From Candidatus Babeliales bacterium (GTDB taxonomy: Bacteria; Babelota; Babeliae; Babelales; JANWKD01): a DNA stretch of 64,000 nucleotides. The notes under the pieces were generated by a model. The model had not been told where the DNA came from and did no database searches. It was given only the letters and a program-made list of their open reading frames with translations. How positions within the stretch are numbered: position 1 is the stretch's first letter; every line of letters starts with the position of its first letter. The stretch lies in contig CAVRJM010000001.1 in NCBI GenBank assembly GCA_963722075.1, forward strand, positions 320,001 through 384,000. The letters are read 5' to 3'. The translations under genes and the position numbers were made by a program. This document shows positions 1-64,000 of the stretch, piece after piece.

Positions 1-2
1 TT

Positions 3-440
3 TTAGGATATAAACCACATTTGTGGATGTTTAAAAAAGAACTCCTTAAAATACCGCTGTATGGGATTATGGCAGGTAGGATGAATGTTGCGGTGGATAG
101 GGATTCGCCGCGCAAAGCACTTGTTAGTTTATTAGACGGAGTTAGATTAATCAAAGGAACTTCAAGAAGTCTTATTATTTTTCCTGAAGGAGGTCGGTAT
201 GCTGATGGGAGGGTACATGAATTTTTATGGGGATTTGCTATTATTGCAAGAAAAACGGGGTTTCCCGTTACGCCGGTGCTTATTCAGGATGCATATAAGG
301 TATACCCTGCAGGAAGTTTTTTTATGAACTATCATCCGATAACCGTAGTAGTTGGTAAACCGTATACATTAGAACCTGATGAATCTGATGAGCAGTTTAT
401 TGGCCGCATCAGTACTTGGTTTATTAATCCAAAGGGATAA
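3..440 (+). CDS. plsC: 1-acyl-sn-glycerol-3-phosphate acyltransferase (5'-truncated by window edge)
   Basis: IFPEGGR motif and KKEL..IP.YG / VDR motifs of lysophospholipid acyltransferases; frame open to the window start. Confidence 0.85.
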   Translation, partial: LGYKPHLWMFKKELLKIPLYGIMAGRMNVAVDRDSPRKALVSLLDGVRLIKGTSRSLIIFPEGGRYADGRVHEFLWGFAIIARKTGFPVTPVLIQDAYKVYPAGSFFMNYHPITVVVGKPYTLEPDESDEQFIGRISTWFINPKG

Positions 441-443
441 TAC

Positions 444-1430
444 ATGGAATTGCTATTTTCGCTTATGTACCCGAAAATTTTTGCTAGTTTACTACTTATT
501 ATTATAGCGGCCATATGGTATCGGCTGCGATTATATCAACCAGTGACCTACTTGTATCCGGTAGCAGGGGCGTTATTAACAGCAGGGTATGCATCACGTG
601 GTAGTTTTCATAAAGTAGTTCTTTTTTTACGCGTAATAAGTTTATTGTTGTTAGCATTGTTAATTACAAAACCGCGTCTTATTGATTACCAATCAATAAT
701 TCATGGGCAAGGCATTGATATGATGCTGGTACTTGATGTTTCTAATAGCATGCATTTGGTTGATGATCCTTCAAATCCACAAACTCGTTTAGAAGTAGCA
801 AAACAAGAGGCAATAAAATTTATAGATAAAAGAGAGTTTGACCCTATTGGATTAGTTATTTTTGGTAAAGTTGCGCTTTCCCGCTGCCCGACAACGCTTG
901 ATAAAAATATTCTAAAATCGATTATTAATGATATTACAATTGGCACCATTGACGGACAAGGAACCGTATTAAATACGGGCATTATAATGGCGGTGAATAG
1001 GCTAAAAGATGCAAAAGGTGTTTCTAAAGTAATGGTAGTACTCACCGATGGAACTCCTTTTGGTGATGATAAAACTGAAGAGCAAGCGATTGCAGTTGCA
1101 AAAAAATATGGTATAAAAATTTATACGATTGGAATCGGTCATGATGGGATTATGTATGTTCATACTCCTTTTGGGCCGCAACCAATACAAGGTGTTGATA
1201 AAGAACGTTTACAAAAAATAGCTCAAGAAACTGGTGGTAGGTTTTTTGAAGCAAAAAAACCTGAAGATATGCAAGCAATATATAACACAATTGATCAGTT
1301 AGAAAAAAGAGATTATGAAACAACGATCTTTAATCATTACTATGAATTTTTTAAACCATTTTTAATTGCGGTATTTCTTACCATTTTTGTGGAATTGTTA
1401 TTAGCCTCATTTATATGGTTTACGGTATGA
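444..1430 (+). CDS. batA: VWA domain membrane protein, BatA-like
   Basis: MIDAS DVSNSM, LTDG, IYTIGIG, IA.ETGG.FF; N- and C-terminal TM segments. Confidence 0.85.
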   Translation: MELLFSLMYPKIFASLLLIIIAAIWYRLRLYQPVTYLYPVAGALLTAGYASRGSFHKVVLFLRVISLLLLALLITKPRLIDYQSIIHGQGIDMMLVLDVSNSMHLVDDPSNPQTRLEVAKQEAIKFIDKREFDPIGLVIFGKVALSRCPTTLDKNILKSIINDITIGTIDGQGTVLNTGIIMAVNRLKDAKGVSKVMVVLTDGTPFGDDKTEEQAIAVAKKYGIKIYTIGIGHDGIMYVHTPFGPQPIQGVDKERLQKIAQETGGRFFEAKKPEDMQAIYNTIDQLEKRDYETTIFNHYYEFFKPFLIAVFLTIFVELLLASFIWFTV

Positions 1431-2437
1431 AACAGCTACTTTCTCAAGTGCATTGGGCATCAGCACATAATATAAAATACCTGCCGCTTATTGTAATCGC
1501 AATAGGCATTAGTATATGGCAATATTACAAACGACATTATGCAATAAGCGTACTGGCAAGCCCAGCATGGAGTACACTTTTAATCGCGCATTTTTCGCAA
1601 AGCCGTCACTATATTAAACAAGCGTGTATCATTATAGGCTTATGCATGTTATTTATGGCATTGTTACAACCACAATGGCATAAAAAAGAGGAGCCAATTA
1701 CTCAAAAGGGAAGGGATGTTTTTATTGCGTTTGATATTTCAAAAAGTATGCTTGCTGAGGATGTATCGCCAAATCGACTTACGGCGGCCAAGACAAAAAT
1801 AAAACAATTGATGAGTATGCTTTCATGTGAGCGCATCGGATTAATGCTCTTTGCAGGATCTCCGGTTATTCAATGTCCTTTAACAACTGATTATGATGCT
1901 TTTTTAATGTTTTTAAACCAAATAGATCATAATACGATCTCATCAGGCACAACGGCGATTGATAAAGCAATTCAAAAAGCATTAGAGCTCTTTAATACAA
2001 ACCAAGGCCAAGCTCATAATAAGGTATTACTATTATTTACCGATGGGGAAGATTTTTCCAGCAATTTATCGGCTATCAAAGATGAAGCACAGCGATTGGG
2101 TCTTCGCATCATAACCGTGGGAGTAGGGACTTCAGCAGGAGCACCCATACCATTACTAGATGCAAATCAAGAAAAGCGAGGGTATCAACTTGATGAAAAA
2201 GGTAAAGTTGTTATTTCGGCGTTAAATGAAGGTATTTTAAATAGTTTGGCACACAATTTAAATGGATTATATGTTCAAGTAACCAGCGATGCAACTGATT
2301 TAAAAAAGATTGTTTCTTATATTGAGCATATAGAAAAAGAAAAATTTGAAGATAAAAAGGTGCAGACATTGCAAGAACAATACCATTATTTTAGTGCTAT
2401 TGCGTTTATATGTTTTTTGCTTGAATGGATGCTATGA
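1427..2437 (+). CDS. batB: VWA domain membrane protein, BatB-like
   Basis: DISKSMLAEDVSPNRL, PLTTDY, FTDGED, GVGT..GAPIP; ATG overlaps batA stop. Confidence 0.85.
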   Translation: MKQLLSQVHWASAHNIKYLPLIVIAIGISIWQYYKRHYAISVLASPAWSTLLIAHFSQSRHYIKQACIIIGLCMLFMALLQPQWHKKEEPITQKGRDVFIAFDISKSMLAEDVSPNRLTAAKTKIKQLMSMLSCERIGLMLFAGSPVIQCPLTTDYDAFLMFLNQIDHNTISSGTTAIDKAIQKALELFNTNQGQAHNKVLLLFTDGEDFSSNLSAIKDEAQRLGLRIITVGVGTSAGAPIPLLDANQEKRGYQLDEKGKVVISALNEGILNSLAHNLNGLYVQVTSDATDLKKIVSYIEHIEKEKFEDKKVQTLQEQYHYFSAIAFICFLLEWML

Positions 2438-3384
2438 AAAAATTTATTTTTATGATTGTTTCGTTACTATTTTTTTTATCTGTTAGAGCGGTGTTTGAGA
2501 CAGATCGCGCAATGAAAGCTTATCATAACAATGATCTTAATGGTGCCCAACAATTATATGATACTCTATTGGTAAAAAACCCTGATCATTATGAAGGTTT
2601 ATATAATTCTGGAAAATTGGCTTATAAACAACAGAATTTTGCGCAATCAGCTGCTTATTTTGAAAAAGCCGCGCATATAAAAACAGCTCCTTCGGGTTTA
2701 AAAGAGCAGGCTTTTTTTGATTTAGGTAATAGCTATGCACAAATAAAAGAATGGCAAAAGGCATTGACTGCTTTTGAACATGTATTAACTATTAACCCAG
2801 ATAATGAGTATGCAAAAAAGACTGTTGAGCGTATAAAACAAATTATCGAGCAGGAGAAGCAGCAACAAGAGCAAGAGAAAGAGAATAACGATAATAACAA
2901 TGATGACAAAAAAGAAGATAAAAAAGAATCTCAAGAAAATAATGAAAATCAGCAACAAGATGATAATCTCCAAGAAAATCAAGACACAAATCAGCAAAAC
3001 AAAAACAAAGAAAATCAAAATAAGTCAAAAGAACAAAGTGGCAATGACCAATCATCAGGGCAAGATAAAAAGGATGAGCCAGATAGTAATCAAGCAAATA
3101 ATCAAAAACAACAGCAACAAGAACAAGATAAGCAATCAAAAAAGCAAGAAGAGCAAAATATGCAAAAGGGCCAGCCTGATAAAAATCAAGCAGGTAATCA
3201 AAAGCGAGATCAAGGGATGTCAGCAATGAATGCTCAAGAAGATAAAAAAGATGCAACCAATAAGGCCGATTATGAAACGCTTTTATTGCAAGCAGTTGAA
3301 CAAGCAGATTCGCGTATGTCAAAATTATTATTGCAGCAACAATTAAATAATGAGGCGTTGCCATATGGTCAAAAAAATTGGTAA
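2434..3384 (+). CDS. batC: TPR protein with Q/N/K-rich linker, BatC-like
   Basis: Signal/TM, TPR motifs (YNSGKLAY, FDLGNSY), low-complexity linker, terminal KNW; position in operon. Confidence 0.75.
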   Translation: MKKFIFMIVSLLFFLSVRAVFETDRAMKAYHNNDLNGAQQLYDTLLVKNPDHYEGLYNSGKLAYKQQNFAQSAAYFEKAAHIKTAPSGLKEQAFFDLGNSYAQIKEWQKALTAFEHVLTINPDNEYAKKTVERIKQIIEQEKQQQEQEKENNDNNNDDKKEDKKESQENNENQQQDDNLQENQDTNQQNKNKENQNKSKEQSGNDQSSGQDKKDEPDSNQANNQKQQQQEQDKQSKKQEEQNMQKGQPDKNQAGNQKRDQGMSAMNAQEDKKDATNKADYETLLLQAVEQADSRMSKLLLQQQLNNEALPYGQKNW

Positions 3385-5053
3385 ATTAACTATTTTTTTA
3401 CTATTTATACCATTTTTTATGCTGTCGGCTCATCAGGAATTAGTGATTCGTGTCATTAATAAAAATGGCCAATCAGTTACCCAACTGAGTATGGGAGTTC
3501 CTTACACCTTACAAATTGAAGTGGCGGGTAATCAAAACCTATCAACCATAACCATTCCTGGGTTAGAACACTTTTATTCTGAATTTTGCGGAGCTAGCAG
3601 AATAAAAGAGATGTCCCGCAGTAAGACTATTTATGAATATGTTATTCGTGCTGATAAACTAGGATCCTTTACGCTCGGACCTATCGAAGTTTCATATTCA
3701 AATGGCAGCATAGTCACTTCAAATGTTTGTTCATTAGAGGTACATAAAAATGAACAGTCGCCGATACATATTGAATTAAAAATAGACGAGCAGCGTTGTT
3801 ATGTGGGGCAACGAATTGGGGGCACCATAGTAATCGATGCACCCAAGGAAATTCAGCTGGTGAGTGTACAAATTCCTCAACTTGATCCTGCTCTAGGTAA
3901 AGTAACAAAGGCAAGTGAACTAACGCATTCATCAATAATAAAAGATGGTAAAAGAGTTGAACAATATGAACTTGCCTTAGAATTTATTATTTCTAAAGCA
4001 GGTTCATATAAAGTACCTCCCATTGAAATAACAGCAGCGGTACCCGTTAAAAGAACAAATTCGATGTGGGGATTTGGTTTATCATATACTAATATGCAAG
4101 AACAATTATTTCGTTCAGAAGAAATGGTTTCATTTCATGTTGAACCGTTACCAGATCCTTCTATTTCGGTGCATGGTGTTGGTAATTTTGATTCATTTTC
4201 TATGAATGCTGATCATGCAACGGCATGTGTAGGAGAAGCAGTTGTGGTGACATTGCATTTGGTAGGAAAAACAGGTGTAGCAGACGTCATCTCATTGCCG
4301 CTTGAATTACCCTCTTGCCTCAAATATTATGAATCAAAATCGTCAATTCAAACACTCTCCAATGGTATGCTTAAAAAATCATTTGAATATATCGTGCAGG
4401 CTTTAGAATCGGGTGATTGTGAAATTCCTGCGCAATTATTTATTTTTTTTGATCCCATTAAAAAAAGTTATCGTAGGTTGAAGACACAAAAAATTGCGCT
4501 TTCTATTACTGCTAATGTAAAAAAAATGAAACCACTAGACGATAGAAGTCCCCAAGAAATGCAAGACGTTTCGTATCTTCCCTTAAATACTGATGGGCCG
4601 ATTATTTATCATGGAATGCGCTCATTATCTCATATCTATTTTGTATTCGCGCTTCTTATATGGGTTCTATTAATTAGTGTATATGGCGTTAAAAAATATC
4701 TATTTTTGCCAAATGGGTATTGGTTTAATAATCGTAAACGTGTTGCAATTAAAGCGCTTAAAAAAAAATTAACTGCTATAAAACAAAATAAGAATTATGC
4801 ATACTTATATACTATTTTTGTTGAGTTTTTTGCTAGTCGATCGGACGTTGCATTGGCAGAAATTGATGCTGATCGTATCAATAAAATACTGAAAGCAGCG
4901 GGGTTTATGGCACCCGCTCTTGAGCAATGGAATAGATTCTTTCAGGAATTAGCTCAGCAGGCATTTTTTAATGCACAGACAGATAAAAATCTTATGTTAG
5001 ATTTATTAAATCGAGCATATGTTTGGATTGATCAATTTGAAGAAAAATTATGA
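3365..5053 (+). CDS. batD: BatD family protein
   Basis: Signal peptide, G.FTLGP, GVG.F, IP...F.FFDP motifs, C-terminal TM; operon position. Confidence 0.8.
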   Translation: MVKKIGKLTIFLLFIPFFMLSAHQELVIRVINKNGQSVTQLSMGVPYTLQIEVAGNQNLSTITIPGLEHFYSEFCGASRIKEMSRSKTIYEYVIRADKLGSFTLGPIEVSYSNGSIVTSNVCSLEVHKNEQSPIHIELKIDEQRCYVGQRIGGTIVIDAPKEIQLVSVQIPQLDPALGKVTKASELTHSSIIKDGKRVEQYELALEFIISKAGSYKVPPIEITAAVPVKRTNSMWGFGLSYTNMQEQLFRSEEMVSFHVEPLPDPSISVHGVGNFDSFSMNADHATACVGEAVVVTLHLVGKTGVADVISLPLELPSCLKYYESKSSIQTLSNGMLKKSFEYIVQALESGDCEIPAQLFIFFDPIKKSYRRLKTQKIALSITANVKKMKPLDDRSPQEMQDVSYLPLNTDGPIIYHGMRSLSHIYFVFALLIWVLLISVYGVKKYLFLPNGYWFNNRKRVAIKALKKKLTAIKQNKNYAYLYTIFVEFFASRSDVALAEIDADRINKILKAAGFMAPALEQWNRFFQELAQQAFFNAQTDKNLMLDLLNRAYVWIDQFEEKL

Positions 5054-5751
5054 AGTTAATACTAGTTTTTTTTATCCTAATTACTGCTTATAGCTCATGT
5101 AATGCCACTGCTCAGGAACTTTTTTTACAAGCAAATAATGCATATAAGAAAGGCAATTTTAGCCAAGCGCTTGATGCATTTAATGCTATTGATAATAAGG
5201 GAGCGGCTGTTTGGTACAATATGGGAAATGCCTATTACCATCTGAATCGATATGTTGATGCGCTTATTGCATGGAAACGAGCATTAAAATATGATGGTTT
5301 TCATTTGATAGATGCTATTAATGCAAATAGTGATTGTGCTTATGATAAACTTGAAATAAAGCAATCGTATGGATATTTGGATTGGGTAACGAAGGAAATT
5401 AATAGACGTTCCCTTTTTTTCTGGCAATTTATTTTTTTATGCTCATTATATGGCTTTTTATTAGTATTATATGGGGTAAAGAATAAAAAATGGTTGATTT
5501 TTATTTGCTTGTTAGTGATCAATAGTACCGGAATAGGATTAATTGTTCGATGGCAAGAGCGGAATTGTCAAACGGGGATAGTTATAAGCGATACGTTTTT
5601 AGTGGCGGGTAATGACGAACAGTTTTCAAAAATAGGAGCATTAAAACCGGGGCAAGAAGTTATTATTAAAGAAAAGAATCAATCATGGTGCAAAGTAGCC
5701 GTTGATAATCAGATTGGATGGATTTTAAATAATAATGTTGAGTTTATTTGA
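5050..5751 (+). CDS. batE: TPR plus C-terminal SH3-like protein, BatE-like
   Basis: F.QAN.AY..G, YNMGNAYY TPR, two TM helices, WCKV...GWI SH3 motif. Confidence 0.75.
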   Translation: MKLILVFFILITAYSSCNATAQELFLQANNAYKKGNFSQALDAFNAIDNKGAAVWYNMGNAYYHLNRYVDALIAWKRALKYDGFHLIDAINANSDCAYDKLEIKQSYGYLDWVTKEINRRSLFFWQFIFLCSLYGFLLVLYGVKNKKWLIFICLLVINSTGIGLIVRWQERNCQTGIVISDTFLVAGNDEQFSKIGALKPGQEVIIKEKNQSWCKVAVDNQIGWILNNNVEFI

Positions 5752-5763
5752 GTATGCTAAGCA

Positions 5764-6606
5764 ATGAATTATAAAGAATTAACGCAATATTTTTCACCTA
5801 TTTTTGTAATTTCCCTTTCAAGTGTAATGTTCGTCATAACGGGATTATTAATTTTTGAATATCGTTTTTTTAAAGAGCAATCACGGCGCATGCAAGAACT
5901 GCAAAAAGATTATCAACAATATATTGGTGTTTTTAAACAAAATTTATATGCGCAGCAAAAAAAAAATGATGGTGCTCAAAAAGAGATCGTTACCGATGAA
6001 AGTAATAACATTAATCTCGTTAATCGTGAAGCAATGTATCTAAAAAAATCAGCGCTTGCCTTTGGTAAAACACACAATTTAGAAAAAGTTATTAAGCCAT
6101 TGTATGAAGGATGTAGTTGGGATGCTAGTTATGTAGCGCAAGCAATTAATCATCGTTTGGAAAGTGAACCCAAGAAAGTAAAAATAAAACAAGAATCGGT
6201 AAATTATTACCCGGTTGATTTTACCCTATCATGGCCTATTAATAAAAATCAATTTTGGATTAGTTCCCATTATGGACCACGTAAAAACAGTTTTCATTTT
6301 GGCGTTGATCTAGCAGCGCTTAAAGGAACGCCCGTGTATGCTGCTAGTGAAGGCGTTGTTATTGAGGCATCATATACCCCCAAAGGATATGGTAAATCAA
6401 TTGTTGTTGATCATAAGAAATGTAAAACGCGTTATGCGCATTTACATGAAATGTATGTTAAAGTAGGAGACTGGGTTACGCGCGCACGGCCTATTGGAAG
6501 TGTAGGCAAAACGGGATTGGTAAAAGGTAAGAAGCCTGAGCATTTACATTTTGAGGTTATAGATCTATTTGGCAAGCGTATTAATCCTTTGTATATTTTA
6601 AAATGA
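5764..6606 (+). CDS. M23 family metallopeptidase
   Basis: H.GVD, YAHL, HLHFEV motifs; N-terminal TM. Confidence 0.9.
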   Translation: MNYKELTQYFSPIFVISLSSVMFVITGLLIFEYRFFKEQSRRMQELQKDYQQYIGVFKQNLYAQQKKNDGAQKEIVTDESNNINLVNREAMYLKKSALAFGKTHNLEKVIKPLYEGCSWDASYVAQAINHRLESEPKKVKIKQESVNYYPVDFTLSWPINKNQFWISSHYGPRKNSFHFGVDLAALKGTPVYAASEGVVIEASYTPKGYGKSIVVDHKKCKTRYAHLHEMYVKVGDWVTRARPIGSVGKTGLVKGKKPEHLHFEVIDLFGKRINPLYILK

Positions 6607-6672
6607 ATGATTAAATGAACGTATTAATGAGCTAGAACAAAGCTTATACAAAATAATAATCGAAAGAGCATA

Positions 6673-7548
6673 ATGAATTATATTCATCGTTTTTGGAAAT
6701 GGATGCATCGTCCTAATAAATCAAAGATAGCACAATATATTGAAACAATTGTTATTATTGTTCCTATTGCATTTGTAATACGAACTTATTTTTATGGGTT
6801 GTATCAAGTTCCAACAGGTTCTATGGAAACTACTATGCTTGTTGGTGAGCGTTTTTTTGCCGATAAGTTTACTATTCTTTTTACGCCACTTAAACACGGT
6901 GATATTATTACCTTTAATGACCCAAAATTTGATTATTCGGATAATTATTATATGGATCTTTTCCAGCGCTATGTATGGGGTCCTTCTAATTGGACCAAAC
7001 GGTTGATCGGATTACCCGGAGATCATATTAAAGGCGTAATGGAAGATGGAAAGCCGGTTGTTTATCGAAATGGTCAAAAACTTGATGAGCCATATGTTAA
7101 TAAATTTCCGTTAATTGGTGTTTATGTAGAAGGCAAAATGCCGCCGTGGGAAGTACGCTCATATGATGAAGCGTATAGTTTTGAACAACAACCATATTAT
7201 AGAATGAGTCCGGTTGATGTAGAACTAGCTAAAAAATTGATGGAACGATATGAGCAAGAATGGATGAGAAAACCATATACACCAACCTATGATGGGTATC
7301 GTAATATTGATGAATTTGATGTACATTTGGGCGCTCAAGAAATATGGGTAATGGGTGATAATCGAAAAGGAAGCTATGATTCACGCTATTGGGGACCATT
7401 AGATATAAAATTAGTACACGGCAAAATTCTTATTCGCTTATGGTCAATCGATAGTAATGAATCATGGTTTATTAGTGATCTTATTAAACATCCAATCGAT
7501 TTTTGGACCCGCGTGCGCTGGAGTCGATTCTTCCAATTTGTATATTAA
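6673..7548 (+). CDS. lepB: Signal peptidase I
   Basis: VPTGSMETT, KRLIGLPGD, MGDNR..S.DSRYWG. Confidence 0.95.
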   Translation: MNYIHRFWKWMHRPNKSKIAQYIETIVIIVPIAFVIRTYFYGLYQVPTGSMETTMLVGERFFADKFTILFTPLKHGDIITFNDPKFDYSDNYYMDLFQRYVWGPSNWTKRLIGLPGDHIKGVMEDGKPVVYRNGQKLDEPYVNKFPLIGVYVEGKMPPWEVRSYDEAYSFEQQPYYRMSPVDVELAKKLMERYEQEWMRKPYTPTYDGYRNIDEFDVHLGAQEIWVMGDNRKGSYDSRYWGPLDIKLVHGKILIRLWSIDSNESWFISDLIKHPIDFWTRVRWSRFFQFVY

Positions 7549-7569
7549 ACAACTTTTTTAAGGATAGAT

Positions 7570-8061
7570 TTGATGATTATTATTTCATGTATTAATAACA
7601 TACTGTTATTGGTGTTAGCATTTTTTTTATCAGGATGCCAAAATGCTGATACCAAAAAAGCGCCATCTTTTGTTATTGTGAACGTGCTTGATAAAGAATA
7701 CTTTGATGATTGTCATATCAAGGGATCAGTACATGTTCCTTTTGGTGATTTAAAAGAATATGCACTACAATATTGGGATAAGGATAACACGCAAATAGTG
7801 ATTCATTGCAGCAACTATTCGTGCGGTGCAAGTTTTGAAGGATATAAAATAGTATCGCAACTAGGTTTTAAAAATGTGTGGGCTTTTGAAGGCGGTACTG
7901 CCGAAGCAAAAGAAGCTGGCATTCCAGTGGAAGGACCATGTAGTGAACCGTATTTAAAAGAATATAAAAAACCTGAACATTATGTAGAACGTCAAGCAGT
8001 TGCAACAATTTCTGTTGAAGAATTGAAGAAAAAAATGGAAGAATTTGCGATAAAACCATAA
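7570..8061 (+). CDS. Rhodanese-like domain lipoprotein
   Basis: HIKGS, IVIHC...C..S, GFKNVWAFEGG; LSGC lipobox. Confidence 0.8.
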   Translation: MMIIISCINNILLLVLAFFLSGCQNADTKKAPSFVIVNVLDKEYFDDCHIKGSVHVPFGDLKEYALQYWDKDNTQIVIHCSNYSCGASFEGYKIVSQLGFKNVWAFEGGTAEAKEAGIPVEGPCSEPYLKEYKKPEHYVERQAVATISVEELKKKMEEFAIKP

Positions 8062-8093
8062 TCGTGATATTATTGCGTGGGTAAAAGGTGATT

Positions 8094-8167
8094 GGCGGCA
8101 TAGCCAAGTGGTAAGGCATGGGACTGCAAATCCTTGATCCCCGGTTCGAATCCGGGTGCCGCCTCCA
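8094..8167 (+). tRNA. tRNA-Cys(GCA)
   Basis: Cloverleaf GGCGGCA...TGCCGCC, anticodon loop CTGCAAA, GGTTCGAATCC, encoded CCA. Confidence 0.97.
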
Positions 8168-8194
8168 TGTAGAAGTAAAATCATTGAATTATTA

Positions 8195-8280
8195 GCCGGG
8201 GTGGCGGAATGGTAGACGCAAAGGACTTAAAATCCTTCGGAGGTTTCTCCGTGCCGGTTCGAGTCCGGCCCTCGGCACCA
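8195..8280 (+). tRNA. tRNA-Leu(TAA)
   Basis: GCCGGGG acceptor, CTTAAAA anticodon loop, long variable arm, GGTTCGAGTCC, CCA. Confidence 0.97.
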
Positions 8281-8287
8281 GTCATTT

Positions 8288-8352
8288 CCTTCAGAAATGC
8301 CTGGCAGGCCAGTCACGCCATAGCTCAAAATGAGCGAAGACTGTCCGTCATA
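8288..8352. repeat. Degenerate family-2 palindromic repeat at the tRNA-Leu 3' end
   Basis: CTGGCAGGCCAG, GTCACGCCATAGC and GAGCGAAGACTGTC match segments found after tRNA-Gln (51051-51188). Confidence 0.6.
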
Positions 8353-8511
8353 ATTTTTTAGTGCGTGAAGAACAAATAAAAAACGAATTTTAAAAAAAAA
8401 TTTGACAAATTTATTACACATACTATTGTACAAATAAGTACTAATATTTTTCACCGTAATAATTAAGGTAAAATAAATAAATTTAAGCTGATAGCTTACA
8501 AAGGAAAGCAT

Positions 8512-8787
8512 ATGAATAAAGCGATGTTAGTTGAACGCATGGCGAAATTATCTAAAGAATCTAAAGCAACTGCTAAAAGATGTTTAGAAGCTTTTATGGA
8601 TGCAGTTGGTGAAGTATTGAAAAAAAATGGGCAAATTACCTTAACTGGATTTGGTAGCTTTTCAGTAATGAAAAGAAAAGCTCGTATGGGCGTGAATCCA
8701 GTAACCCGTAAAAAAATGCAAATTCCTGCAACTAAAGTTCCTAAATTTAAGGCAGGAAAAGAGCTTAAAGGATTAGTTGCTAAATAA
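8512..8787 (+). CDS. hup: DNA-binding protein HU
   Basis: MNK..L, GFGSF...RKAR.GVNP.T...IPA..VPKFKAGK.LK. Confidence 0.95.
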   Translation: MNKAMLVERMAKLSKESKATAKRCLEAFMDAVGEVLKKNGQITLTGFGSFSVMKRKARMGVNPVTRKKMQIPATKVPKFKAGKELKGLVAK

Positions 8788-8813
8788 AAATATTTAGTTA
8801 ATCAAAAGCTGGT

Positions 8814-8852
8814 AAGAGGAAGAATAAAAAATTTATTCTTCCTCTTTTTTTT
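8814..8852 (+). terminator. Rho-independent terminator after hup
   Basis: AAGAGGAAGAATAAA / TTTATTCTTCCTCTT inverted repeat followed by a T run. Confidence 0.85.
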
Positions 8853-8970
8853 TGTTTATTGCAACTCTTTGATAATTGTGAGTATACTTTCTATAGCTTA
8901 ATATAGATCGATAAAAATTTTCGAACTATACCTCATTTTTATAGTAAATTGCCAGAATAAGGATTATTGC

Positions 8971-9357
8971 ATGTCCCGCGCTACTAAAGTACAAGCAAAT
9001 TGGTTTGATGTGATGAAAGATAAAATCACTAATTTTTTTGAATCATTTGATTTTTCTAATGAAAATTTGATTCGTATAGCAATTGCAACAGGAATTGGTT
9101 TTGGACTTGGTATTTCGTTTAAAAAATTTGGGTCATTAATCTTTATTGGTATTGTTCTTACAGCACTTTCTTTATATGGTCTTGAACAATTTGAGTTTAT
9201 TACGGTTAATTTAGAAAAAATAAAATTTTTTTTAGGTTTCACGTATAAGGCCACTTTATATGATGTGGTAAATATATATCTTGATTGGATAAAAAATCAT
9301 ATGATTTTATCAGTAAGCTTTTGCATAGGCGTTCTTGTTGGTTATAGAGTAGGATAG
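8971..9357 (+). CDS. FUN14-like membrane protein
   Basis: GIGFGLG..FKK, L....FITVN, F.IG...G pattern. Confidence 0.6.
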   Translation: MSRATKVQANWFDVMKDKITNFFESFDFSNENLIRIAIATGIGFGLGISFKKFGSLIFIGIVLTALSLYGLEQFEFITVNLEKIKFFLGFTYKATLYDVVNIYLDWIKNHMILSVSFCIGVLVGYRVG

Positions 9358-9368
9358 AGGTACATACA

Positions 9369-9911
9369 ATGAACAAAGGGTTTGTAGATGAAATTTGTTC
9401 AATCTTACAAAAAAATAAGGTTATTTCTCCTCAAGAAGCAAATGATTTAAAAAAAAATTTTGCAAACCGATCTCAAATAGCCTTTGATGATTTCTTACTG
9501 GAAGAAGGCTTGGTTACTAAAGAAGACATATTAAAAGCATTAAGTAGTTATTATCAGGTTCCATACATTGATCCCGTTGGCTATTTCTTTGATCACTATT
9601 TATTAGTGAAATTCCCTAAAGATTTCTTACTCAGAAATTTAATAATACCGATTGAAGTCTTAGAAGATACTATATTAATGGTTGCTGCTAATAATCCTTC
9701 AAATGAAAATTTACTGCCGCTTATAGGGAAATATGTTTCCTACGATATTGAATTTCGGGTGGCCATTGCTTCTGAAATTGTTGAAAGCGTAGAAGATTTT
9801 TATGATAAATCACTAACAGATTTGCCGCTTGATGATGAGGCAGTGCCTGAAAAACAAAAAGAAATTGAAAAAGAAGCGCAAGAAATGATTGATGAAAGCC
9901 CTGAGGACTAA
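9369..9911 (+). CDS. Stand-alone GspE/PilB N-terminal (MshEN/T2SSE_N-like) domain protein
   Basis: L.EEGLVT..DI..AL..Y.VPY, IIP, L.VA..NP pattern; directly upstream of the ATPase. Confidence 0.7.
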   Translation: MNKGFVDEICSILQKNKVISPQEANDLKKNFANRSQIAFDDFLLEEGLVTKEDILKALSSYYQVPYIDPVGYFFDHYLLVKFPKDFLLRNLIIPIEVLEDTILMVAANNPSNENLLPLIGKYVSYDIEFRVAIASEIVESVEDFYDKSLTDLPLDDEAVPEKQKEIEKEAQEMIDESPED

Positions 9912-9916
9912 ACACC

Positions 9917-11095
9917 ATGCTTGGGGTAGTAGCCAATAAAGACACATCCTCAATCATTCAACAAGTTGACGACATTATTATTGCAGCTGTACAGCGCAAT
10001 GCTTCCGATATTCATTTGGAATCACAGTTACATGGTTTTTTAATTCGCTTTAGAATTGATGGTATTTTAAACGATTATCAACGCATAAATTCATTATTTT
10101 CATTACAGATTATTTCACGAATAAAGATTTTAGCTCATATCAATATAGCTGAAAAGCGCCTTCCACAGGATGGAAAATTTCAAATAACCTACAAAAACAA
10201 TACCATAGATTTGCGTGTTTCGACATTTCCTTCTATTTATGGCGAGAAAATTGTTATTCGGATTTTAGATCGTATTAATCATTCAATTGCGCTTGGTAAT
10301 TTAGGATTCCAAGAAACTATTTTAAAGCAGTTTCAACAGCTTATTAATCATGCCTATGGTTTTGTATTAGTTACTGGGCCAACCGGATCAGGTAAAACTA
10401 CAACACTTTACGCTGCGCTCAAAACTATTAATAGTGCTGAAAAACATATTATCACGTTGGAAGATCCCGTTGAATATCATGTAGAAGGGGTGACGCAAGG
10501 TCAGATACATACTGAAGCTGGTTTTACCTTTGAAAAAGGAATGCGTGCATTATTGCGGCAAGATCCTGATATTGCAATGGTAGGTGAAATTCGAGATAAA
10601 CAAACGGCCCATATTGCTATTGAAGCAGCACTTACCGGGCATTTAGTTTTTAGTACGCTTCACACCAATGGTGCACCAGAAGCAGTGATGCGTCTTATGG
10701 ATATGGGCATTGAGCCTTTTTTAATTAATGCCTCTGTTACGGGCATTTTGGCACAACGATTAGCACGAAAAATTTGCATCAATTGCCGTGTTGAATATGT
10801 TCCTTCAGTTGATGAAAAAGAAATTTTAAATAAATTACCATTTACTATAGAAACTTTATACAAAGGATTTGGCTGTGATTTCTGTTTTCATCTAGGTTAT
10901 AAAGGTCGTATCGGTATATTTGAATTATTACTTATGAATGATGAACTACGTCATTTAATTATTAAAAATCCTAATTTTGAAACCATCCACAAACAAGCAG
11001 TGGCGAGTGGCATGCAAACATTGCTTTATGATGCTGCGTATAAGATGCGGCAGGGGATTATCTCATTAGCTGAATTAATGCGCGTTATTTTATAA
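9917..11095 (+). CDS. GspE/PilB family secretion/pilus assembly ATPase
   Basis: ASDIHLE, EKRLPQDG, GPTGSGKTTTLY, LRQDPD, GHLVFSTLHTN, tetra-Cys motif. Confidence 0.95.
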   Translation: MLGVVANKDTSSIIQQVDDIIIAAVQRNASDIHLESQLHGFLIRFRIDGILNDYQRINSLFSLQIISRIKILAHINIAEKRLPQDGKFQITYKNNTIDLRVSTFPSIYGEKIVIRILDRINHSIALGNLGFQETILKQFQQLINHAYGFVLVTGPTGSGKTTTLYAALKTINSAEKHIITLEDPVEYHVEGVTQGQIHTEAGFTFEKGMRALLRQDPDIAMVGEIRDKQTAHIAIEAALTGHLVFSTLHTNGAPEAVMRLMDMGIEPFLINASVTGILAQRLARKICINCRVEYVPSVDEKEILNKLPFTIETLYKGFGCDFCFHLGYKGRIGIFELLLMNDELRHLIIKNPNFETIHKQAVASGMQTLLYDAAYKMRQGIISLAELMRVIL

Positions 11096-11210
11096 TAGTG
11101 ACGTTGGATACATAATTCATTGTTATAGTAATTATCATTTATTGTAAAATTAATTCACCTTGATAAAATGATTAATCAAGTTAATAAATGATAATGATGA
11201 AAGGCGAAGT

Positions 11211-11735
11211 ATGATTAAAAAATTTGGTATGGTAATGATATTAAGTGGTTGTGTGATGATGAATATGCAGGGTATGAATGTTTTCAATCCAGAAGAGAAA
11301 GCTGATTTAGAAAAACTAAATTCTGCTAAGGAACAAGAAGCTACTGCAGTGGCGCAAGATGTTGTACAGAAAAAAGATACTAAAAAAAAGTTGGATAATA
11401 AATGTGAGCAAGAAGGTGCCACTGCTAAATATGAAGCATTAAAAAGAGGGGATTGGGATATTTTTAATGAAATATCAGAGAAAGATCCTAATTTAGATTG
11501 CGATTTGCATAAAGCATTAAAAGAAGGAGAGATAAAAATCGCTCAAGAAATTGATAATCGTGATAATTACCGAAAAGCGATTATTAAAAATTATGAAGCT
11601 AACCGGTGGAATCCATTTATGTTACATGTTTTATCAGTTGCAACTGGAGCCGCTATGGTAGGAAGTGCCTGGTTATTTAAAGTATATATACTTGGCGGTG
11701 CTGCAGTACAAGCAACTAATGGTACCGGAAATTAA
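11211..11735 (+). CDS. Hypothetical protein with signal peptide and C-terminal TM
   Basis: ORF with hydrophobic N-terminus and C-terminal hydrophobic helix. Confidence 0.65.
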   Translation: MIKKFGMVMILSGCVMMNMQGMNVFNPEEKADLEKLNSAKEQEATAVAQDVVQKKDTKKKLDNKCEQEGATAKYEALKRGDWDIFNEISEKDPNLDCDLHKALKEGEIKIAQEIDNRDNYRKAIIKNYEANRWNPFMLHVLSVATGAAMVGSAWLFKVYILGGAAVQATNGTGN

Positions 11736-11740
11736 TCATT

Positions 11741-12091
11741 ATGAAAAAAATAATAATAATTTTTTTATGTATTAGTTACTCTTTTGCAGCTTCAGATCAA
11801 ACGCAAAATCCTCATCAAAAACAAGTTGATTCTTTTATAAAAGCGGTTCGTAAAAAAAATTTTGAATCGATTTTATCAAAAATAAAGGAAGATCCAACTA
11901 TTTTAACCAGATCATATGCACAGTTAAAAGAAGAGAATGATTACGAGCATGCCGAGACTGTTCTTTTTTACAAAACATTATCAGAACCAAGCTTCGATCC
12001 AATTAAAATAGGAGCAGGAGTATGTGTCGGAGCGTGTGGCTTGGCTATAGCGTACTTTGTATTTTGTATTGGTAGGATGATTAGTTTATAG
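11741..12091 (+). CDS. Hypothetical protein with signal peptide and C-terminal TM
   Basis: MKK-hydrophobic-SFA signal; C-terminal Gly/Ala/Cys TM. Confidence 0.65.
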   Translation: MKKIIIIFLCISYSFAASDQTQNPHQKQVDSFIKAVRKKNFESILSKIKEDPTILTRSYAQLKEENDYEHAETVLFYKTLSEPSFDPIKIGAGVCVGACGLAIAYFVFCIGRMISL

Positions 12092-12164
12092 GTACTGTTG
12101 TTTAGGTTTTAAATATCTACAAATATACAAAAACTTGGTTCAAATAATATGAATTTGCAAATAT

Positions 12165-12395
12165 ACGTCGTTACGAGCTTGTCGAAGCAATCCAGGTTCT
12201 TTAACATTTTTCAGCTCTTATGACTTTTATTATAATTGTTCAGATAATATAATCTTATTGATTTGATGAGTATAATCCTTATTTATTGTTTGATTAGAAA
12301 TTTATGTTGTGCAATCATCGTTTCTTATATGTTCGAAGATTAAGCTGATTTCATTTAATTTAGCCTGGATTGCTTCGACAAGCTCGCAACGACGT
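12165..12395. repeat. Family-1 (CGTC-type REP-like) inverted pair with 167-bp AT-rich spacer
   Basis: ACGTCGTTACGAGCTTGTCGAAGCAATCCAGG (12165-12196) and near-perfect reverse complement (12364-12395). Confidence 0.9.
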
Positions 12396-12571
12396 TTTTT
12401 TAAAAACAGACTTTTTAAGCTTTGAGCATATGCTATTCAAAAACTCAATAAATCCTAGCTATTATAAATATAATTAGGTAATAATTTTTTCTAAGCTTGT
12501 AAAAAGATATACATATAGTAATCTATATTAGATTTTATATATACAATAATTACAACGTAAGGGATTTATTT

Positions 12572-13114
12572 ATGAATAAATATACATTTTATATGTTACT
12601 ATTAACTATTTCTGGTATTGCAGGTAATTATGCTGCAGATAACATAAAAAAAACGTTATTTGAAAAACCAGTTGAAACGAACGCAAAAGAAAACGCCAAT
12701 GATAAAGAAAAAATAAATCAAGAAAAAAAATCAGAAAATGGTAAAGCGAGTGCGCATGCCTATCTTTCTTATAGCCAGGGCCATTTAAATTTTGGCGAAT
12801 TTTCTGAGGAAAGGGTTGAAGAATTTTTACAATATATGAAAAAAGATGGCAGATTAAATCCTGTAATGGCGCATTCAATTAAAGATAAAACAAAAGATAA
12901 GGATAAAAATATCGGACAAGAGTTGATATTTTTAAAAAAATTTAAAAAGGCAGTTCGCTTTCAACAAAAAGAAGAATTAAAAAAATTACGGGAAGAAATA
13001 AATAAAAAAGAAGATTCGTCCCCAATTTTAATGGCAATAGTTCTAGGTGGTGTTGCAATGGGCGCATCGGCTGTTTTGGTGGTTGGTGCGGCCTTTATTC
13101 TTTCTCGTAGATAA
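12572..13114 (+). CDS. Hypothetical protein with signal peptide and C-terminal TM
   Basis: Signal peptide, K/E-rich body, C-terminal TM ending in RR. Confidence 0.65.
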   Translation: MNKYTFYMLLLTISGIAGNYAADNIKKTLFEKPVETNAKENANDKEKINQEKKSENGKASAHAYLSYSQGHLNFGEFSEERVEEFLQYMKKDGRLNPVMAHSIKDKTKDKDKNIGQELIFLKKFKKAVRFQQKEELKKLREEINKKEDSSPILMAIVLGGVAMGASAVLVVGAAFILSRR

Positions 13115-13117
13115 ATT

Positions 13118-13702
13118 ATGATGAAAATCTTACCACGATCATTTTATGCACGTGCTACTGCAAAGGTAGCACGTGATTTACTTGGTAAGAAATTGGTGCG
13201 GGTAATTAATGATACCGTTCTGAGTGGTATTATTGTAGAAACTGAAGCATACGAAATTAATGATCCCGCATGCCACGCATTTCGCGGTAAAACGGTAGCA
13301 AATCACGCGCTCTTTGAAACGGTAGGGCACGCGTATATCTACTTTATTTATGGCAATCATTTTTGTTTTAATATTGTTTCTCGTGCCGATATCTGTAAAG
13401 CGGGTGGTGTTCTAATCCGTGCATTAGAGCCAGTTGAAGGCATCGAAATAATGCAGCAATTTCGACCTACCACCAGTATAAAAAATCTAACTAATGGCCC
13501 GGGCAAATTAGCTCAAGCGTTACATATTACTAAAGAACTGTATGGTGTTGACGTTACTCATAAAGGGCCGCTGTATATTGTTAGTGATGAATCATATACT
13601 CCATTTTCTATTATTTCGGGCGAGCGAATTGGTATTAGTAAAGGGCAAGAAGTACCCTGGCGTTTTTATATAAAAGATAATCCGTTTGTTTCGAGGCGTT
13701 AG
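13118..13702 (+). CDS. mpg: 3-methyladenine DNA glycosylase (MPG/AAG family)
   Basis: VARDLLGK, IVETEAY, YIY.IYG.H.C.N, VLIRALEP, NGPGKL, RIGIS, PWRF. Confidence 0.95.
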   Translation: MMKILPRSFYARATAKVARDLLGKKLVRVINDTVLSGIIVETEAYEINDPACHAFRGKTVANHALFETVGHAYIYFIYGNHFCFNIVSRADICKAGGVLIRALEPVEGIEIMQQFRPTTSIKNLTNGPGKLAQALHITKELYGVDVTHKGPLYIVSDESYTPFSIISGERIGISKGQEVPWRFYIKDNPFVSRR

Positions 13703-13804
13703 TAAATTTTTTTTTATTTATTTAAACTAGGTCTGTTCAGTTTTATTTGTTTAATTTCTTAATAAACGCAAGAATTTACTCTATTGATGAAAATTATTAA
13801 GAGG

Positions 13805-13884
13805 ACGTCGTTGCGAGCTTGCCGAAGCAATCCAGGTTTCTTGAAAATTTTAGCCTGGATCCCCACGCTATCGCTCGGGACGAC
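13805..13884. repeat. Family-1 repeat heterodimer with 17-bp spacer
   Basis: ACGTCGTTGCGAGCTTGCCGAAGCAATCCAGG...CCTGGATCCCCACGCTATCGCTCGGGACGAC. Confidence 0.85.
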
Positions 13885-13903
13885 AATCATAACGAAAGGG
13901 ATT

Positions 13904-14506
13904 ATGATGAAAAAATTAATTTTTATTGTTGCTTTACTAATGCAACAAGTTTGTCACCCGAATGGCATGATTACGGCAATGCAATCATTGCACGATAATT
14001 TAGTACAGCATGAAGCATTTGCTTCTTTGCAACTTTCTGAACAACATACAATGGAATTTAGCGAGCTTTTTTATAGATTGGGCGAGTTATTAGATGGGGC
14101 ATTGTACAATGAAGAGCTAAATGAAAAAGGAAAAGAATTTGTTGAGCGCTATAAAGAATTTAAGGGAACTGAGCGATTACAGTTTTCGGTAAACATTGGC
14201 CTAAGAGATATGCAAGAAGAAGATACAGTAAAAGATAACGCGCAAAAAATTTTATTAAATATTCGTGATATTCGTACATTTAGTATGCAGCTCACAGAGG
14301 AAGAACAAGTAAGATTTGCGCTCTTTTTAGATGAGGTTTTTGCAGTTGCTCAAAAGGCAATAGAGTCATTTGAAGAAATAATCAATAGTTATGATCAATC
14401 GCTTATGCAATCAATTAGATCAATATTAGCTGAACAGCAGCAAGTTTTGATGTTCTCCTTCCAAATAGATTTTCCGGATTTATCATATACATACATAATT
14501 GGTTAA
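13904..14506 (+). CDS. Hypothetical secreted protein
   Basis: AAAGGG then ATG at 13904 giving an MMKK-hydrophobic signal; upstream in-frame extension merely reads through the repeat. Confidence 0.65.
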   Translation: MMKKLIFIVALLMQQVCHPNGMITAMQSLHDNLVQHEAFASLQLSEQHTMEFSELFYRLGELLDGALYNEELNEKGKEFVERYKEFKGTERLQFSVNIGLRDMQEEDTVKDNAQKILLNIRDIRTFSMQLTEEEQVRFALFLDEVFAVAQKAIESFEEIINSYDQSLMQSIRSILAEQQQVLMFSFQIDFPDLSYTYIIG

Positions 14507-14554
14507 ATTAGAATTCTAAATTTCTCATTATAAAATTTTGACTTTATTTTATAA

Positions 14555-14631
14555 CTGGATTCTTACGACCTAAAGGTCTCAGAATGACAAATAAACTTTA
14601 ATGTCATCCTGAGCGTAGCGTAAGGATCCAG
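14555..14631. repeat. Family-1 repeat pair (divergent orientation)
   Basis: CTGGATTCTTACGACCTAAAGGTCTCAGAATGAC...GTCATCCTGAGCGTAGCGTAAGGATCCAG between convergent genes. Confidence 0.8.
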
Positions 14632-14663
14632 CTAATATGATATTTATTTCAAAATAACTAGTA

Positions 14664-16379
14664 TCAAAATTCTTGTTCCCTTTTATTCATATATAATCGA
14701 TAATGCATCAAGAAGTTTTTTGCAAGACGTTTAGCCGGTTGCGTATTGCGGGCATGTTCTAATAAAATTACCAACGTAAGAGGTTTATGGTCTTTATAAT
14801 TAAAATAAGCTACAAACCACGCATGCGGTAAGGTGAAATATGAATCACTCTTTTGCTTAGAAAGTTCTGTAACTTGAGCAGTCCCGGTTTTTGCAAACAC
14901 TGTAATATCTTCAATATGACTCACTTCTCTACCCGTACCAATACGAACTACTGATTTCATTGATTTTTGCAAAAATTTTCGCGTAGCAAATAATATATTG
15001 AGGGGTTTAATAGTCACCGGTTCATGCTCTAGAATGCGAGGCCTTACTAAATATCCTTGAAATATACTTGAAATTATACACGCAATTTGAATAGGGGTAG
15101 CTTGTAAATAACTTTGTCCAATAGAACATGATAACGTTTCGCCAGGCCACCACGGTTCGCCTTTTTCTTGCCTTTTCCAACGAGTGGTAGGAACTAATCC
15201 TTCTTGTTCGGGAAACATAATATTTAATTTTTGTCCTAACCCAAATCTAAAGGCGTAATCGGCTAAAATATCAATTGGCATTTTAGTTGCAATTTGATAA
15301 AAAAGAATATTGCATGATTTTGCTAATGCATCTTTGGTAGATAATTGACCATGACCTGAGCGGCGATCACAATAATAATATCTGCCTTTAAAGCGAAAAT
15401 AACCGGGGCAATAGAGGTGATCATGCATGCTTATAATATTATGTTCTAACGCAGCACTGGTAGTGATTAATTTAAAAATGGAAGCAGGTGGATAACATGC
15501 ATAAAATGCACGATTTAAAAAAATATTTTTTTCTTTAAGCGTATTCCATTCATTGACGGGTATAGGATCTAAAAAGATGGAGGGATCGAAATTAGGTCGA
15601 GACAGCAATGCTTTAAGTGCTCCTGATTCTGGATCCATCAAAATAAAAGCACCATTATATTCGGCAGGAAATAAGGATTCAGCTATTTGTTGTAAATTAA
15701 TATCAAGGGTCGTAATAATATTTTGTCCTGCTAGCGCAGCGGTAATTTTGTTTTCTTTAATTTTCACCCCTAATGAATTAATTGTTTTAATTAGTTTTCC
15801 TTGCTTGCCCTGCAACTGATCATGAACTATTTTTTCTAATCCCATTTTACCAATTGGTTCAAGGGTATTAAGTGAACTTAAATGTCCTAAAATATGGCTT
15901 GCCATCTTTTGATAGGGATAATACCGTTTAAAATGATTGGAAATGATAATATTGGGATTATTGGGAAAGAGTTCAATAATTTTGCTTAATTGAGAAAAAG
16001 TTACATCTGAAGCAATTATTACGGTTGAGCCATTTTTTTCTGCTTCCATTATTTTTTCTACGGGTAGTTCAAGAAGTAAAGCCAGTTGTTGCATAATAGG
16101 TGCTTGCTTTGGCGAAATTGTTTTATTTCCTGAACCTTTCCAATAAAGGGTAGTTACGGGGCGATTGGTAGCAAGTAAAATGCCATTACAATCTAAAATG
16201 TTACCGCGGGGCGGGGCGATTGGTTCATTCTTTAGAAAATTTTTCACCCCTCTTAAAAAGAATACGTCCATTTGTATGATTTGTAAGTAAAAAAGGCGAC
16301 CAATAATAATGAAGAGTGCTAGCACCACCCAGTAAATAATAATGCGTACCTTCTTATTAAAATGATAGGTAAAATCCAT
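14664..16379 (-). CDS. mrdA: Penicillin-binding protein 2 (class B transpeptidase)
   Basis: RLFYLQI, PRG.ILD, PASIFK (SxxK), SCN (SxN), KTGTAQ, HAWF. Confidence 0.9.
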   Translation of the reverse strand: MDFTYHFNKKVRIIIYWVVLALFIIIGRLFYLQIIQMDVFFLRGVKNFLKNEPIAPPRGNILDCNGILLATNRPVTTLYWKGSGNKTISPKQAPIMQQLALLLELPVEKIMEAEKNGSTVIIASDVTFSQLSKIIELFPNNPNIIISNHFKRYYPYQKMASHILGHLSSLNTLEPIGKMGLEKIVHDQLQGKQGKLIKTINSLGVKIKENKITAALAGQNIITTLDINLQQIAESLFPAEYNGAFILMDPESGALKALLSRPNFDPSIFLDPIPVNEWNTLKEKNIFLNRAFYACYPPASIFKLITTSAALEHNIISMHDHLYCPGYFRFKGRYYYCDRRSGHGQLSTKDALAKSCNILFYQIATKMPIDILADYAFRFGLGQKLNIMFPEQEGLVPTTRWKRQEKGEPWWPGETLSCSIGQSYLQATPIQIACIISSIFQGYLVRPRILEHEPVTIKPLNILFATRKFLQKSMKSVVRIGTGREVSHIEDITVFAKTGTAQVTELSKQKSDSYFTLPHAWFVAYFNYKDHKPLTLVILLEHARNTQPAKRLAKNFLMHYRLYMNKREQEF

Positions 16380-17311
16380 TAATTACCTGATCCTTTTTTT
16401 TTAAAAGTAAATTGATGAGATGGATGTGCTTGATCACACAGCGTTATTAATTCTTGCGCTGATACGTGAATATATTTCTCGGTACTTCCTAATGTTTTAT
16501 GTCCTAAAAGCTCTTGAATAGCGCGTAAATCAACCCCTTGATTTAATAAATGAGTAGCAAAGGAGTGTCTTAATTTATGAGGGCTAATTGAGCGTTCTGT
16601 TTTTAAGCATCTGCCAAACATATTTATAATTCGTTGAATTGAGCGGCTGGTGAGTGGTTCATTAGCAGTATTAACGAATAAATAATTATGGGTATCAGTA
16701 ATAGAGACGCGTTCTTTTTCTATATATTTAGTGATACTGACGTGCGCTTTAGAACCAAAAAGAACTAACCGTTCCTTATTTCCTTTTCCCTTAATTCGTA
16801 TAATTTTATTATTAAAATCAATATCGTTAATTTTTATATTTATTAATTCAGAGCAACGGACTCCCGTAGCATATAATAATTCAAAAATAGCTTTATCACG
16901 TAATGGTTTTTTGGTAGGTAAATCAGTTTCTTTTACGGCATCTAATAAATGGAAAATTTCATCAACGGTAAGATATATCGGTAACTTTTTTTCAAGACGA
17001 GGGCGAACTAGGTGTAAATTAAGCGCAATATGTTGCTTCAATAAAAATTTTTCAAAAGATTGAAAGGTAGATAATTTACGGGCAATAGAGTTTTTACTCA
17101 TTTTTTTATGATATAACGAAATTAATAAACGTTCTATTATTTGTTTAAAGGGAATTTCAGCGGATTGTTCTTTTATGATTCGCTGCCAAAAATACAAAAG
17201 TTGTGTAAGATCATTTAAATAAGCACGTAATGTATTTTCTGATAAATTTTTTTCAATTTCATTAAAAGTAATGAATTCTGCAATTTTTTCTTCAAAATCT
17301 TTTAAGGTCAT
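16379..17311 (-). CDS. xerC: Tyrosine recombinase XerC/XerD family
   Basis: LYATGVRCSE, GKGNKER, HKLRHSFATHLL, QELLGH, T..Y; alternative start at 17368. Confidence 0.9.
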   Translation of the reverse strand: MTLKDFEEKIAEFITFNEIEKNLSENTLRAYLNDLTQLLYFWQRIIKEQSAEIPFKQIIERLLISLYHKKMSKNSIARKLSTFQSFEKFLLKQHIALNLHLVRPRLEKKLPIYLTVDEIFHLLDAVKETDLPTKKPLRDKAIFELLYATGVRCSELINIKINDIDFNNKIIRIKGKGNKERLVLFGSKAHVSITKYIEKERVSITDTHNYLFVNTANEPLTSRSIQRIINMFGRCLKTERSISPHKLRHSFATHLLNQGVDLRAIQELLGHKTLGSTEKYIHVSAQELITLCDQAHPSHQFTFKKKGSGN

Positions 17312-17453
17312 AATTCTACCCCTAGATAAGCATGAATAAATATAGTTATCTATTTTATTATTTTTCATATTTAAACCTTAATTTACTAACGTATGCAAGA
17401 AAATCTGGAGGTATGCAAAAAATCTTGCTCAAATGATATAAAATTATAAATGT

Positions 17454-17686
17454 ACGTCGTTGCGAGCTTGTCGAAGCAATCCAGCATTCATTAAAATTTT
17501 ACAGCTCATTTCATAAATTTATTTATTATAATGATTCATTCATTCAATGAAAAAAAACTATTTATTAGTTTTATACGAAATAACTTTTTACTTGTTTCAA
17601 TAATTTACTGAGCTTTATTCCATTATTTTCTATAAGTTCGTATCATTTATTATAACCTGGATTGCTTCGGCAGGCTCGCAACGACG
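17454..17686. repeat. Family-1 inverted pair with ~171-bp AT-rich spacer
   Basis: ACGTCGTTGCGAGCTTGTCGAAGCAATCCAG (17454-17484) / CCTGGATTGCTTCGGCAGGCTCGCAACGACG (17656-17686). Confidence 0.9.
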
Positions 17687-17895
17687 GCTTTTCTAAATGT
17701 TTAAATTTTTAATACTTTTGAGTTAATTTTATAATGCTTAAATAAAAACTCAACAAAACCTGTAAGTTTGATTAATAAAAAATTAATTGAATGCTATTTT
17801 TCAATAAATGAATTACCTCTAAGATCTTGCCGTTATTTATGATCTTGATACATTTACTACAAATGATTGCATAATTACTACATAAATAGGATCTA

Positions 17896-18546
17896 ATGGT
17901 TTCTGATTCATTAATACAAAAGAAAAAATACGCTGCTCAGATTATTAGAATTCTTAAAAAAGCAACCAAAAATTTGCCTGAACCTATGAGTAATCTCATC
18001 AAGAAAGAGTACCATAATGATCCTTTTTTGATCTTAATTAGCTGTTTATTGAGTTTACGGGCTCGTGATACGGTAACCTATCCGGTATGTAAGGAACTCT
18101 TTAAAAAAGCCCGTACTCCGCAGCAATTTATTGATATGCCCTTACATCAATTAGAAGAAATAATACATCGCATTGGTTTCTATCGAAGGAAAGCTCATAG
18201 TATCAAAGAGGTAAGTAAAGATATTCTTAAGCGATTCAACGGCAAAGTTCCCTCTGATGAACAAGATCTTCTTTCAATTAAGGGAGTGGGAAGAAAAACG
18301 GCAAATCTGGTTCGAGGCGTTGCTTTTGATATTCCGGCGATGGTTGTTGATACGCATGTACATAAGCTTTCTAATAAATTAGGATTGGTTTCTACTAAAA
18401 CCCCTGAGCAAACTGAAAAAATGTTAATGAGTATTTTACCGCGTTCTCAATGGATTGAATATAGCAGATTATTAGTGCAATGTGGGCAACATAGCAGAAT
18501 TTGTAAATCATATATCGATTTACTTATTAAAGAAGAAAAAATTTGA
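17896..18546 (+). CDS. nth: Endonuclease III
   Basis: PF..LI..LLS, GFYR.KA, HhH motif GVGRKTAN, VDTHV; C-terminal 4Fe-4S motif not evident. Confidence 0.9.
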   Translation: MVSDSLIQKKKYAAQIIRILKKATKNLPEPMSNLIKKEYHNDPFLILISCLLSLRARDTVTYPVCKELFKKARTPQQFIDMPLHQLEEIIHRIGFYRRKAHSIKEVSKDILKRFNGKVPSDEQDLLSIKGVGRKTANLVRGVAFDIPAMVVDTHVHKLSNKLGLVSTKTPEQTEKMLMSILPRSQWIEYSRLLVQCGQHSRICKSYIDLLIKEEKI

Positions 18547-18722
18547 TCTAAGAAATATAAATTAAAACTGGAAATAGTACTAAATGTCATCGGGATGACA
18601 AGTCCTTACGAGAGTTATTTAAGCTAAAAGGATTATTCGCTCTGTTTACGTATCGCAATATTTAGCTTTTGACTGAATCGCCCAATAAGATCGATTTAAA
18701 CCAAATTTAGCTTATCAAGAAA

Positions 18723-18795
18723 TAAAGTCGATTTTAATCGACTTTATATAAAAAAAAATAGGCAATGATTGTTGCTCATTGCCCATTCTTTTTAA
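18723..18795. terminator. Two hairpins between convergent nth and the histone-like gene
   Basis: TAAAGTCGATT/AATCGACTTTA, and GGCAATGA...TCATTGCC flanked by A and T runs. Confidence 0.6.
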
Positions 18796-18836
18796 TGTGC
18801 TTAATTTCATATGTTGTTTGCGTAAAAAGCGGCCGA

Positions 18837-19148
18837 TTATGCGCGTTTAGTAGTTCTGCGTTTGTGGCTTGCTTTTTTAGCAGTAGTTCTTTTATGAGAA
18901 GCTCGTTTTGTCGTTTTGCGTTTGCTTGCTGCTGATTTACGACGCTTTGGTGTTTTTGCTCCCATGAACGCAGCTAATCCTGCTAATCCAGTTGCTTTTC
19001 TTTTATGCGTAGCTTTTTTTCTTGCAGCAGTTTTTCTTGCTGTAGTTTTTTTAGCTGCAGTTTTTCTTGCTGTGGTTTTTTTCGCTACTGCGCGTTTTGT
19101 TGTTTTCTTAGCTGTGCTTTTTTTCGCGCTTTTTCTTTTTGTTACCAT
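18837..19148 (-). CDS. Histone H1-like basic protein
   Basis: K/R/A/T-rich repeats (KKTTARKTAA), no acidic residues, AAGGAG RBS. Confidence 0.75.
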   Translation of the reverse strand: MVTKRKSAKKSTAKKTTKRAVAKKTTARKTAAKKTTARKTAARKKATHKRKATGLAGLAAFMGAKTPKRRKSAASKRKTTKRASHKRTTAKKASHKRRTTKRA

Positions 19149-19198
19149 TGCATCTCCTTATTTGAGATTAATAGTTATTTAATTAACCCTACAATTTA

Positions 19199-19228
19199 AA
19201 TGTAACGGTTATGCGCGCCATAAGTCAA
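19199..19228 (-). promoter_or_regulatory. Putative sigma70 promoter of the histone-like gene
   Basis: TTGACT-N18-TACATT on the minus strand. Confidence 0.4.
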
Positions 19229-19296
19229 CATTTTTTAAAACAAATTTGAAATATTTTAATAATTTTTTATTATAAAATTTCTACTTTGCAATAAAA

Positions 19297-21030
19297 TTAC
19301 AGGTTTGTAACGTCATTTTTTGCCTTTTGAAGTAACATTTCTAATGTAATGCCTTGTTCTTGTTTTCCGTCATTAAAACGTAGTGTTATAGTATTATTTT
19401 GCTGCTCTTTTTTACCCAATACTAACATCCATGGTATTTTATCAAGTTGAGCATTTTTAATTTGAGCGGAGATTTGATCTGATGATTCATCCATCTCTAC
19501 TCGTATATCATGCTCTTTTAGAGCAGTAAGAATGGTTAGTGCGTAGGGTTTTTGTTCATCAGTAATGGTTAAAATGCGAACCTGTATAGGAGCAAGCCAA
19601 AAAGGCAAATGCCCTTTAAAATGTTCCAGAAGAATTCCAAAAAATCGTTCTAAGGAGCCGTAAATTGCCCGGTGCACCAAAATAGGGCGTTCTTTATTAC
19701 CAGAAGGGGCAATATAACTGAGGTTAAAGCTTTCCGGTTGAAAAAAGTCAACCTGTATAGTGCCGCATTGCCATTCCCGTTCCATTGAATCCTTAATACT
19801 AAATTCAATTTTAGGGCCATAAAAAGCACCTTCACCCTCTTTTATTTCATAAGGAATATGTAATTGTTCTAAGGAGTCAGTGAGCGCCTGTGTTCCTTGC
19901 TGCCATAATTCGTCACTTCCCATTGAATTGGCCGGTTTAGTTGAAACCGCTACACGAACATTTTTAAAATTAAATGGTTTATATACGGCAAATACCAAAT
20001 TAATCATGGCGCTAATTTCGTCTTTTAATTGCGCTGGCGTACAAAAGATATGAGCATCGTCTTGAGTAAAGGCACGTACACGAAAAAGACCATGTAAGAC
20101 TCCTGATAGTTCATGGCGATGTACTAAGCCAAATTCAGCCAGTCGTAACGGAAGATTACGATATGAACGTGGTCTTTCTTTATATAATAATATGGCGCCC
20201 GGGCAGTTCATCGGCTTAATGGCATAACTTTTATCATCAATAAAGCAAAAATACATATTTTCTTTATAATGGGCGTAATGACCTGATTGTCGCCATAAAT
20301 CGTCAGTTAGTAATATAGGAGTAGCAATTTCTTGATAATTGCCTTTTTTTAAAAATGTCTTGATATACTCAATTAAAATATTAATAACAGCTTTGCCTTT
20401 AGGGTGAAAAAAAGGAAATCCAACACCTTCTTCATGAAACGAAAAAAGATCTAATTGCTTACCTAATTTTCTATGATCATACAGGGAAGCTTCCTCTTTG
20501 CGTAGTTCATAATTGATAAGGTCTTGTTCCGTTAAAAAAGCAGTTCCGGCGATACGCTGCAATGCTTGCTTAGAGCGATCAGCGCGCCAATAGGATCCTG
20601 AAATGGAAAGGAGTTTAAAATATTTAATTTCGCCGGTTGAAGCAACATGGCCGCCGCGGCATAAATCACAAAAATCGCCTTGGCATGAAAGCCCCACCGT
20701 TTCTCCTGGAATGGAATCGATTAATTCTAATTTAAAGGGATTTCCAGCAAATAGCTTTCGCGCTTTGTCTTTAGCAATTTCTTCATGAGTTATGGGATAA
20801 TTTTTTTCTGAAAGCTCATGCATTCTTTTTTCAATAAGCGCTAAATCTTCTTCTTTAAAATTACGCTTTGGTAGCATATCATAAAAAAAACCTTCTTCAG
20901 TTGCTGGACCAATTGTTAAAATGGTATCGGGGAATAATTCTAAAACGGCGTGTGCTGCTAAATGGGCCGCTGAATGGCGTAAGATTTGTAATTTTTCTTT
21001 ATTTTCCATAAGTTCCTTTTTTACGCTCAT
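19297..21030 (-). CDS. thrS: Threonine--tRNA ligase (lacks N-terminal TGS domain)
   Basis: RHSAAHL, DLCRGGH, DHRKLG, KPMNCP, RVRAFTQDDAH, GAFYGPK, HRAIYGSLERF. Confidence 0.97.
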   Translation of the reverse strand: MSVKKELMENKEKLQILRHSAAHLAAHAVLELFPDTILTIGPATEEGFFYDMLPKRNFKEEDLALIEKRMHELSEKNYPITHEEIAKDKARKLFAGNPFKLELIDSIPGETVGLSCQGDFCDLCRGGHVASTGEIKYFKLLSISGSYWRADRSKQALQRIAGTAFLTEQDLINYELRKEEASLYDHRKLGKQLDLFSFHEEGVGFPFFHPKGKAVINILIEYIKTFLKKGNYQEIATPILLTDDLWRQSGHYAHYKENMYFCFIDDKSYAIKPMNCPGAILLYKERPRSYRNLPLRLAEFGLVHRHELSGVLHGLFRVRAFTQDDAHIFCTPAQLKDEISAMINLVFAVYKPFNFKNVRVAVSTKPANSMGSDELWQQGTQALTDSLEQLHIPYEIKEGEGAFYGPKIEFSIKDSMEREWQCGTIQVDFFQPESFNLSYIAPSGNKERPILVHRAIYGSLERFFGILLEHFKGHLPFWLAPIQVRILTITDEQKPYALTILTALKEHDIRVEMDESSDQISAQIKNAQLDKIPWMLVLGKKEQQNNTITLRFNDGKQEQGITLEMLLQKAKNDVTNL

Positions 21031-21113
21031 TTGAGAATGGGCGTATAGTATGTAATTATATAGTGATTATTTTGAATGAATCTAGTAAATAATCTGGTTA
21101 TTAACAATAAAGG

Positions 21114-21148
21114 GTAAGAAAAAATAGAATATACTGCCTTAGGCAGTA
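21114..21148 (-). terminator. Putative attenuator/terminator hairpin overlapping the leader stop codon
   Basis: TACTGCC-TAA-GGCAGTA followed by TATTCTATTTTTTCTT on the minus strand. Confidence 0.55.
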
Positions 21149-21240
21149 GTAGCTAAAGGAGTGGTGATGTAAAGCGTATTTTGGAAATAAACAGCTTTTG
21201 AAAAAATAGAGGAATTATACAGTGATTTGTAATAATCCAT
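21139..21240 (-). CDS. Putative Thr-rich leader peptide of thrS (33 aa, MDYYKSLYNSSIFSKAVYFQNTLYITTPLATTA)
   Basis: AAGGAG RBS 7 nt before ATG; 5 Thr in last 12 codons; upstream of thrS on the same strand; below the ORF-track length cutoff. Confidence 0.7.
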   Translation of the reverse strand: MDYYKSLYNSSIFSKAVYFQNTLYITTPLATTA

Positions 21241-21279
21241 AAAAAAACTCCTTTTAGGATTAAAGTAGCATATACGTAT

Positions 21280-21308
21280 ATAATAACAAATACCTATTTT
21301 TTTATCAA
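21280..21308 (-). promoter_or_regulatory. Putative sigma70 promoter of leader/thrS
   Basis: TTGATA-N17-TATTAT with extended -10 TG. Confidence 0.55.
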
Positions 21309-21401
21309 ATAGTATTTCATTTAAATGGATAGAATTAACTATTGCAAGGGATCTCTTTTTCTTTTTATGTTAAAATTGAGTGGTAATTAGGTGAATTAAC
21401 T

Positions 21402-21935
21402 ATGAAAAAAAAAGAAGTAACTATACCTTCCTGCGATTCGCGACCACGGGTGTATACTATTGGGCATTCGACACGTCCGTTAACAGAATTTATAGAGATA
21501 CTCGATCAGTATACTATTAAAAAAATAATTGATATTCGTACGATTCCAAAATCGCGTCATAATCCGCAATTTAATACCGATCATCTTAAAAAGTTATTAA
21601 AATCTCATTATGTGCATATAAAAGGATTAGGTGGATTGCGTCACCCTAAAAAAGATTCAATTAATCAAGGATGGCACAATAGTTCATTTAGAGGTTTTGC
21701 TGATTATATGCAAACCAAAGAATTTGCGGGTAGCCTTGCACGTCTTATAAAATATGCACAAAAAAATCCGGTGGTCATTATGTGTGCGGAAGCGGTTCCA
21801 TGGCGCTGTCATCGTTCGCTGATTGGCGATGCATTATTAATTCATGGCATTGATGTGGTAGATATTTTTAGCCAAACAGCGTGTAAACCACATACATTAA
21901 CTTCGTTTGCACGGGTATCAATTACGTACCCGTAG
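21402..21935 (+). CDS. DUF488 family protein
   Basis: YTIGHSTR, DIRTIP.SRHNPQFN, FRGFADYM, MCAEAVPWRCHR. Confidence 0.9.
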   Translation: MKKKEVTIPSCDSRPRVYTIGHSTRPLTEFIEILDQYTIKKIIDIRTIPKSRHNPQFNTDHLKKLLKSHYVHIKGLGGLRHPKKDSINQGWHNSSFRGFADYMQTKEFAGSLARLIKYAQKNPVVIMCAEAVPWRCHRSLIGDALLIHGIDVVDIFSQTACKPHTLTSFARVSITYP

Positions 21936-21980
21936 AGTTATTGAAATATATGAACCATTTAACCAGAGTAAGGAAATGTA

Positions 21981-23387
21981 ATGACTGGAGAAAAAATCTA
22001 TCTTTTGGATACTAGCGTTTTGATATATGACCCAGAATCGCTTTTTAGTTTTGATAAAGCATTAGTGGGAATTCCAATAATAGTTTTAGAAGAATTGGAT
22101 AGATTTAAAACAGAAAATACTGAGCGAGGTGCGTCAACGCGAGAGGTTATACGTAAATTAGATGAGTTGCGCTTGCGTGGTTCTTTAAAAGATGGGGTTC
22201 ATTTAGAAGGTGGTGGTACCATTCAAGTATTATTTTTGCCCAGCGACCCCTATCCCTCTCCGCTTAAATTAAATATTGCTGATAATGAAATTTTAAAAAT
22301 ATCATTATGGCTTAAAAATAATGGCTATAATGTTGATTTTATTTCTAAAGATATCAATGCACGCGTGAAGGCAAATTCCTTAGGTATTAAATCAAGTGAC
22401 TATATCAAAGAAGAAGAAAATATACACGATAAAATTTATAAAGGATGGATGCAGTTTGATGTTCCATCAATTCAATTAAAAAAAGATTTCCCTGATATTT
22501 TACCGGAGCTTATAGAAGAAAAAACTATTATTCAGAATCAATTTGTATTATTAAATAGTAAAAATAATCCATATAATTATAAAATTTATCGCTTTACCGA
22601 TAAACAATTTATACCGGTGCATGCTCCTGATTTGCGTTGGGCATTGCAACCACGTAACCCGCAGCAATTGATGGCTCTAAATTTATTGTTTGATCCGACC
22701 GTTTCGTTGGTATGCTTGGTAGGCCCAGCCGGAACAGGAAAAACATTTCTAGCGTTACTGGCCGGATTGCATCAAGTGTTAATGCAGGATTTATATCGAA
22801 AAATGTTAATTTCGCGTCCAGTGATTCCCCTTGGGCCTGATATTGGCTACCTTCCCGGTACTATTGAAGAAAAACTGCATAGTTGGATGCAGCCTATGTA
22901 TGATAATATGGAATTTATTGCCTATTCAGCTAATAAAGCCGTACAAATAGCGCATCATTTTGAAGGACAGGAGTATTATACCGGTAAGGATAGAAATCGA
23001 CGACGCAAAAAAGAAGCTCATGTAAAAGAGGTTAATCATAAGCGGGTTCTTGCACCGCTTGATCAGTTGACGCGTGAAGGACGTATTAGCTTAGAAGCAA
23101 TTACCTATATGCGCGGTCGCTCCATTCCATTCCAATATATTTTAATTGATGAAGTACAAAATTTAACCCCCCATGAAGTTAAAACACTCATTAGCCGTGT
23201 GGGCGAGGGAAGTAAGATTGTATTAGCAGGGGATCCATACCAAATTGATGCACAGTATTTAGATTTTAGTAGTAATGGATTGGTAGTTGCTAGTAATAAA
23301 TTTAAAGGGGAATCAATTGCGGCAACGGTGTTTTTAGAAAGTAGCGAGCGAAGCCCATTAAGTGAATTAGCAAGTAAATTGTTGTAA
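21981..23387 (+). CDS. PIN domain-PhoH family ATPase (PhoH2/YlaK-like)
   Basis: LDTSVL PIN N-terminus; GPAGTGKT, GYLPG, YMRGRS, DEVQN, GDP.Q.D. Confidence 0.92.
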   Translation: MTGEKIYLLDTSVLIYDPESLFSFDKALVGIPIIVLEELDRFKTENTERGASTREVIRKLDELRLRGSLKDGVHLEGGGTIQVLFLPSDPYPSPLKLNIADNEILKISLWLKNNGYNVDFISKDINARVKANSLGIKSSDYIKEEENIHDKIYKGWMQFDVPSIQLKKDFPDILPELIEEKTIIQNQFVLLNSKNNPYNYKIYRFTDKQFIPVHAPDLRWALQPRNPQQLMALNLLFDPTVSLVCLVGPAGTGKTFLALLAGLHQVLMQDLYRKMLISRPVIPLGPDIGYLPGTIEEKLHSWMQPMYDNMEFIAYSANKAVQIAHHFEGQEYYTGKDRNRRRKKEAHVKEVNHKRVLAPLDQLTREGRISLEAITYMRGRSIPFQYILIDEVQNLTPHEVKTLISRVGEGSKIVLAGDPYQIDAQYLDFSSNGLVVASNKFKGESIAATVFLESSERSPLSELASKLL

Positions 23388-23515
23388 TGCGATAAGAAAA
23401 ATTGGTACAAATAAATGTAGATTAGAAAATTAATTTAGAAAATGAATTAATACAATTAAAACAAAAATTAACTAACTTGCATGAGGAATTAAAATAATAA
23501 AAAAAAGGGGAGAAT

Positions 23516-24121
23516 ATGAACTTAAGGGTACTAATAGTATTTATACTCTATACAGGAATGTTGTTTAGCAAAACACCAAAAATTGATCCAAAAATTATGC
23601 AAGAACAGCACATGCAAATGAGAAATTTTTTACAAAAAGCAGTAGATGAAGAAACGGTGGGAAAATATCCTGAAGGGTTACCGTTTAATTTATTAAAAGA
23701 ACATTATCAGATTAAAAATAAAGAAGGAAGAGTGTGGCAATTGCGCCCTTTGGATGTAGCACTGGAATTTGATAAGCCTACGCTTCTCAGCCAATTACTT
23801 GAAAAAAATATTGAGCAAGCAGTTTGCATTCCTCGTTCTATGATGCTATTTAATGCAATTGATCGTAATAAACATAATTGTGCGCTGTTCCTCATAAAGG
23901 AAGGTAAATTCAATCTTAATGCTACTGATTTTCTAGGAAGAACGCCCTTAATGTTTGCAGTATCTAAAGATTATAAGATTGCAAAAGCATTAGTAAGAGC
24001 AGGGGCGCAGCTGGATATAAAAGATAGTTACGGTAAAACCGCAGAAGATTATGCGACCACTAAATGTAAAACTAAATTGCTTACTCCTAAAGATTCAAAA
24101 GAGGGATGTGGTATTAATTAA
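23516..24121 (+). CDS. Ankyrin repeat protein with signal peptide
   Basis: GRTPLMFA, LVRAGA.LD.KD..GKTA.DYA. Confidence 0.85.
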   Translation: MNLRVLIVFILYTGMLFSKTPKIDPKIMQEQHMQMRNFLQKAVDEETVGKYPEGLPFNLLKEHYQIKNKEGRVWQLRPLDVALEFDKPTLLSQLLEKNIEQAVCIPRSMMLFNAIDRNKHNCALFLIKEGKFNLNATDFLGRTPLMFAVSKDYKIAKALVRAGAQLDIKDSYGKTAEDYATTKCKTKLLTPKDSKEGCGIN

Positions 24122-24191
24122 GCTTTGGTAATTCTTTTGAAGTGGCATATTATAAACTCACAGTGGTAAAAATATTTGCATGTAAAAAGTT

Positions 24192-24406
24192 GTCGTTGCG
24201 AGTTTACGAAGCAATCCAGGTTTTATTAAAATTTTTCAATTTAAAAATTTATTGTAGTTTATTTGTTAAGATAAATTGTTGTTTGTTGATGTGATCTTAA
24301 TTAATAAAAAAATTATTCTTTTTTGTAAAGAGTTTGCTTATATACTTCTCTTATTTTTCTTCACTTATTATTTTTAGCCTGGATTGCTTCGTAAACTCGC
24401 AACGAC
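24192..24406. repeat. Family-1 inverted pair with 157-bp AT-rich spacer
   Basis: GTCGTTGCGAGTTTACGAAGCAATCCAGG (24192-24220) and its exact reverse complement (24378-24406). Confidence 0.9.
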
Positions 24407-24476
24407 GTGCTGTTGTTTATAGTACTTGAGCAAGGTAACATGTTAAAGACGTATAAAAGCACAAGAAATTCTTATA

Positions 24477-24683
24477 CTATTCTTCATTAATTTTACTAAA
24501 AGGATGACAAGAAAGTAGCCGTTTGCAGATTGCACACAACGCCTTAAATAGCGATTTTTGACGTAGTTGTTCGAGTGCAAAATCACCACATGAATGAAGA
24601 AAGCGACATGATGCGATGCCCAGAAAAGGGCGCATAAGTTTTAATAGCTCAACCAGTAGATAATTAACTATTCTCATGGGCAT
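24477..24683 (-). CDS. yidD: Membrane protein insertion efficiency factor
   Basis: CRF..SC, R...CHPF; downstream of rnpA. Confidence 0.85.
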   Translation of the reverse strand: MPMRIVNYLLVELLKLMRPFLGIASCRFLHSCGDFALEQLRQKSLFKALCAICKRLLSCHPFSKINEE

Positions 24684-24993
24684 GCGTTATAATTTTTTCT
24701 AATTGATTAAAAGAAAGAGTCATAGCTGGTGTGGATATCAGTATAAGATAATCACGGGGCCCCTCATACAATTTATGCTGGTAAAAGATAGATTTTAAAC
24801 GGCGCCGGATACGATTTCGCTCTGGAGCATTCCCGCTTTTGCGGGGTGTTATGATTAAAATACGGGCGGATGGTTCCTGTTTAGGAGCGCCCTTTATTAC
24901 TAATCCGTGATCAACGAGAATAGTTCGAGCAGTTTTAAATAGTTCTTGAATCTCTTTTTTTTTAAAACTGCTTAACGATTTGAAGAAAGACAA
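24664..24993 (-). CDS. rnpA: Ribonuclease P protein component
   Basis: K.GNA..RNRIRRRLK; follows rpmH. Confidence 0.9.
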   Translation of the reverse strand: MSFFKSLSSFKKKEIQELFKTARTILVDHGLVIKGAPKQEPSARILIITPRKSGNAPERNRIRRRLKSIFYQHKLYEGPRDYLILISTPAMTLSFNQLEKIITHAHENS

Positions 24994-25006
24994 AGGAAAA
25001 ATATCC

Positions 25007-25141
25007 TTAAACGGTGAGGCGTTTTCTGCCCTTTGCGCGTCTGCGGTTAACTATTTTTCTTCCATCTTTGGTAGCCATTCTTTTGCGAAATCCGTGTTTT
25101 CTGCTTCTTTTGAGGCGGCTTGGCTTATAGGTAACTGACAT
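25007..25141 (-). CDS. rpmH: 50S ribosomal protein L34 (not in ORF track)
   Basis: Manual translation [44 protein letters not shown]. Confidence 0.97.
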
Positions 25142-25228
25142 AGTAATATCCTTTAAATAAACAATAATAAGTAGCTTTTAGTATAGAGAAATAATTAATT
25201 TTTTCAATGGAATGAAGGGGGCGATCCG

Positions 25229-26302
25229 CTATTTATTCCACTTATAGTAGGTATAATAAGCCAAGGATCCTAATAAAGCCGTTCCGCTAAGCATATCTAT
25301 GGCGTTTCTAAAGATTCCTCTTTTAGTGCTCGGGCAAGCTTTTATGCGAGCTTCTACTTCTTCTACTGATGGTTGAAATGGGTGTAAATCCTTCTCTAAA
25401 TCTATTAGGGTCTCTTGTTGAGGGTTGATAATTTTTGAGAGATCGTTATGGTCACGTTCTTCTCGAATTGTAATTTTATCTTGGTAAGGAAGATTTAATT
25501 TTTTATAAATTACGTTCATTATGCCAACGGTTTCATGACGTTTTTCTCTGGTCATACTGTATAAAATATTTACATGGGAAATATATCTGTTATTAGTTTC
25601 AATTAAATAAACATTATTATCTTCTCGATTTTTAATAAGAGCGCAATATAATTTACGGGCATCATTAATAGGTGTTTCAGGATCATTTTGATCATGCAAA
25701 ATAATGACTGGTATGTTTGGTGATAGTTTCGATGCCGATGAAAGTGCTTGTTTGCCCCATGGATTATAAGTAGGAAAGAATGCTTTAGTTACCCACGGAA
25801 TCCAAAAACGGGCGAAGGGAAGGTAAGTAATTGGTTTTATCATTCTTTCAGCATTATGCAATATAGCATTATTGCCATTGCCAAGTACAGCTTGTAAAAC
25901 AACGGCAGCAACCTTTTTATCTTGATTTATTTGTTCTTTTTGAGCTAACCAATTGATGATTGTTGCAGTTCCTTGAGAAAAACCAAATAATACTTTTTTG
26001 CCTACGAGTTCTGGTTTAGTTTTTTCAAAATTCCAAGCAAAGTTTTTTAATTGATCATTAAAATGCCTAATACAATTTCCCTGGCCTAAATCAATTTTAT
26101 ATCCTTTTATTGTGTTGCATCTTTTAATGGGAAGATATAAAAGAGCATTATCATCAAAATCCTCGCCGCCGCATCCATTTTGCCCGTGTAGAGTAATATA
26201 GCCAAGAACTGTTTTTTCAATTACTTCTTCTTTTTCCATACAATTGATAGAGGTAAATAAAAATAATGGTATTGAAAAGAAAAATACATAAATAATTTTC
26301 AT
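25229..26302 (-). CDS. Secreted alpha/beta hydrolase-fold protein
   Basis: Signal peptide, LHG, GFSQG nucleophile elbow, LHD..D and H; C-terminal TM. Confidence 0.7.
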   Translation of the reverse strand: MKIIYVFFFSIPLFLFTSINCMEKEEVIEKTVLGYITLHGQNGCGGEDFDDNALLYLPIKRCNTIKGYKIDLGQGNCIRHFNDQLKNFAWNFEKTKPELVGKKVLFGFSQGTATIINWLAQKEQINQDKKVAAVVLQAVLGNGNNAILHNAERMIKPITYLPFARFWIPWVTKAFFPTYNPWGKQALSSASKLSPNIPVIILHDQNDPETPINDARKLYCALIKNREDNNVYLIETNNRYISHVNILYSMTREKRHETVGIMNVIYKKLNLPYQDKITIREERDHNDLSKIINPQQETLIDLEKDLHPFQPSVEEVEARIKACPSTKRGIFRNAIDMLSGTALLGSLAYYTYYKWNK

Positions 26303-26491
26303 ATTTAGACCTAATCAATTAATTAAATAATAGTAATATTATAATATTATTATAATTAGCAATTTTGTCAAATAGGGCGGCCATTTCAAAAACTGCCGCC
26401 TTGTGCAAACAGGATACCTAAGCTATACTTAATTATGTATAAAAATAACTATAAATATTACCTAAATCACTGGTTTTAAAGGGTCATTTCT

Positions 26492-29101
26492 ATGGTACCA
26501 GAAAATCACCAAAAATTACCGACTAATATTAAACCGATTTTAATTGAGGATGAATTAAAAACCTCGTTTCTTGATTATGCAATGTCGGTTATTGTAAGCC
26601 GTGCTATTCCTGATGTGCGCGATGGGTTAAAGCCAGTACATAGAAGAATTTTATATACCATGGCCCAGTTGGGTTTTTATCATAATAAGCCTTATCATAA
26701 ATCAGTTCGTATTGTCGGTGACGTGCTTGGTAAATATCATCCTCACGGTGACCAAGCGGTCTATAATAGTATGGTGGGGTTGGTACAGCAATTTTCCAAG
26801 CGTTATCCGCTTCTTGATGGTCAAGGTAACTGGGGATCAGTTGATGGCGATAATGCCGCAGCTATGCGATATACTGAAGTACGAATGGCTAAAATAGCAG
26901 CCGAAATTCTTGCTGATTTAGATAAAGAAACGGTGGAATTTGTACCCAATTTTGATGAATCAACGGTTGAGCCCGTTATTTTGCCCAGTAAATTACCTAA
27001 TCTCTTGGTTAATGGGACTTCTGGTATTGCAGTGGGTATGGCTACGGCAGTGCCACCGCATAATTTATCTGAAGTCATTAATGCATGCCTTGCGTATTTA
27101 GATAATGAATCTATCGCTGATGAAGAATTATACGAGCTTATCCCAGCTCCTGATTTTCCAACAGGGGGCATTATTTGTGGGCGTGCGGGCATTGTTCGGG
27201 CATATAAAACGGGGCGCGGCAACCTTATTTTACGAGGCGTTGCTACTGTCGAAGAAACTAAAAAAGGCAGTGCCATTATCATTACGGAGCTTCCGTATCA
27301 GGTTAATAAAGCAGAACTTGCGATTAAGATTGTTGATTTAGTTAAAAATAAAATTATTGAAGGCATTTCTAATATTAGAGATGAATCTGATAAAAAGGGA
27401 ATGCGCTTAGTAATTGAAATTAAAAGAGGCGAAATGCCTCAAGTGATGCTTAATCAGCTCTATAAATTTACCGCATTGCAAAGTACGGTATCTATTTTAA
27501 TGCTTGCGTTACTTGATAATAAGCCGTTGGTATTTACCCTGCGCCAATTGATTCATGAATTTGTTATGCATCGTCATGAAATTGTCTATAAGCGTACCGT
27601 TTACGATCTTAAAAAAGCTGAGATGCGAGAGCATATTTTAGCCGGATTCATTATAGCCTTACAAAATATTGATGAGGTAATTGCGCTCATTAAAAAATCA
27701 CGCTCTGCTGAACAAGCTATCAGTGAATTAAATAAACGATTCTTGCTGACGCCTGAGCAAGGAAAAGCAATTCTTGAAATGCGTTTGCAACGTTTAACCG
27801 GTCTTGAACAAGAAAAGATTTTCCATGAAATGGAAGAATTAAAGCGCTTGATTGCTTATTTTAAATTAATTATTAATGACAGGGCTGTCCTCAAAGATGA
27901 AGTTAAGCGAGAATTAGAAGGAATTAAAGAGCAATATGGTGATGCACGCCGCACTAAAATTGAAGGACCGCTTGATATTCTTACCGAAGCGGATTTAATC
28001 CCTGAAGAAGATGTGGTGGTTACGTTAACTTCCAAAGGGTACATAAAACGAGTTCCGGTTGAGACCTACGGTGTTCAGCATCGCGGTGGGAAGGGTAAAA
28101 TGGGTATGGCTGCTTTAGAAGAAAGCGGTGATATTATGCAAGATGTGTTTGTTGCTAAAACCCATGATGAACTCTTATTCTTTACCAACCTTGGGCGTGT
28201 ATATAGCTTGAAAGTATTTGAAATTCCTGAAGGATCTCGTATTGCTAAAGGGCGCGCTATCATTAACTTATTACCATTAACTCCCGATGAACGCGTGGTG
28301 AAATTGCTTCCTACTCGAGACTTAGATAATAAATTCCTCGTGATGGTAACTAAAAATGGCATTATCAAGAAAACTGATGCGGCAGAATTTGCAAAAATTA
28401 GAACGTCAGGAATTCGCGCTATTACCTTACGTGAGCATGATGAATTAGTATTTTGCAAATTAAGTTCCGGTGAAGATACCATTATTTTAGCCACTGCCAA
28501 AGGGCAAGGAATCCGTTTTAAAGAAACGGAAGTTCGTGAAATGGGCCGGCAGGCGGCCGGCGTTATGGGTATTCGCTTAAAATCAAAAGATTATGTGGTT
28601 GGATTAGAAGTTATTTCTGGGGAGCATGATATCTTATTTGCAACTGCTCATGGCTATGGCAAACGAGTAAAACCAGAAGATTTTAGAGTTGCGCATCGAG
28701 CAGGCTATGGCGTGCGTACCATACCAACTACCGAACGCAATGGTGATGTTATTGGATTAACCATAGTAACTGATAATTCACATGTATTATTGATTGATAC
28801 AACCGGTAAAATTATTCGTTTATCGCCATCAGAAATTCGCACTATGGGACGTCAAGCTAAAGGCGTGCGTCTTATTAAATTAGATGAACATCAACGGCTA
28901 TCGGCAGTTGTTTCATTTGAAGAAGATCAGAATAATAATCATAGTGAAGAATCTAATCCAGCAACAGTTACTAATACTGTAGAGCCAAAAAAACAATTTA
29001 TTGAATATGCAATGGATGAATCGCTCTATTTTGAATCTGATACTGATGATGCTGAGATTGATTTAAATGAATTTCAATCAGATGATAAATTGCAATTTTA
29101 A
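26492..29101 (+). CDS. gyrA: DNA gyrase subunit A
   Basis: [22 protein letters not shown], GyrA-box QHRGGKG, acidic tail. Confidence 0.98.
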
Positions 29102-29104
29102 TCT

Positions 29105-30172
29105 ATGAAAAATCTGCTGATACATCTTTCTTTGGTGGATGGCATCGGGCCTGCAGCAATCACCGCTATTATGAATTATGCTGCGGGGTATGCTGAAAGC
29201 GATGTCTATCTTTTTTCTACACATGATTTTATTAAAGCCGGATTGAGTGAAGCAGCTGCTATAAAAGTAGTAGCTGCATTACAAAATAAAGCTCTGCTAG
29301 AACAAGAATTGGAATTGGCACAGCGGCATGCTATTACGCTGGTAACTATTTTGGATGAATCATATCCCGCACTTTTAAAGCAGATTTATTTACCACCGGC
29401 GGTTTTATATAGTAAAGGAACGCTCCCAGCACATAAATCATTAGCCGTAGTTGGTTCGCGCAAAGCAAGCTCCTATGCACATCGGGCGGTCGAACTACTA
29501 TTACCACCCCTTATTGAGGCAGGTTGGATGATTACGAGTGGTGGGGCTTTGGGAGCCGATACTATTGCGCATCAATTAACGCTGCAACAAAAAGGAACCA
29601 CCGTTGCCGTTTTAGGTGCTGGCTTATTACGCTTATACCCGCGCGAAAATAAAAAGCTTTTTAATGAGATAGTGGCAACCGGCGGTGCATTAGTGAGCCC
29701 GTTTCCCCTACAATTTGAACCATTGCCGGGCAATTTTCCGGCACGCAATCGTATTATTGCAGGATTAAGTATCGGTTGCTTAGTGGTGCAAGCTGCGCAC
29801 AAAAGTGGTGCCCGTATAACTGCTCAATACGCGCTTGAGCAAGGAAAAGATGTTTTTGCTGTACCCGGCCTTCTTGATGATCCGCTGCAAGCAGGATGCC
29901 ATGAACTTATCCAACACGGTGCTAAATTGGTAACCAGCGCTGCTGATATTGCTTCAGAATTTAATGAACAAATAGCGGAAGTACCTGCACCAAGCCCAAA
30001 AATTGATACTATATCAGATCCTTTTCTAACCTTATGCAAAAGGCCTACTTCATTTGAAGAACTGCTTGTGCATACCAATCTTTCAAGCATTGCCTTGCAA
30101 GAAAAACTGTTCCATTTACAACTTGACGGTAAAATTGAACAAAATTTTGCTGGTTTGTGGCAAGCGCTTTAA
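29105..30172 (+). CDS. dprA: DNA-processing protein DprA
   Basis: AVVGSR, SGGALGAD, FPARNRIIAGLS, SGARITA, VFAVPG. Confidence 0.95.
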   Translation: MKNLLIHLSLVDGIGPAAITAIMNYAAGYAESDVYLFSTHDFIKAGLSEAAAIKVVAALQNKALLEQELELAQRHAITLVTILDESYPALLKQIYLPPAVLYSKGTLPAHKSLAVVGSRKASSYAHRAVELLLPPLIEAGWMITSGGALGADTIAHQLTLQQKGTTVAVLGAGLLRLYPRENKKLFNEIVATGGALVSPFPLQFEPLPGNFPARNRIIAGLSIGCLVVQAAHKSGARITAQYALEQGKDVFAVPGLLDDPLQAGCHELIQHGAKLVTSAADIASEFNEQIAEVPAPSPKIDTISDPFLTLCKRPTSFEELLVHTNLSSIALQEKLFHLQLDGKIEQNFAGLWQAL

Positions 30173-30366
30173 CGCTTAAAATATTGACTTAAAATTGCCT
30201 GATCCGTTAAGGTTAACCAATATGGAAAGGCATGATATGAAGCAAATTATTTTCTTTTCTTTTTTAGTGTTATTGCGTGAGCATCAACTATGCTGTCATA
30301 AAAATAAACAAAATGCGATTCCTATTTTGGGAGCGCCGTTATTATAGGTAAAAAAAGGAGTACTGT

Positions 30367-30813
30367 ATGAAATATCCGTTTTTATGGTTATTAGTTTTTC
30401 TTTCAATGAATAATCAGTTGTATTGTTTTGAAAGAATAAAGAAATTATTGCAAGATTTTACCAAAACAATAGAAGAGTATGCAACCGAATCTCAAGAAGC
30501 TGAAAAGAAAAACCCCTCACCAAAAAAAAAGGGTTTGTCAGAGAAAGAATTTGAGAAATTACATGAAAAAGTAAAAGAAACGACCGAGCGCCATTTGAAA
30601 CAAGAAGCTGCACAAAAAGAAGCCGAAGAAGAAGAAAGGCAACGCAAAGAACAAGAAGCTAAAAAAGAAATTAAATCTCGCCAAAGAATATTAAAAACTC
30701 AGCTTATTCCTATGTTGCAGGGAGAACAACCAAGCAGTTTTGAAGATTTGCACGGTTCATTGACTGATTTAAAAGATAAATTAGATAGTTTATTGGTGAT
30801 AATGGAAAAGTAA
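30367..30813 (+). CDS. Secreted coiled-coil hypothetical protein
   Basis: AAGGAG RBS, signal peptide, E/K-rich helix. Confidence 0.7.
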   Translation: MKYPFLWLLVFLSMNNQLYCFERIKKLLQDFTKTIEEYATESQEAEKKNPSPKKKGLSEKEFEKLHEKVKETTERHLKQEAAQKEAEEEERQRKEQEAKKEIKSRQRILKTQLIPMLQGEQPSSFEDLHGSLTDLKDKLDSLLVIMEK

Positions 30814-30831
30814 TTAAGGGAGTATGAAATA

Positions 30832-31845
30832 ATGAAGAACTTTAAAAGACTTATAGCCATAGGGTCTATTAGTTTACTAGGTACTATATATAGCATGCAG
30901 AAGCCATTAGCAAAAGAATATGAAGCATCAGGAAAAAAGGAGCTTCAAGAGGCTTTTAAGCAAGCATTGCTTTATGAAAAAGAGGCGACTGAGCGTGCTC
31001 GAGAGACAAAAATAGAGGCTGAGAGACAAAGAAGAGAGCAAGAGAAAACTCGTGAAATGGCAGAGTGGCTTCGCGCCGAAGAAGAGCGAGCTGAGGTAAG
31101 AAAATTAGAAGAGAGGCGTCGCGAACAACAACGTGCCCGAGAAAAAAGGGAAGAAGAAAAAAAGTTGCAGCGAGAAGAAAAAATGGCTGAAATGAAAAAG
31201 CATATTCATAATTGGGAGCAATTTCTTGAAGAAAGTAGAGGTAGGGCTGAACAGAAAACAGGAATCACCTTGGAAGAAATAGAGCAAGAGGTAACTCGAG
31301 AGGCAGAAGAAAAAAGAAAAATTGAAGAACTAACATTACAAGCAGATGAAGCAAGAAGGGCGGCAGAGGAAGAGCGACGAAGAGCTGAACGAGAGGAAAG
31401 TCGAAAAGCATTAGCATATGAAAAAATGCAAGCTGAACTAAAGCAAGCAGAGCAGCAATGGATGCTTGAGCAATTAGCAGCGGAAAAATTAAAAATAGAA
31501 CAAGAACAAGAACGGCAAAAGCGCGCTGAACAAATACGAAGACTGCCTCAAGGAGAAAGAAAAGAAGCTACAAAAAGAATGAGGCGGGAAATAGAAAAAG
31601 AAAAATCGCGAGAAAGAGGAAGAAAAGCTGAAGAGCGAAAAAGATTAGAAGAAAGAGCTGCTGAATTGGCTGATATTTTGGAATTGGCCAAAACGTCAGA
31701 AGAAAGAGAAGAAGAACAACAGCAAGCAGAACTTGAAGCGCGATTAGAACAGTTACGACCAAGAGGTAATAAGCCTAATTTGCCTCAATTACTCGAACAA
31801 TTAAGGAATAAGCTTACTATGATTACTTCTACCTTGTCTCGTTAA
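30832..31845 (+). CDS. Secreted E/R/K-rich long helical protein
   Basis: GGAG RBS, signal peptide, about 280 aa of charged helix. Confidence 0.75.
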   Translation: MKNFKRLIAIGSISLLGTIYSMQKPLAKEYEASGKKELQEAFKQALLYEKEATERARETKIEAERQRREQEKTREMAEWLRAEEERAEVRKLEERRREQQRAREKREEEKKLQREEKMAEMKKHIHNWEQFLEESRGRAEQKTGITLEEIEQEVTREAEEKRKIEELTLQADEARRAAEEERRRAEREESRKALAYEKMQAELKQAEQQWMLEQLAAEKLKIEQEQERQKRAEQIRRLPQGERKEATKRMRREIEKEKSRERGRKAEERKRLEERAAELADILELAKTSEEREEEQQQAELEARLEQLRPRGNKPNLPQLLEQLRNKLTMITSTLSR

Positions 31846-31853
31846 TTAGATTT

Positions 31854-31897
31854 CCGATACGACAAATAGTAATTTTTGTCGTATCGGTGATTCTTTT
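31854..31897 (+). terminator. Putative terminator
   Basis: CCGATACGACAAA / TTTGTCGTATCGG 13-bp stem then T-rich tract. Confidence 0.65.
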
Positions 31898-31991
31898 AAT
31901 TGGTCGACTAAAAAATTGAAATTTTTATTACTTTTGGTACTCTGAATATACATTTTACTATGCAATTTCTATATTTTTGGAGAATTTTGTC

Positions 31992-32252
31992 ATGCCAGTA
32001 CCAAAACGAAAACGGTCTAAAACCAGAAGAGATAAACGCTTTGCTAATAAAGGGTTAAAACCTAAGCAAATTACTAGCTGCGCTCATTGTAAATCAGCTA
32101 CTGCACCGCATCAAGTATGTAAAGAATGCGGTTATTATAAAGGAAGTAAGGTTTTATCTACTAAAGTAGAGCGTGCCGTCAAACGAGCAGAATTACAACA
32201 ATCAAAAGCAAAAAAGGCTAAAGAAGCTGAAAAAACTGAACCACAAGAGTAA
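31992..32252 (+). CDS. rpmF: 50S ribosomal protein L32
   Basis: MPVPKRKRSK, C..C...PH.VC..CGYYKG; charged C-terminal extension. Confidence 0.95.
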   Translation: MPVPKRKRSKTRRDKRFANKGLKPKQITSCAHCKSATAPHQVCKECGYYKGSKVLSTKVERAVKRAELQQSKAKKAKEAEKTEPQE

Positions 32253-32254
32253 TT

Positions 32255-33301
32255 ATGATAGCAGTAGATGCTATGGGTGGCGATTTTGCCCCCGAAACTA
32301 CGGTGCGCGGGGCATATAATGCAGCCCGTAAAAAAATAAGTATTGCCTTATATGGTCCTCAAAAAACCGTAGCGGATATTTTAACCAAAATTGACCCAAA
32401 TTGGCAGCTACTTCCTATTAAAATCATTGAATGCTCTGATGCTATTGGTATGGCTGAAGAACCAACCCGCAGTATACTCAAAAAAGATTCCTCTTTAATG
32501 CGGGCGCTTTATGATGTTAAACAAAAAGAGGCGCTTGCGGTTGTTTCTGCAGGAAATTCAGGAGCCGCCGTAGTAGGAAGTATCATGGCTTTTGGGCGGT
32601 TAAAAGGAATCATGAGGCCTGCTCTGGGGACCTTTATTCCAACTACCCATGGGTCAGTTTTTTTAATGGATATCGGGGCAAATGTTGATTGTAAACCCGA
32701 TTACTTATTGCAATTTGCCTATATGGGCCATTCCTTTATACAACAGCACAAAGGAATAAAGAATCCACGCATTGGCTTGCTTTCTAATGGGCATGAACGC
32801 GGAAAAGGGTCTGCCGCTATTAAACAAGCATATTATCTGTTGGAGCATTCTTCATTGAATTTCGTTGGTAATATAGAATCGCGTGATCTCTTTAATGAAG
32901 TAACTGACGTTTTAATTTGCGATGGATTTATGGGCAATATTTTATTAAAAGGAGTACAAGGTGCTGCTGCCCATTTAAAACAGTTGATAAAAAACAGTTT
33001 TAAAGAGTCCTTTATTTCCCAGTGTGCCGGTTTACTAGCAACTCCCTTTTTAAAAAAGATGCAAAAGCAAATGGATTATCGTCAAGTAGGGGGCGCTTTA
33101 TTATTAGGGGTTAATTATCCATTGATTATTGCTCATGGCTGTTCTAATGCAGTAGCATTTGAAAATGCTATTCTTTATGCGCATGATATTGTACAAACAA
33201 GGGTGGTAGAACAATTTAATCAACAATTAGTTACTTTGTTGGATCATGAAGAGGCGGTAAAAAAATCTCTTGAGCCAGCACAATCAATGGTTTTATGCTA
33301 A
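32255..33301 (+). CDS. plsX: Phosphate acyltransferase PlsX
   Basis: IAVDAMGGDFAP, SAGNSGA, RPAL, DIGAN, DGF.GN..LK, GGALLLG, AHG. Confidence 0.95.
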   Translation: MIAVDAMGGDFAPETTVRGAYNAARKKISIALYGPQKTVADILTKIDPNWQLLPIKIIECSDAIGMAEEPTRSILKKDSSLMRALYDVKQKEALAVVSAGNSGAAVVGSIMAFGRLKGIMRPALGTFIPTTHGSVFLMDIGANVDCKPDYLLQFAYMGHSFIQQHKGIKNPRIGLLSNGHERGKGSAAIKQAYYLLEHSSLNFVGNIESRDLFNEVTDVLICDGFMGNILLKGVQGAAAHLKQLIKNSFKESFISQCAGLLATPFLKKMQKQMDYRQVGGALLLGVNYPLIIAHGCSNAVAFENAILYAHDIVQTRVVEQFNQQLVTLLDHEEAVKKSLEPAQSMVLC

Positions 33302-33372
33302 GGCGCGCTTGAGTGTTTTGGTGTAGTATGCTACTGTTTTCATTATTAATAAGATATTAAGCGGAGATTGAT

Positions 33373-34041
33373 ATGGTAATCCAAGATTTATTTACGGTTA
33401 AAGGTTTAACAGATTTTGTACAAAACTATACAAAAGAACTTATGATAGCAGGCTGCTGCTTGGGTGCTGGTGCAGTTGGTATTTATTTTTATCATGACCA
33501 TTATTCAAAAAAGCAAGAACAAGCACAAATAGCATTTTCTCAAACAATTGCAGAATTATTACATCCTAAAAAAGATGAGCAAACATGGGCCAATGCTACT
33601 CTTGCTGCAAAGACGGGTTATCGCACGTACAAAAATTCTTCATTGGCGCCTTATTTTTTAGCACTCGAAGCCGAGGCGCAACTACAGCAAAATAATATAA
33701 AAGAAGGGATTAATTTGTTACAGGATGCCCTTAATCAGATGGGTTCTAAATCTCCTTTTTATTATTTATTTAAAACTAAACTTGCGCGCATAAAACTTGA
33801 TGCTGAAGATCTAGCAATACAAACAGAAGGTTTTAATGAGCTCAAAGCATTAGCTGAAGATACCGCTAATAAGCAACGCGATGAAGCGTTGTATTATTTG
33901 GGGGAATATTATGCATCGCATGATGATGCTGCAAATGCACATGAGGCATGGCAAAAATTAATTAATGAATTTGCGGTGATACAGGATTCTACCATGTCTC
34001 CGTGGGCAGCATTAATAATTAATAAAGCTCAGCAAAAATAG
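33373..34041 (+). CDS. Membrane-anchored TPR protein (YfgM-like)
   Basis: N-terminal TM followed by TPR-like helices (ALYYLGEYY). Confidence 0.6.
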   Translation: MVIQDLFTVKGLTDFVQNYTKELMIAGCCLGAGAVGIYFYHDHYSKKQEQAQIAFSQTIAELLHPKKDEQTWANATLAAKTGYRTYKNSSLAPYFLALEAEAQLQQNNIKEGINLLQDALNQMGSKSPFYYLFKTKLARIKLDAEDLAIQTEGFNELKALAEDTANKQRDEALYYLGEYYASHDDAANAHEAWQKLINEFAVIQDSTMSPWAALIINKAQQK

Positions 34042-34073
34042 TTAATCGCTTGTCAAAGGAAATAGCAGGCATC

Positions 34074-35483
34074 ATGAATACAAGCAAAAACCACCATGTT
34101 CGCGTTCGCTTTGCTCCTTCGCCAACCGGGCATTTACATATCGGCGGATTACGAACGACCTTATTTAATTGGCTTTTTGCACGTCATAATAAAGGGGCAT
34201 TTCTCTTACGCATAGAAGATACCGATTTAGAACGATCAAAGCCGGAATTTGTGTATTCAATTCTAGAAGCGTTGGACTGGTGTGCCATCTCTAGTGATGA
34301 AACAGTGCATATTCAAAGTCATTCCATAGAAATTCATAAAAAGCTTATTCAAAAATTGCTCGATGAAGGGAAAGCATATCGTTGTTACTGCCCGCCAAGC
34401 ACCGATATTGAAAATATGGATTATTACCGATATGGTTCTTTTTGTAGAATGCGTGAGCAGGTAACGGTAGATCAGCCATTTGTAGTGCGCATAAAATTAC
34501 CGACTGATAAAACACATATTGAATTTAGTGATCTTATTTATGGACCGATTTCTTTTGCGCTTGATCAATTTGATGATTTTATTATAGCGCGATCGGATGG
34601 TACCCCTGTTTATAATTTTGTGGTAGTTGCTGACGATGCCGCTATGAAAATTACGCATGTAATTCGTGGTGAGGAGCATTTGCAAAATACACCAAAACAA
34701 ATTCTATTATATCAAGCACTGGGATATGATATACCTGCGTTTGCACATTTACCCTTAATTTTAGGTCCCAGTGGTTCTAAATTAAGTAAGCGGGATGGCG
34801 CAACGGCGGTGGTTGATTATAAGAAGAATGGTTATTTAGCGGCAGCCTTATGTAATTATTTGGTGCGATTAGGATGGTCTCATGGCGATCAAGAGGTTTT
34901 TGCTGTAGATGAATTAATTACTTATTTTAGCCTTGATGGGGTAAATAAAAAAGCGGCAATTTTTGATCATAAAAAATTGGATTGGCTAAATGGTGTTTAT
35001 TTACGAAAAACGGATAATCAAGAAATAATTAATCTTATTCAGCGTGATGTGGATCATGCTTTCTGTGCGGATTTATCACAATGGAGCCATAACCAATTAA
35101 TAGGATTTATTGGTCTTTATAAAGAGCGCTGTGTAACCTTACTAGAGTTGAGTAATAAAATTCGCTCATTGTACTTTCATGATCAAGAAATACCAGCCGG
35201 GGAATTAGAAGCATGGCTTAAAGAAGATACGGTACATTTTTTACAACAATGTATTGAATATTTTCAAACGATGCCTGAATACAATGCAGAACAGATTAAA
35301 CAGTTTTTTAAGACATTTAGTAAAACAGAAAATGTGCCTTTAGTGGAATTAGCACAACCGGCCAGACTTGCATTAACAGCTACGGTAGCAAGCCCTGGCG
35401 TATTTGAACTTATGGCTTTATTGGGAAAAGATGAAACAGTCAGTCGGTTGAGAAGATTCATTACATTAATAGAAAAAAGGTAA
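34074..35483 (+). CDS. gltX: Glutamate--tRNA ligase
   Basis: RFAPSPTG.LHIGG, RIEDTD, ITHVIRGEEH, KLSKR. Confidence 0.97.
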   Translation: MNTSKNHHVRVRFAPSPTGHLHIGGLRTTLFNWLFARHNKGAFLLRIEDTDLERSKPEFVYSILEALDWCAISSDETVHIQSHSIEIHKKLIQKLLDEGKAYRCYCPPSTDIENMDYYRYGSFCRMREQVTVDQPFVVRIKLPTDKTHIEFSDLIYGPISFALDQFDDFIIARSDGTPVYNFVVVADDAAMKITHVIRGEEHLQNTPKQILLYQALGYDIPAFAHLPLILGPSGSKLSKRDGATAVVDYKKNGYLAAALCNYLVRLGWSHGDQEVFAVDELITYFSLDGVNKKAAIFDHKKLDWLNGVYLRKTDNQEIINLIQRDVDHAFCADLSQWSHNQLIGFIGLYKERCVTLLELSNKIRSLYFHDQEIPAGELEAWLKEDTVHFLQQCIEYFQTMPEYNAEQIKQFFKTFSKTENVPLVELAQPARLALTATVASPGVFELMALLGKDETVSRLRRFITLIEKR

Positions 35484-35486
35484 ACG

Positions 35487-36407
35487 ATGAAAATTGGTAT
35501 GCTTTTTCCAGATTATGGAAGCCAATTTGTAGGCATGGGTAAAGAATTGTATGATAATTCGCGTCTTATACAAGAATATTTTGAAGAGGCTTTCAATTGC
35601 TTAAATATCAATTTTGTTAAGCTCTGTTTTGCTTCTTCTGATGCTGAGCTTGCTAAGTCAGAGAATGCGTATGTATCAATTTTTTTAATCAGTGTTGCTA
35701 CGGCGGCATTACTTAAGCAAGAAGAAATTATTCCTGCTTCAGTTGCTGGGTATGGCATAGGTGAATTAAGTGCCACCTGTATAGCGCAAGGGTTAAGTTT
35801 TCCCGATGGCCTTTATTTTCTTAATAAATTTGCTCAGTTTTATCACGAATTATTGCAATCCTGTTCTGTTTCATTGCTAAAAATAGAAGGTGTTACTACA
35901 AAAACAGTTATGCAGCTTTTAAAAGAACAAAATGATAGTTCCCTTTCTATTGCTGTATATGAAACTGATGATCAGCATATAGTAGGGGGTAATAAGAATG
36001 CGATTGAGGCGCTTAAAAAACAGTGTGCAGAACAAAAAATAACAACGCGTGATATTTCGATTGAAAAAGGATTGCATAGTAATCTTATGGATCCGGTGGT
36101 TAATCAATTAGTAATGTATTTGCAAAAGATCGATTTTAAAAATGTATCGATCCCACTTATTGCAAGTGTTGATGGCTCAATTATATTAAAAAAAGAGTTG
36201 GTTAAAAGACGGATAATCAAACAATTACATGCACCTATTTATTGGAATAAAGTTTTACCGCATATATACGATTGGGATATTATAATTGAGGTTGGTCCAG
36301 GAACAACATTAACCAAGATTGTTCAACAAAAATATCCAGAAAAAAAAGTCTTTTCTATAAATAAAATGTCGGATATTGAAGAACTCAAAAATGTTGTTAG
36401 TAAATAA
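35487..36407 (+). CDS. fabD: FabD-like malonyl-CoA:ACP transacylase homologue with degenerate active site
   Basis: LFP..GSQ.VGMG, LHS.LM, EVGPG; but GHSxG is replaced by GYGIG. Confidence 0.8.
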   Translation: MKIGMLFPDYGSQFVGMGKELYDNSRLIQEYFEEAFNCLNINFVKLCFASSDAELAKSENAYVSIFLISVATAALLKQEEIIPASVAGYGIGELSATCIAQGLSFPDGLYFLNKFAQFYHELLQSCSVSLLKIEGVTTKTVMQLLKEQNDSSLSIAVYETDDQHIVGGNKNAIEALKKQCAEQKITTRDISIEKGLHSNLMDPVVNQLVMYLQKIDFKNVSIPLIASVDGSIILKKELVKRRIIKQLHAPIYWNKVLPHIYDWDIIIEVGPGTTLTKIVQQKYPEKKVFSINKMSDIEELKNVVSK

Positions 36408-36422
36408 AATTAGGAATTTATT

Positions 36423-36674
36423 ATGACACACTATGATTCACCAGATACTTTTGCAAAAGTAGTGGCTATAGTAGCCGCTATTATTAAAATAGATCCAAGT
36501 ACTATTACTGCTGATTCAACGTTTGATTCTTTGGGTGCCGATTCACTCGATATGCTAGAAATTATTATGAAATTAGAAGAAACGTTTGGCATAGAAATTA
36601 GCGACGAACAAGCAGAGCAGATCAAAACGGTAGGGCAAGCTGTTGAGGCAATTCAAAAAATTCGTACTAAATAA
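36423..36674 (+). CDS. acpP: Acyl carrier protein
   Basis: LGADSLD.LE..M.LEE.FGIEI. Confidence 0.95.
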   Translation: MTHYDSPDTFAKVVAIVAAIIKIDPSTITADSTFDSLGADSLDMLEIIMKLEETFGIEISDEQAEQIKTVGQAVEAIQKIRTK

Positions 36675-37467
36675 GAACTTGATTAGCAACGTTATGAGAT
36701 AATTCTTGAGCTATTGAAAACCGTAATGAGTTTTTTGGATGTGTTATACCGCTATTTTCACGTTTTTTCATTAATAATTGCATAAATTCTACATATCCCT
36801 GCGCATATTCTTTGTTTTTTATAGAAGATTTAACGTCAGCTCGTATTTCTTGAAAACGGGAGAGTTTATTAACGGGGTGTTCTTTAGGAAGTGATCCTAA
36901 TGCTTTTCTAAAAAAACGCTTAATAACATAATTTGTGGAGCAATCTTTATGTATATAATGCTGAACCTCATGGCCTATAATAAATTTTTGTGCTTGGGGT
37001 GATAATTTGTTAAATGCTCTCTCATTAATGAATAAAAAAGAATCAGTTGCAGAAGCTACCGAACTATCCTTCCAAGAAACAAGAGGAATATAAGAAAGAT
37101 TAAAATCGGCCAAAATGGAAGCCACCCGTTGCTGGGTAGCTGTTGAAAGTGGATGTTTATTAAGCTCAGAATGGCGTACTTTTTGTTCCCCATTTTTATA
37201 ATTCTCATACCATTGTGCTTTTAATTGAGAACATTCTTGTTGCGATAAACGTATTTGGGAAGAAAGCTCATGCCAAATCTTTTTTTCTTCAGTTTCCAAC
37301 CAATTATTATATGATTCTGCTACCGTTTTTTTAGGATCTATGGGAATAGATAAAAAAGAAGGGGTAGGCTGTTTAATACGATATTTGTATTGATACAAAG
37401 TGAATACAACTGACGTTGAAACAATAAAAACTGAAATAAGTAGGGAAATTATATATTTTTTATTCAT
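36667..37467 (-). CDS. M48-like zinc metallopeptidase
   Basis: HEVQH, E.RAD, THP...R; N-terminal TM. Confidence 0.75.
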   Translation of the reverse strand: MNKKYIISLLISVFIVSTSVVFTLYQYKYRIKQPTPSFLSIPIDPKKTVAESYNNWLETEEKKIWHELSSQIRLSQQECSQLKAQWYENYKNGEQKVRHSELNKHPLSTATQQRVASILADFNLSYIPLVSWKDSSVASATDSFLFINERAFNKLSPQAQKFIIGHEVQHYIHKDCSTNYVIKRFFRKALGSLPKEHPVNKLSRFQEIRADVKSSIKNKEYAQGYVEFMQLLMKKRENSGITHPKNSLRFSIAQELSHNVANQVLI

Positions 37468-37561
37468 AAACCACCATTTTATTGAACTAATATTTAGCGT
37501 ATAGGTTTATAAATTGAAAATCAAACGGTTTTATCTGTTTATTTAAAATTCAAATAGAAAT

Positions 37562-37783
37562 TTAATTACAGTAATGATATCCATAGGTTTTTGGGTAATA
37601 ATTAATTGATGGTGCATAACAGTCGTTATAACAACGGCATCGATTATATAAACATCGTCGATAATCGCCGCGGCTACAATTTCTATTATACCAGCCGCAA
37701 TAAGAACGATTATTCCATGCGTTGCTGGTAAGCGTGATGAAACTGATAATAAAAAATAAGAATAGTGATTGGATTTTATTCAT
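37562..37783 (-). CDS. Small secreted Cys/Tyr/Arg-rich protein
   Basis: GGAG RBS, signal peptide, 7 Cys. Confidence 0.65.
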   Translation of the reverse strand: MNKIQSLFLFFIISFITLTSNAWNNRSYCGWYNRNCSRGDYRRCLYNRCRCYNDCYAPSINYYPKTYGYHYCN

Positions 37784-37800
37784 AGGACTCCATTTTAAAT

Positions 37801-37846
37801 AAAAAAAAGAAGGACAACTTTATACAAAACTGTCCTTCTCTTTTTT
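37801..37846. terminator. Putative terminator hairpin
   Basis: AGAAGGACA...TGTCCTTCT flanked by A and T runs. Confidence 0.6.
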
Positions 37847-37866
37847 CAGATACTTAAAGTGTAAAC

Positions 37867-38193
37867 TTAGTAAGCACCTTCCATACCAGGGTTGGCTACG
37901 CAACCAGTTGGACATTCCCATGAGTATTCAACGTGTTTAACTAAGTTAGCAGGAACTTGAACTGCAGTTAAGCAACATGGAGCTGGACCACATGGTTTTT
38001 CTTCAACACGGGTTACAGCAACTGGAACGTCGTTGCAACGTGGTGCACAACGAGTTTCACAACGAGGTTCGCAAGAACTGTATCCACAGCCTCTAGAACC
38101 ACAATATCCGCCTCTTCTGGGCCATGCAGAAGCATCAGTTACTACTGCCAAGCCAAGGAAGGCTAAAAGTGTAGCTAATAATACCTTTTTCAT
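37867..38193 (-). CDS. Small secreted Cys-rich protein
   Basis: AAGGAG RBS, ASA signal cleavage site, 11 Cys with C-x3-C repeats. Confidence 0.75.
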   Translation of the reverse strand: MKKVLLATLLAFLGLAVVTDASAWPRRGGYCGSRGCGYSSCEPRCETRCAPRCNDVPVAVTRVEEKPCGPAPCCLTAVQVPANLVKHVEYSWECPTGCVANPGMEGAY

Positions 38194-38466
38194 AAGGTCT
38201 CCTTTATTATAAAGGTTGGTTAAAACATATATTCTTATAAAGACCGTTCTTTATAGTTATTTTCAGTATCCCACAAATAGAAATTAAAAATCAATGATTT
38301 TTTCTAAATAATTTAAAATAGATATTTTTTTATTGAATGGCTTTACCTATGGAACAGGTATAATTTACTGAAGATAAGGGTATTTATTGATAGGTTAATA
38401 AATACTAGGTATATGGTGTTTTCTGGTTAAATAATATGCTCTATAGACATAGTATGCTTCGAAAGC

Positions 38467-38508
38467 CGTCGTTGCGATCCAGCCTTCGCCCAAGGGGCTT
38501 CGGCGGAC
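38467..38508. repeat. Truncated family-1 arm fused to a family-2 hairpin
   Basis: CGTCGTTGCGA then TCCAGCCTTCGCCCAAGGGGCTTCGGCGGAC. Confidence 0.7.
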
Positions 38509-40016
38509 TAAAACGAAGTTCCGACCTTTGCCCATACATGGCCCATTTTAAATGATCTATTAGTGCCAGAAAATTCAATACCACCACCAAGACCAACAAA
38601 TGGTTGGCTCCAGCACCAATCCCATAAATAGCCGATATGAACAAAGAACCCATGAGAGAATGCGCCTGGATGTGCCGCAGATTCAAAATTAAGGTCACTA
38701 TTAGAAATGAATACCGGGGATGCATCAAGAATAGAAGCATTTGTACCATCAATTTGAGTTAAACTGGCTGTTGTATTGGTGCCAGCACCAGCAGTACCAC
38801 TTAATCCAGCAATACCAAAGGTATTCGCAGGAATTTGGCCAATTACATCAATATGGTCTCGCGTGCGGCCCCATAAATTGTAGCCAGCATCAAGGATGAA
38901 ATTGCAACGTAAATATTCAAGCATAAAAACAAGATCACCATGAGCTCTATTTTTAGTCTTAATTGGCAAGGTTAAAATATTCGGGCCACGAACAATTTCT
39001 CCAGCGTACGCGCCAGCATTAAATCGTTTAAATAATAGATATCTGCTGCCGATACCATTGTTTTTAAGATCAAAAGTTCGCATTTGTCTTGATTTGAGCA
39101 TGGTATAGATATTGCCATTAATGAATCCGGTTAAAAACTCATCACAACCATTTTCCCATAATAAGAAATTACCTAATATTCCTGCTCCCACCTCAAAATA
39201 ATGCCCATTACCCACAATAGGTTCAAAAAAGAAAACGCCATTTGGTCGATTGCCGGTGGGTATAATAGTGCGTACATTAACGCTAAAATAATTACATTCA
39301 TCGTTAAGAAATATACAACCTAAAGCACATTCAAAATCAGCAAAAGATGATTTTTTTCGTTTACCATCTACCCGAGCAAATTGGAGTGGTTGCTTTACAT
39401 CAAAAAAGGTTGCTTGGCCGTCCCATGCAGTTATCATAGAATTAAATGGTGCAGGGGTATCAGTAGGATTTCCTAATTCATTTGCTAGAATTGCCGTTCC
39501 AGAAGTGCTGACTGTTTCTTTAAAATCGATTGACCATTGAGTGCGTGCATAAGGAAGATGCGCGGCCAGGTAAAACGTATAACATCCAATATCAAAACCG
39601 TAGAACCCATTAATATCTATGAGTTCATTTTGTACTGAGGGGCGTGCAGTGATGCCACTATTAAAATTATCGTTTACCAAGAAATTCTGTCCAAAAATAT
39701 CAATGCCAGGGCCTGCTGCCGTTCCTGTTTGCATGGTGTCAGTATTATTAAAGAAAAGATATTTACCAATATCATGTTTATTAAATGATTTTGAATACTC
39801 GGCGGTGCTCCAGAGTACGCCATTTGAACAATCGTCATAGCCCCAGGTAATTAAGTAACCTACACCAGCACTCTCACGTGCTTTGTTTGAACCAATAGAA
39901 CGTCCATGAAAAAAGGTACGGCCAAACACATCGCGATTATCGTTAAACTGATTATCGGCAACAAGATAAATAGGAATGAAGAGAGTGACGAAAATAATGG
40001 TACGTAGATACTTCAT
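38508..40016 (-). CDS. Putative outer-membrane beta-barrel protein (paralog of 43178-44758)
   Basis: Signal peptide, amphipathic beta strands, C-terminal Phe (KVGTSF). Confidence 0.7.
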   Translation of the reverse strand: MKYLRTIIFVTLFIPIYLVADNQFNDNRDVFGRTFFHGRSIGSNKARESAGVGYLITWGYDDCSNGVLWSTAEYSKSFNKHDIGKYLFFNNTDTMQTGTAAGPGIDIFGQNFLVNDNFNSGITARPSVQNELIDINGFYGFDIGCYTFYLAAHLPYARTQWSIDFKETVSTSGTAILANELGNPTDTPAPFNSMITAWDGQATFFDVKQPLQFARVDGKRKKSSFADFECALGCIFLNDECNYFSVNVRTIIPTGNRPNGVFFFEPIVGNGHYFEVGAGILGNFLLWENGCDEFLTGFINGNIYTMLKSRQMRTFDLKNNGIGSRYLLFKRFNAGAYAGEIVRGPNILTLPIKTKNRAHGDLVFMLEYLRCNFILDAGYNLWGRTRDHIDVIGQIPANTFGIAGLSGTAGAGTNTTASLTQIDGTNASILDASPVFISNSDLNFESAAHPGAFSHGFFVHIGYLWDWCWSQPFVGLGGGIEFSGTNRSFKMGHVWAKVGTSF

Positions 40017-40230
40017 ACAGGCCTCTTTTTTACAAGGAAATTTTTATGATGGTTTTAAGGTAATATTTTTTTTGAAATCAATCAATTAATTCTTTTATAG
40101 AAAAATATGCCTATAGATTAGTGTTTTATAAAAATAAAATATTTTCAGGGTGAATAAAAACCATTGAAAAACGGCCTTTAACTGGAGTATTCTAATAATA
40201 TAGTCAGATTAAAGACTATAAAAAGGGGAA

Positions 40231-41307
40231 ATGGTAATGAAGCTAAAAAAAATACTTTTTATGCTATTATGCAGTACTGCAGGGTTATCTTATGCACAAT
40301 GTGATAAAAAAACGTTTGACCAATTACTTGCTAGAATTAAAACGGGTTATATTTATGATTTATATGGGTTTATCGATACAGCAAAAGTACGTACCTTTGC
40401 TGAAGATAACCCCTTTAAATCGATTCCCTCAGTGGCACAATTAAATAGCTGGAATTCATTAATATCATGCACTCATAAATATATCACTGAGCAAATTGCA
40501 TTAAAAAAGGCGCCAACTATCTATAAAACGTATCTTAAAGAATTGGAATCAACCACTAAAGATATTCTTGCACTCATTAAGTTATTAAATGCTCTTTATA
40601 GTAAAAATGTTATTGTCAGCCAAAATATTAAACTTAAAACAGTTGAATCATATCGGCCATTATCAGCAGCAGATAAAAAAGAACTTGAACTTCTAATAAA
40701 AAAAATAGATTCATATAAAAATATAATAAATTCAATCTTTATTTTATCGCTGGAAGAAATAGTGACGGCAGCTGGTTACCCTGCTGCATGGAAAAATGAA
40801 GTTTCCTCTTCTTTAGATGAAATTTTTAATGATTTTCCTTATTTTTTCGATACGTATCAAGAGGCAAAAAAGAAATTTAAAAATATGAGCCCGGAAGAAT
40901 TAGTTTATTTTTTACGTATTTCAAATTTGATAAAAGCACCCTATAAAGAAAATCAAAGAGAATATGAATTTGAGTTACAGAAATTAGCAACCGCACTTTT
41001 TAATAAATTAGAAAAATTTGATTACCGCGTTTCTGATGAGGCTAAAAAGATTCAAGAGCGTATAGATAATGCTTGGATTGCCAGTAGAGAAGACAAACAA
41101 CGATTGGCGTATTTGAAAAAGCTTAGTGCCGACACTCATGAAATTATGAACGCATTATTGCTCGTGTTCCCATTATCTCCGCGCTATATGGATATGTTAG
41201 CACGCACAAAAGATGCTACTTCATTGCTTATTTTTGCCGAATCAGCGGCATTAACTTCAGAACTGCAAGCTTTAAAAAGAAATGCTTTATTATTAAAAGG
41301 AAAATAG
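40231..41307 (+). CDS. Secreted helical hypothetical protein (paralog 1 of 3)
   Basis: Signal peptide, CD...W...C motif shared with the next two ORFs. Confidence 0.7.
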   Translation: MVMKLKKILFMLLCSTAGLSYAQCDKKTFDQLLARIKTGYIYDLYGFIDTAKVRTFAEDNPFKSIPSVAQLNSWNSLISCTHKYITEQIALKKAPTIYKTYLKELESTTKDILALIKLLNALYSKNVIVSQNIKLKTVESYRPLSAADKKELELLIKKIDSYKNIINSIFILSLEEIVTAAGYPAAWKNEVSSSLDEIFNDFPYFFDTYQEAKKKFKNMSPEELVYFLRISNLIKAPYKENQREYEFELQKLATALFNKLEKFDYRVSDEAKKIQERIDNAWIASREDKQRLAYLKKLSADTHEIMNALLLVFPLSPRYMDMLARTKDATSLLIFAESAALTSELQALKRNALLLKGK

Positions 41308-41309
41308 TT

Positions 41310-42206
41310 ATGAAATTAAAAATATATAATACACTTTTTTTACTAACAGCCATGAGCTGTAATTCGCTCTTAAATGCTACCTGCGATGAGGTGACTAAAA
41401 AAATGGTGATTACTGATATCCAAAAGCCGCAAACAGTATATCACAAAATTCAAAATCCTCTTAGTGGTGATTTAAAAAATCCAAAATTATTAGATGCATT
41501 TAAAGCATGGATCAATTACACCGATTGCGCAGAATCACTCATTAATAATCCTGCATATGCTGACATGAAAGTGGCAGTACAGCAAGCTAAATTATATGCT
41601 TTGGGATCAATTATCAAATTACAAACGAATCGTACCAATGCCATAGATCTTGAAAATATTAAACAATTAATAAAAGTAATGGATTTGTTATTTATTACGG
41701 CCTTGCGTGAAATTCATCGAGAAGTACCGACCCCTTCTTCTTGGAAAAAAGATGTTTTAGCTTCAACACTTGAAGATTTCTTTGTTGGGCATGAACAGTT
41801 TTTTAAAAATTATGAAGCTACAAAAAAACAATTTGCACAATATAAAGGCGTTTTTGACACACAGCGAATAGTAGATTTTGTACGAAATCAGCATTTTATC
41901 AAAAAAGGTCCACAGGAACAAAATAGTATTAATTTTCTTGTTGATGCATTAGAAAAAACAATAATTAAGTTAGAAGAGAATAGTAAAAAAGCGTGGTTTG
42001 GCAAAGGGGATATGCAACGAAAAATTGGGGATAGCAAAGAAATAATTGCGGCCTTAATTAAACAATATCCATTTACTGAGACCTCACAGATGTATCAAAA
42101 AATATCATTTTCCCAAAATATAGCATTGTTAATTTTACTTGCTGAAGCAGGTTCTTTATTAGGAATTTTAAAACGAATTGAAAACTATCTAGAAAAAAAT
42201 AAATAA
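41310..42206 (+). CDS. Secreted helical hypothetical protein (paralog 2 of 3)
   Basis: Signal peptide, CD, W..YTDCA, P..W...V motifs. Confidence 0.7.
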   Translation: MKLKIYNTLFLLTAMSCNSLLNATCDEVTKKMVITDIQKPQTVYHKIQNPLSGDLKNPKLLDAFKAWINYTDCAESLINNPAYADMKVAVQQAKLYALGSIIKLQTNRTNAIDLENIKQLIKVMDLLFITALREIHREVPTPSSWKKDVLASTLEDFFVGHEQFFKNYEATKKQFAQYKGVFDTQRIVDFVRNQHFIKKGPQEQNSINFLVDALEKTIIKLEENSKKAWFGKGDMQRKIGDSKEIIAALIKQYPFTETSQMYQKISFSQNIALLILLAEAGSLLGILKRIENYLEKNK

Positions 42207-42223
42207 TAATTAAAGGAGAGAGA

Positions 42224-43096
42224 ATGATGAAAAAGCTTATAATACTTAGTTGCCTGCTGCCATTCTGTGCGCAAGCAATGGTGTGTGATTATCAAACACG
42301 CCAACAAATTAACAAAGATAAAAAAGCACCATACCAGATATATGAAAATATTCAGAAGTTATTTATACCCGTTTTAAATGCAAATATGAAAAATTATTAC
42401 TATTTTACCGAAGCATGGAAAAGCTGGGACGCTTATACTGATTGTGCTCATGAATTAATAACGAATTCGGAATTCAAAGAAGATAAAGATATCTTAGTGT
42501 TTGCTAAATATAGAATTAAAGATACCGTCGAAAAAATCAATGGAGTACCTGACCAAACAAGATTAAGAAAAATGTTAAAAGAATTGGCAGATATTTATAG
42601 CAATGCATTGCAGGTTATTAATGAAGAAGTAGATACGCCGTTAGACTGGGAAAGCGCTGTTTTAGCACAGTCTGCAGAAGATATTTTCCCCCATTACAAA
42701 ATAAGCTTGTTATTGCCCTATGAAGAATTAAAGAAAAAAAGTGCATTTGATAATAAAAAAATTCTTGATTTTGTGAAGAATCTTGAAAGAATCGCATCAG
42801 GAGAAGATGAACAACAAGCTATTAATAATTTTGCCGACAAAATAGATAAACTTATTTACCGTTTAGAAGCAGATAAAAAAAGAACCTGGTATAGTAAAAG
42901 AGAACTGCAGAAAGAAATTAATGACTTAGAAGAAATTTTTGATGCACTTAATGAACGTTATATTATTGAAACGAGTCTTATGCGCGAAAAAATTTCCTTA
43001 TCAACAGATTTAGATGCGCTTATAATTTTATCCGAAACAAAAAATCTTATAACTATTGGGCAAAAGGTAAAGAATTTTCTAGATTCACGTAAGTAA
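42224..43096 (+). CDS. Secreted helical hypothetical protein (paralog 3 of 3)
   Basis: AAGGAG RBS, signal peptide, CD, W..YTDCA, P..W...V motifs. Confidence 0.7.
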   Translation: MMKKLIILSCLLPFCAQAMVCDYQTRQQINKDKKAPYQIYENIQKLFIPVLNANMKNYYYFTEAWKSWDAYTDCAHELITNSEFKEDKDILVFAKYRIKDTVEKINGVPDQTRLRKMLKELADIYSNALQVINEEVDTPLDWESAVLAQSAEDIFPHYKISLLLPYEELKKKSAFDNKKILDFVKNLERIASGEDEQQAINNFADKIDKLIYRLEADKKRTWYSKRELQKEINDLEEIFDALNERYIIETSLMREKISLSTDLDALIILSETKNLITIGQKVKNFLDSRK

Positions 43097-43119
43097 ATGA
43101 ATCCTTATAGCAAAAAGAC

Positions 43120-43149
43120 AAAAAGCGCGGAAAATTTTCCGCGCTTTTT
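43120..43149. terminator. Bidirectional rho-independent terminator
   Basis: AAAAAGCGCGGAAAA-TTTTCCGCGCTTTTT palindrome between convergent genes. Confidence 0.85.
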
Positions 43150-43177
43150 CGTTTAAATTATATCTACGTTGAATGCT

Positions 43178-44758
43178 TTATGAGAATGCGAAGCCGCCTT
43201 TAATCCAAATTCCCCATTGGTCAAGTGCAAAATTATGATCGCCTGAGAATTCTACTTCGCCGCCTAACCCTAAAAATGGGGTATAATCACAATTTTCCCA
43301 CGCATAGCTGGCATGAGCAAAGAATTTATGTGAAATAGCTCGCGGATGCGCTGCTGAATCAATAAATAGTTGGCTATTATTAATGAAGACAGCCGTGCTA
43401 TCAAATGGGCCACCGGTTCCATTAATGTGAGCAGTACTTTGTGTCTGAAGAGCTTCAGGGCCCGCAGAGAGTGTTTGTCCTTTTAACCCATAGGTATTTG
43501 GTTGAATCATTTCGATATTGCTAATTTTATCCTCGCTACGAGTCCAGAGATTGTAACCAGTATCAAGCGTAAAACCACAACGATAATAATCAAAAAGCAA
43601 TGCAGCTTCAATATGATAAGAATTACGGACTTTACATTGCAATGCTAACACATTGGGACCAAATAAAATTTCAGACAGCGCTGTTGGGGTGGCACCACCG
43701 GTAAATTTTTTAATTAATAATCTACTGCTACCAATATTTTGCGTGCCATCGGCATTAGCTAAATCAAATATTCTGCGCTGACGGCCTTTGAGCACGGTAT
43801 AAATATCTGCTTCTGCCCATACGCTAAATGCTGAATCGCAGCAGTTATTCCAGAATTCATAGTGTGTAGAAAAGCCAGCACCTACTTCATAATGCTTACC
43901 ATTACCAGCAACTGGTTCAAAAAGGAACACGGCATTCGGACGATTACTGGAAGGGAAAACAACACGGAAATCAGCGCCTAAATGGTAACATTCATGGCAA
44001 AGGAAATTATATCCAAGCGCTGCTTCAATATCACCAAGTCGTGTTTTAGTTTGTTTGCCGCTTGCTTCACTTGAACCGCTCAGTGCATCAGATGTATCAA
44101 CGCGACCAAATTGTAAAACTTGTTTTAAAAGGGGAAAATCTATGGTATCTAATGTTTGCCCATTATATGCTGTTAAAATACTGCCAATGGGTGAAGGGAG
44201 GGCGCTCGTATTTCCCAATTCATTTGCTGCGATTGTAGTACCTGAACTGGTAATGTTTTCATCAAAATTAACGGTCCAACGAGTCCATACTAATGGTGCA
44301 TGGATATCTAAATAAAGACCACAAACCCATTCATCTAAATTAAGTCTAAATTGAATATCTAAAAGCGCATTTTCTACCCGCGGAAGTGCGGTGAGGGTTC
44401 CGTTAAAGTTATCATTAAGGAAAAAATTTTCTGCAAAGACATCAACGCCCGTACCGCCTGCAGCGCCAAATGTCATCATGTTGGTACCGTTATAGAAAAG
44501 GTATTTTCCTATTTCATCGCGATCAAATGAACGCGTATACTCAGGGGTGAAGGACAGAAATCCATTGAGACAATCTATGTCGCAGGGTACAAGAAATTCT
44601 GTTGTTCCTACTAAACGTCTTGCTAGATTAGACCATTGTGGTCGTTGGCTGAAAAATGTATGGCCAAATGTTTTACTAGATGGATCATCAAGTGCATATA
44701 TAAATCCAAAAGAGGTACATAAAAAGAGAAATAAAAATTTTTTAATAGTTGGTTTCAT
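43178..44758 (-). CDS. Putative outer-membrane beta-barrel protein (paralog of 38508-40016)
   Basis: Signal peptide; shared motifs FG.TFF, IGKYLF, NDNFN, FEP..GNG, GYNLW.R, AAHP, GLGG..EFSG. Confidence 0.7.
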   Translation of the reverse strand: MKPTIKKFLFLFLCTSFGFIYALDDPSSKTFGHTFFSQRPQWSNLARRLVGTTEFLVPCDIDCLNGFLSFTPEYTRSFDRDEIGKYLFYNGTNMMTFGAAGGTGVDVFAENFFLNDNFNGTLTALPRVENALLDIQFRLNLDEWVCGLYLDIHAPLVWTRWTVNFDENITSSGTTIAANELGNTSALPSPIGSILTAYNGQTLDTIDFPLLKQVLQFGRVDTSDALSGSSEASGKQTKTRLGDIEAALGYNFLCHECYHLGADFRVVFPSSNRPNAVFLFEPVAGNGKHYEVGAGFSTHYEFWNNCCDSAFSVWAEADIYTVLKGRQRRIFDLANADGTQNIGSSRLLIKKFTGGATPTALSEILFGPNVLALQCKVRNSYHIEAALLFDYYRCGFTLDTGYNLWTRSEDKISNIEMIQPNTYGLKGQTLSAGPEALQTQSTAHINGTGGPFDSTAVFINNSQLFIDSAAHPRAISHKFFAHASYAWENCDYTPFLGLGGEVEFSGDHNFALDQWGIWIKGGFAFS

Positions 44759-44918
44759 CTACAAAACTCCTTATTGTTTTTAAAGCTGGGCATACCATCG
44801 AATGTTTTCATTGCATTTGATCACACGCTACTGAATTTCCAATGATTCGTCAATATTGAAAGAGGTATAATTTATGGTATGGTTGAGTTTTGTAAAAACA
44901 TTATAGATTTACGCAAAC

Positions 44919-45065
44919 CTGGATTCTTAGGCTTCGCTCAGAATGACATACGACACGGTCATCCTGAGGAACTTGCGTCCGACTTCGCCATGGCTACGCC
45001 GGATTCCTCAATAGCAAAGTGCGTGTCCGGCGGAGTTTTAACGGAGACGGAACGTGAGGATACAG
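44919..45065. repeat. Family-1 pair with a family-2 dimer nested in the right arm
   Basis: CTGGATTCTTAGGCTTCGCTCAGAATGAC; GTCATCCTGAG[...44977-45051 insert...]CGTGAGGATACAG. Confidence 0.8.
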
Positions 45066-45104
45066 TAAATAAATTAACATTCTAATTTTGATTTTTTGAT
45101 TTCT

Positions 45105-45869
45105 ATGTACACATATCTAATAATTTTTTTTGCAATTTTTTTAGAAAGTCTTCCTATAAGTAGTTCTGGGCATGTTCTGTTATTGCAAAAATTGTTATCA
45201 AAAAAAAATATTGCAGCTGATATGAATCCTGATGTTTTACTATTTTTGAATGGGTTTACGGTTATGGTGTTAGTGCTTTTTTTCTATAATCGTTGGAAGC
45301 TCCTCGTTTGGGCGTTACTACGAAATAAGGCGATAATACAAAAAATCTTTTTGTTAGGAGCTTTGACTGATGGAATCACGGTTGGATTCTATTTTTTGTA
45401 TGCTAAAAAATTGTGTCTATTCCCTGTATGGATTGGATTTTTAATTACCGCATTGGTATTAGCGAGTTTGCGTTTTTGTCCAATTGTAATAAAAGGAAGT
45501 TGGAATTATAAAAATGCGATTTTATTAGGAATAGTACAATCATTAGCGTTGTTGCCGGGTATTTCACGCTTTGGTACAACGTTTGCAGCAAGTAGATGGT
45601 GTGGAATGAATAACCGCAAGTCATTTGAACTATCTTTTTTACTGGAATTTCCTATTATTGTTGGGGCATATTTGCTAGGAACATATCAGTTGTATAAAAA
45701 AAATCAGTTATGGTACGTGATTAATTCTGGCACATTAATGATTAGTATGACAGCAATTATAGCTGCATTAATTGGATTATGGATCATGCGCGTTATAATT
45801 TCTTATAATTATATATGGCTATTTTCGATTTATCTGATAATGATTTCATTTTTGTGTATACCACTATAA
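45105..45869 (+). CDS. uppP: Undecaprenyl-diphosphate phosphatase
   Basis: E.LPISSSGH and Q.LALLPGISR.G.T motifs; polytopic membrane protein. Confidence 0.9.
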   Translation: MYTYLIIFFAIFLESLPISSSGHVLLLQKLLSKKNIAADMNPDVLLFLNGFTVMVLVLFFYNRWKLLVWALLRNKAIIQKIFLLGALTDGITVGFYFLYAKKLCLFPVWIGFLITALVLASLRFCPIVIKGSWNYKNAILLGIVQSLALLPGISRFGTTFAASRWCGMNNRKSFELSFLLEFPIIVGAYLLGTYQLYKKNQLWYVINSGTLMISMTAIIAALIGLWIMRVIISYNYIWLFSIYLIMISFLCIPL

Positions 45870-45882
45870 GTAGGAATATAAT

Positions 45883-48105
45883 ATGGTGTCGATGTTGTCA
45901 CGATTCATTTCGCCTCATTTTAAGCGTTCGATAAAAAAAATAATGGGATATTTTATTTTAGCAATTGCATTGTTTTATTTGATTGCAATTATGGGGCATA
46001 ATCCGCATGATATTTCGCTTTTTTTTAAATCTACCGATCCAATTATTGCACATATATTTGGCAGTTTTGGAGCGCATACGGCAGCATTATTGCTCTTTAT
46101 ATTGGGAGGAATTGGGTCATTATCATGCATTTTATTTTTGTTGTTATTAGGTTTTTTTTTGCTTAGACAATCACCACTTAAACAATATGCAGATCAACTA
46201 ATTGGTGCATTTTTTTTTATTTTTTGTAGTTGCTCGTATGCTGCATTTTTTAAAATTGATATCGGTACCTTTTTTTGTGGTGGATTATGTGGTGTTTTTT
46301 TAATCGATTTTTTTCAACGTTTTTTTGATTCCTTTTTATTTTCGGTATTTATTTTTTTTATAACAACGAGCGCCTTTATTCTAATGTCACGATTGGTGTT
46401 AATAAAAATAGTTATAAGGGCACAAGTAATGATGAGGCGCTTGGCATTGTACCATGATTGTAAGGCTATTTTAGCGAGTTCTTATGAGAATATACAAATA
46501 TACCTGAAAAAATTTATTTCTAAGGTATCTGCACTGATATTTACCAATGAGCGTATGCCATCGGTGATAGATTTAGAATATGAAAAAATTCCTGAAGAAG
46601 ACGCATTTTGGGATAAATTTGAATGCGCTTCAGAAGCAGCTGTTCAAGAGCCAACACTGATGGAATCTGCTCCCATTGAAGAAAAAAATGAAATGCCTTC
46701 TTTGATTGCCGAGCCACCCAAAAAAATATCTTATGCATTACCACTTTCTTCACTCGTAAAAGTGGAGCAAGAAAACCATGATGATGCCGGTGAACAAAAA
46801 GAGTGGGCCCTTATTTTGGAAGAAAAATTAGAGCGATTTGGAATTCATGGGAAAGTACTCTCCATTAAAAAAGGTCCCGTTATAACCTTATTTGAATATG
46901 AGCCGCAGATAGATTCAAAAATTAGTAAAATTATTGCATTGGAAGATGATTTAGCATTGGCTTTACAAGCCATTAGCATTCGTATTATTGCGCCCATACC
47001 AGGCCGTTCAGTAGTAGGTTTTGAAGTCTCAAATAAAAAGCGACATACGGTACAGATGGGATCATTATTACAATCAGCTGATTTTAAGCACTGTGCAGCG
47101 AATTTACCGCTTGCTATTGGTCAGGATAATATTGGTTCAAATATTATTGTTGATTTGACAATGATGCCGCATTTATTGATTGCAGGATCTACTGGTTCAG
47201 GAAAATCGGTGGCGTTAAATACGATGCTTATTAGTTTGTTGTATAAATGTGTACCAAATCAACTTAAGTTAATTTTAATCGATCCAAAGCGTTTAGAATT
47301 TGCTTCTTATGCAGATATCCCACATTTACTATTCCCCATTATTACCGATCCAAAAAAGGCCGCAGCAGCGCTTAGATGGGTGGTAAAAACAATGGAAGAA
47401 CGGTATGCGATTATGGAAGCACATAATGTAAGAAATATTTTTGATTACAATCGTTTAGTAGGTAAAGATACGCAAAAAAAGGCAATGCCCTTTATTGTAA
47501 TAATGATTGATGAGCTTTCTGATCTTATGATGACGGCACCAAGAGAGACTGAAGATTTAATTGCGCGTATAGCGCAGATGGCTCGTGCTGCTGGCATTCA
47601 TATGATTATCGCAACGCAACGCCCTTCAGTTGATGTTATAACAGGACTGATTAAAGTTAATTTCCCCAGCAGAATTTCATTTCGAGTAACTTCTAAGATT
47701 GATTCACGTACCATTTTGGATTGTACGGGTGCCGACAAATTATTAGGCAAGGGAGATATGTTATTTTTGGATTCTGCATCACGGCTTATTCGTGCGCATG
47801 CGCCGTATATTTCCGATAAAGAAATAGGACAGGTAGTAAACCATATTCGATTGCAACAAGCACCGGAGTATATTCCTTTACCAGAAGATAATAAAGCAAC
47901 TAATTTTGATGATAATGATATTGATGAACAATTATATGATGATGTTTTACGCTTTATTGAAATGGTTGATGAAGTTTCTATATCATTACTGCAACGTAAA
48001 TTTAGAATTGGTTATAATCGATCTGCACGCATTATCGATAAATTAGAATCTCAAGGAATTATTATGCAGGAGCCGGGTGGTAAAACACGAAAAGTGATTC
48101 GATAA
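45883..48105 (+). CDS. ftsK: DNA translocase FtsK
   Basis: N-terminal TMs, PHLLIAGSTGSGKS, DPK, ATQRPS, gamma domain IGYNRSARI. Confidence 0.97.
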   Translation: MVSMLSRFISPHFKRSIKKIMGYFILAIALFYLIAIMGHNPHDISLFFKSTDPIIAHIFGSFGAHTAALLLFILGGIGSLSCILFLLLLGFFLLRQSPLKQYADQLIGAFFFIFCSCSYAAFFKIDIGTFFCGGLCGVFLIDFFQRFFDSFLFSVFIFFITTSAFILMSRLVLIKIVIRAQVMMRRLALYHDCKAILASSYENIQIYLKKFISKVSALIFTNERMPSVIDLEYEKIPEEDAFWDKFECASEAAVQEPTLMESAPIEEKNEMPSLIAEPPKKISYALPLSSLVKVEQENHDDAGEQKEWALILEEKLERFGIHGKVLSIKKGPVITLFEYEPQIDSKISKIIALEDDLALALQAISIRIIAPIPGRSVVGFEVSNKKRHTVQMGSLLQSADFKHCAANLPLAIGQDNIGSNIIVDLTMMPHLLIAGSTGSGKSVALNTMLISLLYKCVPNQLKLILIDPKRLEFASYADIPHLLFPIITDPKKAAAALRWVVKTMEERYAIMEAHNVRNIFDYNRLVGKDTQKKAMPFIVIMIDELSDLMMTAPRETEDLIARIAQMARAAGIHMIIATQRPSVDVITGLIKVNFPSRISFRVTSKIDSRTILDCTGADKLLGKGDMLFLDSASRLIRAHAPYISDKEIGQVVNHIRLQQAPEYIPLPEDNKATNFDDNDIDEQLYDDVLRFIEMVDEVSISLLQRKFRIGYNRSARIIDKLESQGIIMQEPGGKTRKVIR

Positions 48106-48237
48106 ATTAAAATAAAATTTTTTTATTTTTAAAAAACTCTTTTTTTTATACTTGACAAATGTTCAAAAAGCAGACATTTTTTCCAACGTATTAGTACAGC
48201 ATTTTTAGTAAATTTTAACATTAAAAGGCGGAGAAAT

Positions 48238-49641
48238 ATGCGTTTGGACGAAAATTTTATAAAAAACGCGCTTCCTGGGAGTAGTTTTGTCAACAAAATT
48301 TTTCCTGAAAACATATCATTAAGTATTGATTCACGAAAAATTAATAAAGGAGATATTTTTGTTGCGTTAGAAGGATCACAGTGCGATGGTCATGATTTTA
48401 TTACTGAAGCAATAGAAAAAGGAGCTGCAGGATTAATTATTGCAGAGCATAAAAAAGATTACGTAATCAATAGTATAAAAAATAAGCTTGAACAATTATT
48501 GGTTGTATGTGTTTCAAATACCCGTAGTGCGTTGATTACCTTAGCAACGGCATGGCGTGATCAATTTAATTACCCAGTAATTTGCATAACCGGTTCAGTA
48601 GGAAAAACATCTACTAAAGAAATTATTTGCAATGTTTTGGATCTTCATGGCACCTCATATGCAGCATCATATGGTAACCAAAATACGGCAATAGGATTGG
48701 CGCTTACTATATTTTCTATGCGATCAGATCATCAAGCAGCTATTTTTGAATTGGGTATTAATAAGCGCGGAGAAATGGCACAATTGGTTGCGATGGCGCG
48801 CCCGACTATGGCATTGATTACCAATATTGGTCATGCGCATATGGAAGGTCTTGGTTCTATTGTTGATATAGCGGCAGAAAAACGAGATATCTTTTCATTA
48901 TTTAAAGAGAGTAATATTGGTATTATCAATGGCGATCAACCATTACTTTCACATATCTCTTATAGTCATCCTGTGGTGAAATTTGGATCAAAAACAACAA
49001 ATCAAATACAAGCACGTAAAATATTTCAGGGAAGTAATTACGTTTCCTTTATTTTAAAATTATATGGTGAAAAGCATCGTATTGTTTTAAAAACAAATCA
49101 TAACGGAGCGGTATTTAATACGCTTGCTGCCGTAGCGGCTACTTATTTATTAGGTATTCTCACTGAAACTATTATTCAGGCGATTCAAATGCCAGTTATT
49201 GTTGCTGGACGCTTTGAGCAGCGGTTGTTAAAAAATGGGAAGGGCGTTATTATTAATGATTGTTATAATGCGAGCCCTGAAAGTATGAAAGCAGCATTGT
49301 TAGCTCTACAGAAAATAGAAACATCCGCTGAAAAAATAGCCGTTTTGGGTGATATGGCTGAACTGGGTATTAACGGGCCGTTTTGGCATAGACAACTAGG
49401 CCGTTTTTTGAGAAAAGTGCCATCGTTAAAAAGAGTAATTTTAGTTGGATCATTAGTTGAATGGACTAAAAAGACACTTCCGGTGGGAGTTTCAATGGAA
49501 CATGTTGCTAATTGGAAAGAAGCGGTTAACGTGTTGCAAGAAAAGATGAGTAACGAAAACCTCATTTTAGTAAAAGGCTCGCGGGTATTAGGGTTGGATA
49601 AGTTAATAAATGAAATGACCTATGAAAAAGAACAACTGTGA
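48238..49641 (+). CDS. murF: UDP-N-acetylmuramoyl-tripeptide--D-Ala-D-Ala ligase
   Basis: DSR, ITGSVGKTSTKE, NIGHAH, ND.YNASP.SM, LGDM.ELG, VKGSR. Confidence 0.95.
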   Translation: MRLDENFIKNALPGSSFVNKIFPENISLSIDSRKINKGDIFVALEGSQCDGHDFITEAIEKGAAGLIIAEHKKDYVINSIKNKLEQLLVVCVSNTRSALITLATAWRDQFNYPVICITGSVGKTSTKEIICNVLDLHGTSYAASYGNQNTAIGLALTIFSMRSDHQAAIFELGINKRGEMAQLVAMARPTMALITNIGHAHMEGLGSIVDIAAEKRDIFSLFKESNIGIINGDQPLLSHISYSHPVVKFGSKTTNQIQARKIFQGSNYVSFILKLYGEKHRIVLKTNHNGAVFNTLAAVAATYLLGILTETIIQAIQMPVIVAGRFEQRLLKNGKGVIINDCYNASPESMKAALLALQKIETSAEKIAVLGDMAELGINGPFWHRQLGRFLRKVPSLKRVILVGSLVEWTKKTLPVGVSMEHVANWKEAVNVLQEKMSNENLILVKGSRVLGLDKLINEMTYEKEQL

Positions 49642-49645
49642 GGAT

Positions 49646-50536
49646 ATGTACCATAAATCAGTGCTTGTTAATGAAGTTATTGAATACATAAAACCCCAAG
49701 CGCATGGGGTATATTTAGATGTTACGTTTGGAGGCGGTGGGCATACGCGGGCATTGTTAACCGCTGAGCCCACTTGCTCAGTAATAGCGCTTGATTGGGA
49801 TGCGCAGGCATTGGAAAAGAATGGCTATGCCCTTCAGGAAGAATTTCCCGGAAGGCTTACCTTGTTATGGGGCAATTTTGCGCAAGTAGATAAGAAATTA
49901 AAGAAGGAAGGTTTGGGCCCTGTCGATGGTGTGATTGCTGATTTTGGTACTTCACAATATCAACTGCTTGAACGGTCTGGCTTTTCATTTAATGTTGATA
50001 GTCCTCTTGATATGCGTATGTCGCCAGCTCATCAAAAAATAACAGCGCAAGAAGTGGTAAATAAGGCAACTGAAAAAAAGCTTTATGATATTTTTAAGGA
50101 GCTCGGGCAAGAACAATATGCTAGAAAAGCAGCACGGGCAATTGTAGAAGCACGCGCAAAATATTCGATAAAAACGACTCGTCAATTAGCCCATATTATT
50201 GAAGGCGTAATACCTCGTAAGAAAAAAAATATACATCCAGCTACCCAAATATTTCAAGGCTTACGTATTTATGTTAATAAGGAGCTAGAAAATATTCAGT
50301 CCTTTTTAAATGCAAGTTTACGTGTTTTAAAGCCGGGTGGAAGGCTTCTTTGTATTAGTTTTCATTCCTTAGAAGATCGCTTGGTTAAACAGTTCTTTAA
50401 AAACCATACTAATACACCGCCATTGGTGGAAATAGTAACTGATCACATAATTGTTGCCACCCAAGAAGAACTTAAAGAAAATCCTTCTGCTCGTTCAGCA
50501 AAATTGCGTGTTGCGCAATTAAAGGAAAATGTATGA
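49646..50536 (+). CDS. rsmH: 16S rRNA m4C1402 methyltransferase
   Basis: H.SVL, D.TFGGGGH, PLDMRM, FQGLRI.VN.EL, SFHSLEDR, ARSAKLR. Confidence 0.97.
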   Translation: MYHKSVLVNEVIEYIKPQAHGVYLDVTFGGGGHTRALLTAEPTCSVIALDWDAQALEKNGYALQEEFPGRLTLLWGNFAQVDKKLKKEGLGPVDGVIADFGTSQYQLLERSGFSFNVDSPLDMRMSPAHQKITAQEVVNKATEKKLYDIFKELGQEQYARKAARAIVEARAKYSIKTTRQLAHIIEGVIPRKKKNIHPATQIFQGLRIYVNKELENIQSFLNASLRVLKPGGRLLCISFHSLEDRLVKQFFKNHTNTPPLVEIVTDHIIVATQEELKENPSARSAKLRVAQLKENV

Positions 50537-50543
50537 AAATAGT

Positions 50544-50572
50544 TTGACAAATAAGGGGTGCATGGGTAAATT
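50544..50572 (+). promoter_or_regulatory. Putative sigma70 promoter of spoVG/tRNA-Gln
   Basis: TTGACA-N17-TAAATT. Confidence 0.5.
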
Positions 50573-50651
50573 AATGGTGTATTGTTTGATAGTTGTTATA
50601 TCAAGCCAATAAAATGAGATAGTAAAAAGATTATTTTTAAGGGCACAAGAA

Positions 50652-50942
50652 ATGAAAATAACAGAGGTAAAAGTATATCCAGCGAAGGAAAACGGTAGGC
50701 TTAAAGCTTACGCAACGATAATCTTTGATAATGATTTTATTGTGCGTGATCTGAAAGTAATTGAAGGGGAAAAAGGACTCTTTGTATCAATGCCTTCCCG
50801 TCGCCGCAAAGATGGCTCATTTAGAGACATTGTCCATCCGCTCAACGCTGATACTCGCAAGATGATTGAAGAATCTATTATTGGTGAGTATAATAAAGCG
50901 GTTAAAATGGGTTTTAGCACCTCCGCTGAATCTGAAGAATAA
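50652..50942 (+). CDS. spoVG: SpoVG family nucleic-acid-binding protein
   Basis: MKITEV, LKA.A.I.FD..F.V, GLFVSMPSR, FRDI.HP.N. Confidence 0.95.
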   Translation: MKITEVKVYPAKENGRLKAYATIIFDNDFIVRDLKVIEGEKGLFVSMPSRRRKDGSFRDIVHPLNADTRKMIEESIIGEYNKAVKMGFSTSAESEE

Positions 50943-50975
50943 AAAGTAGTAATATAAAGTTATTTGAATTATTGT

Positions 50976-51050
50976 TGGGGCGTCGCCAAGTGGTAAGGCA
51001 CCAGGTTTTGGTCCTGGCATTCGGAGGTTCGAATCCTTCCGCCCCAGCCA
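50976..51050 (+). tRNA. tRNA-Gln(TTG)
   Basis: TGGGGCG acceptor, TTTTGGT anticodon loop, GGTTCGAATCC, CCA. Confidence 0.97.
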
Positions 51051-51188
51051 TCCTTCGCTCTTACAGAGCTACGGCTGGGCAAGCCAGTTGTTTAAATGAA
51101 ATATACATAATAGAAAAGTGAAGAGCGAAGGCTGTCACGCCCTAGCTTATGCTTCAAAGTTATACCCGAGAAAAAAGCGACGGCGGAC
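51051..51188. repeat. Family-2 palindromic repeat cluster between tRNA-Gln and the GIY-YIG gene
   Basis: CCTTCGCTCTTACAGAGCTACGGCTGG ... AAGAGCGAAGG ... GCGACGGCGGAC. Confidence 0.7.
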
Positions 51189-51243
51189 TATAACTCGAAT
51201 TTCCTCTATTTTAAATAATAGTTATATTATCTGATTTCTTAAA

Positions 51244-51483
51244 ATGTATTATGTCTATATATTAAATTCAGTTATTGATAAAAATCGTATGTATGTCGGT
51301 TGTACAATTGATCTAGAAAATAGACTAAACGAACACAATGCTGGTGAATGTATACATACGAACAAGTACAAGCCATGGAAATTGTGGACTTACATATATT
51401 TTGAGAATAAAGAAAAGGCAATCGCTTTTGAACGTTACTTAAAATCTGGTTCTGGTAGATCTTTTTCAAAAAGGCATTTTTAA
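51244..51483 (+). CDS. Small stand-alone GIY-YIG nuclease
   Basis: YYVYIL.S, YVG.T.DL..RL.EHN, T..Y.PW.L, A..FERYLKSG.GR. Confidence 0.92.
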   Translation: MYYVYILNSVIDKNRMYVGCTIDLENRLNEHNAGECIHTNKYKPWKLWTYIYFENKEKAIAFERYLKSGSGRSFSKRHF

Positions 51484-51485
51484 CT

Positions 51486-52118
51486 ATGCAATCAAACATC
51501 TTGCTCCTTGCTTCAAAATCACTCCAACGCCGAACGGCACTAGAACAAGCATGCATCCCTTTTAGAATTATCGAACAAAATGCTGATGAAAGCATTTGTG
51601 ATTATACGCTTCCATTCGGATCCCTTCTAGAATCAATTGCTATTCATAAAATGAATCATATTGTTATGCATGCTAATCTTGAGCATCCTGTTCAATTTGT
51701 TTTGACCGTGGATACCATGGTGCAAGATGGTGCGGGGAAAATATATGGTAAACCCTCATCTAAAGAAGTGGCACGATCATATATTAAAGCATTGCGTGAT
51801 AATCCGGGCCAGGTAGGCACTGCCTTTTGTCTTGATAAAAAAGAGTATGGAGATAATAGGTGGCATACAGTTGATCGCATTACCAAATTTGTGAGCGCCG
51901 GTTATTCGCTCGACATTCCCAATCATTGGATCGATACCTATTTTGATCAAGTGCCCGAATATCTTTCTATTGCCGGTGGACTTACTATCGAAGAATATGG
52001 AGCTCAATTTTTAAAAACCATTGACGGCTCTTATGGATGCGCAATAGGGCTTCCGCTTTATGAATTACGAGAATCATTAGATTTAATGGGATTTTTTACA
52101 TTGAAAAATTCAATCTGA
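51486..52118 (+). CDS. maf: Maf family nucleoside triphosphate pyrophosphatase (copy 1)
   Basis: LLASKS..RR, DE, DT.V, GKP, G.Y...IGLP. Confidence 0.88.
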   Translation: MQSNILLLASKSLQRRTALEQACIPFRIIEQNADESICDYTLPFGSLLESIAIHKMNHIVMHANLEHPVQFVLTVDTMVQDGAGKIYGKPSSKEVARSYIKALRDNPGQVGTAFCLDKKEYGDNRWHTVDRITKFVSAGYSLDIPNHWIDTYFDQVPEYLSIAGGLTIEEYGAQFLKTIDGSYGCAIGLPLYELRESLDLMGFFTLKNSI

Positions 52119-52197
52119 AATTAAAGGACTTGCTTTATGTTACGATTTATGATAACATAGAAGGATAGTGTTATAGGGATTATAAAATAGGGATTTT

Positions 52198-52974
52198 ATG
52201 AAAAATAGTAGCGTTTTAATACTTGCGTTCTTATTATATGGCGTTATGCAGGCTATGGAAGCACCAAAAGGTAGCGCATGCCGCATGACTTCATTGGTAA
52301 AGATATCTGCATTGGAGAATATTATAGGCCGATTTTTAGGGCAAGTCTCACCTTCGCCTTCTTTAGAAGATCTATTCAAAGTTTTAGATATTAAATGCAA
52401 TTATAAAGATCATGATCCATTTGGCTTTGTAGCTACGAGTCAACCATCTTTATATATTCTATTAAATGTTCTTATCGATCAAAAAATAGCGGGGAAATTG
52501 CCACATGTTTCAATCGATACTATTAAAGAATTAAACAATGTTTTTAAAAAGAAAACTACTGAATCATTGCGCCATATTGATAATCAAATTGAACGGTTAA
52601 AAAAAGGGGAGGCATCCTTTAAAGAAGCGCAATCACAAGGATTAGTTATTTCTGAAGAAGCGCCTCACATTGATCCATTGAGCAGCGATACTTTACGGAT
52701 TATTGAGCGCGTTGTTAGAAGGGGAGCCCCTTTTAGATTCAGAGAGTTTCTTAAGGAATTTAAGGTAGATTGTAATAAGTTTTTACCCAATGATTTTGAA
52801 TTGCCTGCGGTTTATTTGTTGATGAAAAATTTATTGTTAGGTAAAACATCACGCTATACCTATAAGAAATTAAAGAGCATTTCTATTGATAAAGTTATAG
52901 AATTAAATAATTATCTCAAAGTAATTGCGGTATATTATCAGCATGAATTAGATGATAAAATAAAAAGTTTATGA
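52198..52974 (+). CDS. Secreted hypothetical protein with an internally duplicated domain
   Basis: Signal peptide then AME; two copies of CN...P..Y.L...SID...ELNN..K. Confidence 0.7.
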   Translation: MKNSSVLILAFLLYGVMQAMEAPKGSACRMTSLVKISALENIIGRFLGQVSPSPSLEDLFKVLDIKCNYKDHDPFGFVATSQPSLYILLNVLIDQKIAGKLPHVSIDTIKELNNVFKKKTTESLRHIDNQIERLKKGEASFKEAQSQGLVISEEAPHIDPLSSDTLRIIERVVRRGAPFRFREFLKEFKVDCNKFLPNDFELPAVYLLMKNLLLGKTSRYTYKKLKSISIDKVIELNNYLKVIAVYYQHELDDKIKSL

Positions 52975-52997
52975 TAATTGCCATTAAAGGTTTTGGA

Positions 52998-53741
52998 ATG
53001 CTTATACATATTATTTCGTTAATTTGTTCCTTTTTTATTATTACGCTTTTTCCTTCATGCAAAGAAATGGAAAAATCAAAAAAACCAGGAACCATAATAT
53101 TTTTACATGGGATTTCATCGGCAGGAAAAACGTCAGTTGCAAAAAAATTACAAGATGTGTTACCAGAGTATTATAATTATGCAGATTTAGATGCATTTAC
53201 CAGTATGACACCAAAACGGCTGGTAAATTTTGATCCAAATGCACAGCCATCTGTTGAAGCGGCTGAACAAGGCATTGTTATTGAACCGATCACGTATGAT
53301 GGTCAGCAGGTAATGGTGGTAAAAACAGGTTCCTATTCGCAAAAGGGCGGTATGTTATTACCTAAATTATATAAGTTGTATGTAGAAAATGGCTTTAATT
53401 TAATTATTGAATTTGCATTTTCAGGTATTGATCAACAGTTACAAGAAAACTATTTAAAAGAATATCTCAAAGAGTTGCATTCATTTCGTGTTTATTTTAT
53501 TAATCTAACGGTTTCTCCTGAGGTCGCTTCACAACGCGAATTACAGCGTGGCGGTTTTAAAGGATTATCAGCGGGACAACGTTTATTTATGCTCAAAGAA
53601 TTTACTGAACCACAAACCTTTGATTTAGAAATTGATACATCAAATCTTACGCCTGAGCAAATTGCACAACAAATTGATGCGTTTATGCAATCTCATCCAC
53701 AGCCAGAAGCATTTAATAAATTATATAAGAAATATTTTTAA
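52998..53741 (+). CDS. Chloramphenicol phosphotransferase-like P-loop kinase
   Basis: IIFLHG.SSAGKT, RE..RG, DLEIDTS..TPE..A; hydrophobic N-terminus. Confidence 0.8.
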   Translation: MLIHIISLICSFFIITLFPSCKEMEKSKKPGTIIFLHGISSAGKTSVAKKLQDVLPEYYNYADLDAFTSMTPKRLVNFDPNAQPSVEAAEQGIVIEPITYDGQQVMVVKTGSYSQKGGMLLPKLYKLYVENGFNLIIEFAFSGIDQQLQENYLKEYLKELHSFRVYFINLTVSPEVASQRELQRGGFKGLSAGQRLFMLKEFTEPQTFDLEIDTSNLTPEQIAQQIDAFMQSHPQPEAFNKLYKKYF

Positions 53742-53767
53742 TGAATAAAAGAAGAGGTTTTTTCTTT

Positions 53768-54314
53768 ATGAATAGCACTATTCAAGTAGTTTTATTTTTT
53801 AGTTTTATAACTTTTGGGGCTACTCAAATTGTATCGATGGAAAATAAACCAGTTTCTTCTAATACACATCCTATTAACTGGGCAATTAATTTGTCATAGG
53901 ATACGATCGAACATAGTTGGGGAACTTGGAATGATTTTTTTCGTGAACAAATTAATCCATTACTAAATCGTAACCTATTTGATAAAGCCATAAAAAACGG
54001 ATCGTACCAAACAATGTCAGCCTATGAATTTTTAGCATTAAATGTTGAAAATCAACGTCTTAATAAATATAAAAATGCAAAAAATGCGCAAGAAGCATAC
54101 CCCGAAAATGACCGTCCTCGTGGAAAAAAAGATATCGATAGCGTTAATTTTTTGAGAACACGTGCCTGTGTAAGTCCGATTGTGGTTTGCAATAGTAACT
54201 GATAAAGAAGGTCTAATACATTATATTAAACTTGATGATGTTCATCGGCTAATAGCGGCAGCAATAAAAAAATCTCCCATTAAAGTCTTTTTTATTGATT
54301 TAGAAATTAAATAG
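53768..54314 (+). pseudogene. Disrupted secreted protein with a ParB/Srx-like C-terminal motif
   Basis: Signal peptide ORF with in-frame TAG at 53897, continuing in frame through the 54014 ORF, then a frameshift near 54185 into ...IKLDDVHRLIAA...IK*. Confidence 0.65.
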
Positions 54315-54371
54315 TAACTATATTTCCAATTCCATAGCCAACAGCATTTGATCAGTTATATAAGAAATATA

Positions 54372-55628
54372 TCAGTATTCAAAATTATTTATTATAGCCC
54401 ATGTATCTATGGCTTCTAAAATAAGCTTGCTTTGTTCATCATCTTTATTAACTGCTATAGATATAACTTTTTTAATGATTTCCGGATTGAGTGTTTTAGG
54501 ATTTGCATATTGTAGAAGTAGCTTTACTATTGGTAAATTATCATGATGTGCAGCCAAGCTAAAGGCAGAACTATTCAATTTATCAATTACATTAACATTT
54601 GCGCCGTGTTTTAAAAATAATTGAACAAGTTTATATATAAGTGGTGAAGGTTTATTTCTACATAATGAAATAAGTGGTGTACTTCCTGATGAATCGATTC
54701 CATTAATATTTGCACCACGTTCTAATAAAAAAAAGATTAATTTTATATATTTTTTATTTAAATTATTTACTGAATCAACCATAATAACATTTAATAAAGG
54801 ACCGTTGATAGAATAAGTGGCAACGGGGTCCTGGATTGATTCGTTAGGGCTCAGGCCAAGTTTAATAATTTTTTTTAATTTTTTATAAGCATCGTTAGCA
54901 TCGTTATTCGCAGCTTGAGGGTGATTTTTTATATTGTAATTATAAGTAAAAAAAGGAAGTAGAAGCTTAGAAATATAAGGTTTAAAAATAGCTGCTGAGG
55001 GATTTGTGAATTTTAATAATATTGTAAATAATTTTGGTTTTATTGTATATATATATGCATGTAATAAATAAAGACCATATTCTTTATTATTTAAAACAAC
55101 TAATAATTTTTGTAACTCACCTGCATTATTTTGCTTAATGGAATTATCTACATTTTTTAAGGTTTTCGCCGTATTACCTAACATATAAATAAATAATGGA
55201 TTAACGTTTATTTCTACCCAATCTTCAACTGAGCCATAAAGAACTGGCTGATATTCCCTTAGATAATTTAATGCATTATCTGTAATGAAAATGCCGTTAG
55301 ATATAGAATCAAACCGACGAGCAATTTCAATTGATAAGTGATCTAAAAAGTCACTATCTTGTAATACTACATATAAATTTGTATTAGTCATTGAAAGTCT
55401 AGATAATTCTTTAATAAATTGAATTAATTGATCTTTGGAATTAATAGTTTTTGGCAATAAATTCAAGACTATTTTATAAATAAGTTCAAAGGGTAATGTT
55501 CCTAATGAAGGTTTTTCTGGAATAGGGGCAAGTTGTATAGTTTCGACCGATTCTTCGGGTTCTTCCATTGGGATAGAAAAAGTGAAGAAAGAAATAATAA
55601 AAATACCTAGAAACAGTTTATTTTTCAT
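54372..55628 (-). CDS. Secreted F-box-like plus ankyrin repeat protein
   Basis: Signal peptide, LGTLPFELIYKI F-box-like motif, LLERGANIN..D..G.TPL and LKHGANVN ankyrins. Confidence 0.8.
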   Translation of the reverse strand: MKNKLFLGIFIISFFTFSIPMEEPEESVETIQLAPIPEKPSLGTLPFELIYKIVLNLLPKTINSKDQLIQFIKELSRLSMTNTNLYVVLQDSDFLDHLSIEIARRFDSISNGIFITDNALNYLREYQPVLYGSVEDWVEINVNPLFIYMLGNTAKTLKNVDNSIKQNNAGELQKLLVVLNNKEYGLYLLHAYIYTIKPKLFTILLKFTNPSAAIFKPYISKLLLPFFTYNYNIKNHPQAANNDANDAYKKLKKIIKLGLSPNESIQDPVATYSINGPLLNVIMVDSVNNLNKKYIKLIFFLLERGANINGIDSSGSTPLISLCRNKPSPLIYKLVQLFLKHGANVNVIDKLNSSAFSLAAHHDNLPIVKLLLQYANPKTLNPEIIKKVISIAVNKDDEQSKLILEAIDTWAIINNFEY

Positions 55629-55759
55629 GGTTTCTCCATTTTAATCAAAAATCTGTATATTCTAATTGTAATAATTTATATAGAATAAGTCAATAAATTA
55701 TGTATTTAAATCGGGACAAAGCATTTAAAATATCGAATTCAAAAGAGTTTAATAAAATG

Positions 55760-55838
55760 CTGGATTGCTTCGACAAGCTCGCAACGACGTTTTTTGCTTT
55801 CGGCTATCGTCGTCCCGAGCGAAGCGTGGGGATCCAGG
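55760..55838. repeat. Family-1 heterodimer (divergent orientation)
   Basis: CTGGATTGCTTCGACAAGCTCGCAACGACG...CGTCGTCCCGAGCGAAGCGTGGGGATCCAGG. Confidence 0.88.
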
Positions 55839-55915
55839 CCAAATTAATATGATTTAATTTTTTTAGCTTAAATACTTATCATTTGATGCGTTTGTGCTGA
55901 TAGTAATGACCTCTA

Positions 55916-56842
55916 TTATAATTCTAATGCCATCTTGATAATGGCATGATCAGAAAAATGCTTAATATGTTTAATATCCTGATTAACATGTCTGAGTAAA
56001 TTATTGGGATTTTCAGGGGAATAAATCAGATTTTTTACCGTGAACTGCTTACTATAAAAAATAAAATCATTAAGATTAAATCCTTGTTGCGCGCCGGTTG
56101 AGGTTGGTACTAATGGAAGCATATCAGCATTGCTTTTCATTTCATGCACATAGTGCTGTAACTTATTATATTTTTTTTTATTTAACTTATCAGTGCCTTG
56201 CAATACGGAGTAATTAAAATCTCCGCATATAATCCATGGTAGATTTTTTGGCGCGCGATCAATTGTATCTTTAATAATAGAAAAATGATCTGCATGATCC
56301 TCATTGAGCATAAAAGGTATATGCGTATTGATAATGCCTATTGCTTTCTTTTTTTTAGTTTGCAAATGCGCAACCATCATTTTTTTATTAGGAGTAAACA
56401 CCATAAATTCGTAGGAAAGAATAGTAAATTTATGCTTATTAATGAGTGTGAGTACGCCGTCTTTTTGTGCAATGCTATCAATAATATAATAATAATCATT
56501 GGGTGAATATGCATCTAATAAGGTGTTATTAAACCTCTTATATTGTACTTCTCTATTATTATTAAAATAATCGTATTTAGTTTCCTTATGGCCATTTACC
56601 ATAACAACTTCTTGTTCAAATTGTTTACGTAATTCCCCTGGGTTATAGGGCCATTCTTGAAAACAAAGGATATCACACCCATTAAGGATATGGCCCGGTC
56701 GTAATGCTTGTTTAAAAAGAGAACATCTTTTTTTAATAGCAATGGGATACTGATCTACATATTGAATGTAATAAGGCTCATAAAGCACATTACAAGTGGC
56801 AGCGGTTATGGTTGAGGCTGATGATCGTTTCATATGGATCAT
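55916..56842 (-). CDS. Endonuclease/exonuclease/phosphatase (EEP) family protein
   Basis: TCNVL, DILCFQE, NTH, CGDFN, DFIFY, SDH. Confidence 0.88.
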   Translation of the reverse strand: MIHMKRSSASTITAATCNVLYEPYYIQYVDQYPIAIKKRCSLFKQALRPGHILNGCDILCFQEWPYNPGELRKQFEQEVVMVNGHKETKYDYFNNNREVQYKRFNNTLLDAYSPNDYYYIIDSIAQKDGVLTLINKHKFTILSYEFMVFTPNKKMMVAHLQTKKKKAIGIINTHIPFMLNEDHADHFSIIKDTIDRAPKNLPWIICGDFNYSVLQGTDKLNKKKYNKLQHYVHEMKSNADMLPLVPTSTGAQQGFNLNDFIFYSKQFTVKNLIYSPENPNNLLRHVNQDIKHIKHFSDHAIIKMALEL

Positions 56843-56906
56843 TTCTTAAATAATTGTTATTATTATATCATATAAAGATTTATAAAACTTTTTCTATATT
56901 TTTATT

Positions 56907-57524
56907 ATGAATAATATTCTTTTATTGGCATCTCAATCATATTCGCGTCGTCAATTACTCAGTCAAGCAGCTATCCCTTTTGTATTGTTAGAACAATCAG
57001 CTGATGAAAATGCCTGCGATTGGAATATGCCACTTACTCAGTTAGTTACTTCAATCGCTAAGCATAAAATGGAACAGGTTATTTTACCGCGTCACACAGA
57101 TAGTAAACCGATTTTTGTGTTGACGGCTGATACCTTAACGCAAGATCTATCAGGAACGATTTTGGGTAAACCAACATCGCGATCCCATGCACTTGAAATG
57201 CTACGCGCAGTGCGCGCAGGGGCTCGTATTGCTACGGCATTTTGCTTAGATAAAAAAATTTATCGCTTTGATACCTGGCAGACCCAAGAACGAATTATAA
57301 TGGTAGTAGAATCGAGTTGTATATTTAATGTGCCTGAGCAATGGCTTGAACAATATCTTTATCATGTACCCGCATTAAGTTGTTCTGCAGCCATGTATAT
57401 TGAAGGGTATGGGGCGCAATTTTTAAAATCCGTAACGGGTTCTTATAGTACCATTATTGGTTTACCTATATGTGAGGTGCGGCAAGCCTTAGAAAAAATG
57501 GGATTTTTTAGCGAGAGTATTTAA
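56907..57524 (+). CDS. maf: Maf family nucleoside triphosphate pyrophosphatase (copy 2)
   Basis: LLASQS..RR.LL, DE, ADT, LGKP, GSYSTIIGLP. Confidence 0.88.
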   Translation: MNNILLLASQSYSRRQLLSQAAIPFVLLEQSADENACDWNMPLTQLVTSIAKHKMEQVILPRHTDSKPIFVLTADTLTQDLSGTILGKPTSRSHALEMLRAVRAGARIATAFCLDKKIYRFDTWQTQERIIMVVESSCIFNVPEQWLEQYLYHVPALSCSAAMYIEGYGAQFLKSVTGSYSTIIGLPICEVRQALEKMGFFSESI

Positions 57525-57932
57525 TAGACTGCTTATGGATTGAGAGTTATAGCAAATTAATGTACAGCAAAATCCCAACGTTAAAAAAGCGCTATTATTA
57601 AATAAATGTTTTTTGGCTTGCAAAAATGGTTTAATTTTTGCTGCTTCATGTTGCTGCCTAAGTGATTCATTACCTTCTTCTATTAATTTATTTTCTTCTT
57701 TTATATCTGCTTGTTGTTGTTTACTTCCTTGTAATGGTTTTAAGCTTGAAAGTATGAGTGGCTTATTTTTATCAGCAGCCTCTTTATAAATTGTATACGA
57801 TATAATAGTTCTATAAAGTTGAATAGCCGTTAAGCCAGCGCACAACGTGGTGCCTATGGTAGAAAACGTCAACGGCACTTCAGAATACATGGTATTGTAA
57901 AATATGAACAGTATAATTAAGCACTTTTTCAT
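57489..57932 (-). CDS. Hypothetical membrane protein
   Basis: Signal peptide and two hydrophobic segments; start overlaps stop of the upstream EEP gene. Confidence 0.6.
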   Translation of the reverse strand: MKKCLIILFIFYNTMYSEVPLTFSTIGTTLCAGLTAIQLYRTIISYTIYKEAADKNKPLILSSLKPLQGSKQQQADIKEENKLIEEGNESLRQQHEAAKIKPFLQAKKHLFNNSAFLTLGFCCTLICYNSQSISSLLNTLAKKSHFF

Positions 57933-59002
57933 AGCTGAAATTCTATTCGTATCACTGCATGATCCGAAAAATAATCATTTTCATTAGGATCTTGATTTTC
58001 ATGATGAATTAATTGACCAGCAGTTGGAAATAATGACGCATTAAGCACTTTCATCGTGTTGCTAAAAAATACATAATCGTCATGCTCTGGATAATTATGA
58101 GCGCCCCATGCCGTTGCAGGGAGATAATATCCGCTTTTTTCCTGTTGTCCCAGTAATAAAACCACATTGTTAAAATGAGGAAAGCGGTTTGCTAACTGGT
58201 TAAAAAGTGTTTGATCTAAATAATAATGATATTGAAGATCTAAAATATCATAATTAAAATCTCCACAGACAATCCAATAAGTAACGCTACTATTATCAGC
58301 GATTATCTTCTTAATAGTATTTAAGCCATGTAAATTTGCTTGTGCATTATACGGTAGATGTGCATTTATAACTCCCATAGTATGCGGATGATTTTTTGGT
58401 TGTATAATAGTAACCAAGATTCTTTTTGATATATCAAGCGTAATGGTTTGTGATGATAATAATTGAAATTTATTTTTATTTATTACGGTAAGTACCGTGT
58501 CATACGGGGCTAAGTTATCATAAATATATTCGTATGCCTGAGTAGGATATGCATCAGCAAGATCTTCAATAAATTTTAAATAAGAGGCATTGATAGAATT
58601 AAAATAATTATTCTTAGTTATAGCTTGCTTATTAATATAAATAACATCATTCTTATTTTGGCGTAATTCACCTACACCGTATGGCCATTCTTGAAAACAA
58701 AGAATATCAACGTTTTGCAAAGCATGATTATTTTGTAAACTTTTTCTAAAGGCGGCACGGCGATTTTGTATATCTATTAATACATTATTTTTTTTTAGAT
58801 ATTGAACGTAAAATGGTTCGTACAACATGTTGCAGGTAGTGAGCGTAAACTTAAATGGGATTGTTGCGAGCGTGGTAAGGGGCGTGCTGAGAGCGGTGTG
58901 TAATTGTTGTAATGAAGTTCGTAAGTGATTTAATTCAGTTTCTAAGGCCCCCAGATAATTGAATAGAAATAAGTGGACGAGCAGTAAAAAGTTTTTATTC
59001 AT
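57929..59002 (-). CDS. Secreted EEP family protein (paralog of 55916-56842)
   Basis: Signal peptide, TCNML, DILCFQEWPY, NAH, CGDFN, SDH. Confidence 0.88.
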   Translation of the reverse strand: MNKNFLLLVHLFLFNYLGALETELNHLRTSLQQLHTALSTPLTTLATIPFKFTLTTCNMLYEPFYVQYLKKNNVLIDIQNRRAAFRKSLQNNHALQNVDILCFQEWPYGVGELRQNKNDVIYINKQAITKNNYFNSINASYLKFIEDLADAYPTQAYEYIYDNLAPYDTVLTVINKNKFQLLSSQTITLDISKRILVTIIQPKNHPHTMGVINAHLPYNAQANLHGLNTIKKIIADNSSVTYWIVCGDFNYDILDLQYHYYLDQTLFNQLANRFPHFNNVVLLLGQQEKSGYYLPATAWGAHNYPEHDDYVFFSNTMKVLNASLFPTAGQLIHHENQDPNENDYFSDHAVIRIEFQL

Positions 59003-59065
59003 TATTTTTTCCTTTTTTTACTTAAAATACCGAAGTATAACCTTGAAAGCAATATTTCTGCACTT

Positions 59066-59256
59066 GTCATTCCGAGCGCGTCCGACCTCGCCACGGGGCT
59101 CCGCCGGATTCCGTCAATGATAGTGTGCCTGTCCGGCGAAGTTGTTTACACCGCCATAGCTTTTAGCGACGGCCGGATTAACGTAGATGGATGGGAATCC
59201 ATTAATAAGATTTTTCATTTATAAATGGATCACCACGGCTAACGCCTCGTGATGAC
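59066..59256. repeat. Three-level nested repeat (family-1 containing family-2 containing family-2)
   Basis: GTCATTCCGAGCGC[GTCCGACC...[CCGCCATAGCTTTTAGCGACGGCCGGA]...GATGGA]TGGGAATCCA ... TGGATCACCACGGCTAACGCCTCGTGATGAC. Confidence 0.8.
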
Positions 59257-59350
59257 GTTTTGTGGTTTTTATTGATTTTATAAGCCTTTTTTTGTTATTT
59301 TAATATAGTAGTATAAAAGTAGCCTTACGTTAAAAATAGGAGGTAATATC

Positions 59351-59557
59351 ATGGCTAAATACGGTAAAAAATCACAAGCAAGCGTAAAAGAAGCAATGCA
59401 TGAATATAAAGAAGGCGAATTAAAAAGTGGCCATAGCGGTAAACAAGTAAAAAGCCGTGAACAAGCGATTGCTATTGGTCTTTCAGAAGCGCGTAAACAA
59501 GGTGCTAAGGTACCGCCTGCCCCGCATAAAGCATCCCATTCAAAATCTTCTAAGTAA
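59351..59557 (+). CDS. DUF6496-like small basic protein
   Basis: AGGAGG RBS; V..AMHE.K.G.LKSG..G..VKSR.QAIAIGLSEAR..G. Confidence 0.85.
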   Translation: MAKYGKKSQASVKEAMHEYKEGELKSGHSGKQVKSREQAIAIGLSEARKQGAKVPPAPHKASHSKSSK

Positions 59558-59574
59558 TGGTAAATAGGGTGCAA

Positions 59575-60192
59575 TTAATTGCACCCTATTATTCTTTTTA
59601 CATTACTATAGAATTCAAAAACGATTTTTTTGAACTGTTCATTGTTTTCTAATTGTTCAATATTATTTTTAAGTTCTGTAACATCTGCATGATGCAATAA
59701 ATGAGCAAAGGCAGCTATCATATCTAAGGATGGCTTTTGTGCGCAATATTTTTTGAGTATGCCATACCATTTTTTGATATATTTTTCTTCGATAGCCATT
59801 TCCAATATATCTGGATTATCAAAATAATCGCCAATCTCTTGCCATTGATCTTGCGTGAGCATTTCATAAATCAGCCGATCTTCTGCTATTTTCATACAAA
59901 AAGCACGATGAGGAAATTCAGGAATTAGTTCATACATACCATGCTCTTCAAAAAAACGTTCACGTTCAATATCTAGTAAGGCATGCACATCCATTCCTTT
60001 TTTAAATGAAGAATGCTCCTTTTGTATGGTTTGCCAGCTGGCATGGGGATTGTGTGTTTGTTCCCGTTCAATGATACCTAAATAACGTATATCCGGGAAA
60101 CTGGTGCCTATTATATATTCTTTTTGGGTAATTTCTGATAAACAGGGTAGTAATGAGAGTGCTACTATGATATGAGCGACAGGACCTGCCAT
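59575..60192 (-). CDS. Putative zinc-dependent phospholipase C-like / metal-dependent hydrolase
   Basis: GP..H, G..FPDIRY, TH, G..VH..LD pattern. Confidence 0.55.
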   Translation of the reverse strand: MAGPVAHIIVALSLLPCLSEITQKEYIIGTSFPDIRYLGIIEREQTHNPHASWQTIQKEHSSFKKGMDVHALLDIERERFFEEHGMYELIPEFPHRAFCMKIAEDRLIYEMLTQDQWQEIGDYFDNPDILEMAIEEKYIKKWYGILKKYCAQKPSLDMIAAFAHLLHHADVTELKNNIEQLENNEQFKKIVFEFYSNVKRIIGCN

Positions 60193-60267
60193 AGGGTAAC
60201 CTTTTGACAAATAGGTAAGGTATATCTAAAATGAAATATAATAATACATTATTATAGGAGGTTTTTT

Positions 60268-60969
60268 ATGAATAGTAAAAAAATAACAAAATATCTCATT
60301 CTTGTATCCCTTATTCTTATCAGTGCTTCTTCATTGTGCCAAGAACCTGTTTATAAAAAAGTAGTGGCGCTTTCCTCAGCAGATATTATTGGCATCCGGC
60401 AAGATGTAGCTATTGCGCAAAAAATCGTTACATTATTATGGAAAAAAGAAGAATTACGAAGCAATTTTTTTATTTTATTAGCGCCGCTGTTTAAACTTGT
60501 TTTTGATAAAAAAGTATCAGTTGAACAATTGGTTACTGATTACCCATCGTTAGCAAAATACAAAACTAAGCTCTATAAATTATTATCACGCGAAACTCCC
60601 GTAGCCGGTATACAAGAACTTATATATAGTTTAAAGCGGCAAGGTGTTTTTTTAGTGCTTGCTAATGATTCCTCACTTGATCAGCTTAATTATAATAAGC
60701 AAAAAAAATCAGATCTTTATAACTCCTTTAATGCAATTTATTCTGCTAATGATGATAAAGCCGCACCGTCCTATTATCAAAAATTAAGAAGCTATGTTAA
60801 TCAGATCGTTCCTACTACCCATGCGACTGAAATTCTGTTTGTTGATAGTAATAAATCTCATACTGATGCAGCCGGCAAAACTGATTTAAATATAGCGCCA
60901 CTTTTATTTGTTGGTTCTGATCAGTTGAAAGATGAGTTGGTGAAAAAAGAGTACTTGATTACTGTTTAG
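60268..60969 (+). CDS. Secreted degenerate HAD-like protein
   Basis: AGGAGG RBS, signal peptide, K..P.YY and ILFVD.N motifs; no DxD motif I. Confidence 0.5.
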   Translation: MNSKKITKYLILVSLILISASSLCQEPVYKKVVALSSADIIGIRQDVAIAQKIVTLLWKKEELRSNFFILLAPLFKLVFDKKVSVEQLVTDYPSLAKYKTKLYKLLSRETPVAGIQELIYSLKRQGVFLVLANDSSLDQLNYNKQKKSDLYNSFNAIYSANDDKAAPSYYQKLRSYVNQIVPTTHATEILFVDSNKSHTDAAGKTDLNIAPLLFVGSDQLKDELVKKEYLITV

Positions 60970-61002
60970 TAAGGTATTGATACGCGCCTAATGATCCAGC
61001 AC

Positions 61003-61314
61003 TTACAAAAAGTGCAGCAGTACCAACAAAATTGCCTCACGCCGTTTAGATTTAACAACTTTCATTTCAAAGGGATTATGTGATCCACTTAAAAATTCAG
61101 AATAAGTATAGACGTCAGCAAATGAAATTAACGTAATAATGGTACCTACCATTAAACCAGCTATGGCGAAAAGCTTTAAGGGAGCTTCCGTAGTTCTAGA
61201 AATTTTTAAAGGAAATTCTACTACGTTTTGCGCGCATTTTAGCAAATCAAAGTTGCAACTGCTATAATTTATTGAGAAGCAACAGAGTAATAATAAACTA
61301 ATTTTTTTTACCAT
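61003..61314 (-). CDS. Hypothetical membrane protein
   Basis: Signal peptide plus TM; overlaps the upstream ORF stop. Confidence 0.5.
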   Translation of the reverse strand: MVKKISLLLLCCFSINYSSCNFDLLKCAQNVVEFPLKISRTTEAPLKLFAIAGLMVGTIITLISFADVYTYSEFLSGSHNPFEMKVVKSKRREAILLVLLHFL

Positions 61315-61694
61315 ATTTTTTCTTCACCATTATAACTTAAAGTTTTATAGCTTGTGTAAAAGGAGGCACAAGCGATGGTTAAATATATGCTACTGCTTGC
61401 TAATTGTTCCTTGAGCTTTTTATACTCAAAGTTACTATATTTATCGAATTCAAGCCATATTTTATGATCAAATCCAATTTTGCCCATTGCGACTTTTGGT
61501 TTTGATAAAGGAATCTTCAATAAACTGCCTAGCTTAAAAAGACCAATCCCGGTGGTATAAAAACCAGCCGTCAAAGCAAAAAATCCAACGCTTTTACGAA
61601 GAATCTCCTTAGCTATAATGGCATAATCAGGATTACTGCGCAATTCTGCAATAGATAAGCAGTAAAGAAAGATGAGAATACCTTTTTTAAGCAT
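61308..61694 (-). CDS. Hypothetical membrane protein
   Basis: Signal peptide plus two TMs; in the htpX run. Confidence 0.55.
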   Translation of the reverse strand: MLKKGILIFLYCLSIAELRSNPDYAIIAKEILRKSVGFFALTAGFYTTGIGLFKLGSLLKIPLSKPKVAMGKIGFDHKIWLEFDKYSNFEYKKLKEQLASSSIYLTIACASFYTSYKTLSYNGEEKIW

Positions 61695-61698
61695 ATAA

Positions 61699-62172
61699 TT
61701 AATTCATTTGAAGTTTTTTGTCCGGCTTCCAACGCTTCAATAATTCCTTCAATAGAATTTCTTGTGGATTTTGTTCTGGGTGATGATGTATAAGAGATGT
61801 TGCTTTTTTTAAACTTCCTTGTACTGTCTCATCATCGCATACAGTAGAATCAATATGATTTAATGCCGGAATTAGATTACGCTCTACATTTTTTTGTACG
61901 GATAATTCTGCCGTTGATTCAATTAAAAGAGCATCTAAAAGCCCTAAAAAATCAACAATACATTGATGTATATTAGGATCGCTAATATGCATCTCTACCA
62001 TTTCATGATTTCTAAAATCAGGATCGTTAAAGCCATTTTTTAAAGCACGTACAATAATTTTTTTAAGCGCCTCAGATTCATGTTCAATAAGCCATTGTAA
62101 TAAAAAAAGCAGCTCATAGGTTAAAAGAACTTGGCCTTCAGCGGGAATAGTAAAATCTTTTTCGTTCATCAT
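61699..62172 (-). CDS. Hypothetical protein
   Basis: 157-aa ORF closely spaced downstream of htpX. Confidence 0.7.
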   Translation of the reverse strand: MMNEKDFTIPAEGQVLLTYELLFLLQWLIEHESEALKKIIVRALKNGFNDPDFRNHEMVEMHISDPNIHQCIVDFLGLLDALLIESTAELSVQKNVERNLIPALNHIDSTVCDDETVQGSLKKATSLIHHHPEQNPQEILLKELLKRWKPDKKLQMN

Positions 62173-62187
62173 AGATAACCCTTTGTC

Positions 62188-63060
62188 TTAAGATTTTGTA
62201 AGTGCCATATTTTGTAATCGCTTAATACGCTGCTCTACGGGTGGATGAGTAGAAAACAATGACATCCACGTTGCTCCCGTTAAGGGATTAATAATAAATA
62301 ACGGGGATGTGGTTGCTTCTACAGCTTCATGAGCGGGTGCGTATTGCTTATAATTTGATATTTTAGCGAGTGCGCTGGCCAGAGCTAATGGTTCCCGTGA
62401 ATAATGTGCTCCCGATTCATCAGCAAGATATTCGCGTGATCGGGAAATAGCTAATTGCAATAACGTTGCAGCAATGGGCATAACAATGGCGGCAACAAGC
62501 ATAGCCAACGGATTAGAGCGCTTACGGGAATCATTACCATTTTGTTGCATTGTTCCCCATAACGCTGCATATTGCATCATTTGAGCTGCATAGCCGATTG
62601 CGGTAGCTAAGGTGGCAGCTATGGTGGTAACTAAAATATCACGATTTTTTACATGAGAAAGCTCATGAGCTAAAACGCCGCGTAATTCATCATGATCTAA
62701 TAGACCTAATATGCCGCTGGTTAAAACAACCGAAGCATGCTTCGGGTTGCGGCCCGTTGCAAATGCGTTTGCAATAGGTAAATTGACGAGCCATAATTTG
62801 GGCATTGGTATATTCATAGAAGTGCATAGATCTTGTACGGTAGTATAAATAGCATTATAACGACTTTGATCTAGTGGCTGTGCGCGGTATAATCGTAATA
62901 CAATCGATTCAGAAAAGAAATAAGCAATAAAGTTCATTACTAATGCCATAATAAACGCTACTTGCAATCCTTGGCGTCCGCCAAGAAGGGATCCTAAAAC
63001 TAAAAATAGTCCGCTTAAACAAGTAAGTAACAATATTGTTTTTATCGTATTTGAAATCAT
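62188..63060 (-). CDS. htpX: Zinc metalloprotease HtpX
   Basis: NAFATGRNP, AHELSHVKNRD, SRSREYLAD, STHPP..RI; AAGGAG RBS before 63060. Confidence 0.95.
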   Translation of the reverse strand: MISNTIKTILLLTCLSGLFLVLGSLLGGRQGLQVAFIMALVMNFIAYFFSESIVLRLYRAQPLDQSRYNAIYTTVQDLCTSMNIPMPKLWLVNLPIANAFATGRNPKHASVVLTSGILGLLDHDELRGVLAHELSHVKNRDILVTTIAATLATAIGYAAQMMQYAALWGTMQQNGNDSRKRSNPLAMLVAAIVMPIAATLLQLAISRSREYLADESGAHYSREPLALASALAKISNYKQYAPAHEAVEATTSPLFIINPLTGATWMSLFSTHPPVEQRIKRLQNMALTKS

Positions 63061-63071
63061 AAATAACTCCT

Positions 63072-63533
63072 TCATTCATCATAATCAACTTCCCATTGGA
63101 CTATATTCAACGATTCTTGAAAGTCCTTAGAAGGTGGTTCTTTTTGCAGGGCTATATCCCTTAAATTATCGTGCTTGATAGTAATTAACTTTTTTGCACT
63201 TATCTGTGCTGCTTCTTTGCAGACATTATTTTCGTGCGTTAATTCATCATGCGCATCATCAAATACTTTGTTCATTTCGTTTTGTAGCCGCTTAATTTTC
63301 TTTTGTAATTTTAAAATCATATCGACACCGGCTAAATTAATACCGAGCTGATGGGTCAGATATATAATTTCTTCAAGCTTATCAACATCTTCTTCGGAGA
63401 AAAGGCGGGTATTGCCTTCGGATCTCTTAGGAACAATTAACCCTTCTTTTTCATATAATCGAATGGTTTGCTGATGCACGGAAAACATTTTGGCAACGGC
63501 AGAAATTGAATAATAGCCTTTTTTTCTTTTCAT
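63072..63533 (-). CDS. hspR: MerR family regulator, HspR-like
   Basis: YSIS.VA....H.QTIRLYE..GLI.P.RS.GNTR.FS, LG.NLAG. Confidence 0.75.
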   Translation of the reverse strand: MKRKKGYYSISAVAKMFSVHQQTIRLYEKEGLIVPKRSEGNTRLFSEEDVDKLEEIIYLTHQLGINLAGVDMILKLQKKIKRLQNEMNKVFDDAHDELTHENNVCKEAAQISAKKLITIKHDNLRDIALQKEPPSKDFQESLNIVQWEVDYDE

Positions 63534-63688
63534 TCTTTATATCCCTTAAAACCTTCATAAGAGAATACCCATATAGCCTATCATAAATTTTTTGATAAAT
63601 CATGTAGTTTTTGTTTCACCCTAAAAAAAGAAGTATGATACCCTATAATATGGTTATTAAGTAGGTATATTCAGAGGATTATAAAGAC

Positions 63689-64000
63689 ATGAAGTTAATT
63701 GTAGCCTTTATTTTATTATTCAATTTGAATTATATGCAGGTATGGGGTAAAACCATAGAAAAATCGTTTTCTATACTGGCCGTTGAAGAACGGATAAATG
63801 AAACGCGATTTCTGTGTCGTTCTGATTTGATTGACGGTAAATTAACCGAGATCTGGGCGGTAAATGGCCAAAAGGTAAGCCAAGAGCAGTATGAAGAGGC
63901 GATTTTGAATGCAGAACGGGAAGAAATACGAAAAAATCGGGCATTAGAGGCCCAAAAAAGAAGGGATGAACAAGAATTCAAAATAACAGCTCAATATGCT
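63689..64000 (+). CDS. Secreted hypothetical protein (3'-truncated by window edge)
   Basis: Manual translation MKLIVAFILLFNLNYMQVWGKTIEK... open to the window end. Confidence 0.6.
   Translation, partial: MKLIVAFILLFNLNYMQVWGKTIEKSFSILAVEERINETRFLCRSDLIDGKLTEIWAVNGQKVSQEQYEEAILNAEREEIRKNRALEAQKRRDEQEFKITAQYA

Follow-up and report, generated by a model that had tools for sequence, protein, structure and literature searches.

The hairpin repeats described here appear, judging by their sequence, to be a looped variant of the CGTC-tagged REPs and Ssn-related motifs, and their arms are probably bound and cut as single-stranded DNA (ssDNA) by an Ssn-family nuclease encoded between them. The original prediction, made on part of this genome, had noted that a full match to a described REP class would remove its novelty. 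The class and the nuclease are indeed known (Di Nocera et al. 2013, PMC3733652; Chenal et al. 2025, PMC11893778), which takes away most of the novelty and leaves a structural variant not matched by the published SRM pattern. Specifically, each arm consists of a 5-bp basal stem, an internal GA/GWR loop and an inner mini-hairpin, with no uninterrupted 8-9-bp stem carrying a 4-5-nt loop.

Arms in the window and across the genome

In the window, the whole 64-kb stretch of DNA that was analysed, a strict pattern finds 13 arms, 12 with Watson-Crick stems and one, at 12167, with TTAC/GCAA. A relaxed scan finds 15, and adding the interrupted arm at 59066-59201 (insert of about 110 nt) gives 16 arms in eight two-arm loci. 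The claim of about 16 arms at nine loci is confirmed, the ninth locus being a truncated half-arm at 38468. Every position listed in the original prediction carries an arm with the stem given there, and the few degenerate or interrupted copies it mentioned are, besides the half-arm, three loose fits at 44920 (CCTA for CGWR), 44958 (84-nt insert, ending in TACA) and 59066 (without CGWR). The features of the window are as follows.

12089..12104, +, shell on the left of 12167/12393: degenerate terminal inverted repeat of IS5 type, 18-nt word with 4 differences
12167..12194, +, arm, stem TTAC/GCAA with a single mismatch
12366..12393, -, arm, stem TTGC/GCAA, tail-to-tail with 12167, spacer 171 nt
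12440..12457, -, shell on the right of 12167/12393: degenerate terminal inverted repeat of IS5 type, 3 differences
13728..13744, +, degenerate terminal inverted repeat of IS5 type, upstream of the arm at 13807, with a flank homologous to those of other MITEs
13807..13834, +, arm, stem TTGC/GCAA
13856..13884, -, arm, stem TCCC/GGGA, tail-to-tail with 13807, spacer 21 nt
14556..14588, -, arm, stem TTCT/AGAA
14603..14630, +, arm, stem TCCT/AGGA, GTA triloop, head-to-head with 14556, spacer 14 nt
17413..17762, no strand, MITE-like body with the 17456/17658 pair, single terminal repeat kept at 17745-17762
17456..17483, +, arm, stem TTGC/GCAA
17658..17685, -, arm, stem TTGC/GCAA, tail-to-tail with 17456, spacer 174 nt
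24192..24218, +, arm, stem TTGC/GCAA
24380..24406, -, arm, stem TTGC/GCAA, tail-to-tail with 24192, spacer 161 nt
38468..38510 (end approximate), +, truncated 5' half-arm passing into a second hairpin family
44920..44947, -, arm, stem TTCT/AGAA, CCTA replacing CGWR
44958..45064, +, arm, stem TCCT/AGGA, loop holding the 84-nt second-family insert, head-to-head with 44920
55761..55788, -, arm, stem TTGC/GCAA
55809..55836, +, arm, stem TCCC/GGGA, GAA triloop, head-to-head with 55761, spacer 20 nt
59066..59201, +, arm, stem TTCC/GGAA, about 110 nt of second-family sequence inside, CGWR lost
59226..59256, -, arm, stem TCAC/GTGA, tail-to-tail with 59066

The hairpin repeats are real and present in about 250 copies in the genome. 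The strict pattern has 216 genome-wide matches, 196 with Watson-Crick stems, compared with 2, 0 and 2 matches, none paired, in three first-order Markov resamplings; the relaxed scan returns 282 arms, 253 of them with at most one deviation, and 4 in the reversed genome. The predicted resemblance to CGTC-type REPs proves right in head, tail, location and dimer formation. Specifically, GTC is preceded by T in 145 and by C in 100 of the 253 arms, giving a CGTC/TGTC head in 245; 209 genome matches end in TCCA, and the 216 strict arms end in TCC or TCT. The arms are mostly intergenic: 20 of 250 fall within crude ORFs, many of these at doubtful 5' extensions, and there are occasional in-frame copies. 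C1 holds 146 arm loci, of which 90 contain at least two arms; pairs are tail-to-tail in 55 cases and head-to-head in 44, and 43 of the latter are heterodimers with differing stems.

Syntenic stretches and orthologous spacers in three relatives carry no arm, these spacers being too diverged for insertion points to be placed. Neither an empty allele nor a target duplication was found for most copies, and four contig sets contain no joint skipping an arm or MITE, at a depth too low to decide either way.

Nuclease genes and terminal repeats around the arms

Three small GIY-YIG genes lie on the chromosome outside the window, each between two inward-facing arms; this placement, together with the similarity of the genes to Neisseria SsnA, is why an Ssn-family nuclease is proposed as the partner of the repeat. 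Specifically, tblastn with a Neisseria SsnA query (the N. gonorrhoeae orthologue, not the N. meningitidis protein) yields E values of 4.9e-25, 3e-24 and 1e-17, under the published cut-off of 1e-10, at 49-51% identity to the Neisseria protein. This 94-aa query has Y6, Y17 and E64, is surrounded by 7 NTS copies and agrees with the SsnA primers of PMC11893778. The intact gene (C1:1398408-1398695, 96 aa, about 1 Mb from the window) keeps the catalytic-residue equivalents Y7/Y18/E64; the other two have decayed, the copy at C1:140112 having lost the second Tyr and the third being broken. The GIY-YIG protein matches Pfam PF01541, NCBIfam contains no model specific to it, and a sequence search for a solved Ssn structure gave a distant UPF0213 protein as sole match (E 0.005). 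Furthermore, G26 and C49, which were mutated in PMC11893778 to block binding and cutting by Neisseria SsnA, correspond to invariant tag positions in an alignment of 26 arms. Gene-less tail-to-tail spacers were rejected as decayed ssn genes: tblastn matches only the three cassettes and one weak site (E 0.008).

The arrangement recurs elsewhere. Of 103 homologue loci, 60, from many phyla, have an inward looped arm no more than 250 nt away on one side or both, and 31 of them have such arms on both sides. Against the Ssn link count the 43 loci without an inward looped arm by the pattern used and 31 loci with an arm in outward orientation. Across 41 genomes, the gene is present in six of the seven with at least six arms, and 28 have neither gene nor repeat family; the seventh (G006, 95% complete) carries 12 arms, yet this query detected no gene in it, which again counts against the link. 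In a protein tree of 94 of the 103 loci and two outgroup rows (a quick method on 90 columns, poorly resolved), the genome's two full-length copies group together (95), apart from tRNA-linked GIY-YIGs. Frames with stops or short matches were left out of the tree, and arms ending in TCTC were labelled 'none', a labelling that is too strict.

The original prediction asked whether GIY-YIG or RAYT genes neighbour the arms: the genes between arms are GIY-YIGs of the Ssn family, not RAYTs, and the window holds no HUH/RAYT transposase, as it had claimed, the genome's sole Y1 transposase match (C1:156495) lying outside. Recognition and mobilisation of the arms by such an HUH/Y1 tyrosine transposase (RAYT- or TnpA-like), as with GTAG REPs, would fit the hairpin with an unpaired tetranucleotide tag that is the known substrate of these enzymes. 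However, this Y1_Tnp gene has no arm within about 260-300 nt on either side, the nearest strict arm being 4.7 kb off, and CGTC REPs are reported without a dedicated transposase; with a GIY-YIG gene between the arms, this explanation is extremely remote.

A second candidate vehicle is provided by the terminal repeat TAGGYTCTGTTGAGTTTT, which surrounds some arm pairs and forms the ends of IS5-family elements of about 860 bp that encode a transposase. A terminal-repeat word lies within 200 nt upstream of 21 of 253 arms, compared with 26 of 3000 random 200-mers, and 18 of the 253 have homologous flanks. Complete terminal-repeat pairs surround arms three times in this genome (244, 397 and 409 bp); two of the three have TA at both ends, which may belong to the repeat itself, and no empty allele was found. 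A minority of arms (about 8%) sits inside IS5-type terminal repeats, so some copies likely moved as MITE cargo.

It is unlikely that all copies are passive cargo of such MITEs, with the nuclease a fellow passenger that has no role in their spread. This explanation draws on the complete pairs, on terminal-repeat elements of 161 bp in G001 and, with perfect-stem hairpins, of 287 and 307 bp in G015, on a degenerate terminal repeat 95 nt upstream of the intact ssn cassette, and on the MITE-like body at 17413..17762, which matches C1:149749-150096, a copy 187 kb away with both terminal repeats, at 86% identity over 352 nt (17413-17761, flanks included). Yet the word and the homologous flanks reach only the few arms counted above, the arm-gene-arm layout recurs across phyla, and 19 terminal-repeat-bound elements from metagenomes were all without an arm. 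No transposase of the TAGGYTCTGTTGAGTTTT-ended kind is present in this genome, none of 12 DDE transposase matches checked there ends in the terminal repeat, and among 78 terminal-repeat loci on viral contigs there was no element with a transposase gene.

Stem covariation, fold and a possible mode of spread

The covariation test used 215 arms collected on fixed tags, whether or not their stems pair. Stem positions 2, 3 and 4 are Watson-Crick in 213, 209 and 202 arms, which none of 2000 permutations reaches; among the 27 distinct stem pairs they are paired in 25, 21 and 17, reached by 0, 0 and 44 of 2000 permutations. In this larger, genome-wide set the compensatory covariation claimed by the original prediction is therefore significant at three stem positions, and it does not extend to position 1 (T:A) or the R:T pair before it, which lack covariation in this genome. 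At least 11 Watson-Crick stem types stand side by side here. Nearly all copies fall into about ten amplified subfamilies and are not independent events, and selection on the paired stem is what we infer, although hairpin-templated repair could also give paired changes.

One could accordingly ask whether repair or template switching in a few amplified founders produced these changes, with an old Ssn link and most stems no longer substrates. The small number of subfamilies would fit, as would the three ssn cassettes, which have TTGC arms only and of whose genes two are decayed. Repair alone, however, would not keep the unpaired tags and the GA/GWR loop fixed while paired bases change, and ssn genes of relatives are flanked by other stems, namely TCCT (L093), TTCT (L112) and TTAC with TTCC (L110), making this origin highly improbable.

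The original prediction, that a protein recognises a fold by its fixed tags, left ssDNA or RNA undecided; it fits the data and is narrowed towards ssDNA. The fold is more likely ssDNA than RNA because DNA-stable loops lie on one strand and single arms have no transcription-orientation bias (16 sense, 18 antisense). The apical mini-hairpin varies from 2 to over 100 nt. Of 151 distinct arms, 49 have a GCGN(N)AGC word on the tag strand and 3 have one on the other strand; of 37 triloops, 20 are GNA and 1 is TNC, and of 25 tetraloops, 16 are GNNA, only 6 of these being GNRA. According to PMC13037366, mini-hairpins of the GNA/GNNA type have a much higher stability in DNA than in RNA. Nearest-neighbour folding with DNA parameters did not return the full proposed fold for TTGC arms, the commonest (-1.6 to -3 kcal/mol), so sheared G-A pairs remain an assumption.

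If the arms were instead retained because they work as RNA hairpins (in termination, stabilisation or processing), with covariation reflecting RNA selection, their mostly intergenic position would be expected, and Di Nocera et al. argue for RNA functions on such grounds in the text of PMC3733652. Arm loci are mildly in excess between convergent genes (32 of 146, background spacers 75 of 553), which counts against the ssDNA reading because an RNA role would also give it, and they are depleted between divergent genes (29 of 146 vs 175 of 553). The even orientation of single arms, loops that are GNA/GNYA and not GNRA, an Rfam search of the window that matched three tRNAs and nothing else, the armless orthologous spacers of relatives and the reported failure of SsnA to bind RNA (PMC11893778) nevertheless make an RNA role very unlikely. 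Replication-strand bias was not found either (single arms 32 leading, 24 lagging, p 0.35).

In the model that we consider likely, the Ssn nuclease acts on folded ssDNA. When single-stranded during replication, recombination or DNA uptake, the tag-bearing strand would fold into the 5-bp basal stem, the GA/GWR internal loop, probably with sheared G-A pairs, and the DNA-stable apical mini-hairpin. With the unpaired YGTC and CCA tags as its recognition signals, the nuclease would make its cut immediately 5' of the arm, like Neisseria SsnA. Subsequent repair would let arms and arm-ssn-arm cassettes spread in waves, each stem subfamily probably going back to its own former Ssn paralogue. Later, IS5-family MITEs, which no longer have their transposase in this genome, probably took along some tail-to-tail pairs as cargo. 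Most of the family is probably selfish, although it might also affect how incoming DNA is integrated, since comEC and dprA are present. In its widest form, which we regard as doubtful, a widespread Ssn subgroup might read the looped hairpin by shape and unpaired tags and not by the sequence of the stem, one enzyme serving at least 11 stems here and, by cutting and seeding, mobilising CGTC-type REPs along with the gene that encodes it; IS5-type MITEs would be an additional vehicle.

Comparison with known repeat systems

GTAG REPs and REPINs with their RAYTs resemble this system in their small tagged hairpins, inverted pairs around a dedicated gene and gene-less pairs genome-wide, but differ in tag and enzyme class (HUH/Y1 there, GIY-YIG here), and Ssn is not known to act as a transposase. 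IS5-family elements (NCBIfam NF033580, transpos_IS5_3) and their MITEs share the terminal repeat around some arm pairs, yet account for only about 8% of arms, and their transposase is not in this genome. A 12-nt arm word was not found in the literature, keyword searches returned no publication on the looped subtype, and only PMC11893778 was found from 2023 on for the ssDNA-cutting GIY-YIG SsnA; a word search of its main text found no discussion of IS5-type MITE shells.

The CGTC-1 to -4 REPs, which include Neisseria dRS3 and Rickettsia RPE-4/RPE-6, share with the arms the CGTC/TGTC head, the CCA tail, AT as first stem pairs, mostly heterodimeric dimers and occasional in-frame copies, as described in the text of PMC3733652. 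Their stems are given there as 8-9 bp with 4-5-nt loops, whereas the arms here are interrupted, and tail-to-tail dimers, rare there, form the majority of pairs here. The looped type is set apart from them by this text description and may be among the variants of Figure 2.

The closest parallel is the Ssn/NTS system of N. meningitidis (PMC11893778), which has in common with the arms here the 5' YGTC tag, a basal stem starting AT/GT, a C right after the stem, hundreds of mostly intergenic copies and a 94-96-aa single-domain GIY-YIG protein encoded between two arms. Neisseria SsnA cuts ssDNA just 5' of the hairpin, and mobilisation by Ssn is a hypothesis in the Discussion of that paper. Here, in contrast, a conserved GA/GWR loop breaks the stem after 5 bp and a variable mini-hairpin sits on top, while the SsnA substrates listed in the oligo table of that paper have unbroken stems throughout. 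The published SRM pattern, HGTCWYN(0-2)YYVSBRHN(0-5)WNVSBRGN(0-2)RNCYNB, which in our code gives 7 matches at the Neisseria locus, has 2 matches in this genome and hits none of the 216 strict arms (NTS pattern: 0). It thereby overlooks a common looped subtype: it finds inward motifs at 6 of the 103 homologue loci compared with 60 for the looped type, so that existing tallies of Ssn-repeat pairs are probably underestimates. Finally, stems vary freely here, unlike in Neisseria, where SsnA activity was lost on stem-sequence changes even with pairing kept (PMC11893778). One intact enzyme gene with 11 natural stem variants thus offers a ready test of reading by shape or by sequence, a question relevant both to programmable ssDNA cutters and to what spreads CGTC REPs.

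Arm family and stem covariation

Every arm predicted in the window lies at its place with the stem described, and the original count of about 16 arms at nine loci resolves into eight loci of two arms each, 16 arms in all, and a half-arm at 38468.

Arm pairs in the window
Tail-to-tail (five): 12167/12366, 13807/13856, 17456/17658, 24192/24380, 59066/59226
Head-to-head (three): 14556/14603, 44920/44958, 55761/55809

The window corresponds to C1:320001-384000. In the genome as a whole (1.47 Mb, GC about 35%), 216 strict arms match the full pattern, 196 of them Watson-Crick, where three Markov controls gave 2, 0 and 2; 253 arms have at most one deviation, compared with 1 in the reversed genome. 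An arm runs from a YGTC tag through a 5-bp stem and an internal loop, where GA faces GWR, to an inner hairpin closed by a G-C pair, and back along the stem to a CCA tail; the inner hairpins range from 2-nt loops to inserts of more than 100 nt.

With the tags alone held fixed, stem positions 2-4 are paired in 213/215, 209/215 and 202/215 arms. Among 27 distinct stem pairs these positions are paired in 25, 21 and 17, levels reached by 0, 0 and 44 of 2000 permutations, and the predicted variation of stems that stay paired is thereby confirmed. Within this genome the first stem pair is fixed as A:T or G.T and the second as T:A; in other phyla the T:A pair becomes C:G in 11 of 97 arms. A pair count on 26 arms, a biased set in which all have a 5-nt inner segment, eight genome arms were picked for differing stems, and two window duplicates and L061 were left out, gave 96.7% paired cells (slid controls 14-64%); double changes numbered 22, where shuffling averaged 4.9. 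The covariation signal is real, and its basis is about ten subfamilies, not 200 events.

Standard folding of the TTGC arms did not return the full proposed fold, and the internal-loop geometry is therefore putative, a PyGAPu tandem sheared-pair arrangement being one idea for it. In loop counts drawn from 236 arms with an inner segment of at most 30 nt, figures that are inflated by shared descent, GCGN(N)AGC lies on the tag strand in 49 of 151 distinct arms versus 3 on the opposite strand; triloops are GNA in 20 of 37 cases versus TNC in 1, with all four GNA loops present, and tetraloops are GNNA in 16 of 25, just 6 of those GNRA. According to PMC13037366, the melting temperature of such mini-hairpins is 76.5 °C for DNA and 39 °C for RNA. 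By crude ORF calls, single arms show no orientation bias relative to transcription (16:18) or replication (32:24), and arm loci are mildly enriched between convergent genes (32/146 vs 75/553).

The ORF listed at 13784-14506 has a TTG start upstream of the 13807/13856 arms; translation more likely begins at the ATG near 13907, ahead of a signal-peptide-like stretch, and these arms would then be intergenic. In two cases in this genome, arms are read in frame within genes, as with Rickettsia palindromic elements (names by eye):

C1:1047902-1049608, head-to-head pair in a penicillin-binding-protein-like ORF
C1:1046564-1047517 (L128), single arm in an aldolase-like ORF

GIY-YIG partner genes

Eight GIY-YIG matches occur in the genome, three of them ssn-like genes between inward-facing TTGC arms (cassettes):

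C1:1398408-1398695, intact, 96 aa
C1:140112-140399, open frame, second Tyr lost
C1:1361604, frameshift and stop

The genome's lone Y1 transposase gene has no adjoining arm, and the proposed comparison of neighbouring genes, GIY-YIG versus RAYT, points to GIY-YIG. Queried with the intact protein, the search led at 50% identity to an N. gonorrhoeae locus, where a 94-aa protein lies among seven copies of NTS, the repeat of the Neisseria ssDNA nuclease SsnA. The Y6, Y17 and E64 contexts of this protein fit the SsnA primers of PMC11893778, and the reverse search with it returned only the three cassettes at E < 1e-10.

The homologue loci number 103, of which the species collection supplied 80 and this genome together with its relatives 23. 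An inward looped arm is present at 60 of them, on both sides at 31, and an outward arm at 31; the published Ssn-related motif (SRM) pattern gives an inward motif at 6. Looped arms adjoin the gene in Pseudomonadota, Nitrospinota, Bacteroidota, Cyanobacteriota, Planctomycetota and others. Across 41 genomes of the order, which are kin and so not independent, seven have at least six arms, and six of these have the gene; in the seventh, G006, an ssn-like gene was not found with the query used. Six genomes have the gene without a looped arm, perfect-stem hairpins flanking it in four, and 28 have neither. The twelve looped arms of G006 lie on one strand only, in tandem runs spaced 135-250 nt (C1:108804-117045, C6, C9).

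A second, non-Ssn clade comprises GIY-YIG genes of 79-87 aa (window 51244-51483, plus strand; L003, L004, L008), none matched by the Neisseria SsnA query. Three of the four sit about 100-200 nt downstream of a tRNA gene (Gln, Gly, Glu), and two are broken. A second hairpin family, YTTCGYY-loop-RGCTWYGS, has 50 genome copies versus 1 in the reversed genome; its sites lie after tRNA genes and within the loops of arms 44958 and 59066.

Second-family hairpins in the window: 8339, 38484, 44983, 51053, about 59080

Such hairpins lie upstream of the window gene and L003, and clade and hairpins may constitute a parallel nuclease-repeat pair.

Routes of spread

Window stretch 17413-17761 shares 86% identity with C1:149749-150096, reaching past the arms on both sides. 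The ends of such arm-bearing units are TAGGYTCTGTTGAGT, with 18 matches versus 2 in the reversed genome; 13 enclose an arm, there are three complete pairs, and remnants adjoin window loci 12167/12366, 13807 and 17658. In metagenome contigs (75 loci examined), at least 19 distinct elements have these ends, none with an arm among the matches listed, and at least 12 encode a transposase, two of which were tested and are NF033580 (E ~1e-76), the others being alike by eye. This transposase type is absent from G000, the present genome; G001, a related genome, has three intact relatives (53%). The IS5-type route explains 21 of 253 arms by end word and 18 by flank homology, and outside these units we infer that spread was Ssn-driven.

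Syntenic stretches of G001, G003 and G004 lack arms. Between xerC and nth, the matched blocks are 567 nt apart in G000 versus 112 in G001, and 587 versus 99 in the comparison with G003. TCCT, TTCT and TTCC stems do not surround ssn in G000, yet they do in relatives, which fits a scenario in which arms would have arrived in successive waves, each with a different Ssn paralogue. Spacers of gene-less pairs were considered as ssn remnants and rejected; some are homologous to one another. Matches to ComEC and DprA (dprA near 29321) make a Neisseria-type effect on incoming DNA possible by analogy. DNA-uptake genes of this small genome include a type II/IV secretion ATPase (9917-11095), dprA (29105-30172) and, outside the window, comEC.

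Among other mobile elements, L266:229-914 is a 686-bp element with IS5-type terminal repeats and, by eye, a small GIY-YIG-like ORF replacing the transposase. Seven equal-scoring DDE transposase copies of about 1.15 kb (C1:143790, 243000, 291983, 864290, 1133704, 1260424, 1412734), of which two were checked and end in ACAGGACTTACGCA, suggest a recent IS expansion unconnected with the arms. Separately, 15-nt tandem repeats at 19015-19143 encode a Lys/Ala-rich histone-like stretch in a small ORF (18837-19148, minus strand).

Comparison with known systems

REPINs are one comparison for the arm system. A closer one is NTS/SsnA: every membership test run placed the protein with SsnA, and by analogy arms and GIY-YIG gene would work alike. 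The predicted likeness to CGTC-type REPs stands for the features of the class, which the arms share, and falls for the stems that PMC3733652 describes in its text for families CGTC-1 to -4, which may still include the looped subtype. Since the arms also depart from the literal SRM pattern of PMC11893778, they are filed as a variant. Taken together, the arm family is real and largely explained, a known kind of system whose novelty is limited to that variant.

Follow-up and report, generated by a model that had tools for sequence, protein, structure and literature searches.

At the thrS operator of Escherichia coli, threonyl-tRNA synthetase (ThrRS) binds an mRNA structure that resembles tRNA, with anticodon-like stem-loops next to the thrS ribosome-binding site, and in the enterobacterial thrL (RF00506) and pheM-pheST systems the cognate codons of a short upstream open reading frame (uORF) read the charging of the tRNA. 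Attenuators before thrS were reportedly predicted by Lopatovskaya in 2010. Streptomyces lividans TK24 has a thrL leader ahead of thrS (PMC8079986), and in the Bacillus cereus group threonine T-boxes stand before thrS as well as before an amino-acid transporter (PMC2494555). In the tnaC, speFL and cruR systems the ribosome shields Rut sites (PMC12360218). Rho dependence has also been proposed for actinobacterial cys leaders, whose cognate codons adjoin the stop and which lack a terminator (PMC1262725); section 7 of the same work reports that changes to the candidate regulatory codons of an ilvB overlap leader in Streptomyces coelicolor were without effect. Attenuation by a uORF is already known as a kind, including at thrS, where a leader peptide has a published precedent in Streptomyces (PMC8079986).

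The locus described here lies in a genome of 1.47 Mb (~35% GC) that probably belongs to the Dependentiae, a phylum described as almost wholly host-dependent (PMC6561590); among named genomes, a thrS search gave five close relatives, and the nearest ThrRS sequences include records of Candidatus Dependentiae (62%) and Babeliaceae (58%). The promoter-like site, ribosome-binding site, 33-codon ORF and stop-in-loop hairpin proposed in the first-pass annotation were all recovered on the minus strand of the window (the whole 64-kb stretch of DNA analyzed), at the positions collected in Table 1. The leader peptide ends in TLYITTPLATTA (translation of 21240-21139), and all five of its Thr codons fall within the last 12. 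Past the hairpin stem comes the tract UAUUCUAU, in which a U6 run (21124-21119) starts at the eighth base; the U-rich tract that had been noted is present but does not adjoin the stem, and therefore there is no canonical terminator U-tract. The distance of 108 nt previously given from the uORF to thrS derives from an upstream in-frame ATG at 21030. The ATG at 21009, 129 nt past the uORF stop, appears the likelier start because AAGGAA is present at 21018-21013 and the homologs align from there. One small hairpin is found immediately 5′ to the thrS Shine-Dalgarno (SD) sequence, and the TATAAT motif is placed 54 nt before the thrS start.

Table 1. Features of the leader-thrS locus (window coordinates) and loci of uORFs before BrnQ-like genes
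Feature	Position	Strand	Basis or remark
Predicted sigma-70-like promoter	21280..21308	minus	TTGATA-17-TATTAT, TG before -10 (extended -10)
Shine-Dalgarno AAGGAG of leader ORF	21248..21253	minus	sequence; AAGG-type SD in homologous leaders
Leader ORF (thrL-like), 33 codons, C-rich and G-poor (C24:G7)	21139..21240	minus	
Thr codon cluster, codons 22, 26, 27, 31, 32 (inferred sensor)	21145..21177	minus	
7-bp hairpin TACTGCC-TAA-GGCAGTA, loop = stop codon, position conserved	21132..21148	minus	
Spacer, weakly structured, pyrimidine-rich (C21:G6), contains U6 21119-21124; candidate Rho loading/termination zone	21019..21131	minus	
TATAAT, weak candidate for an internal basal -10 box of thrS	21055..21060	minus	
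Shine-Dalgarno-like AAGGAA of thrS	21013..21018	minus	
thrS, threonine-tRNA ligase, inferred regulated gene	19297..21009	minus	TIGR00418 658.5 bits, cut-off 383.65
BrnQ uORF loci	G000:C1:555289-555447 (L281); L278-L282, L284-L286, L294, L299, L300, L303, L304, L306		

Around the leader, a DUF488 gene (window 21402-21935, plus strand) lies between it and a phoH-like gene (21981-23387), and thrS is followed by a gene (18837-19148, minus strand) for a 103-aa Lys/Arg/Ala-rich protein with a weak, below-cut-off match to the histone H1-like HC2 family. Overlapping the uORF on the plus strand (21101-21180) is a promoter-like TTAACA-18-TAGAAT in antisense orientation, after which come a site similar to AAGGAG and a start-stop ATG-TAA; it may be a mirror of the leader sequence or the promoter of the DUF488 gene.

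At the coding Thr frequency of this genome, the probability of at least five Thr in 12 codons is 3.6e-4, rising to 1.1e-3 under the base composition of the uORF itself, and the probability that all five Thr fall in the last 12 of 32 codons is 0.004. Genome-wide, only 1 of 61 SD-bearing uORFs has five Thr in its last 12 codons, namely the thrS leader, and the 276-nt leader region has a folding z of -3.5. A REP-like repeat element was ruled out, the exact hairpin being present once in the genome. An Rfam scan of the 64-kb window returned only three tRNAs, with one chance-level match near the locus; the Thr_leader model RF00506 gave no match at the locus and was over the gathering cut-off in 0/5 genomes. 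Among 21 motif-picked candidate genes of this genome (~15 synthetases, without identified enzymes for Ser, His, Pro, Gly and Asn), no other synthetase had an SD-led, cognate-rich uORF. Three upstream regions in G000:C1 (144537, 1134491 and 1413490) contain the same 63-codon frame with its flanks, which suggests a repeated or mobile element.

Thr-rich uORFs were looked for upstream of thrS in relatives, in 175 of the 251 genomes with a thrS match (30 + 95 + 50 held out; one further region was too short and was left out), and were found: 16 of the 175 regions have a uORF with the leader anatomy and at least three Thr among its last 12 codons, and a genome-wide pattern search added two more. A Cys-rich variant ending in CxxCxxCG occurs in five regions, all from genus g21. 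The other 154 regions have no leader, including that of the same-genus genome G001 and the thrS of G004; in many of these leaderless relatives a divergent phoH lies directly upstream of thrS and leaves little room. The leaders span 6 of 21 families, and on this comparison the element is conserved yet patchy in the phylum. A leader precedes thrS in G003, where the ACTGCC-TAA-GGCAGT is identical, and in G033, G149 and G159; homologs of the uORF ending in TTA-stop are found in these four and in G004, and the identical 15-nt hairpin with TTA-stop is shared by three genomes of two genera. Leader length ranges from 20 to 46 aa and the N-terminal sequence is free to vary (a CFKL...AQF stretch is common to the G004 and G033 leaders), while the C-terminal Thr codons and the hairpin are retained.

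The hairpins fall into three classes. In class A the stop lies in the loop (ACUGCC-UAA-GGCAGU here), and the stems elsewhere, for example UGGGCG/CGCCCA, have changed in sequence and kept their pairing. Class B has the form RCCGGS-N4-SCCGGU followed by the stop, with one compensatory pair change and 36/36 cells paired, a level that 81 of 500 shuffles also reach. Class C has a 10-13 bp stem with the stop within the 5′ arm. Five of six class A leaders have a -35/17/-10 match at a distance of 39-45 nt upstream of their ATG. Near-matches to class A read in context comprised 13 loci, one being G004 and the other 12 not leaders; exact-pattern matches in metagenome contigs (seven loci) included none before thrS or an SDF-family transporter gene and were taken as chance. 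A further zero-mismatch class A match (G233:C1:109479-109493, minus strand) is far from thrS.

The excess of threonine in the leaders is frame-specific. A Thr-blind rule (a uORF that begins with ATG, ends 60-220 nt ahead of thrS and has a hairpin of -5 kcal or better at its stop), written after the Thr-rich cases had been seen, selects 15 of 125 regions; Thr makes up 25.6% of the last 12 codons in the selected uORFs vs 6.0% in 277 other sense uORFs, and at least three Thr are present in 12 of the 15 vs 0 of 13 antisense controls. In the 50 held-out regions the rule selects a single uORF, with 6 Thr of 12, and an SD-based rule gave 14/60 vs 84/1480 in the held-out set; because related genomes are not independent, the p-values of these tests are overstated. 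AC dinucleotides are distributed 46/7/3 by frame and all four Thr codons are in use (28/18/16/13), which indicates a codon-level signal that base composition does not explain. A gene-blind search of 261 genomes for the class B hairpin gave 12 matches, six within genes and six intergenic, and all six of the latter are Thr-rich frames before thrS (five) or an SDF gene (one). The first-pass proposal of a Thr-sensing leader peptide is upheld by this frame-specific Thr excess, by conservation in relatives and by the recurrence of the leader on a transporter gene: an SD-led uORF enriched in cognate codons stands before the matching gene, and the leader before thrS very probably senses threonine, likely through charged tRNA-Thr.

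Cys is also enriched (2.3- to 3.3-fold). The genus g21 leaders have only one or two Thr in their last 12 codons; L013, L183, L184, L188, L190 and L191 end in C-x-x-C-T-x-C-G-stop with a long hairpin, and visual inspection of L013 suggests a possible 8-bp competing helix. The g21 leaders could add Cys, zinc or redox sensing (ThrRS is a zinc enzyme).

How would the leader act? The first-pass annotation had proposed a terminator that a ribosome stalled on Thr codons masks directly, with no antiterminator; in this model the terminator would be intrinsic, weak and perhaps assisted by NusA or NusG, and a stall on Thr31 or Thr32 would give read-through. The lack of an antiterminator fits the folding. 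With the ribosome footprint blocked, no competing antiterminator helix was predicted; the 5′ arm has a best alternative partner of -2.9 vs -10.6 kcal for the native pairing, and the stem persists at a probability of about 1.0 with stalls at Thr22, Thr26 and Thr27. The last Thr codon lies 3-9 nt from the 5′ arm or inside it in 12/12 Thr-rich hairpin leaders, Thr-richness and hairpin occur together (12/19 vs 3/125), the class B stem shows the compensatory change noted above, and the tails of L208, L237, L247 and L013 are U-rich enough for weak, factor-assisted intrinsic termination. Several observations weigh against a masked terminator. The stem is lost with the ribosome at Thr31 and Thr32 and is hidden as fully with the ribosome at the stop codon. 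The 8 nt past the stem differ widely among leaders (UAUUCUAU, ACACUAUU, AUCUUAAA, CAUCAAAA) and no U-tract is conserved. On a terminator score, 20 of 21 leader hairpins fall below 0 (the thrS leader at -19.6), and 15 of 60 convergent gene ends exceed 0.

Geometry bears on the same question. About 14 nt of RNA lie inside the polymerase, and about 15 nt separate the P site from the front of the ribosome. With these footprints, the ribosome cannot finish and leave before the polymerase passes the release point at +15 from the stop. At pyrL/pyrBI it is a closely following ribosome that prevents termination (PMC10135430), and such coupling would give the leader the pyrBI sign, opposite to what a synthetase needs. 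An intrinsic terminator is on these grounds unlikely, and we infer that the hairpin is a pause or timing element instead. Overall, the leader acts like a leader-peptide attenuator yet is outside the classical type, since folding shows no antiterminator on stalling and the terminator score points to no strong, GC-rich intrinsic terminator with an adjacent U-tract. Two further structural features were considered. Self-sequestration of the leader SD is strong here (0.96 paired) but was rejected as a general feature, since across 18 SD-bearing leaders it does not exceed codon-shuffled controls. In five leaders the 3′ arm can pair over a long range with a segment at about +85 to +92; this pairing was set aside because it overlaps -10-like motifs and the arm lies under the stalled ribosome.

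The best explanation, to which we give a probability of roughly 50%, is a leader-peptide attenuator in which a ribosome that stalls on the final Thr codons keeps Rho from ending transcription; provided that the leader does sense threonine, the Rho route is somewhat better than an even bet. Rho is favored because the U-tract is unconserved, 20 of the 21 hairpins are not terminator-like and a terminating ribosome would also mask the hairpin. The leader and thrS would be transcribed together from the upstream promoter. With Thr-tRNA plentiful, the ribosome would complete the uORF and leave, so that the C-rich, G-poor uORF and the spacer become bare; Rho would load on this RNA and stop transcription before or early in thrS, likely within the 129-nt spacer. 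With Thr-tRNA scarce, the ribosome would park on the final Thr codons, where the uORF ends, block Rho arriving from upstream and leave too little free RNA until ribosomes load on thrS, and thrS (or the transporter gene) would be transcribed. The stop-codon hairpin may then act as the pause or timing element or give the cut transcript a stable 3′ end, and the Thr cluster at the end of the uORF would be the best place for a stalled ribosome to block Rho. A rho gene was over the cut-off in 5/5 genomes (650 bits in this genome, cut-off 509). The C:G ratio is ~1.9 in the leader ORFs (346:188) and tails (149:78), whereas control uORFs have ~1.1-1.2 and coding DNA has 0.92, a skew that is no more than suggestive of a Rut-like signal in an AT-rich (35% GC) genome. 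The spacers between leader and gene are 83-183 nt long and weakly folded. Counting against this explanation are the patchy distribution, the Cys enrichment together with the Thr-poor ends of the g21 leaders, the Thr run in one BrnQ leader (L294), the U-rich tails and the ineffective codon changes in S. coelicolor ilvB, a comparable overlap leader.

The same spacer could serve another end. If the stalled ribosome or the refolded hairpin governed the entry of a nuclease into the spacer, the leader would set the lifetime of thrS mRNA, and an AU-rich, weakly structured segment beside a small hairpin would suit an endonuclease site; we consider this quite unlikely, and it leaves the C>G skew within the uORF unexplained. 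It is improbable that the uORF is an independent small-protein gene with thrS served by its own nearby promoter, for example a gene whose product regulates ThrRS or the transporter or, in the CxxCxxC type, senses Cys or a metal. The uORF does have its own promoter-like site, SD and hairpin, a TATAAT stands close before thrS, Cys is enriched and an N-terminal stretch is common to two leaders; against this, it is the C-terminal Thr codons and hairpin that are kept while the length and the N-terminus vary, and the leader peptide had no match in Pfam. Translational attenuation, in which stalling remodels the RNA and frees the thrS ribosome-binding site, is known for mycobacterial polycysteine uORFs (10.1101/834739, in part) and is highly improbable here, with the predicted accessibility of that site 0.52 both free and stalled at thrS, shifts of at most 0.15 in the 20 leaders scored, and a long spacer. 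Finally, it is scarcely credible that the ORF and hairpin arose by chance in an AT-rich intergenic region: the promoter match by itself is at chance level (6 found vs 6.3 expected) and most relatives lack the element, but the identical hairpin and TTA-stop across genera, the recurrence in six families and on a second gene, and the held-out and frame tests all speak against it.

That second gene encodes a transporter of the SDF family. In G004 the exact class A hairpin ends a 46-codon uORF that precedes not thrS but an SDF gene and contains a Thr run, with 7 Thr in the last 12 codons; a class B (G214) and a class C (G257) leader likewise precede an SDF gene. Leaders were found in 3 of the 43 SDF upstream regions read and not in the other 40, a count that leaves out one mis-centred region. 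The only NCBIfam match of the G004 SDF protein is to SstT (50 bits, cut-off 308), and a structure search with the SDF transporter returned only distant aspartate/glutamate symporters. The SDF gene is beside thrS or one gene from it in 6 of the 43 genomes that have one: directly before thrS in four, divergent in one and one gene off in one. In the former four it lies directly upstream on the same strand (G031:C12, G047:C75, G011:C54 and G057:C20), and no leader was found in the three of these that were read. An uncharacterized clade of SDF transporters is predicted, from sequence alone, to import threonine, and thrS and the SDF transporter are likely switched on when threonine is short.

At 14 of 33 loci, genes for BrnQ-like proteins (PF05525) are preceded by SD-led uORFs of ~30-65 codons in which Leu, Ala, Ser, Ile, Cys, Val and Met are abundant. 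Thr makes up 4.9% (17 listed uORFs), and most of these leaders have a pyrimidine tail without a hairpin. L294 is an exception with a Thr run at its end, and two BrnQ leaders resemble the thr leader in that an ITA-stop end lies in a CAGCC-TAAG-GGCTG hairpin; the G001 copy of the BrnQ uORF has an apparent frameshift. With Thr-rich leaders on thrS and SDF genes vs Thr-poor ones on BrnQ-like genes, the leader codons track the downstream gene, although Cys is frequent in both leader sets. One joint reading, which we hold tentatively and at rather less than an even chance, is that antiterminator-free ribosome-sensing leaders gate Rho phylum-wide and read the host amino-acid supply, that the gate is a ribosome stalling right where the uORF ends, and that the codons name the substrate of the transporter, with Thr-coded leaders on thrS and SDF genes and Ile/Leu/Val/Met/Cys-coded leaders on BrnQ-like genes.

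These leaders point to amino-acid sensing in a host-dependent phylum. Threonine synthase was over the cut-off in none of the five family and order genomes tested, and we found no publication on leader peptides in Dependentiae in the literature outside subscription journals and supplements. If the joint reading is true, reduced intracellular parasites with hardly any amino-acid synthesis of their own sense the supply of the host. The leaders would represent a third mode of thrS control beside autorepression and T-boxes, and the compact stop-in-hairpin design makes the mechanism easy to test in E. coli.

Unlike classical thrL and pheM, the Dependentiae leader lacks an antiterminator, a strong terminator and an Rfam match. 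It shares with S. lividans thrL a short ORF with Thr codons before threonine-tRNA ligase and one hairpin with no clear U-tract (PMC8079986). However, the S. lividans thrL is leaderless, with 18 aa and two central Thr (PMC8079986, in part), whereas the Dependentiae leaders are SD-led, span 20-46 aa, cluster 3-7 Thr at the C-terminus, have the stop within or next to the hairpin and occur also on a transporter gene; no sequence likeness between the two is evident by eye. Actinobacterial ilvB leaders similarly have regulatory codons that overlap a candidate hairpin, but have poly-U terminators and, in Corynebacterium, an antiterminator (PMC1262725; PMC10272879; both in part). The cys leaders of the same phylum resemble the Dependentiae leader in having cognate codons beside the stop and no terminator (PMC1262725). 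The Thr T-boxes of the B. cereus group are likewise a single type of Thr sensor on thrS and on an amino-acid transporter (PMC2494555, in part); unlike the leader, a T-box binds tRNA directly, and T-box RF00230 was over the cut-off in 0/5 genomes tested. In tnaC, speFL and cruR, as proposed for this locus, a pyrimidine-rich Rho site would be covered by a ribosome that halts as it reaches the 3′ end of the uORF, and the stall in those three systems is brought about by ligand binding of the nascent peptide (PMC12360218, in part), whereas in the Dependentiae leader it would be brought about by uncharged tRNA, with a hairpin that encloses the stop.

Follow-up and report, generated by a model that had tools for sequence, protein, structure and literature searches.

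A ~30-nt hairpin repeat nested in a CGTC-tagged REP and in itself in a Candidatus Babeliales genome, with a tRNA-linked GIY-YIG nuclease as candidate partner

Composite repeats and a tRNA-linked cassette in the window

The window, which is the whole stretch of 64,000 nucleotides analysed here, comes from a Candidatus Babeliales bacterium and contains two families of short palindromic repeats, together with a cassette of a tRNA gene, two repeat units and a small nuclease gene (Table 1). The Rfam scan of the window gave three tRNAs and no other family. A first-pass annotation, made from the sequence, had described two family-1 arms split by family 2 (44958-45065 and 59066-59201) and a third fusion (38467-38508), and it turned out that all of them lie at these positions, with host arms of different stems as it had claimed. 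The composition of these elements had to be refined. The third fusion consists of a family-1 head and one minus-strand family-2 unit, and the hairpin placed at 59151-59177 inside the 59 kb insert is indeed a nested unit, which is longer than described (34 nt, 59144-59177), the 5' tag GTTTAC(A) having been omitted. The family-2 unit itself had been taken for a ~75-bp dimer, whereas the basic unit found is a monomer hairpin of ~30 nt. Beside the third fusion, the stop codon of the ORF at 38508-40016 directly adjoins the family-2 unit.

The dimer of the 44958 composite probably represents two separate insertions, since the host is better rebuilt with a 30-nt right monomer (2 edits from an empty element present in 3 copies) than by the earlier parse (5 edits). 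In the favoured parse, the host's own inner hairpin forms part of the apparent spacer.

Table 1. Repeat units, composites and cassette genes in the window
Feature	Position	Strand	Remark
Family-1 (CGTC-REP/SRM-like) head	38468..38477	+	remainder of host absent
Family-2 unit	38478..38507	-	junction class A (after host GA)
Empty family-1 unit	44919..44947	-	neighbour of 44958 composite
Class-D composite	44958..45065	+	long family-1 host, stem ATCCT/AGGAT, two family-2 units inside
Left family-2 unit of 44958 composite	44978..45003	-	minus strand, 3' end GGA meets host CGC
Right family-2 unit of 44958 composite	45022..45051	+	full 30-nt tagged monomer, CGTG tag, GGA end, host G^AC
tRNA-Gln	50976..51050	+	encoded CCA; anchor of clade-B cassette; ortholog named tRNA-Gln by aragorn
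Family-2-type unit	51048..51083	-	3' end overlaps tRNA CCA
Second family-2-type unit of cassette	51132..51187	+	long loop, GGA end
Stand-alone GIY-YIG nuclease ORF (P0001)	51244..51483	+	79 aa, clade B, candidate family-2 mobiliser
Class-D+E composite	59066..59202	+	short family-1 host, stem ATTCC/GGAAT, two family-2 units and nested third
Left family-2 unit of 59066 composite	59081..59108	-	
Right family-2 unit of 59066 composite	59128..59191	+	CCTG tag, loop interrupted
Nested class-E family-2 unit	59144..59177	+	34 nt, GTTTAC tag, inserted after GAA-GTT
Empty family-1 arm	59225..59256	-	partner of 59066 composite in head-to-head doublet
Empty family-1 doublet (example)	13807..13884	.	
Further empty family-1 doublets	12167-12393, 17456-17685, 24192-24406, 55760-55839		

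The two repeat families and their junctions

Family 1 is a CGTC-tagged REP, inverted pairs of which flank an SsnA-like GIY-YIG gene. Genome-wide, 216 empty units were found (0.3 in shuffled DNA), and C or T precedes GTC in 212 of them. The stems begin with AT or GT, and the tails are CCAG (173), CCAT (37), CCAA (4) and CTAG (2), a distribution that is not independent of the search pattern, which demanded a C-C/T-A/T tail. Among 303 heads counted there are 66 doublets, head-to-head being the arrangement counted; by filling, both arms are empty in 41 doublets, a single arm is filled in 13, and both are filled in 1. None of the 216 units matches the published degenerate SRM string, because family 1 is an internal-loop variant (GA/GWR), and it works like SRM though it lies outside that search string.

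The basic unit of family 2 is a hairpin of ~30 nt with a tag CNTG (TGTC-like), an outer stem, a GNA/GNA internal loop, a 3-bp inner stem and a fixed end GGA; the stem begins with CG and ends with GGA. The inner stem covaries, with 99 and 94 of 100 pairs being Watson-Crick (58 and 50 when shuffled), while the middle of the GNA is unpaired (35 vs 38 shuffled). Folded as single strands, the units form weak structures under DNA parameters in a model without G.A pairs. There are 132 family-2 3' ends in this genome. The tagged monomer was also found in 63 of 201 genomes of the phylum, in 14 viral and in at least 121 metagenome stretches, and the reversed-pattern control gave 0 in all 41 and all 201 genomes.

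By junction class, the 132 3' ends are divided into A (18), B (15), C (11), D-left (17), D-right (25), E (15) and other (31). Family 2 enters family 1 at five junction classes, of which one is in the apical loop of the host fold, three are in the G.A internal loop and one is at the stem base, and it enters itself at one (class E), with 17 cases at one site in different hosts. Of 19 D composites, 7 carry the class-E self-insert, and the long, short and TTGC hosts each occur with it and without it. The nesting of family 2 in family 1 and in itself is real and not due to chance, and with six junction classes and 17 self-insertions in different hosts it has occurred repeatedly, which supports the view in the first-pass annotation of family 2 as a mobile repeat in its own right.

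Computed excision of family 2 restores exact empty alleles at other places of the genome, with junction-spanning matches of, for example, 36 nt at C1:720704 and 711338 and a further match of 28 nt in 11 copies (C1:104910). Of the 17 class-E sites, 13 have a match to the empty form spanning at least 6+6 nt, and 4 have none. Joints skipping either window composite were absent from the contigs of four runs (window 40000-59900, depth about 1-5, at which absence carries no weight), and the orthologous intergenic regions of two other genomes (G001 and G004), which are too diverged or rearranged, gave no empty allele. Outside this genome, one E-type junction was found in G004 and none in G001-G003.

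The tags are invariant within each junction class and the long-host dimer is also found in G001 and G003; a number of classes may therefore each go back to a single old event multiplied by copying. Besides, some composites have been amplified as ready-made units, which supplies part of the copy number. For instance, near-identical composites lie at C1:900196 and C3:11828, and the arms of single elements are homogenised with their inserts included (L030, L029, L034, L053; C1:1008100/1008328). The tree of D cores is short and poorly resolved, and the label table and the best-supported sister pairs alone were used from it. Capture of the GTTTAC tag from a family-1 variant GA-GTTTAC-GAA was rejected as its origin, with 0 such donor junctions in the genome.

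Targets, nuclease clades and the origin of the nests

We collected 177 distinct cross-genome insertion sites, among which CGN^AG occurs 42 times (0.9 expected), GN^AG 52 times (2.4 expected) and G(N)^WG 87 times (7.7 expected), while the junctions of this genome itself (e.g. GC^TC, GA^TC, TT^TT) mostly deviate from CGN^AG. By a crude pattern, 117 of the 177 sites matched no repeat, and family 2 has also inserted into further families of hairpins, beside tRNAs and within genes. The earlier proposal of structure-targeted entry into hairpin loops is not supported in that form: family-1 junctions also lie outside the apical loop, the cross-genome preference is better captured by the motif CGN^AG, and ordinary genes are entered as well. 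A Watson-Crick folding test gave a marginal, non-significant difference in hairpin enclosure, with at least 6 pairs in 91 of 177 rebuilt targets and in 150 of 354 flank controls (p 0.05; MFE p 0.09), under a model that ignores G.A pairs and flank controls that are themselves hairpin-rich. At the 177 sites, the longest word shared by the left and right flanks did not differ from the shuffled control, apart from 7 sites (5-7 nt) that visual inspection placed in tandem repeats. This agrees with the annotation, which had seen no target-site duplications, and family 2 lacks this hallmark of a classical MITE.

Family 2 is also inserted in frame in conserved genes, in the manner of Rickettsia palindromic elements (RPE). 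A clean example is an ABC ATPase with a 30-nt, 10-codon insert, which corresponds to an exact 10-residue gap at the repeat against solved homologues and whose insertion site has no homology to the unit. In-frame copies occupy three reading frames in genes of many bacteria. In this genome, a 72-nt family-2 pair takes the place of a variable loop in a mannose-1-phosphate guanylyltransferase-like gene. The dCTP deaminase case aligns ambiguously to its solved homologue and the MiaA/aminotransferase case is likewise not clean, while a P-type ATPase with nested units has no close relative among 201 genomes (1 of 201, itself).

Two clades of stand-alone GIY-YIG ORFs accompany the repeats. The clade-A ORF (96 aa) shares 50% identity over 88 aa with an NTS-flanked ORF of N. 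gonorrhoeae, and its Y7, Y18 and E64 align with Y6, Y17 and E64 of the latter (GIY/YIG tyrosines and metal glutamate). In this genome, clade-A genes are flanked by inverted family-1 repeats (C1:1398408, 140112, 1361610). Among 28 clade-A loci of the phylum, family 1 lies on both sides of 15 and on at least one side of 23, none has a tRNA, and family 2 is near 8 of 28 (control 10 of 52). At the clade-B loci, a family-2-like hairpin is nearby in 29 of 29 and a tRNA upstream in 21 of 29, with 6 of 50 for control windows. Clade B is present in 58 of 63 monomer-bearing genomes and in 65 of 138 others, these genomes being kin and not independent. BLASTP of clade B (P0001) against the Neisseria ORF gave no match, the two clades lie on opposite sides of a branch with local support 84 (33% identity over 55 aa), and by sequence clade B falls outside the SsnA clade. 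NCBIfam has no specific family for either nuclease. From the positional link, the clade-B nuclease is likely the mobiliser of family 2.

We consider it likely that family 2, a hairpin of ~30 nt with many insertions free of target-site duplication, is moved as single-stranded DNA by the small tRNA-linked clade-B GIY-YIG, which differs from the family-1-flanked SsnA-like nuclease. Hairpins with G.A mismatches would extrude on single-stranded DNA at the replication fork. According to the text of PMC11893778, SsnA frees a 20-nt fragment from NTS75, which equals a cut 5 nt 5' of the NTS GTC; by analogy, cleavage by the clade-B nuclease would be expected 3-5 nt 5' of the family-2 GTC, where the unit has its 5' boundary. 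The preferred acceptors would be GNA-containing motifs, and since REP-type hairpins are GNA-rich, this preference would produce Russian-doll nesting. The joint would be completed by host polymerase or ligase, and we know of no ligase activity of GIY-YIG enzymes. Filled family-1 arms would later be copied and homogenised as units, multiplying some junction classes. Only tentatively would we go further and regard family 2 and the tRNA-anchored 79-aa GIY-YIG as a pan-bacterial micro-transposon system outside the DDE, HUH and recombinase types, which targets cGN^Ag G.A-motif sites, parasitises the sister Ssn repeats and seeds 10-residue inserts in proteins.

Family 2 might also lack an enzyme of its own. 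The composites would then come from gene conversion and polymerase template switching among hairpins with G.A pairs, at which forks stall or the SsnA-like enzyme of family 1 makes nicks, and a few founder fusions would afterwards be shuffled among hosts. The joint homogenisation of arms and inserts and the constant tags would fit, as would the chimeric left junctions of class D and the CTTGTC that the family-1 inner hairpin (GCTTGTC) has in common with the family-2 tag. We find this account unlikely given the clean ABC ATPase insert at non-homologous sequence, the single fixed 3' end in every class, the strong target motif in unrelated hosts, the occurrence of monomers in many genomes that lack a clade-A match, and the close linkage to clade B. 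Precise insertion without target-site duplication, based on hairpins of single-stranded DNA, is the signature of IS200/IS605, and family 2 shares it; besides, family-2 units lie inside IS200/605-like end hairpins in G002. Peel-and-paste by an HUH transposase (IS200/IS605- or RAYT-type), which yields motif-directed insertions free of target-site duplication, is nevertheless improbable, as the only Y1_Tnp gene in this genome (C1:156495) is flanked by copies of neither family, family 2 flanks GIY-YIG genes and a terminal GTAG tag is absent. The mostly intergenic copies and the cassettes downstream of tRNA genes would suit selected RNA elements (terminators or stability hairpins) that grew by duplication and are not mobile DNA, a reading made very improbable by copies in both orientations and in three reading frames, by weak folding without G.A pairs (DNA parameters only), by the lack of an Rfam match for the nests in the window and by SsnA ignoring RNA in the text of PMC11893778. 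Derivation of every composite from a single ancestral fusion that family 1 amplified, which the annotation had named as the refuting case, is almost certainly wrong as a complete explanation and holds only within classes, where the long-host dimer and the near-identical composites fit it, because there are six junction classes on both strands, four host/insert combinations, self-inserts present or absent per host and insertions in many other hosts.

How palindromes of 20-40 nt of the REP, RPE and SDR types spread without a known transposase is a long-standing question, and CGTC REPs are reported to have none. Here each of the two repeat families is matched by a GIY-YIG clade of its own, and with exact unit ends and a measurable target motif, the question becomes reducible to an oligo assay. 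Repeated insertion aided by a nuclease, if true, would help to account for this transposase-free spread, and a further family of ssDNA nucleases with site specificity, if true, would itself serve as a tool. Family 2 also accounts for 10-residue peptides that recur in proteins predicted from uncultured bacteria.

Comparison with known systems

Family 1 resembles the Ssn/SRM system (Chenal et al. 2025, PMC11893778) in its YGTC tag, hairpin, C tail and inverted pairs flanking a GIY-YIG ORF, and differs from it in the internal loop and in failing the SRM string. The text of that paper contains no tRNA-linked clade and no nesting, and mobility is hypothesised there, not shown. Clade B, unlike SsnA as presented in that text, is tRNA-linked, lies on a separate branch and does not match the Neisseria ORF. 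Family 1 also shares the tag, the AT stem start and the CCA tail with CGTC-tagged REPs (Di Nocera, De Gregorio, Rocco 2013, PMC3733652), which are mostly head-to-head dimers; doublets of this arrangement occur in family 1 too. The text of that study reports REPs inside other palindromes in three species, and describes no dedicated enzyme for CGTC REPs, no multi-level nesting and no junction map. Compared with the REPs of that text, the TGTC-like tag of family 2 goes with neither the AT stem start nor the CCA tail. Our literature search, which reached few subscription journals and the text of Di Nocera 2013, found no account of family 2 or its nesting. Set beside the GTAG REP/REPIN-RAYT elements, family 2 has GTAG merely as an internal and variable motif, with no terminal GTAG.

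The small dispersed repeats (SDR) of Nostoc (Elhai et al. 2008) are cyanobacterial. They are not known to have a partner enzyme or to share the sequence of family 2. Both are very small modules that enter precisely at a fixed motif position; in the text of PMC4390886, SDR5 sits between bases 3 and 4 of HIP1. RPEs, described in the text of PMC10969869 as ~150 bp and in frame in unrelated genes, are palindromic and intragenic like family 2, which differs from them by its 30 nt (10 codons), its self-nesting and its tie to a nuclease. In the text of Bertels and Rainey 2011 (PMC3116915), REPINs are non-autonomous hairpin units that are mobilised in trans without target-site duplication, as family 2 would be. 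There the doublet is the unit, singlets are relics and the enzyme is of the HUH type, whereas in family 2 singlets insert and the candidate partner is a GIY-YIG. Family 2 is a variant among micro-elements of the REP, RPE and SDR types.

Nested sites and the family-2 unit

The genome under study (G000) is 1.47 Mb long with 35% GC, and the window covers C1:320001-384000. The closest named relative of a protein from the window is a Candidatus Dependentiae MAG (78%), on which ground the phylum is taken here to be Dependentiae. The three sites at which the first-pass annotation saw one repeat nested in another are all present as described, but two boundaries had to be corrected: the nested unit of the 59-kb composite comprises 34 nt, and the right half of the “dimer” at 44958 is a complete 30-nt monomer, placed after the inner hairpin of the host itself. 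Two long ORFs of 502 and 526 aa, neither with a Pfam match, lie at 38508-40016 and 43178-44758 of the window, the former terminating at a family-2 unit.

Family 2, a hairpin of about 30 nt, reads tag-TCCGNC-GNA-NNN-loop-NNN-GNA-GNC(T)GGA on its G.A-rich strand. It has a fixed GGA at the 3' end, with rare GGG, while the 5' tag differs between classes (CATG, CTGYG, CTTG, GTTTAC). Bases of the inner stem covary in a set of 100 distinct sequences from the phylum (Watson-Crick 99 and 94 vs 58 and 50 shuffled), and the middle base of GNA is unpaired (35 vs 38 shuffled). Sheared G.A pairs can close internal loops, and this pattern fits a loop closed in this way. Single-strand folds of the units are weak in a folding model that has no sheared G.A pairs.

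Junctions in family 1 and the number of fusions

The host, family 1, is a hairpin built from YGTC, a 5-bp stem, GA, an inner hairpin, GWR, the other stem strand and CCA(G/T), the same layout as the CGTC-REPs of Di Nocera 2013 (PMC3733652). A pattern scan found 216 empty units (without family-2 insert) genome-wide, against 0.3 in shuffled DNA.

Family-2 junction classes in G000 (132 3' ends, assigned by regex, a few of them misassigned) and window positions of individual features
Feature	Position	3' ends
Class A	joins family 1 after its GA	18/132
Class B	family-1 stem base	15/132
Class C	family-1 apical loop	11/132
Class D-left	3' side of family-1 internal loop, either strand	17/132
Class D-right	3' side of family-1 internal loop, either strand	25/132
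Class E	within loop of another family-2 unit	15/132
Unassigned, tRNA-abutting units included		31/132
Nested 34-nt unit, 59-kb composite	59144-59177	
30-nt monomer, right half of 44958 “dimer”	45022-45051	
79-aa GIY-YIG ORF	51244-51483	

When tag and unit are excised, the resulting strings (up to 36 nt spanning the junction) are present elsewhere in G000; at class-E sites a matching empty string exists in 13 of 17 cases and is lacking in 4. Descent of all composites from a single ancestral fusion, the alternative to which the first-pass annotation would have yielded, is contradicted by class E, the D hosts and the doublets, which point to many fusions. Class E occupies a single position in 17 hosts differing in sequence and is found in 7 of 19 composites filled at D, where each host type (long, short and TTGC) has copies that carry it and copies that lack it. 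One doublet lineage with a shared spacer exists in empty, D-filled and C+B-filled forms, and 13 doublets are half-filled (one arm empty, one filled). Finished composites were copied as well: the one at C1:900196 is nearly the same as the one at C3:11828, and two other genomes (G001 and G003) also contain the long-host dimer. The Russian dolls are real: a 30-nt hairpin inserted repeatedly into hairpins rich in G.A motifs, and composites were copied later.

Targets and distribution of family 2

Tagged monomers, i.e. complete single units, occur in 63 of the 201 genomes of the phylum (none in the control), in 14 viral stretches and in at least 121 stretches from metagenomes (80 listed). Dropping duplicates and loci with less than 100 nt of flank left 177 sites (91 from the phylum, 73 from metagenomes and 13 from viral stretches), including dimer and cassette units, whose tag may not be their true left boundary. 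Target duplication at these sites was not above control, apart from 7 sites in tandem repeats seen by eye. The target motif is strong: CGN^AG was found 42 times (expected 0.9), GN^AG 52 times (2.4) and G(N)^WG 87 times (7.7). By a crude pattern the hosts are family 2 (29), a third hairpin family (21) and family 1 (10), with several family-1-like by eye among the 117 that the pattern did not assign. The rebuilt targets speak against the proposed targeting of hairpin structure: their helix enclosure exceeds that of flank controls only marginally (91 of 177 vs 150 of 354, p 0.05; MFE p 0.09). In G002, monomers at L066-L072 are located within host hairpins, which we take to resemble IS200/IS605 ends. 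At L094 (G030:C2:114050-115300), a GIY-YIG-like ORF lies between arms, in tandem arrays, in which the inner hairpin of another repeat is a family-2 unit.

Monomers also occur in frame within genes. In an ABC ATPase, the repeat aligns exactly to a gap of 10 residues in solved homologues, and this clean insert shows that the monomer needs no repeat host to move; further in-frame copies are less clean. A 72-nt C+B pair (G000:C1:1087520-1087591; L348:1221-1292) lies in frame in a gene named mannose-1-phosphate guanylyltransferase-like from reading its sequence, where it keeps the family-1-derived spacer, lacks the outer arms and replaces a variable loop of 10-14 residues in relatives. At L133 (G106:C3:98479), one family-2 unit lies within another, in frame in a P-type ATPase-like ORF. 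Solo units at G000:C1:209815 and 270332 end 6 bases before the ATG of two apparently paralogous genes.

Two GIY-YIG clades and known systems

CGTC-REPs had no known enzyme at the time of Di Nocera 2013 (PMC3733652). In G000, inverted family-1 pairs enclose a 96-aa GIY-YIG ORF (clade A) at 3 places, and homologous loci in the phylum carry family 1 on at least one side in 23 of 28 cases and on both in 15. The protein shares 50% identity with a N. gonorrhoeae ORF with flanking NTS repeats, the SsnA system of Chenal 2025 (PMC11893778), where SsnA cleaves ssDNA a few bases 5' of a hairpin. None of the 216 family-1 units matches the literal SRM search string published there, and family 1 is therefore a variant of the SsnA-system repeat. 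Within an element the two arms, together with their inserts, often have the same sequence, so the arms are homogenised.

The candidate mobiliser of family 2 is a 79-aa GIY-YIG protein (clade B). Family-2 pairs lie between tRNA 3' ends and its ORF, both in the window and at C1:1122058. Each of its 29 best homologues in the phylum has a family-2-like hairpin no more than 350 nt upstream or 200 nt downstream, compared with 6 of 50 control windows, and 21 have a tRNA upstream; the same layout is found again in other phyla. Clade B is present in 58 of 63 tagged-monomer genomes vs 65 of 138 others, by our own tally, in which kin are not independent. It stands apart from clade A in the tree (support 84) and has no match to the Neisseria ORF. 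In sequencing run X1, one contig of a relative has 213 other bases in place of the clade-B ORF behind tRNA-Gln (window 51061-51484), up to the downstream gene; the cassette is therefore variable.

SsnA cuts a 20-nt fragment off NTS75, 5 nt 5' of GTC (Chenal 2025, PMC11893778), and the 5' boundary of family 2 precedes the GTC-like tag of the unit by 3-5 nt. A clade-B cut may make this boundary; the making of the GGA end and the sealing of the joint would be further presumed steps.

The only Y1 transposase in G000 is flanked by neither family. Other repeats include an IS-like element of about 1.15 kb at G000:C1:143335-144483, with six or more further near-identical copies (242545, 291844, 864151, 1133250, 1259969, 1412279; partial 1292031), and a long coding array with Cys-Cys units (G000:C1:69000-83500). 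Another tRNA-abutting hairpin family (CCAGTCATTTCC..GAAATGCCTGGCAGGCCAG) is found at G000:C1:283791, 328292 (window 8292), 502835, 587399, 749260, 972373 and 1112999, one copy preceding a GIY-YIG ORF with internal TGA (C1:1112723).

The literature searched, which took in few subscription journals, yielded no account of family 2 or of its nesting. Family 2 works like the SDR, RPE and REP micro-elements, and the nuclease beside it is Ssn-like yet distinct. The G000 locus contributes a junction map, a target motif and the finding that each of the two repeat families is paired with a separate nuclease clade.

Follow-up and report, generated by a model that had tools for sequence, protein, structure and literature searches.

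Small nucleases of the GIY-YIG superfamily have already been linked to palindromic repeats in the Ssn systems, in which Ssn nucleases (SsnA, CDD cd10448) accompany NTS/SRM hairpins (Chenal et al., 2025; PMC11893778). SsnA is reported there to bind its tagged hairpin solely as single-stranded DNA and to cut a few bases upstream, to be inactive on RNA, and to lower transformation with NTS-bearing DNA about five-fold in Neisseria (PMC11893778). A different precedent is T4 SegB, described as a GIY-YIG enzyme that recognises a tRNA T-arm motif and drives the inheritance of its region (PMC2330249).

The locus considered here lies in a window of 64,000 nucleotides (C1:320001-384000) of the 1.47 Mb genome (34.7% GC) of a Candidatus Babeliales bacterium, where a tRNA-Gln gene, a palindromic repeat and a small GIY-YIG gene stand in a row. 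The original prediction took these for an autonomous unit, analogous to REP-RAYT, whose nuclease spreads the repeats in which the window abounds or uses a structured RNA cotranscribed with the tRNA. A nuclease-repeat unit of this general kind does have a published analogue in Ssn/SRM; what does not stand is that it drives the window's family-1 repeats. Two systems had been merged, and the plentiful repeats of the window are mostly family 1.

The tRNA-Gln locus and its nuclease

The gene order at the locus is rsmH, spoVG, tRNA-Gln, leader, GIY-YIG gene and maf, and the cassette is real, consisting of the tRNA, a four-module hairpin leader that starts from its CCA, and an intact, conserved GIY-YIG gene of 79 codons' worth of protein (79 aa). 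Its features, in window positions, are as follows.

50976..51050, plus strand: tRNA-Gln(ttg), the sole Gln tRNA detected in the genome, with CCA encoded
51048..51078, no strand assigned: module 1, a hairpin whose outer arm is the CCA of the tRNA, with a conserved internal mismatch loop
51075..51087, no strand assigned: module 2, a small palindrome whose left arm is also used by module 1; a T-rich run comes after it
51121..51134, no strand assigned: module 3, the complement of the module 1 left arm, including the CA of CCA
51133..51188, plus strand: module 4, in which the core palindrome recurs in the orientation opposite to that of module 1, with partial decay at this locus
51244..51483, plus strand: GIY-YIG nuclease gene, 79 aa, single domain, Slx1/UPF0213-like fold, under purifying selection

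The family-2 repeat had been placed right after the tRNA CCA, with a complement near 51121 and an end at 51188, and these coordinates are borne out: a single T at 51051 is followed by CCTTCGCTCTT from 51052, the complement occupies 51121-51131, and 51188 is the final base of the last hairpin. The statement that the repeat begins after the CCA is right as to this T and the sequence that follows it, but the CCA itself (51048-50) pairs with TGG at 51076-78 and so belongs to the palindrome arm. The encoded CCA is also found at orthologous sites that are free of the element. Module 3 carries one T.C mismatch, at the first base past CCA. Folded as DNA, module 1 reaches -7.2 kcal/mol (z -4.4) on the minus strand, where its loop is purine-rich, and -4.0 (z -1.9) on the plus strand; the fold of module 4 at this locus is no better than those of shuffles, and module 2 appears terminator-like for this AT-rich genome. 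As RNA, the leader forms a more stable fold than 198 of 200 shuffles do (z -2.8), and an Rfam search of it returned no known RNA family. The pre-tRNA of this locus is not predicted to have its CCA masked, the pairing probability there being 0.15 or less. Between tRNA-Gln and maf there is no integrase, nor is a duplicated tRNA 3' end seen, so that the locus lacks both marks of an integrative element at a tRNA att site.

The description of the protein as a nuclease-only GIY-YIG with its catalytic residues in place holds well. It scores 57 bits against PF01541 (cut-off 22.6), and among 55 aligned homologs Y5, Y17, G19, R27, H31 and E63 are invariant, which gives a PF01541 domain with the catalytic Tyr, Arg, His and Glu of the superfamily. 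The structure model has a pLDDT of 95.6, and its closest folds are HIGLE and Slx1 (TM about 0.72-0.75), with UPF0213 also among the best; the best profile matches to solved structures are of UPF0213 type (PDB 1zg2 and 1ywl, E 6e-13), while I-TevI matches far more weakly in both structure and sequence. The protein is a bare catalytic domain without an additional DNA-binding region. Against two close homologs pN is 0.10 and 0.17 and pS 0.80 and 0.67, and since pN lies well below pS the gene is conserved. An NCBIfam search gave no match above cut-off, and a protein atlas returned GIY-YIG clusters alone. That this is the only mobility-type nuclease is true within the window (66 of 67 ORFs of at least 70 aa scanned); it fails for the genome as a whole, where four genes belong to this clade and three more are Ssn-like. 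Other window proteins include a tyrosine recombinase (16382-17368), two Exo_endo_phos proteins and one PIN-PhoH protein; the recombinase, probably of XerC/D type, adjoins a family-1 repeat pair at 17456-17685.

Hairpin copies and a second repeat system

The four genes of the clade lie at the tRNA-Gln, tRNA-Gly(gcc) and tRNA-Glu loci and on contig C4, the last three encoding proteins 44-47% identical to that of the Gln locus; the Glu-locus paralogue has one stop and the C4 copy is broken, so that two of the four are damaged. The C4 copy (C4:5400-5710) is close to the Glu-locus nuclease, with a hairpin upstream and no tRNA called there; the outer arm of that hairpin is not CCA and matches its own flank. 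Hairpins starting at the CCA are present on 28 of the 37 tRNA/tmRNA genes (36 tRNA genes plus tmRNA). Patterns of our own choosing divide the 28 into five subtypes: 16 hairpins resemble the Glu leader, 7 the Gly leader and 2 the Gln leader, and 3 are others. The Gln-leader subtype is confined to tRNA-Gln and tRNA-Thr(cgt). Most of the genome's tRNA-end hairpins resemble the leaders of the Gly and Glu paralogues, which counts against the gene at the Gln locus as driver of the repeat system. Five different tRNAs have an identical 32-base trailer in common. Copies of the commonest (E) subtype stand 12 times in one orientation and 4 times in the other, the one form being the exact reverse complement of the other, which points to inversion of the hairpin at the DNA level. 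Among 37,860 CCA trinucleotides, the form with CCA arm plus module 2 turned up at 19 tRNA/tmRNA ends and once elsewhere, further listed matches being the same palindromes on the opposite strand.

The core palindrome has 71 copies on contig C1, compared with 0-1 in shuffles; 9 are near tRNAs and 62 elsewhere, the latter in both orientations, and 58 of the 62 lie beside CGTC-type tags as judged by a loose pattern with a background of 37%. Many of these copies start TCCAG, and the unit therefore brings its own CCA. Three copies in the window, apart from the cassette, are the following.

8278..8344, plus strand: hairpin without a gene, at the tRNA-Leu(taa) CCA, its subtype like the Glu paralogue's leader
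38479..38503, minus strand: family-2 core palindrome inside a CGTC-type repeat, not at a tRNA
59154..59176, plus strand: family-2 core palindrome inside a CGTC-type repeat, not at a tRNA

Two similar units of ~130 bases (C1 about 871.8 kb and 881.7 kb; L164:510-670 and L165:400-560) have a family-2 hairpin at their start and a second hairpin on the CCA of no called tRNA; they gave no Rfam match and are possibly a small RNA of a new type ending in CCA. The sequence after tRNA-Ser(gga) and its hairpin (C1:236218-236440) resembles, by its motif, the small SRP RNA. The genome also has a single IS200-type Y1 transposase gene (C1:156495-156854; L200:1370-1910), whose end hairpins are unrelated to families 1 and 2.

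Family-1 (CGTC-type) repeats number 71 on C1 by the pattern that we used, 8 of them in the window. They have the CGTC tag and CCAG tail of NTS, and the published SRM pattern is not matched exactly. Each of three Ssn-like GIY-YIG genes (C1:1398408-1398695, L163; C1:140112-140399; and C1:1361610-1361855, which has a stop) is bracketed by an inverted pair of these repeats; solitary inverted pairs with a spacing of 150-170 bases have the appearance of derivatives without the gene. The same division recurs across genomes. Among 30 loci of the Ssn-like clade there are 21 with an inverted CGTC-type pair, 7 with an exact SRM, and none with an upstream tRNA or a family-2 leader, whereas among 28 loci of the tRNA-linked clade 22 have an upstream tRNA, 19 a family-2 leader and none an inverted CGTC-type pair even by a relaxed pattern; the published SRM pattern is found at 0 of 126 loci of the latter clade. 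Family 1 thus belongs with the Ssn-like system, and the Ssn-like genes are candidates for the enzyme of this genome's CGTC repeats. A single driver for both repeat families is rejected by this double dissociation of the two nuclease clades, and with it falls the proposal that the gene studied here drives the repeats of the window, given that family 1 brackets the Ssn-like clade at 21 of 30 loci and the tRNA-linked clade at 0 of 28. A long branch with a support of 99 separates the clades, a split that arises partly by construction, the groups having been collected with different queries; the Gln-locus protein is 33% identical to this genome's Ssn-like protein.

Linkage to tRNA ends and presence across genomes

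A protein search gave 919 relatives at E of 1e-10 or below among 929 candidates of similar length, and we took 16 GTDB loci, the best 80 of 574 metagenome loci and the best 30 at order level. Counting loci whose upstream flank is 530 bases or longer, we found a tRNA or tmRNA on the same strand, ending no more than 450 bases before the gene, at 8 of 15 GTDB, 39 of 52 metagenome and 22 of 28 order-level loci, or 69 of these 95, a count that includes this locus, one locus twice (L001 and L098) and one identical pair (L061 and L066); at the other 26 a tRNA was not called within those 450 bases. Antisense upstream tRNAs occur at 0, 1 and 2 loci of the same three sets and downstream tRNAs at 2/13, 7/67 and 2/30. 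The genes that precede homologs cover 26 anticodon types plus tmRNA, the named hosts include Patescibacteria-type, Rhizobiaceae, Akkermansiaceae and Bacteroidota genomes, and in distant phyla, too, the gene has the same composite leader in front of it. The expectation that homolog flanks would be enriched for tRNA 3' ends and for repeats of both families is upheld for the tRNA ends and family-2 hairpins, but not for family-1 pairs (0/28). Matches to the clade on mobile replicons amount to 1 viral contig (single-pattern scan) and 0 in 72,556 plasmids at 1e-12. Where the tRNA or tmRNA is without a full CCA (L005, L006, L007 and L053) the palindrome arm uses the last 3-6 bases of the gene; at L008, L041, L073, L115 and L199 the cassette follows a short, att-like duplicated tRNA 3' end, which stands in place of, or alongside, the intact tRNA.

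Behind the CCA, 46 of 62 distinct leaders open with the standard arm, and module 4 is found in 33 of these 46. Module 3 matches the three bases that follow CCA in 38/46 (permutation mean 15.2, maximum 25), module 1 does so in 37/46 (mean 19.6, maximum 26), and covariation in module 2 is not significant (19 vs 18.5 over the 46 leaders), all three tests being inflated by the relatedness of the leaders. A pairing that reads tRNA identity beyond the CCA was considered and rejected, the base after TGG being mostly C whatever the discriminator. It is the antisense strand that gives the more stable module 1 in all 34 parsed leaders, with RNA and DNA parameters alike. Leader similarity shows no overall link with protein identity (rho 0.05, p 0.07), leaders being common only to protein pairs above 70% identity, and nuclease subclades group by tRNA type. 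A first, quick tree of 80 columns left many forks open.

The original prediction also made repeat abundance depend on the gene, and across 151 genomes of the order the tRNA-end hairpins do follow it. Defining the 85 gene-bearing genomes by a profile match at 1e-20 or better, the tRNA-CCA hairpin pattern occurs in 84 of them and in 38 of the 66 others, and at least two copies in 79/85 and 26/66 respectively; a reversed control pattern gave 5 matches in total. The mean hairpin count is higher with the gene in all 12 families that have both classes (in one marginally), a comparison in which the gene's own leader raises the count of gene-bearing genomes and kin are not independent. Fifteen genomes below the 1e-20 threshold have 5-16 tRNA hairpins, and hairpins therefore outlast the gene or do without it. 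Neither Y1 transposases (42/54 vs 63/97) nor Ssn-like genes (25/33 vs 80/118) have a significant hairpin link, and a Y1/IS200 transposase as driver of the hairpins is rejected on this ground and on that of its own unrelated ends.

The cassette is an optional insert at its orthologous site. In the 30 best-matching of 142 Babeliales genomes, the site between spoVG and tRNA-Gln has the nuclease gene in 4, a hairpin only in 3, neither in 22 and is cut by a contig end in 1, and all encode CCA. About 11 of the 22 element-free sites have, by eye, ordinary unrelated terminators, and a genome of the same genus has another hairpin subtype and then directly maf. Two of the four genes at the site encode proteins only 41-49% identical to that of the Gln locus (another is 78% identical), and the site was therefore colonised more than once; the copy in genome G112 is split. 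A comparison with a near-identical strain in soil run X2 delimits one further feature.

51061..52118, no strand assigned: swapped tract, in which leader, nuclease gene and maf differ from the near-identical strain's allele

One 515-base X2 contig (depth 4.5) matches 50898-51060 with 2 differences, continues with 213 unlike letters and then returns to maf at 87% identity, giving a gene-less allele; other, unlinked X2 maf pieces are about 86-88% identical, and pieces on either side (48885-49972, 52520-55011 and 62687-63379) show 0 or 1 difference each. The right end of the tract lies between about 52100 and 52520. The simplest reading of this single depth-4.5 contig would be a recombination tract from hairpin through maf, of either direction. 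Runs X1, X3 and X4, in which leader and gene are uncovered and no contig spans the gap, were left out. The maf gene at 51486-52118 is ~87% identical to the near-identical strain's allele, and a second maf paralogue lies at 56907-57524. Presence and absence at a homologous site, as expected of a homing endonuclease, are seen, and in one contig the flank may have been co-converted.

Proposed spread of the cassette and its known counterparts

The cassette is widespread and mobile-looking, and we infer both cutting by its nuclease and mobilisation; gene and hairpin leader together likely make up a selfish element of very small size, able to spread with neither integrase nor transposase. On balance we favour an optional CCA-end cassette whose nuclease would nick beside its own hairpin in single-stranded DNA, with host recombination and repair copying both the cassette and hairpin-only pieces. 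The enzyme would act like SsnA, binding a sequence-tagged single-stranded hairpin, probably on the strand with the purine-rich loop. Related cells would exchange whole cassettes by homologous recombination, the conserved tRNA gene serving as the left arm and a gene downstream as the right; the genome encodes ComEC and DprA, which, together with rarity in viral contigs and the plasmids in which no match was found, fits transfer from chromosome to chromosome. Hairpin fragments with their own CCAG end might then be captured at other folded single-stranded sites, that is at tRNA ends, presumably through CCA microhomology, and in the loops of CGTC repeats, and fold-back repair would keep the arms matched and flip the hairpin. 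A GIY-YIG nuclease is not known to form a covalent intermediate, so that joining would have to come from the host. The preference for tRNA ends is not accounted for by any test run here, and the grouping of subclades by tRNA type counts against this explanation in that old vertical inheritance with losses would give the same picture. A fuller version, which we advance tentatively, would have an autonomous element of ~430 bases whose nuclease reads stem plus CCA in folded single-stranded DNA, targets tRNA/tmRNA ends harmlessly, homes with flanking genes and seeds hairpins, its thousands of members forming a second family of sequence-specific single-stranded DNA nucleases.

The five-fold effect of SsnA on transformation (PMC11893778) gives some weight to another role, that of a domesticated gatekeeper which cuts incoming single-stranded DNA at tRNA-end hairpins and so limits recombination or integration there, being kept by the host with spread secondary. 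Strong purifying selection, the competence genes ComEC and DprA and the rarity on mobile replicons (1 viral contig, 0/72,556 plasmids at 1e-12) would suit it, but patchy presence, frequent decay (two of four paralogues broken, the G112 copy split) and colonisation of one tRNA by different subclades (78% vs 41-49% identity) do not, and we regard it as rather unlikely. Homing of the SegB type is less probable again. It would involve a double-strand cut at cassette-free tRNA alleles and break-repair copying with flank co-conversion, the hairpins being passengers that hide the site, and it can draw on the GIY-YIG enzyme of T4 that acts at a tRNA T-arm motif (PMC2330249), on a swapped tract that takes in maf like a co-conversion tract, and on the grouping of subclades by tRNA type; it sits badly with a bare catalytic domain best matched by HIGLE, Slx1 and UPF0213 and far more weakly by I-TevI, and leaves the hairpin-only copies, the conserved internal mismatches and the nesting in other palindromes unexplained.

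Two further readings we consider improbable. The cotranscribed RNA of the original prediction, by which the leader would be transcribed with the tRNA as a structured partner, guide or processing signal for the nuclease, is in keeping with a leader that is always downstream of the tRNA on the same strand and folds as RNA (z -2.8), and tRNA read-through would be the simplest route to expression of the gene. It is disfavoured by the greater stability of the loop on the antisense strand at 34 of 34 loci, the transcript loop being pyrimidine-pyrimidine, by hairpins that are flipped or stand in both orientations off tRNAs, by the reported inactivity of SsnA on RNA (PMC11893778), and by the absence of both an Rfam match and a variable guide-like segment among what was identified, which makes it quite doubtful. 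Least probable of all is a passive association: the palindromes would be neutral or serve as tRNA terminators, and the gene would encode an ordinary repair nuclease that happened to end up behind tRNAs. A T run does often follow module 2 in this genome and hairpins do persist in genomes without the gene, but the same composite leader recurs in distant phyla and with 26 anticodon types, element-free sites have unrelated ordinary terminators (about 11/22, by eye) and the sister small GIY-YIG clade has tRNA links at 0 of 30 loci.

Integrative elements have tRNA ends as their main landing sites, and the occupation of 28 of 37 tRNA ends could have a bearing on gene flow in these intracellular bacteria, whose genomes are small. 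If the favoured reading of host-copied nicking is true, an enzyme will have been named for a widespread, apparently undescribed class of tRNA-end palindromes, a site-directed spread will need no recombinase of its own, and Ssn will be joined by another clade of tiny nucleases that cut single-stranded DNA in a sequence-specific way. Two repeat systems are also told apart in one genome, with a candidate enzyme for its CGTC-type repeats. The label cd10449 presumably denotes this tRNA-linked clade.

In the full-text literature, mostly without subscription papers, the combination of tRNA-end hairpins with a small GIY-YIG gene was not found described, and the comparison with known systems is by parts. 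With REP/REPIN-RAYT the cassette shares short palindromes in inverted pairs, many solo copies and one cognate flanked enzyme gene (PMC3733652), the dispersed inverted pairs being represented here by 71 core copies and by modules 1 and 4; a cognate Y1 HUH transposase flanked by the repeats was not found, the enzyme being a hydrolytic GIY-YIG nuclease rather than a Y1/HUH transposase. GTAG/CGTC-tagged REPs were compared by the text of PMC3733652, and one of the GTAG families of that paper may be the core palindrome. Like SegB, it places a GIY-YIG gene among tRNA genes and would spread with flanking DNA, but SegB cuts a double-stranded 27-bp site, a hairpin family is not described with it in the account consulted (PMC2330249), and the Gln-locus protein is the catalytic domain alone. 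Standalone Slx1-like/UPF0213 proteins offer the same minimal domain and the best structure matches, without a tRNA or repeat context in the description given (PMC1564403). The Ssn systems come nearer, with a small single-domain GIY-YIG enzyme (79 aa here) tied to a dispersed palindromic repeat that outnumbers the gene, and with Y6, Y17 and E64 of SsnA corresponding by motif position to Y5, Y17 and E63 (PMC11893778). They differ in clade, in length (79 vs about 95 aa), in the SRM, which is absent near 126 loci of the tRNA-linked clade, in repeats that bracket the gene where family-2 hairpins lie upstream only, and in the anchoring to tRNA/tmRNA CCA, tRNA being unmentioned in the main text of the Ssn paper (PMC11893778). 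By the proxy of 30 Ssn-like Babeliales proteins, 7 of whose loci match SRM, the protein appears to fall outside the Ssn clade. The cassette is thus judged, on sequence comparison, to be a member of neither the Ssn nor the RAYT systems, and to represent a nuclease-plus-hairpin kind that is already known, for which Ssn/SRM is the closest precedent, one from which this clade is set apart by a different motif and by its anchoring to tRNA ends.
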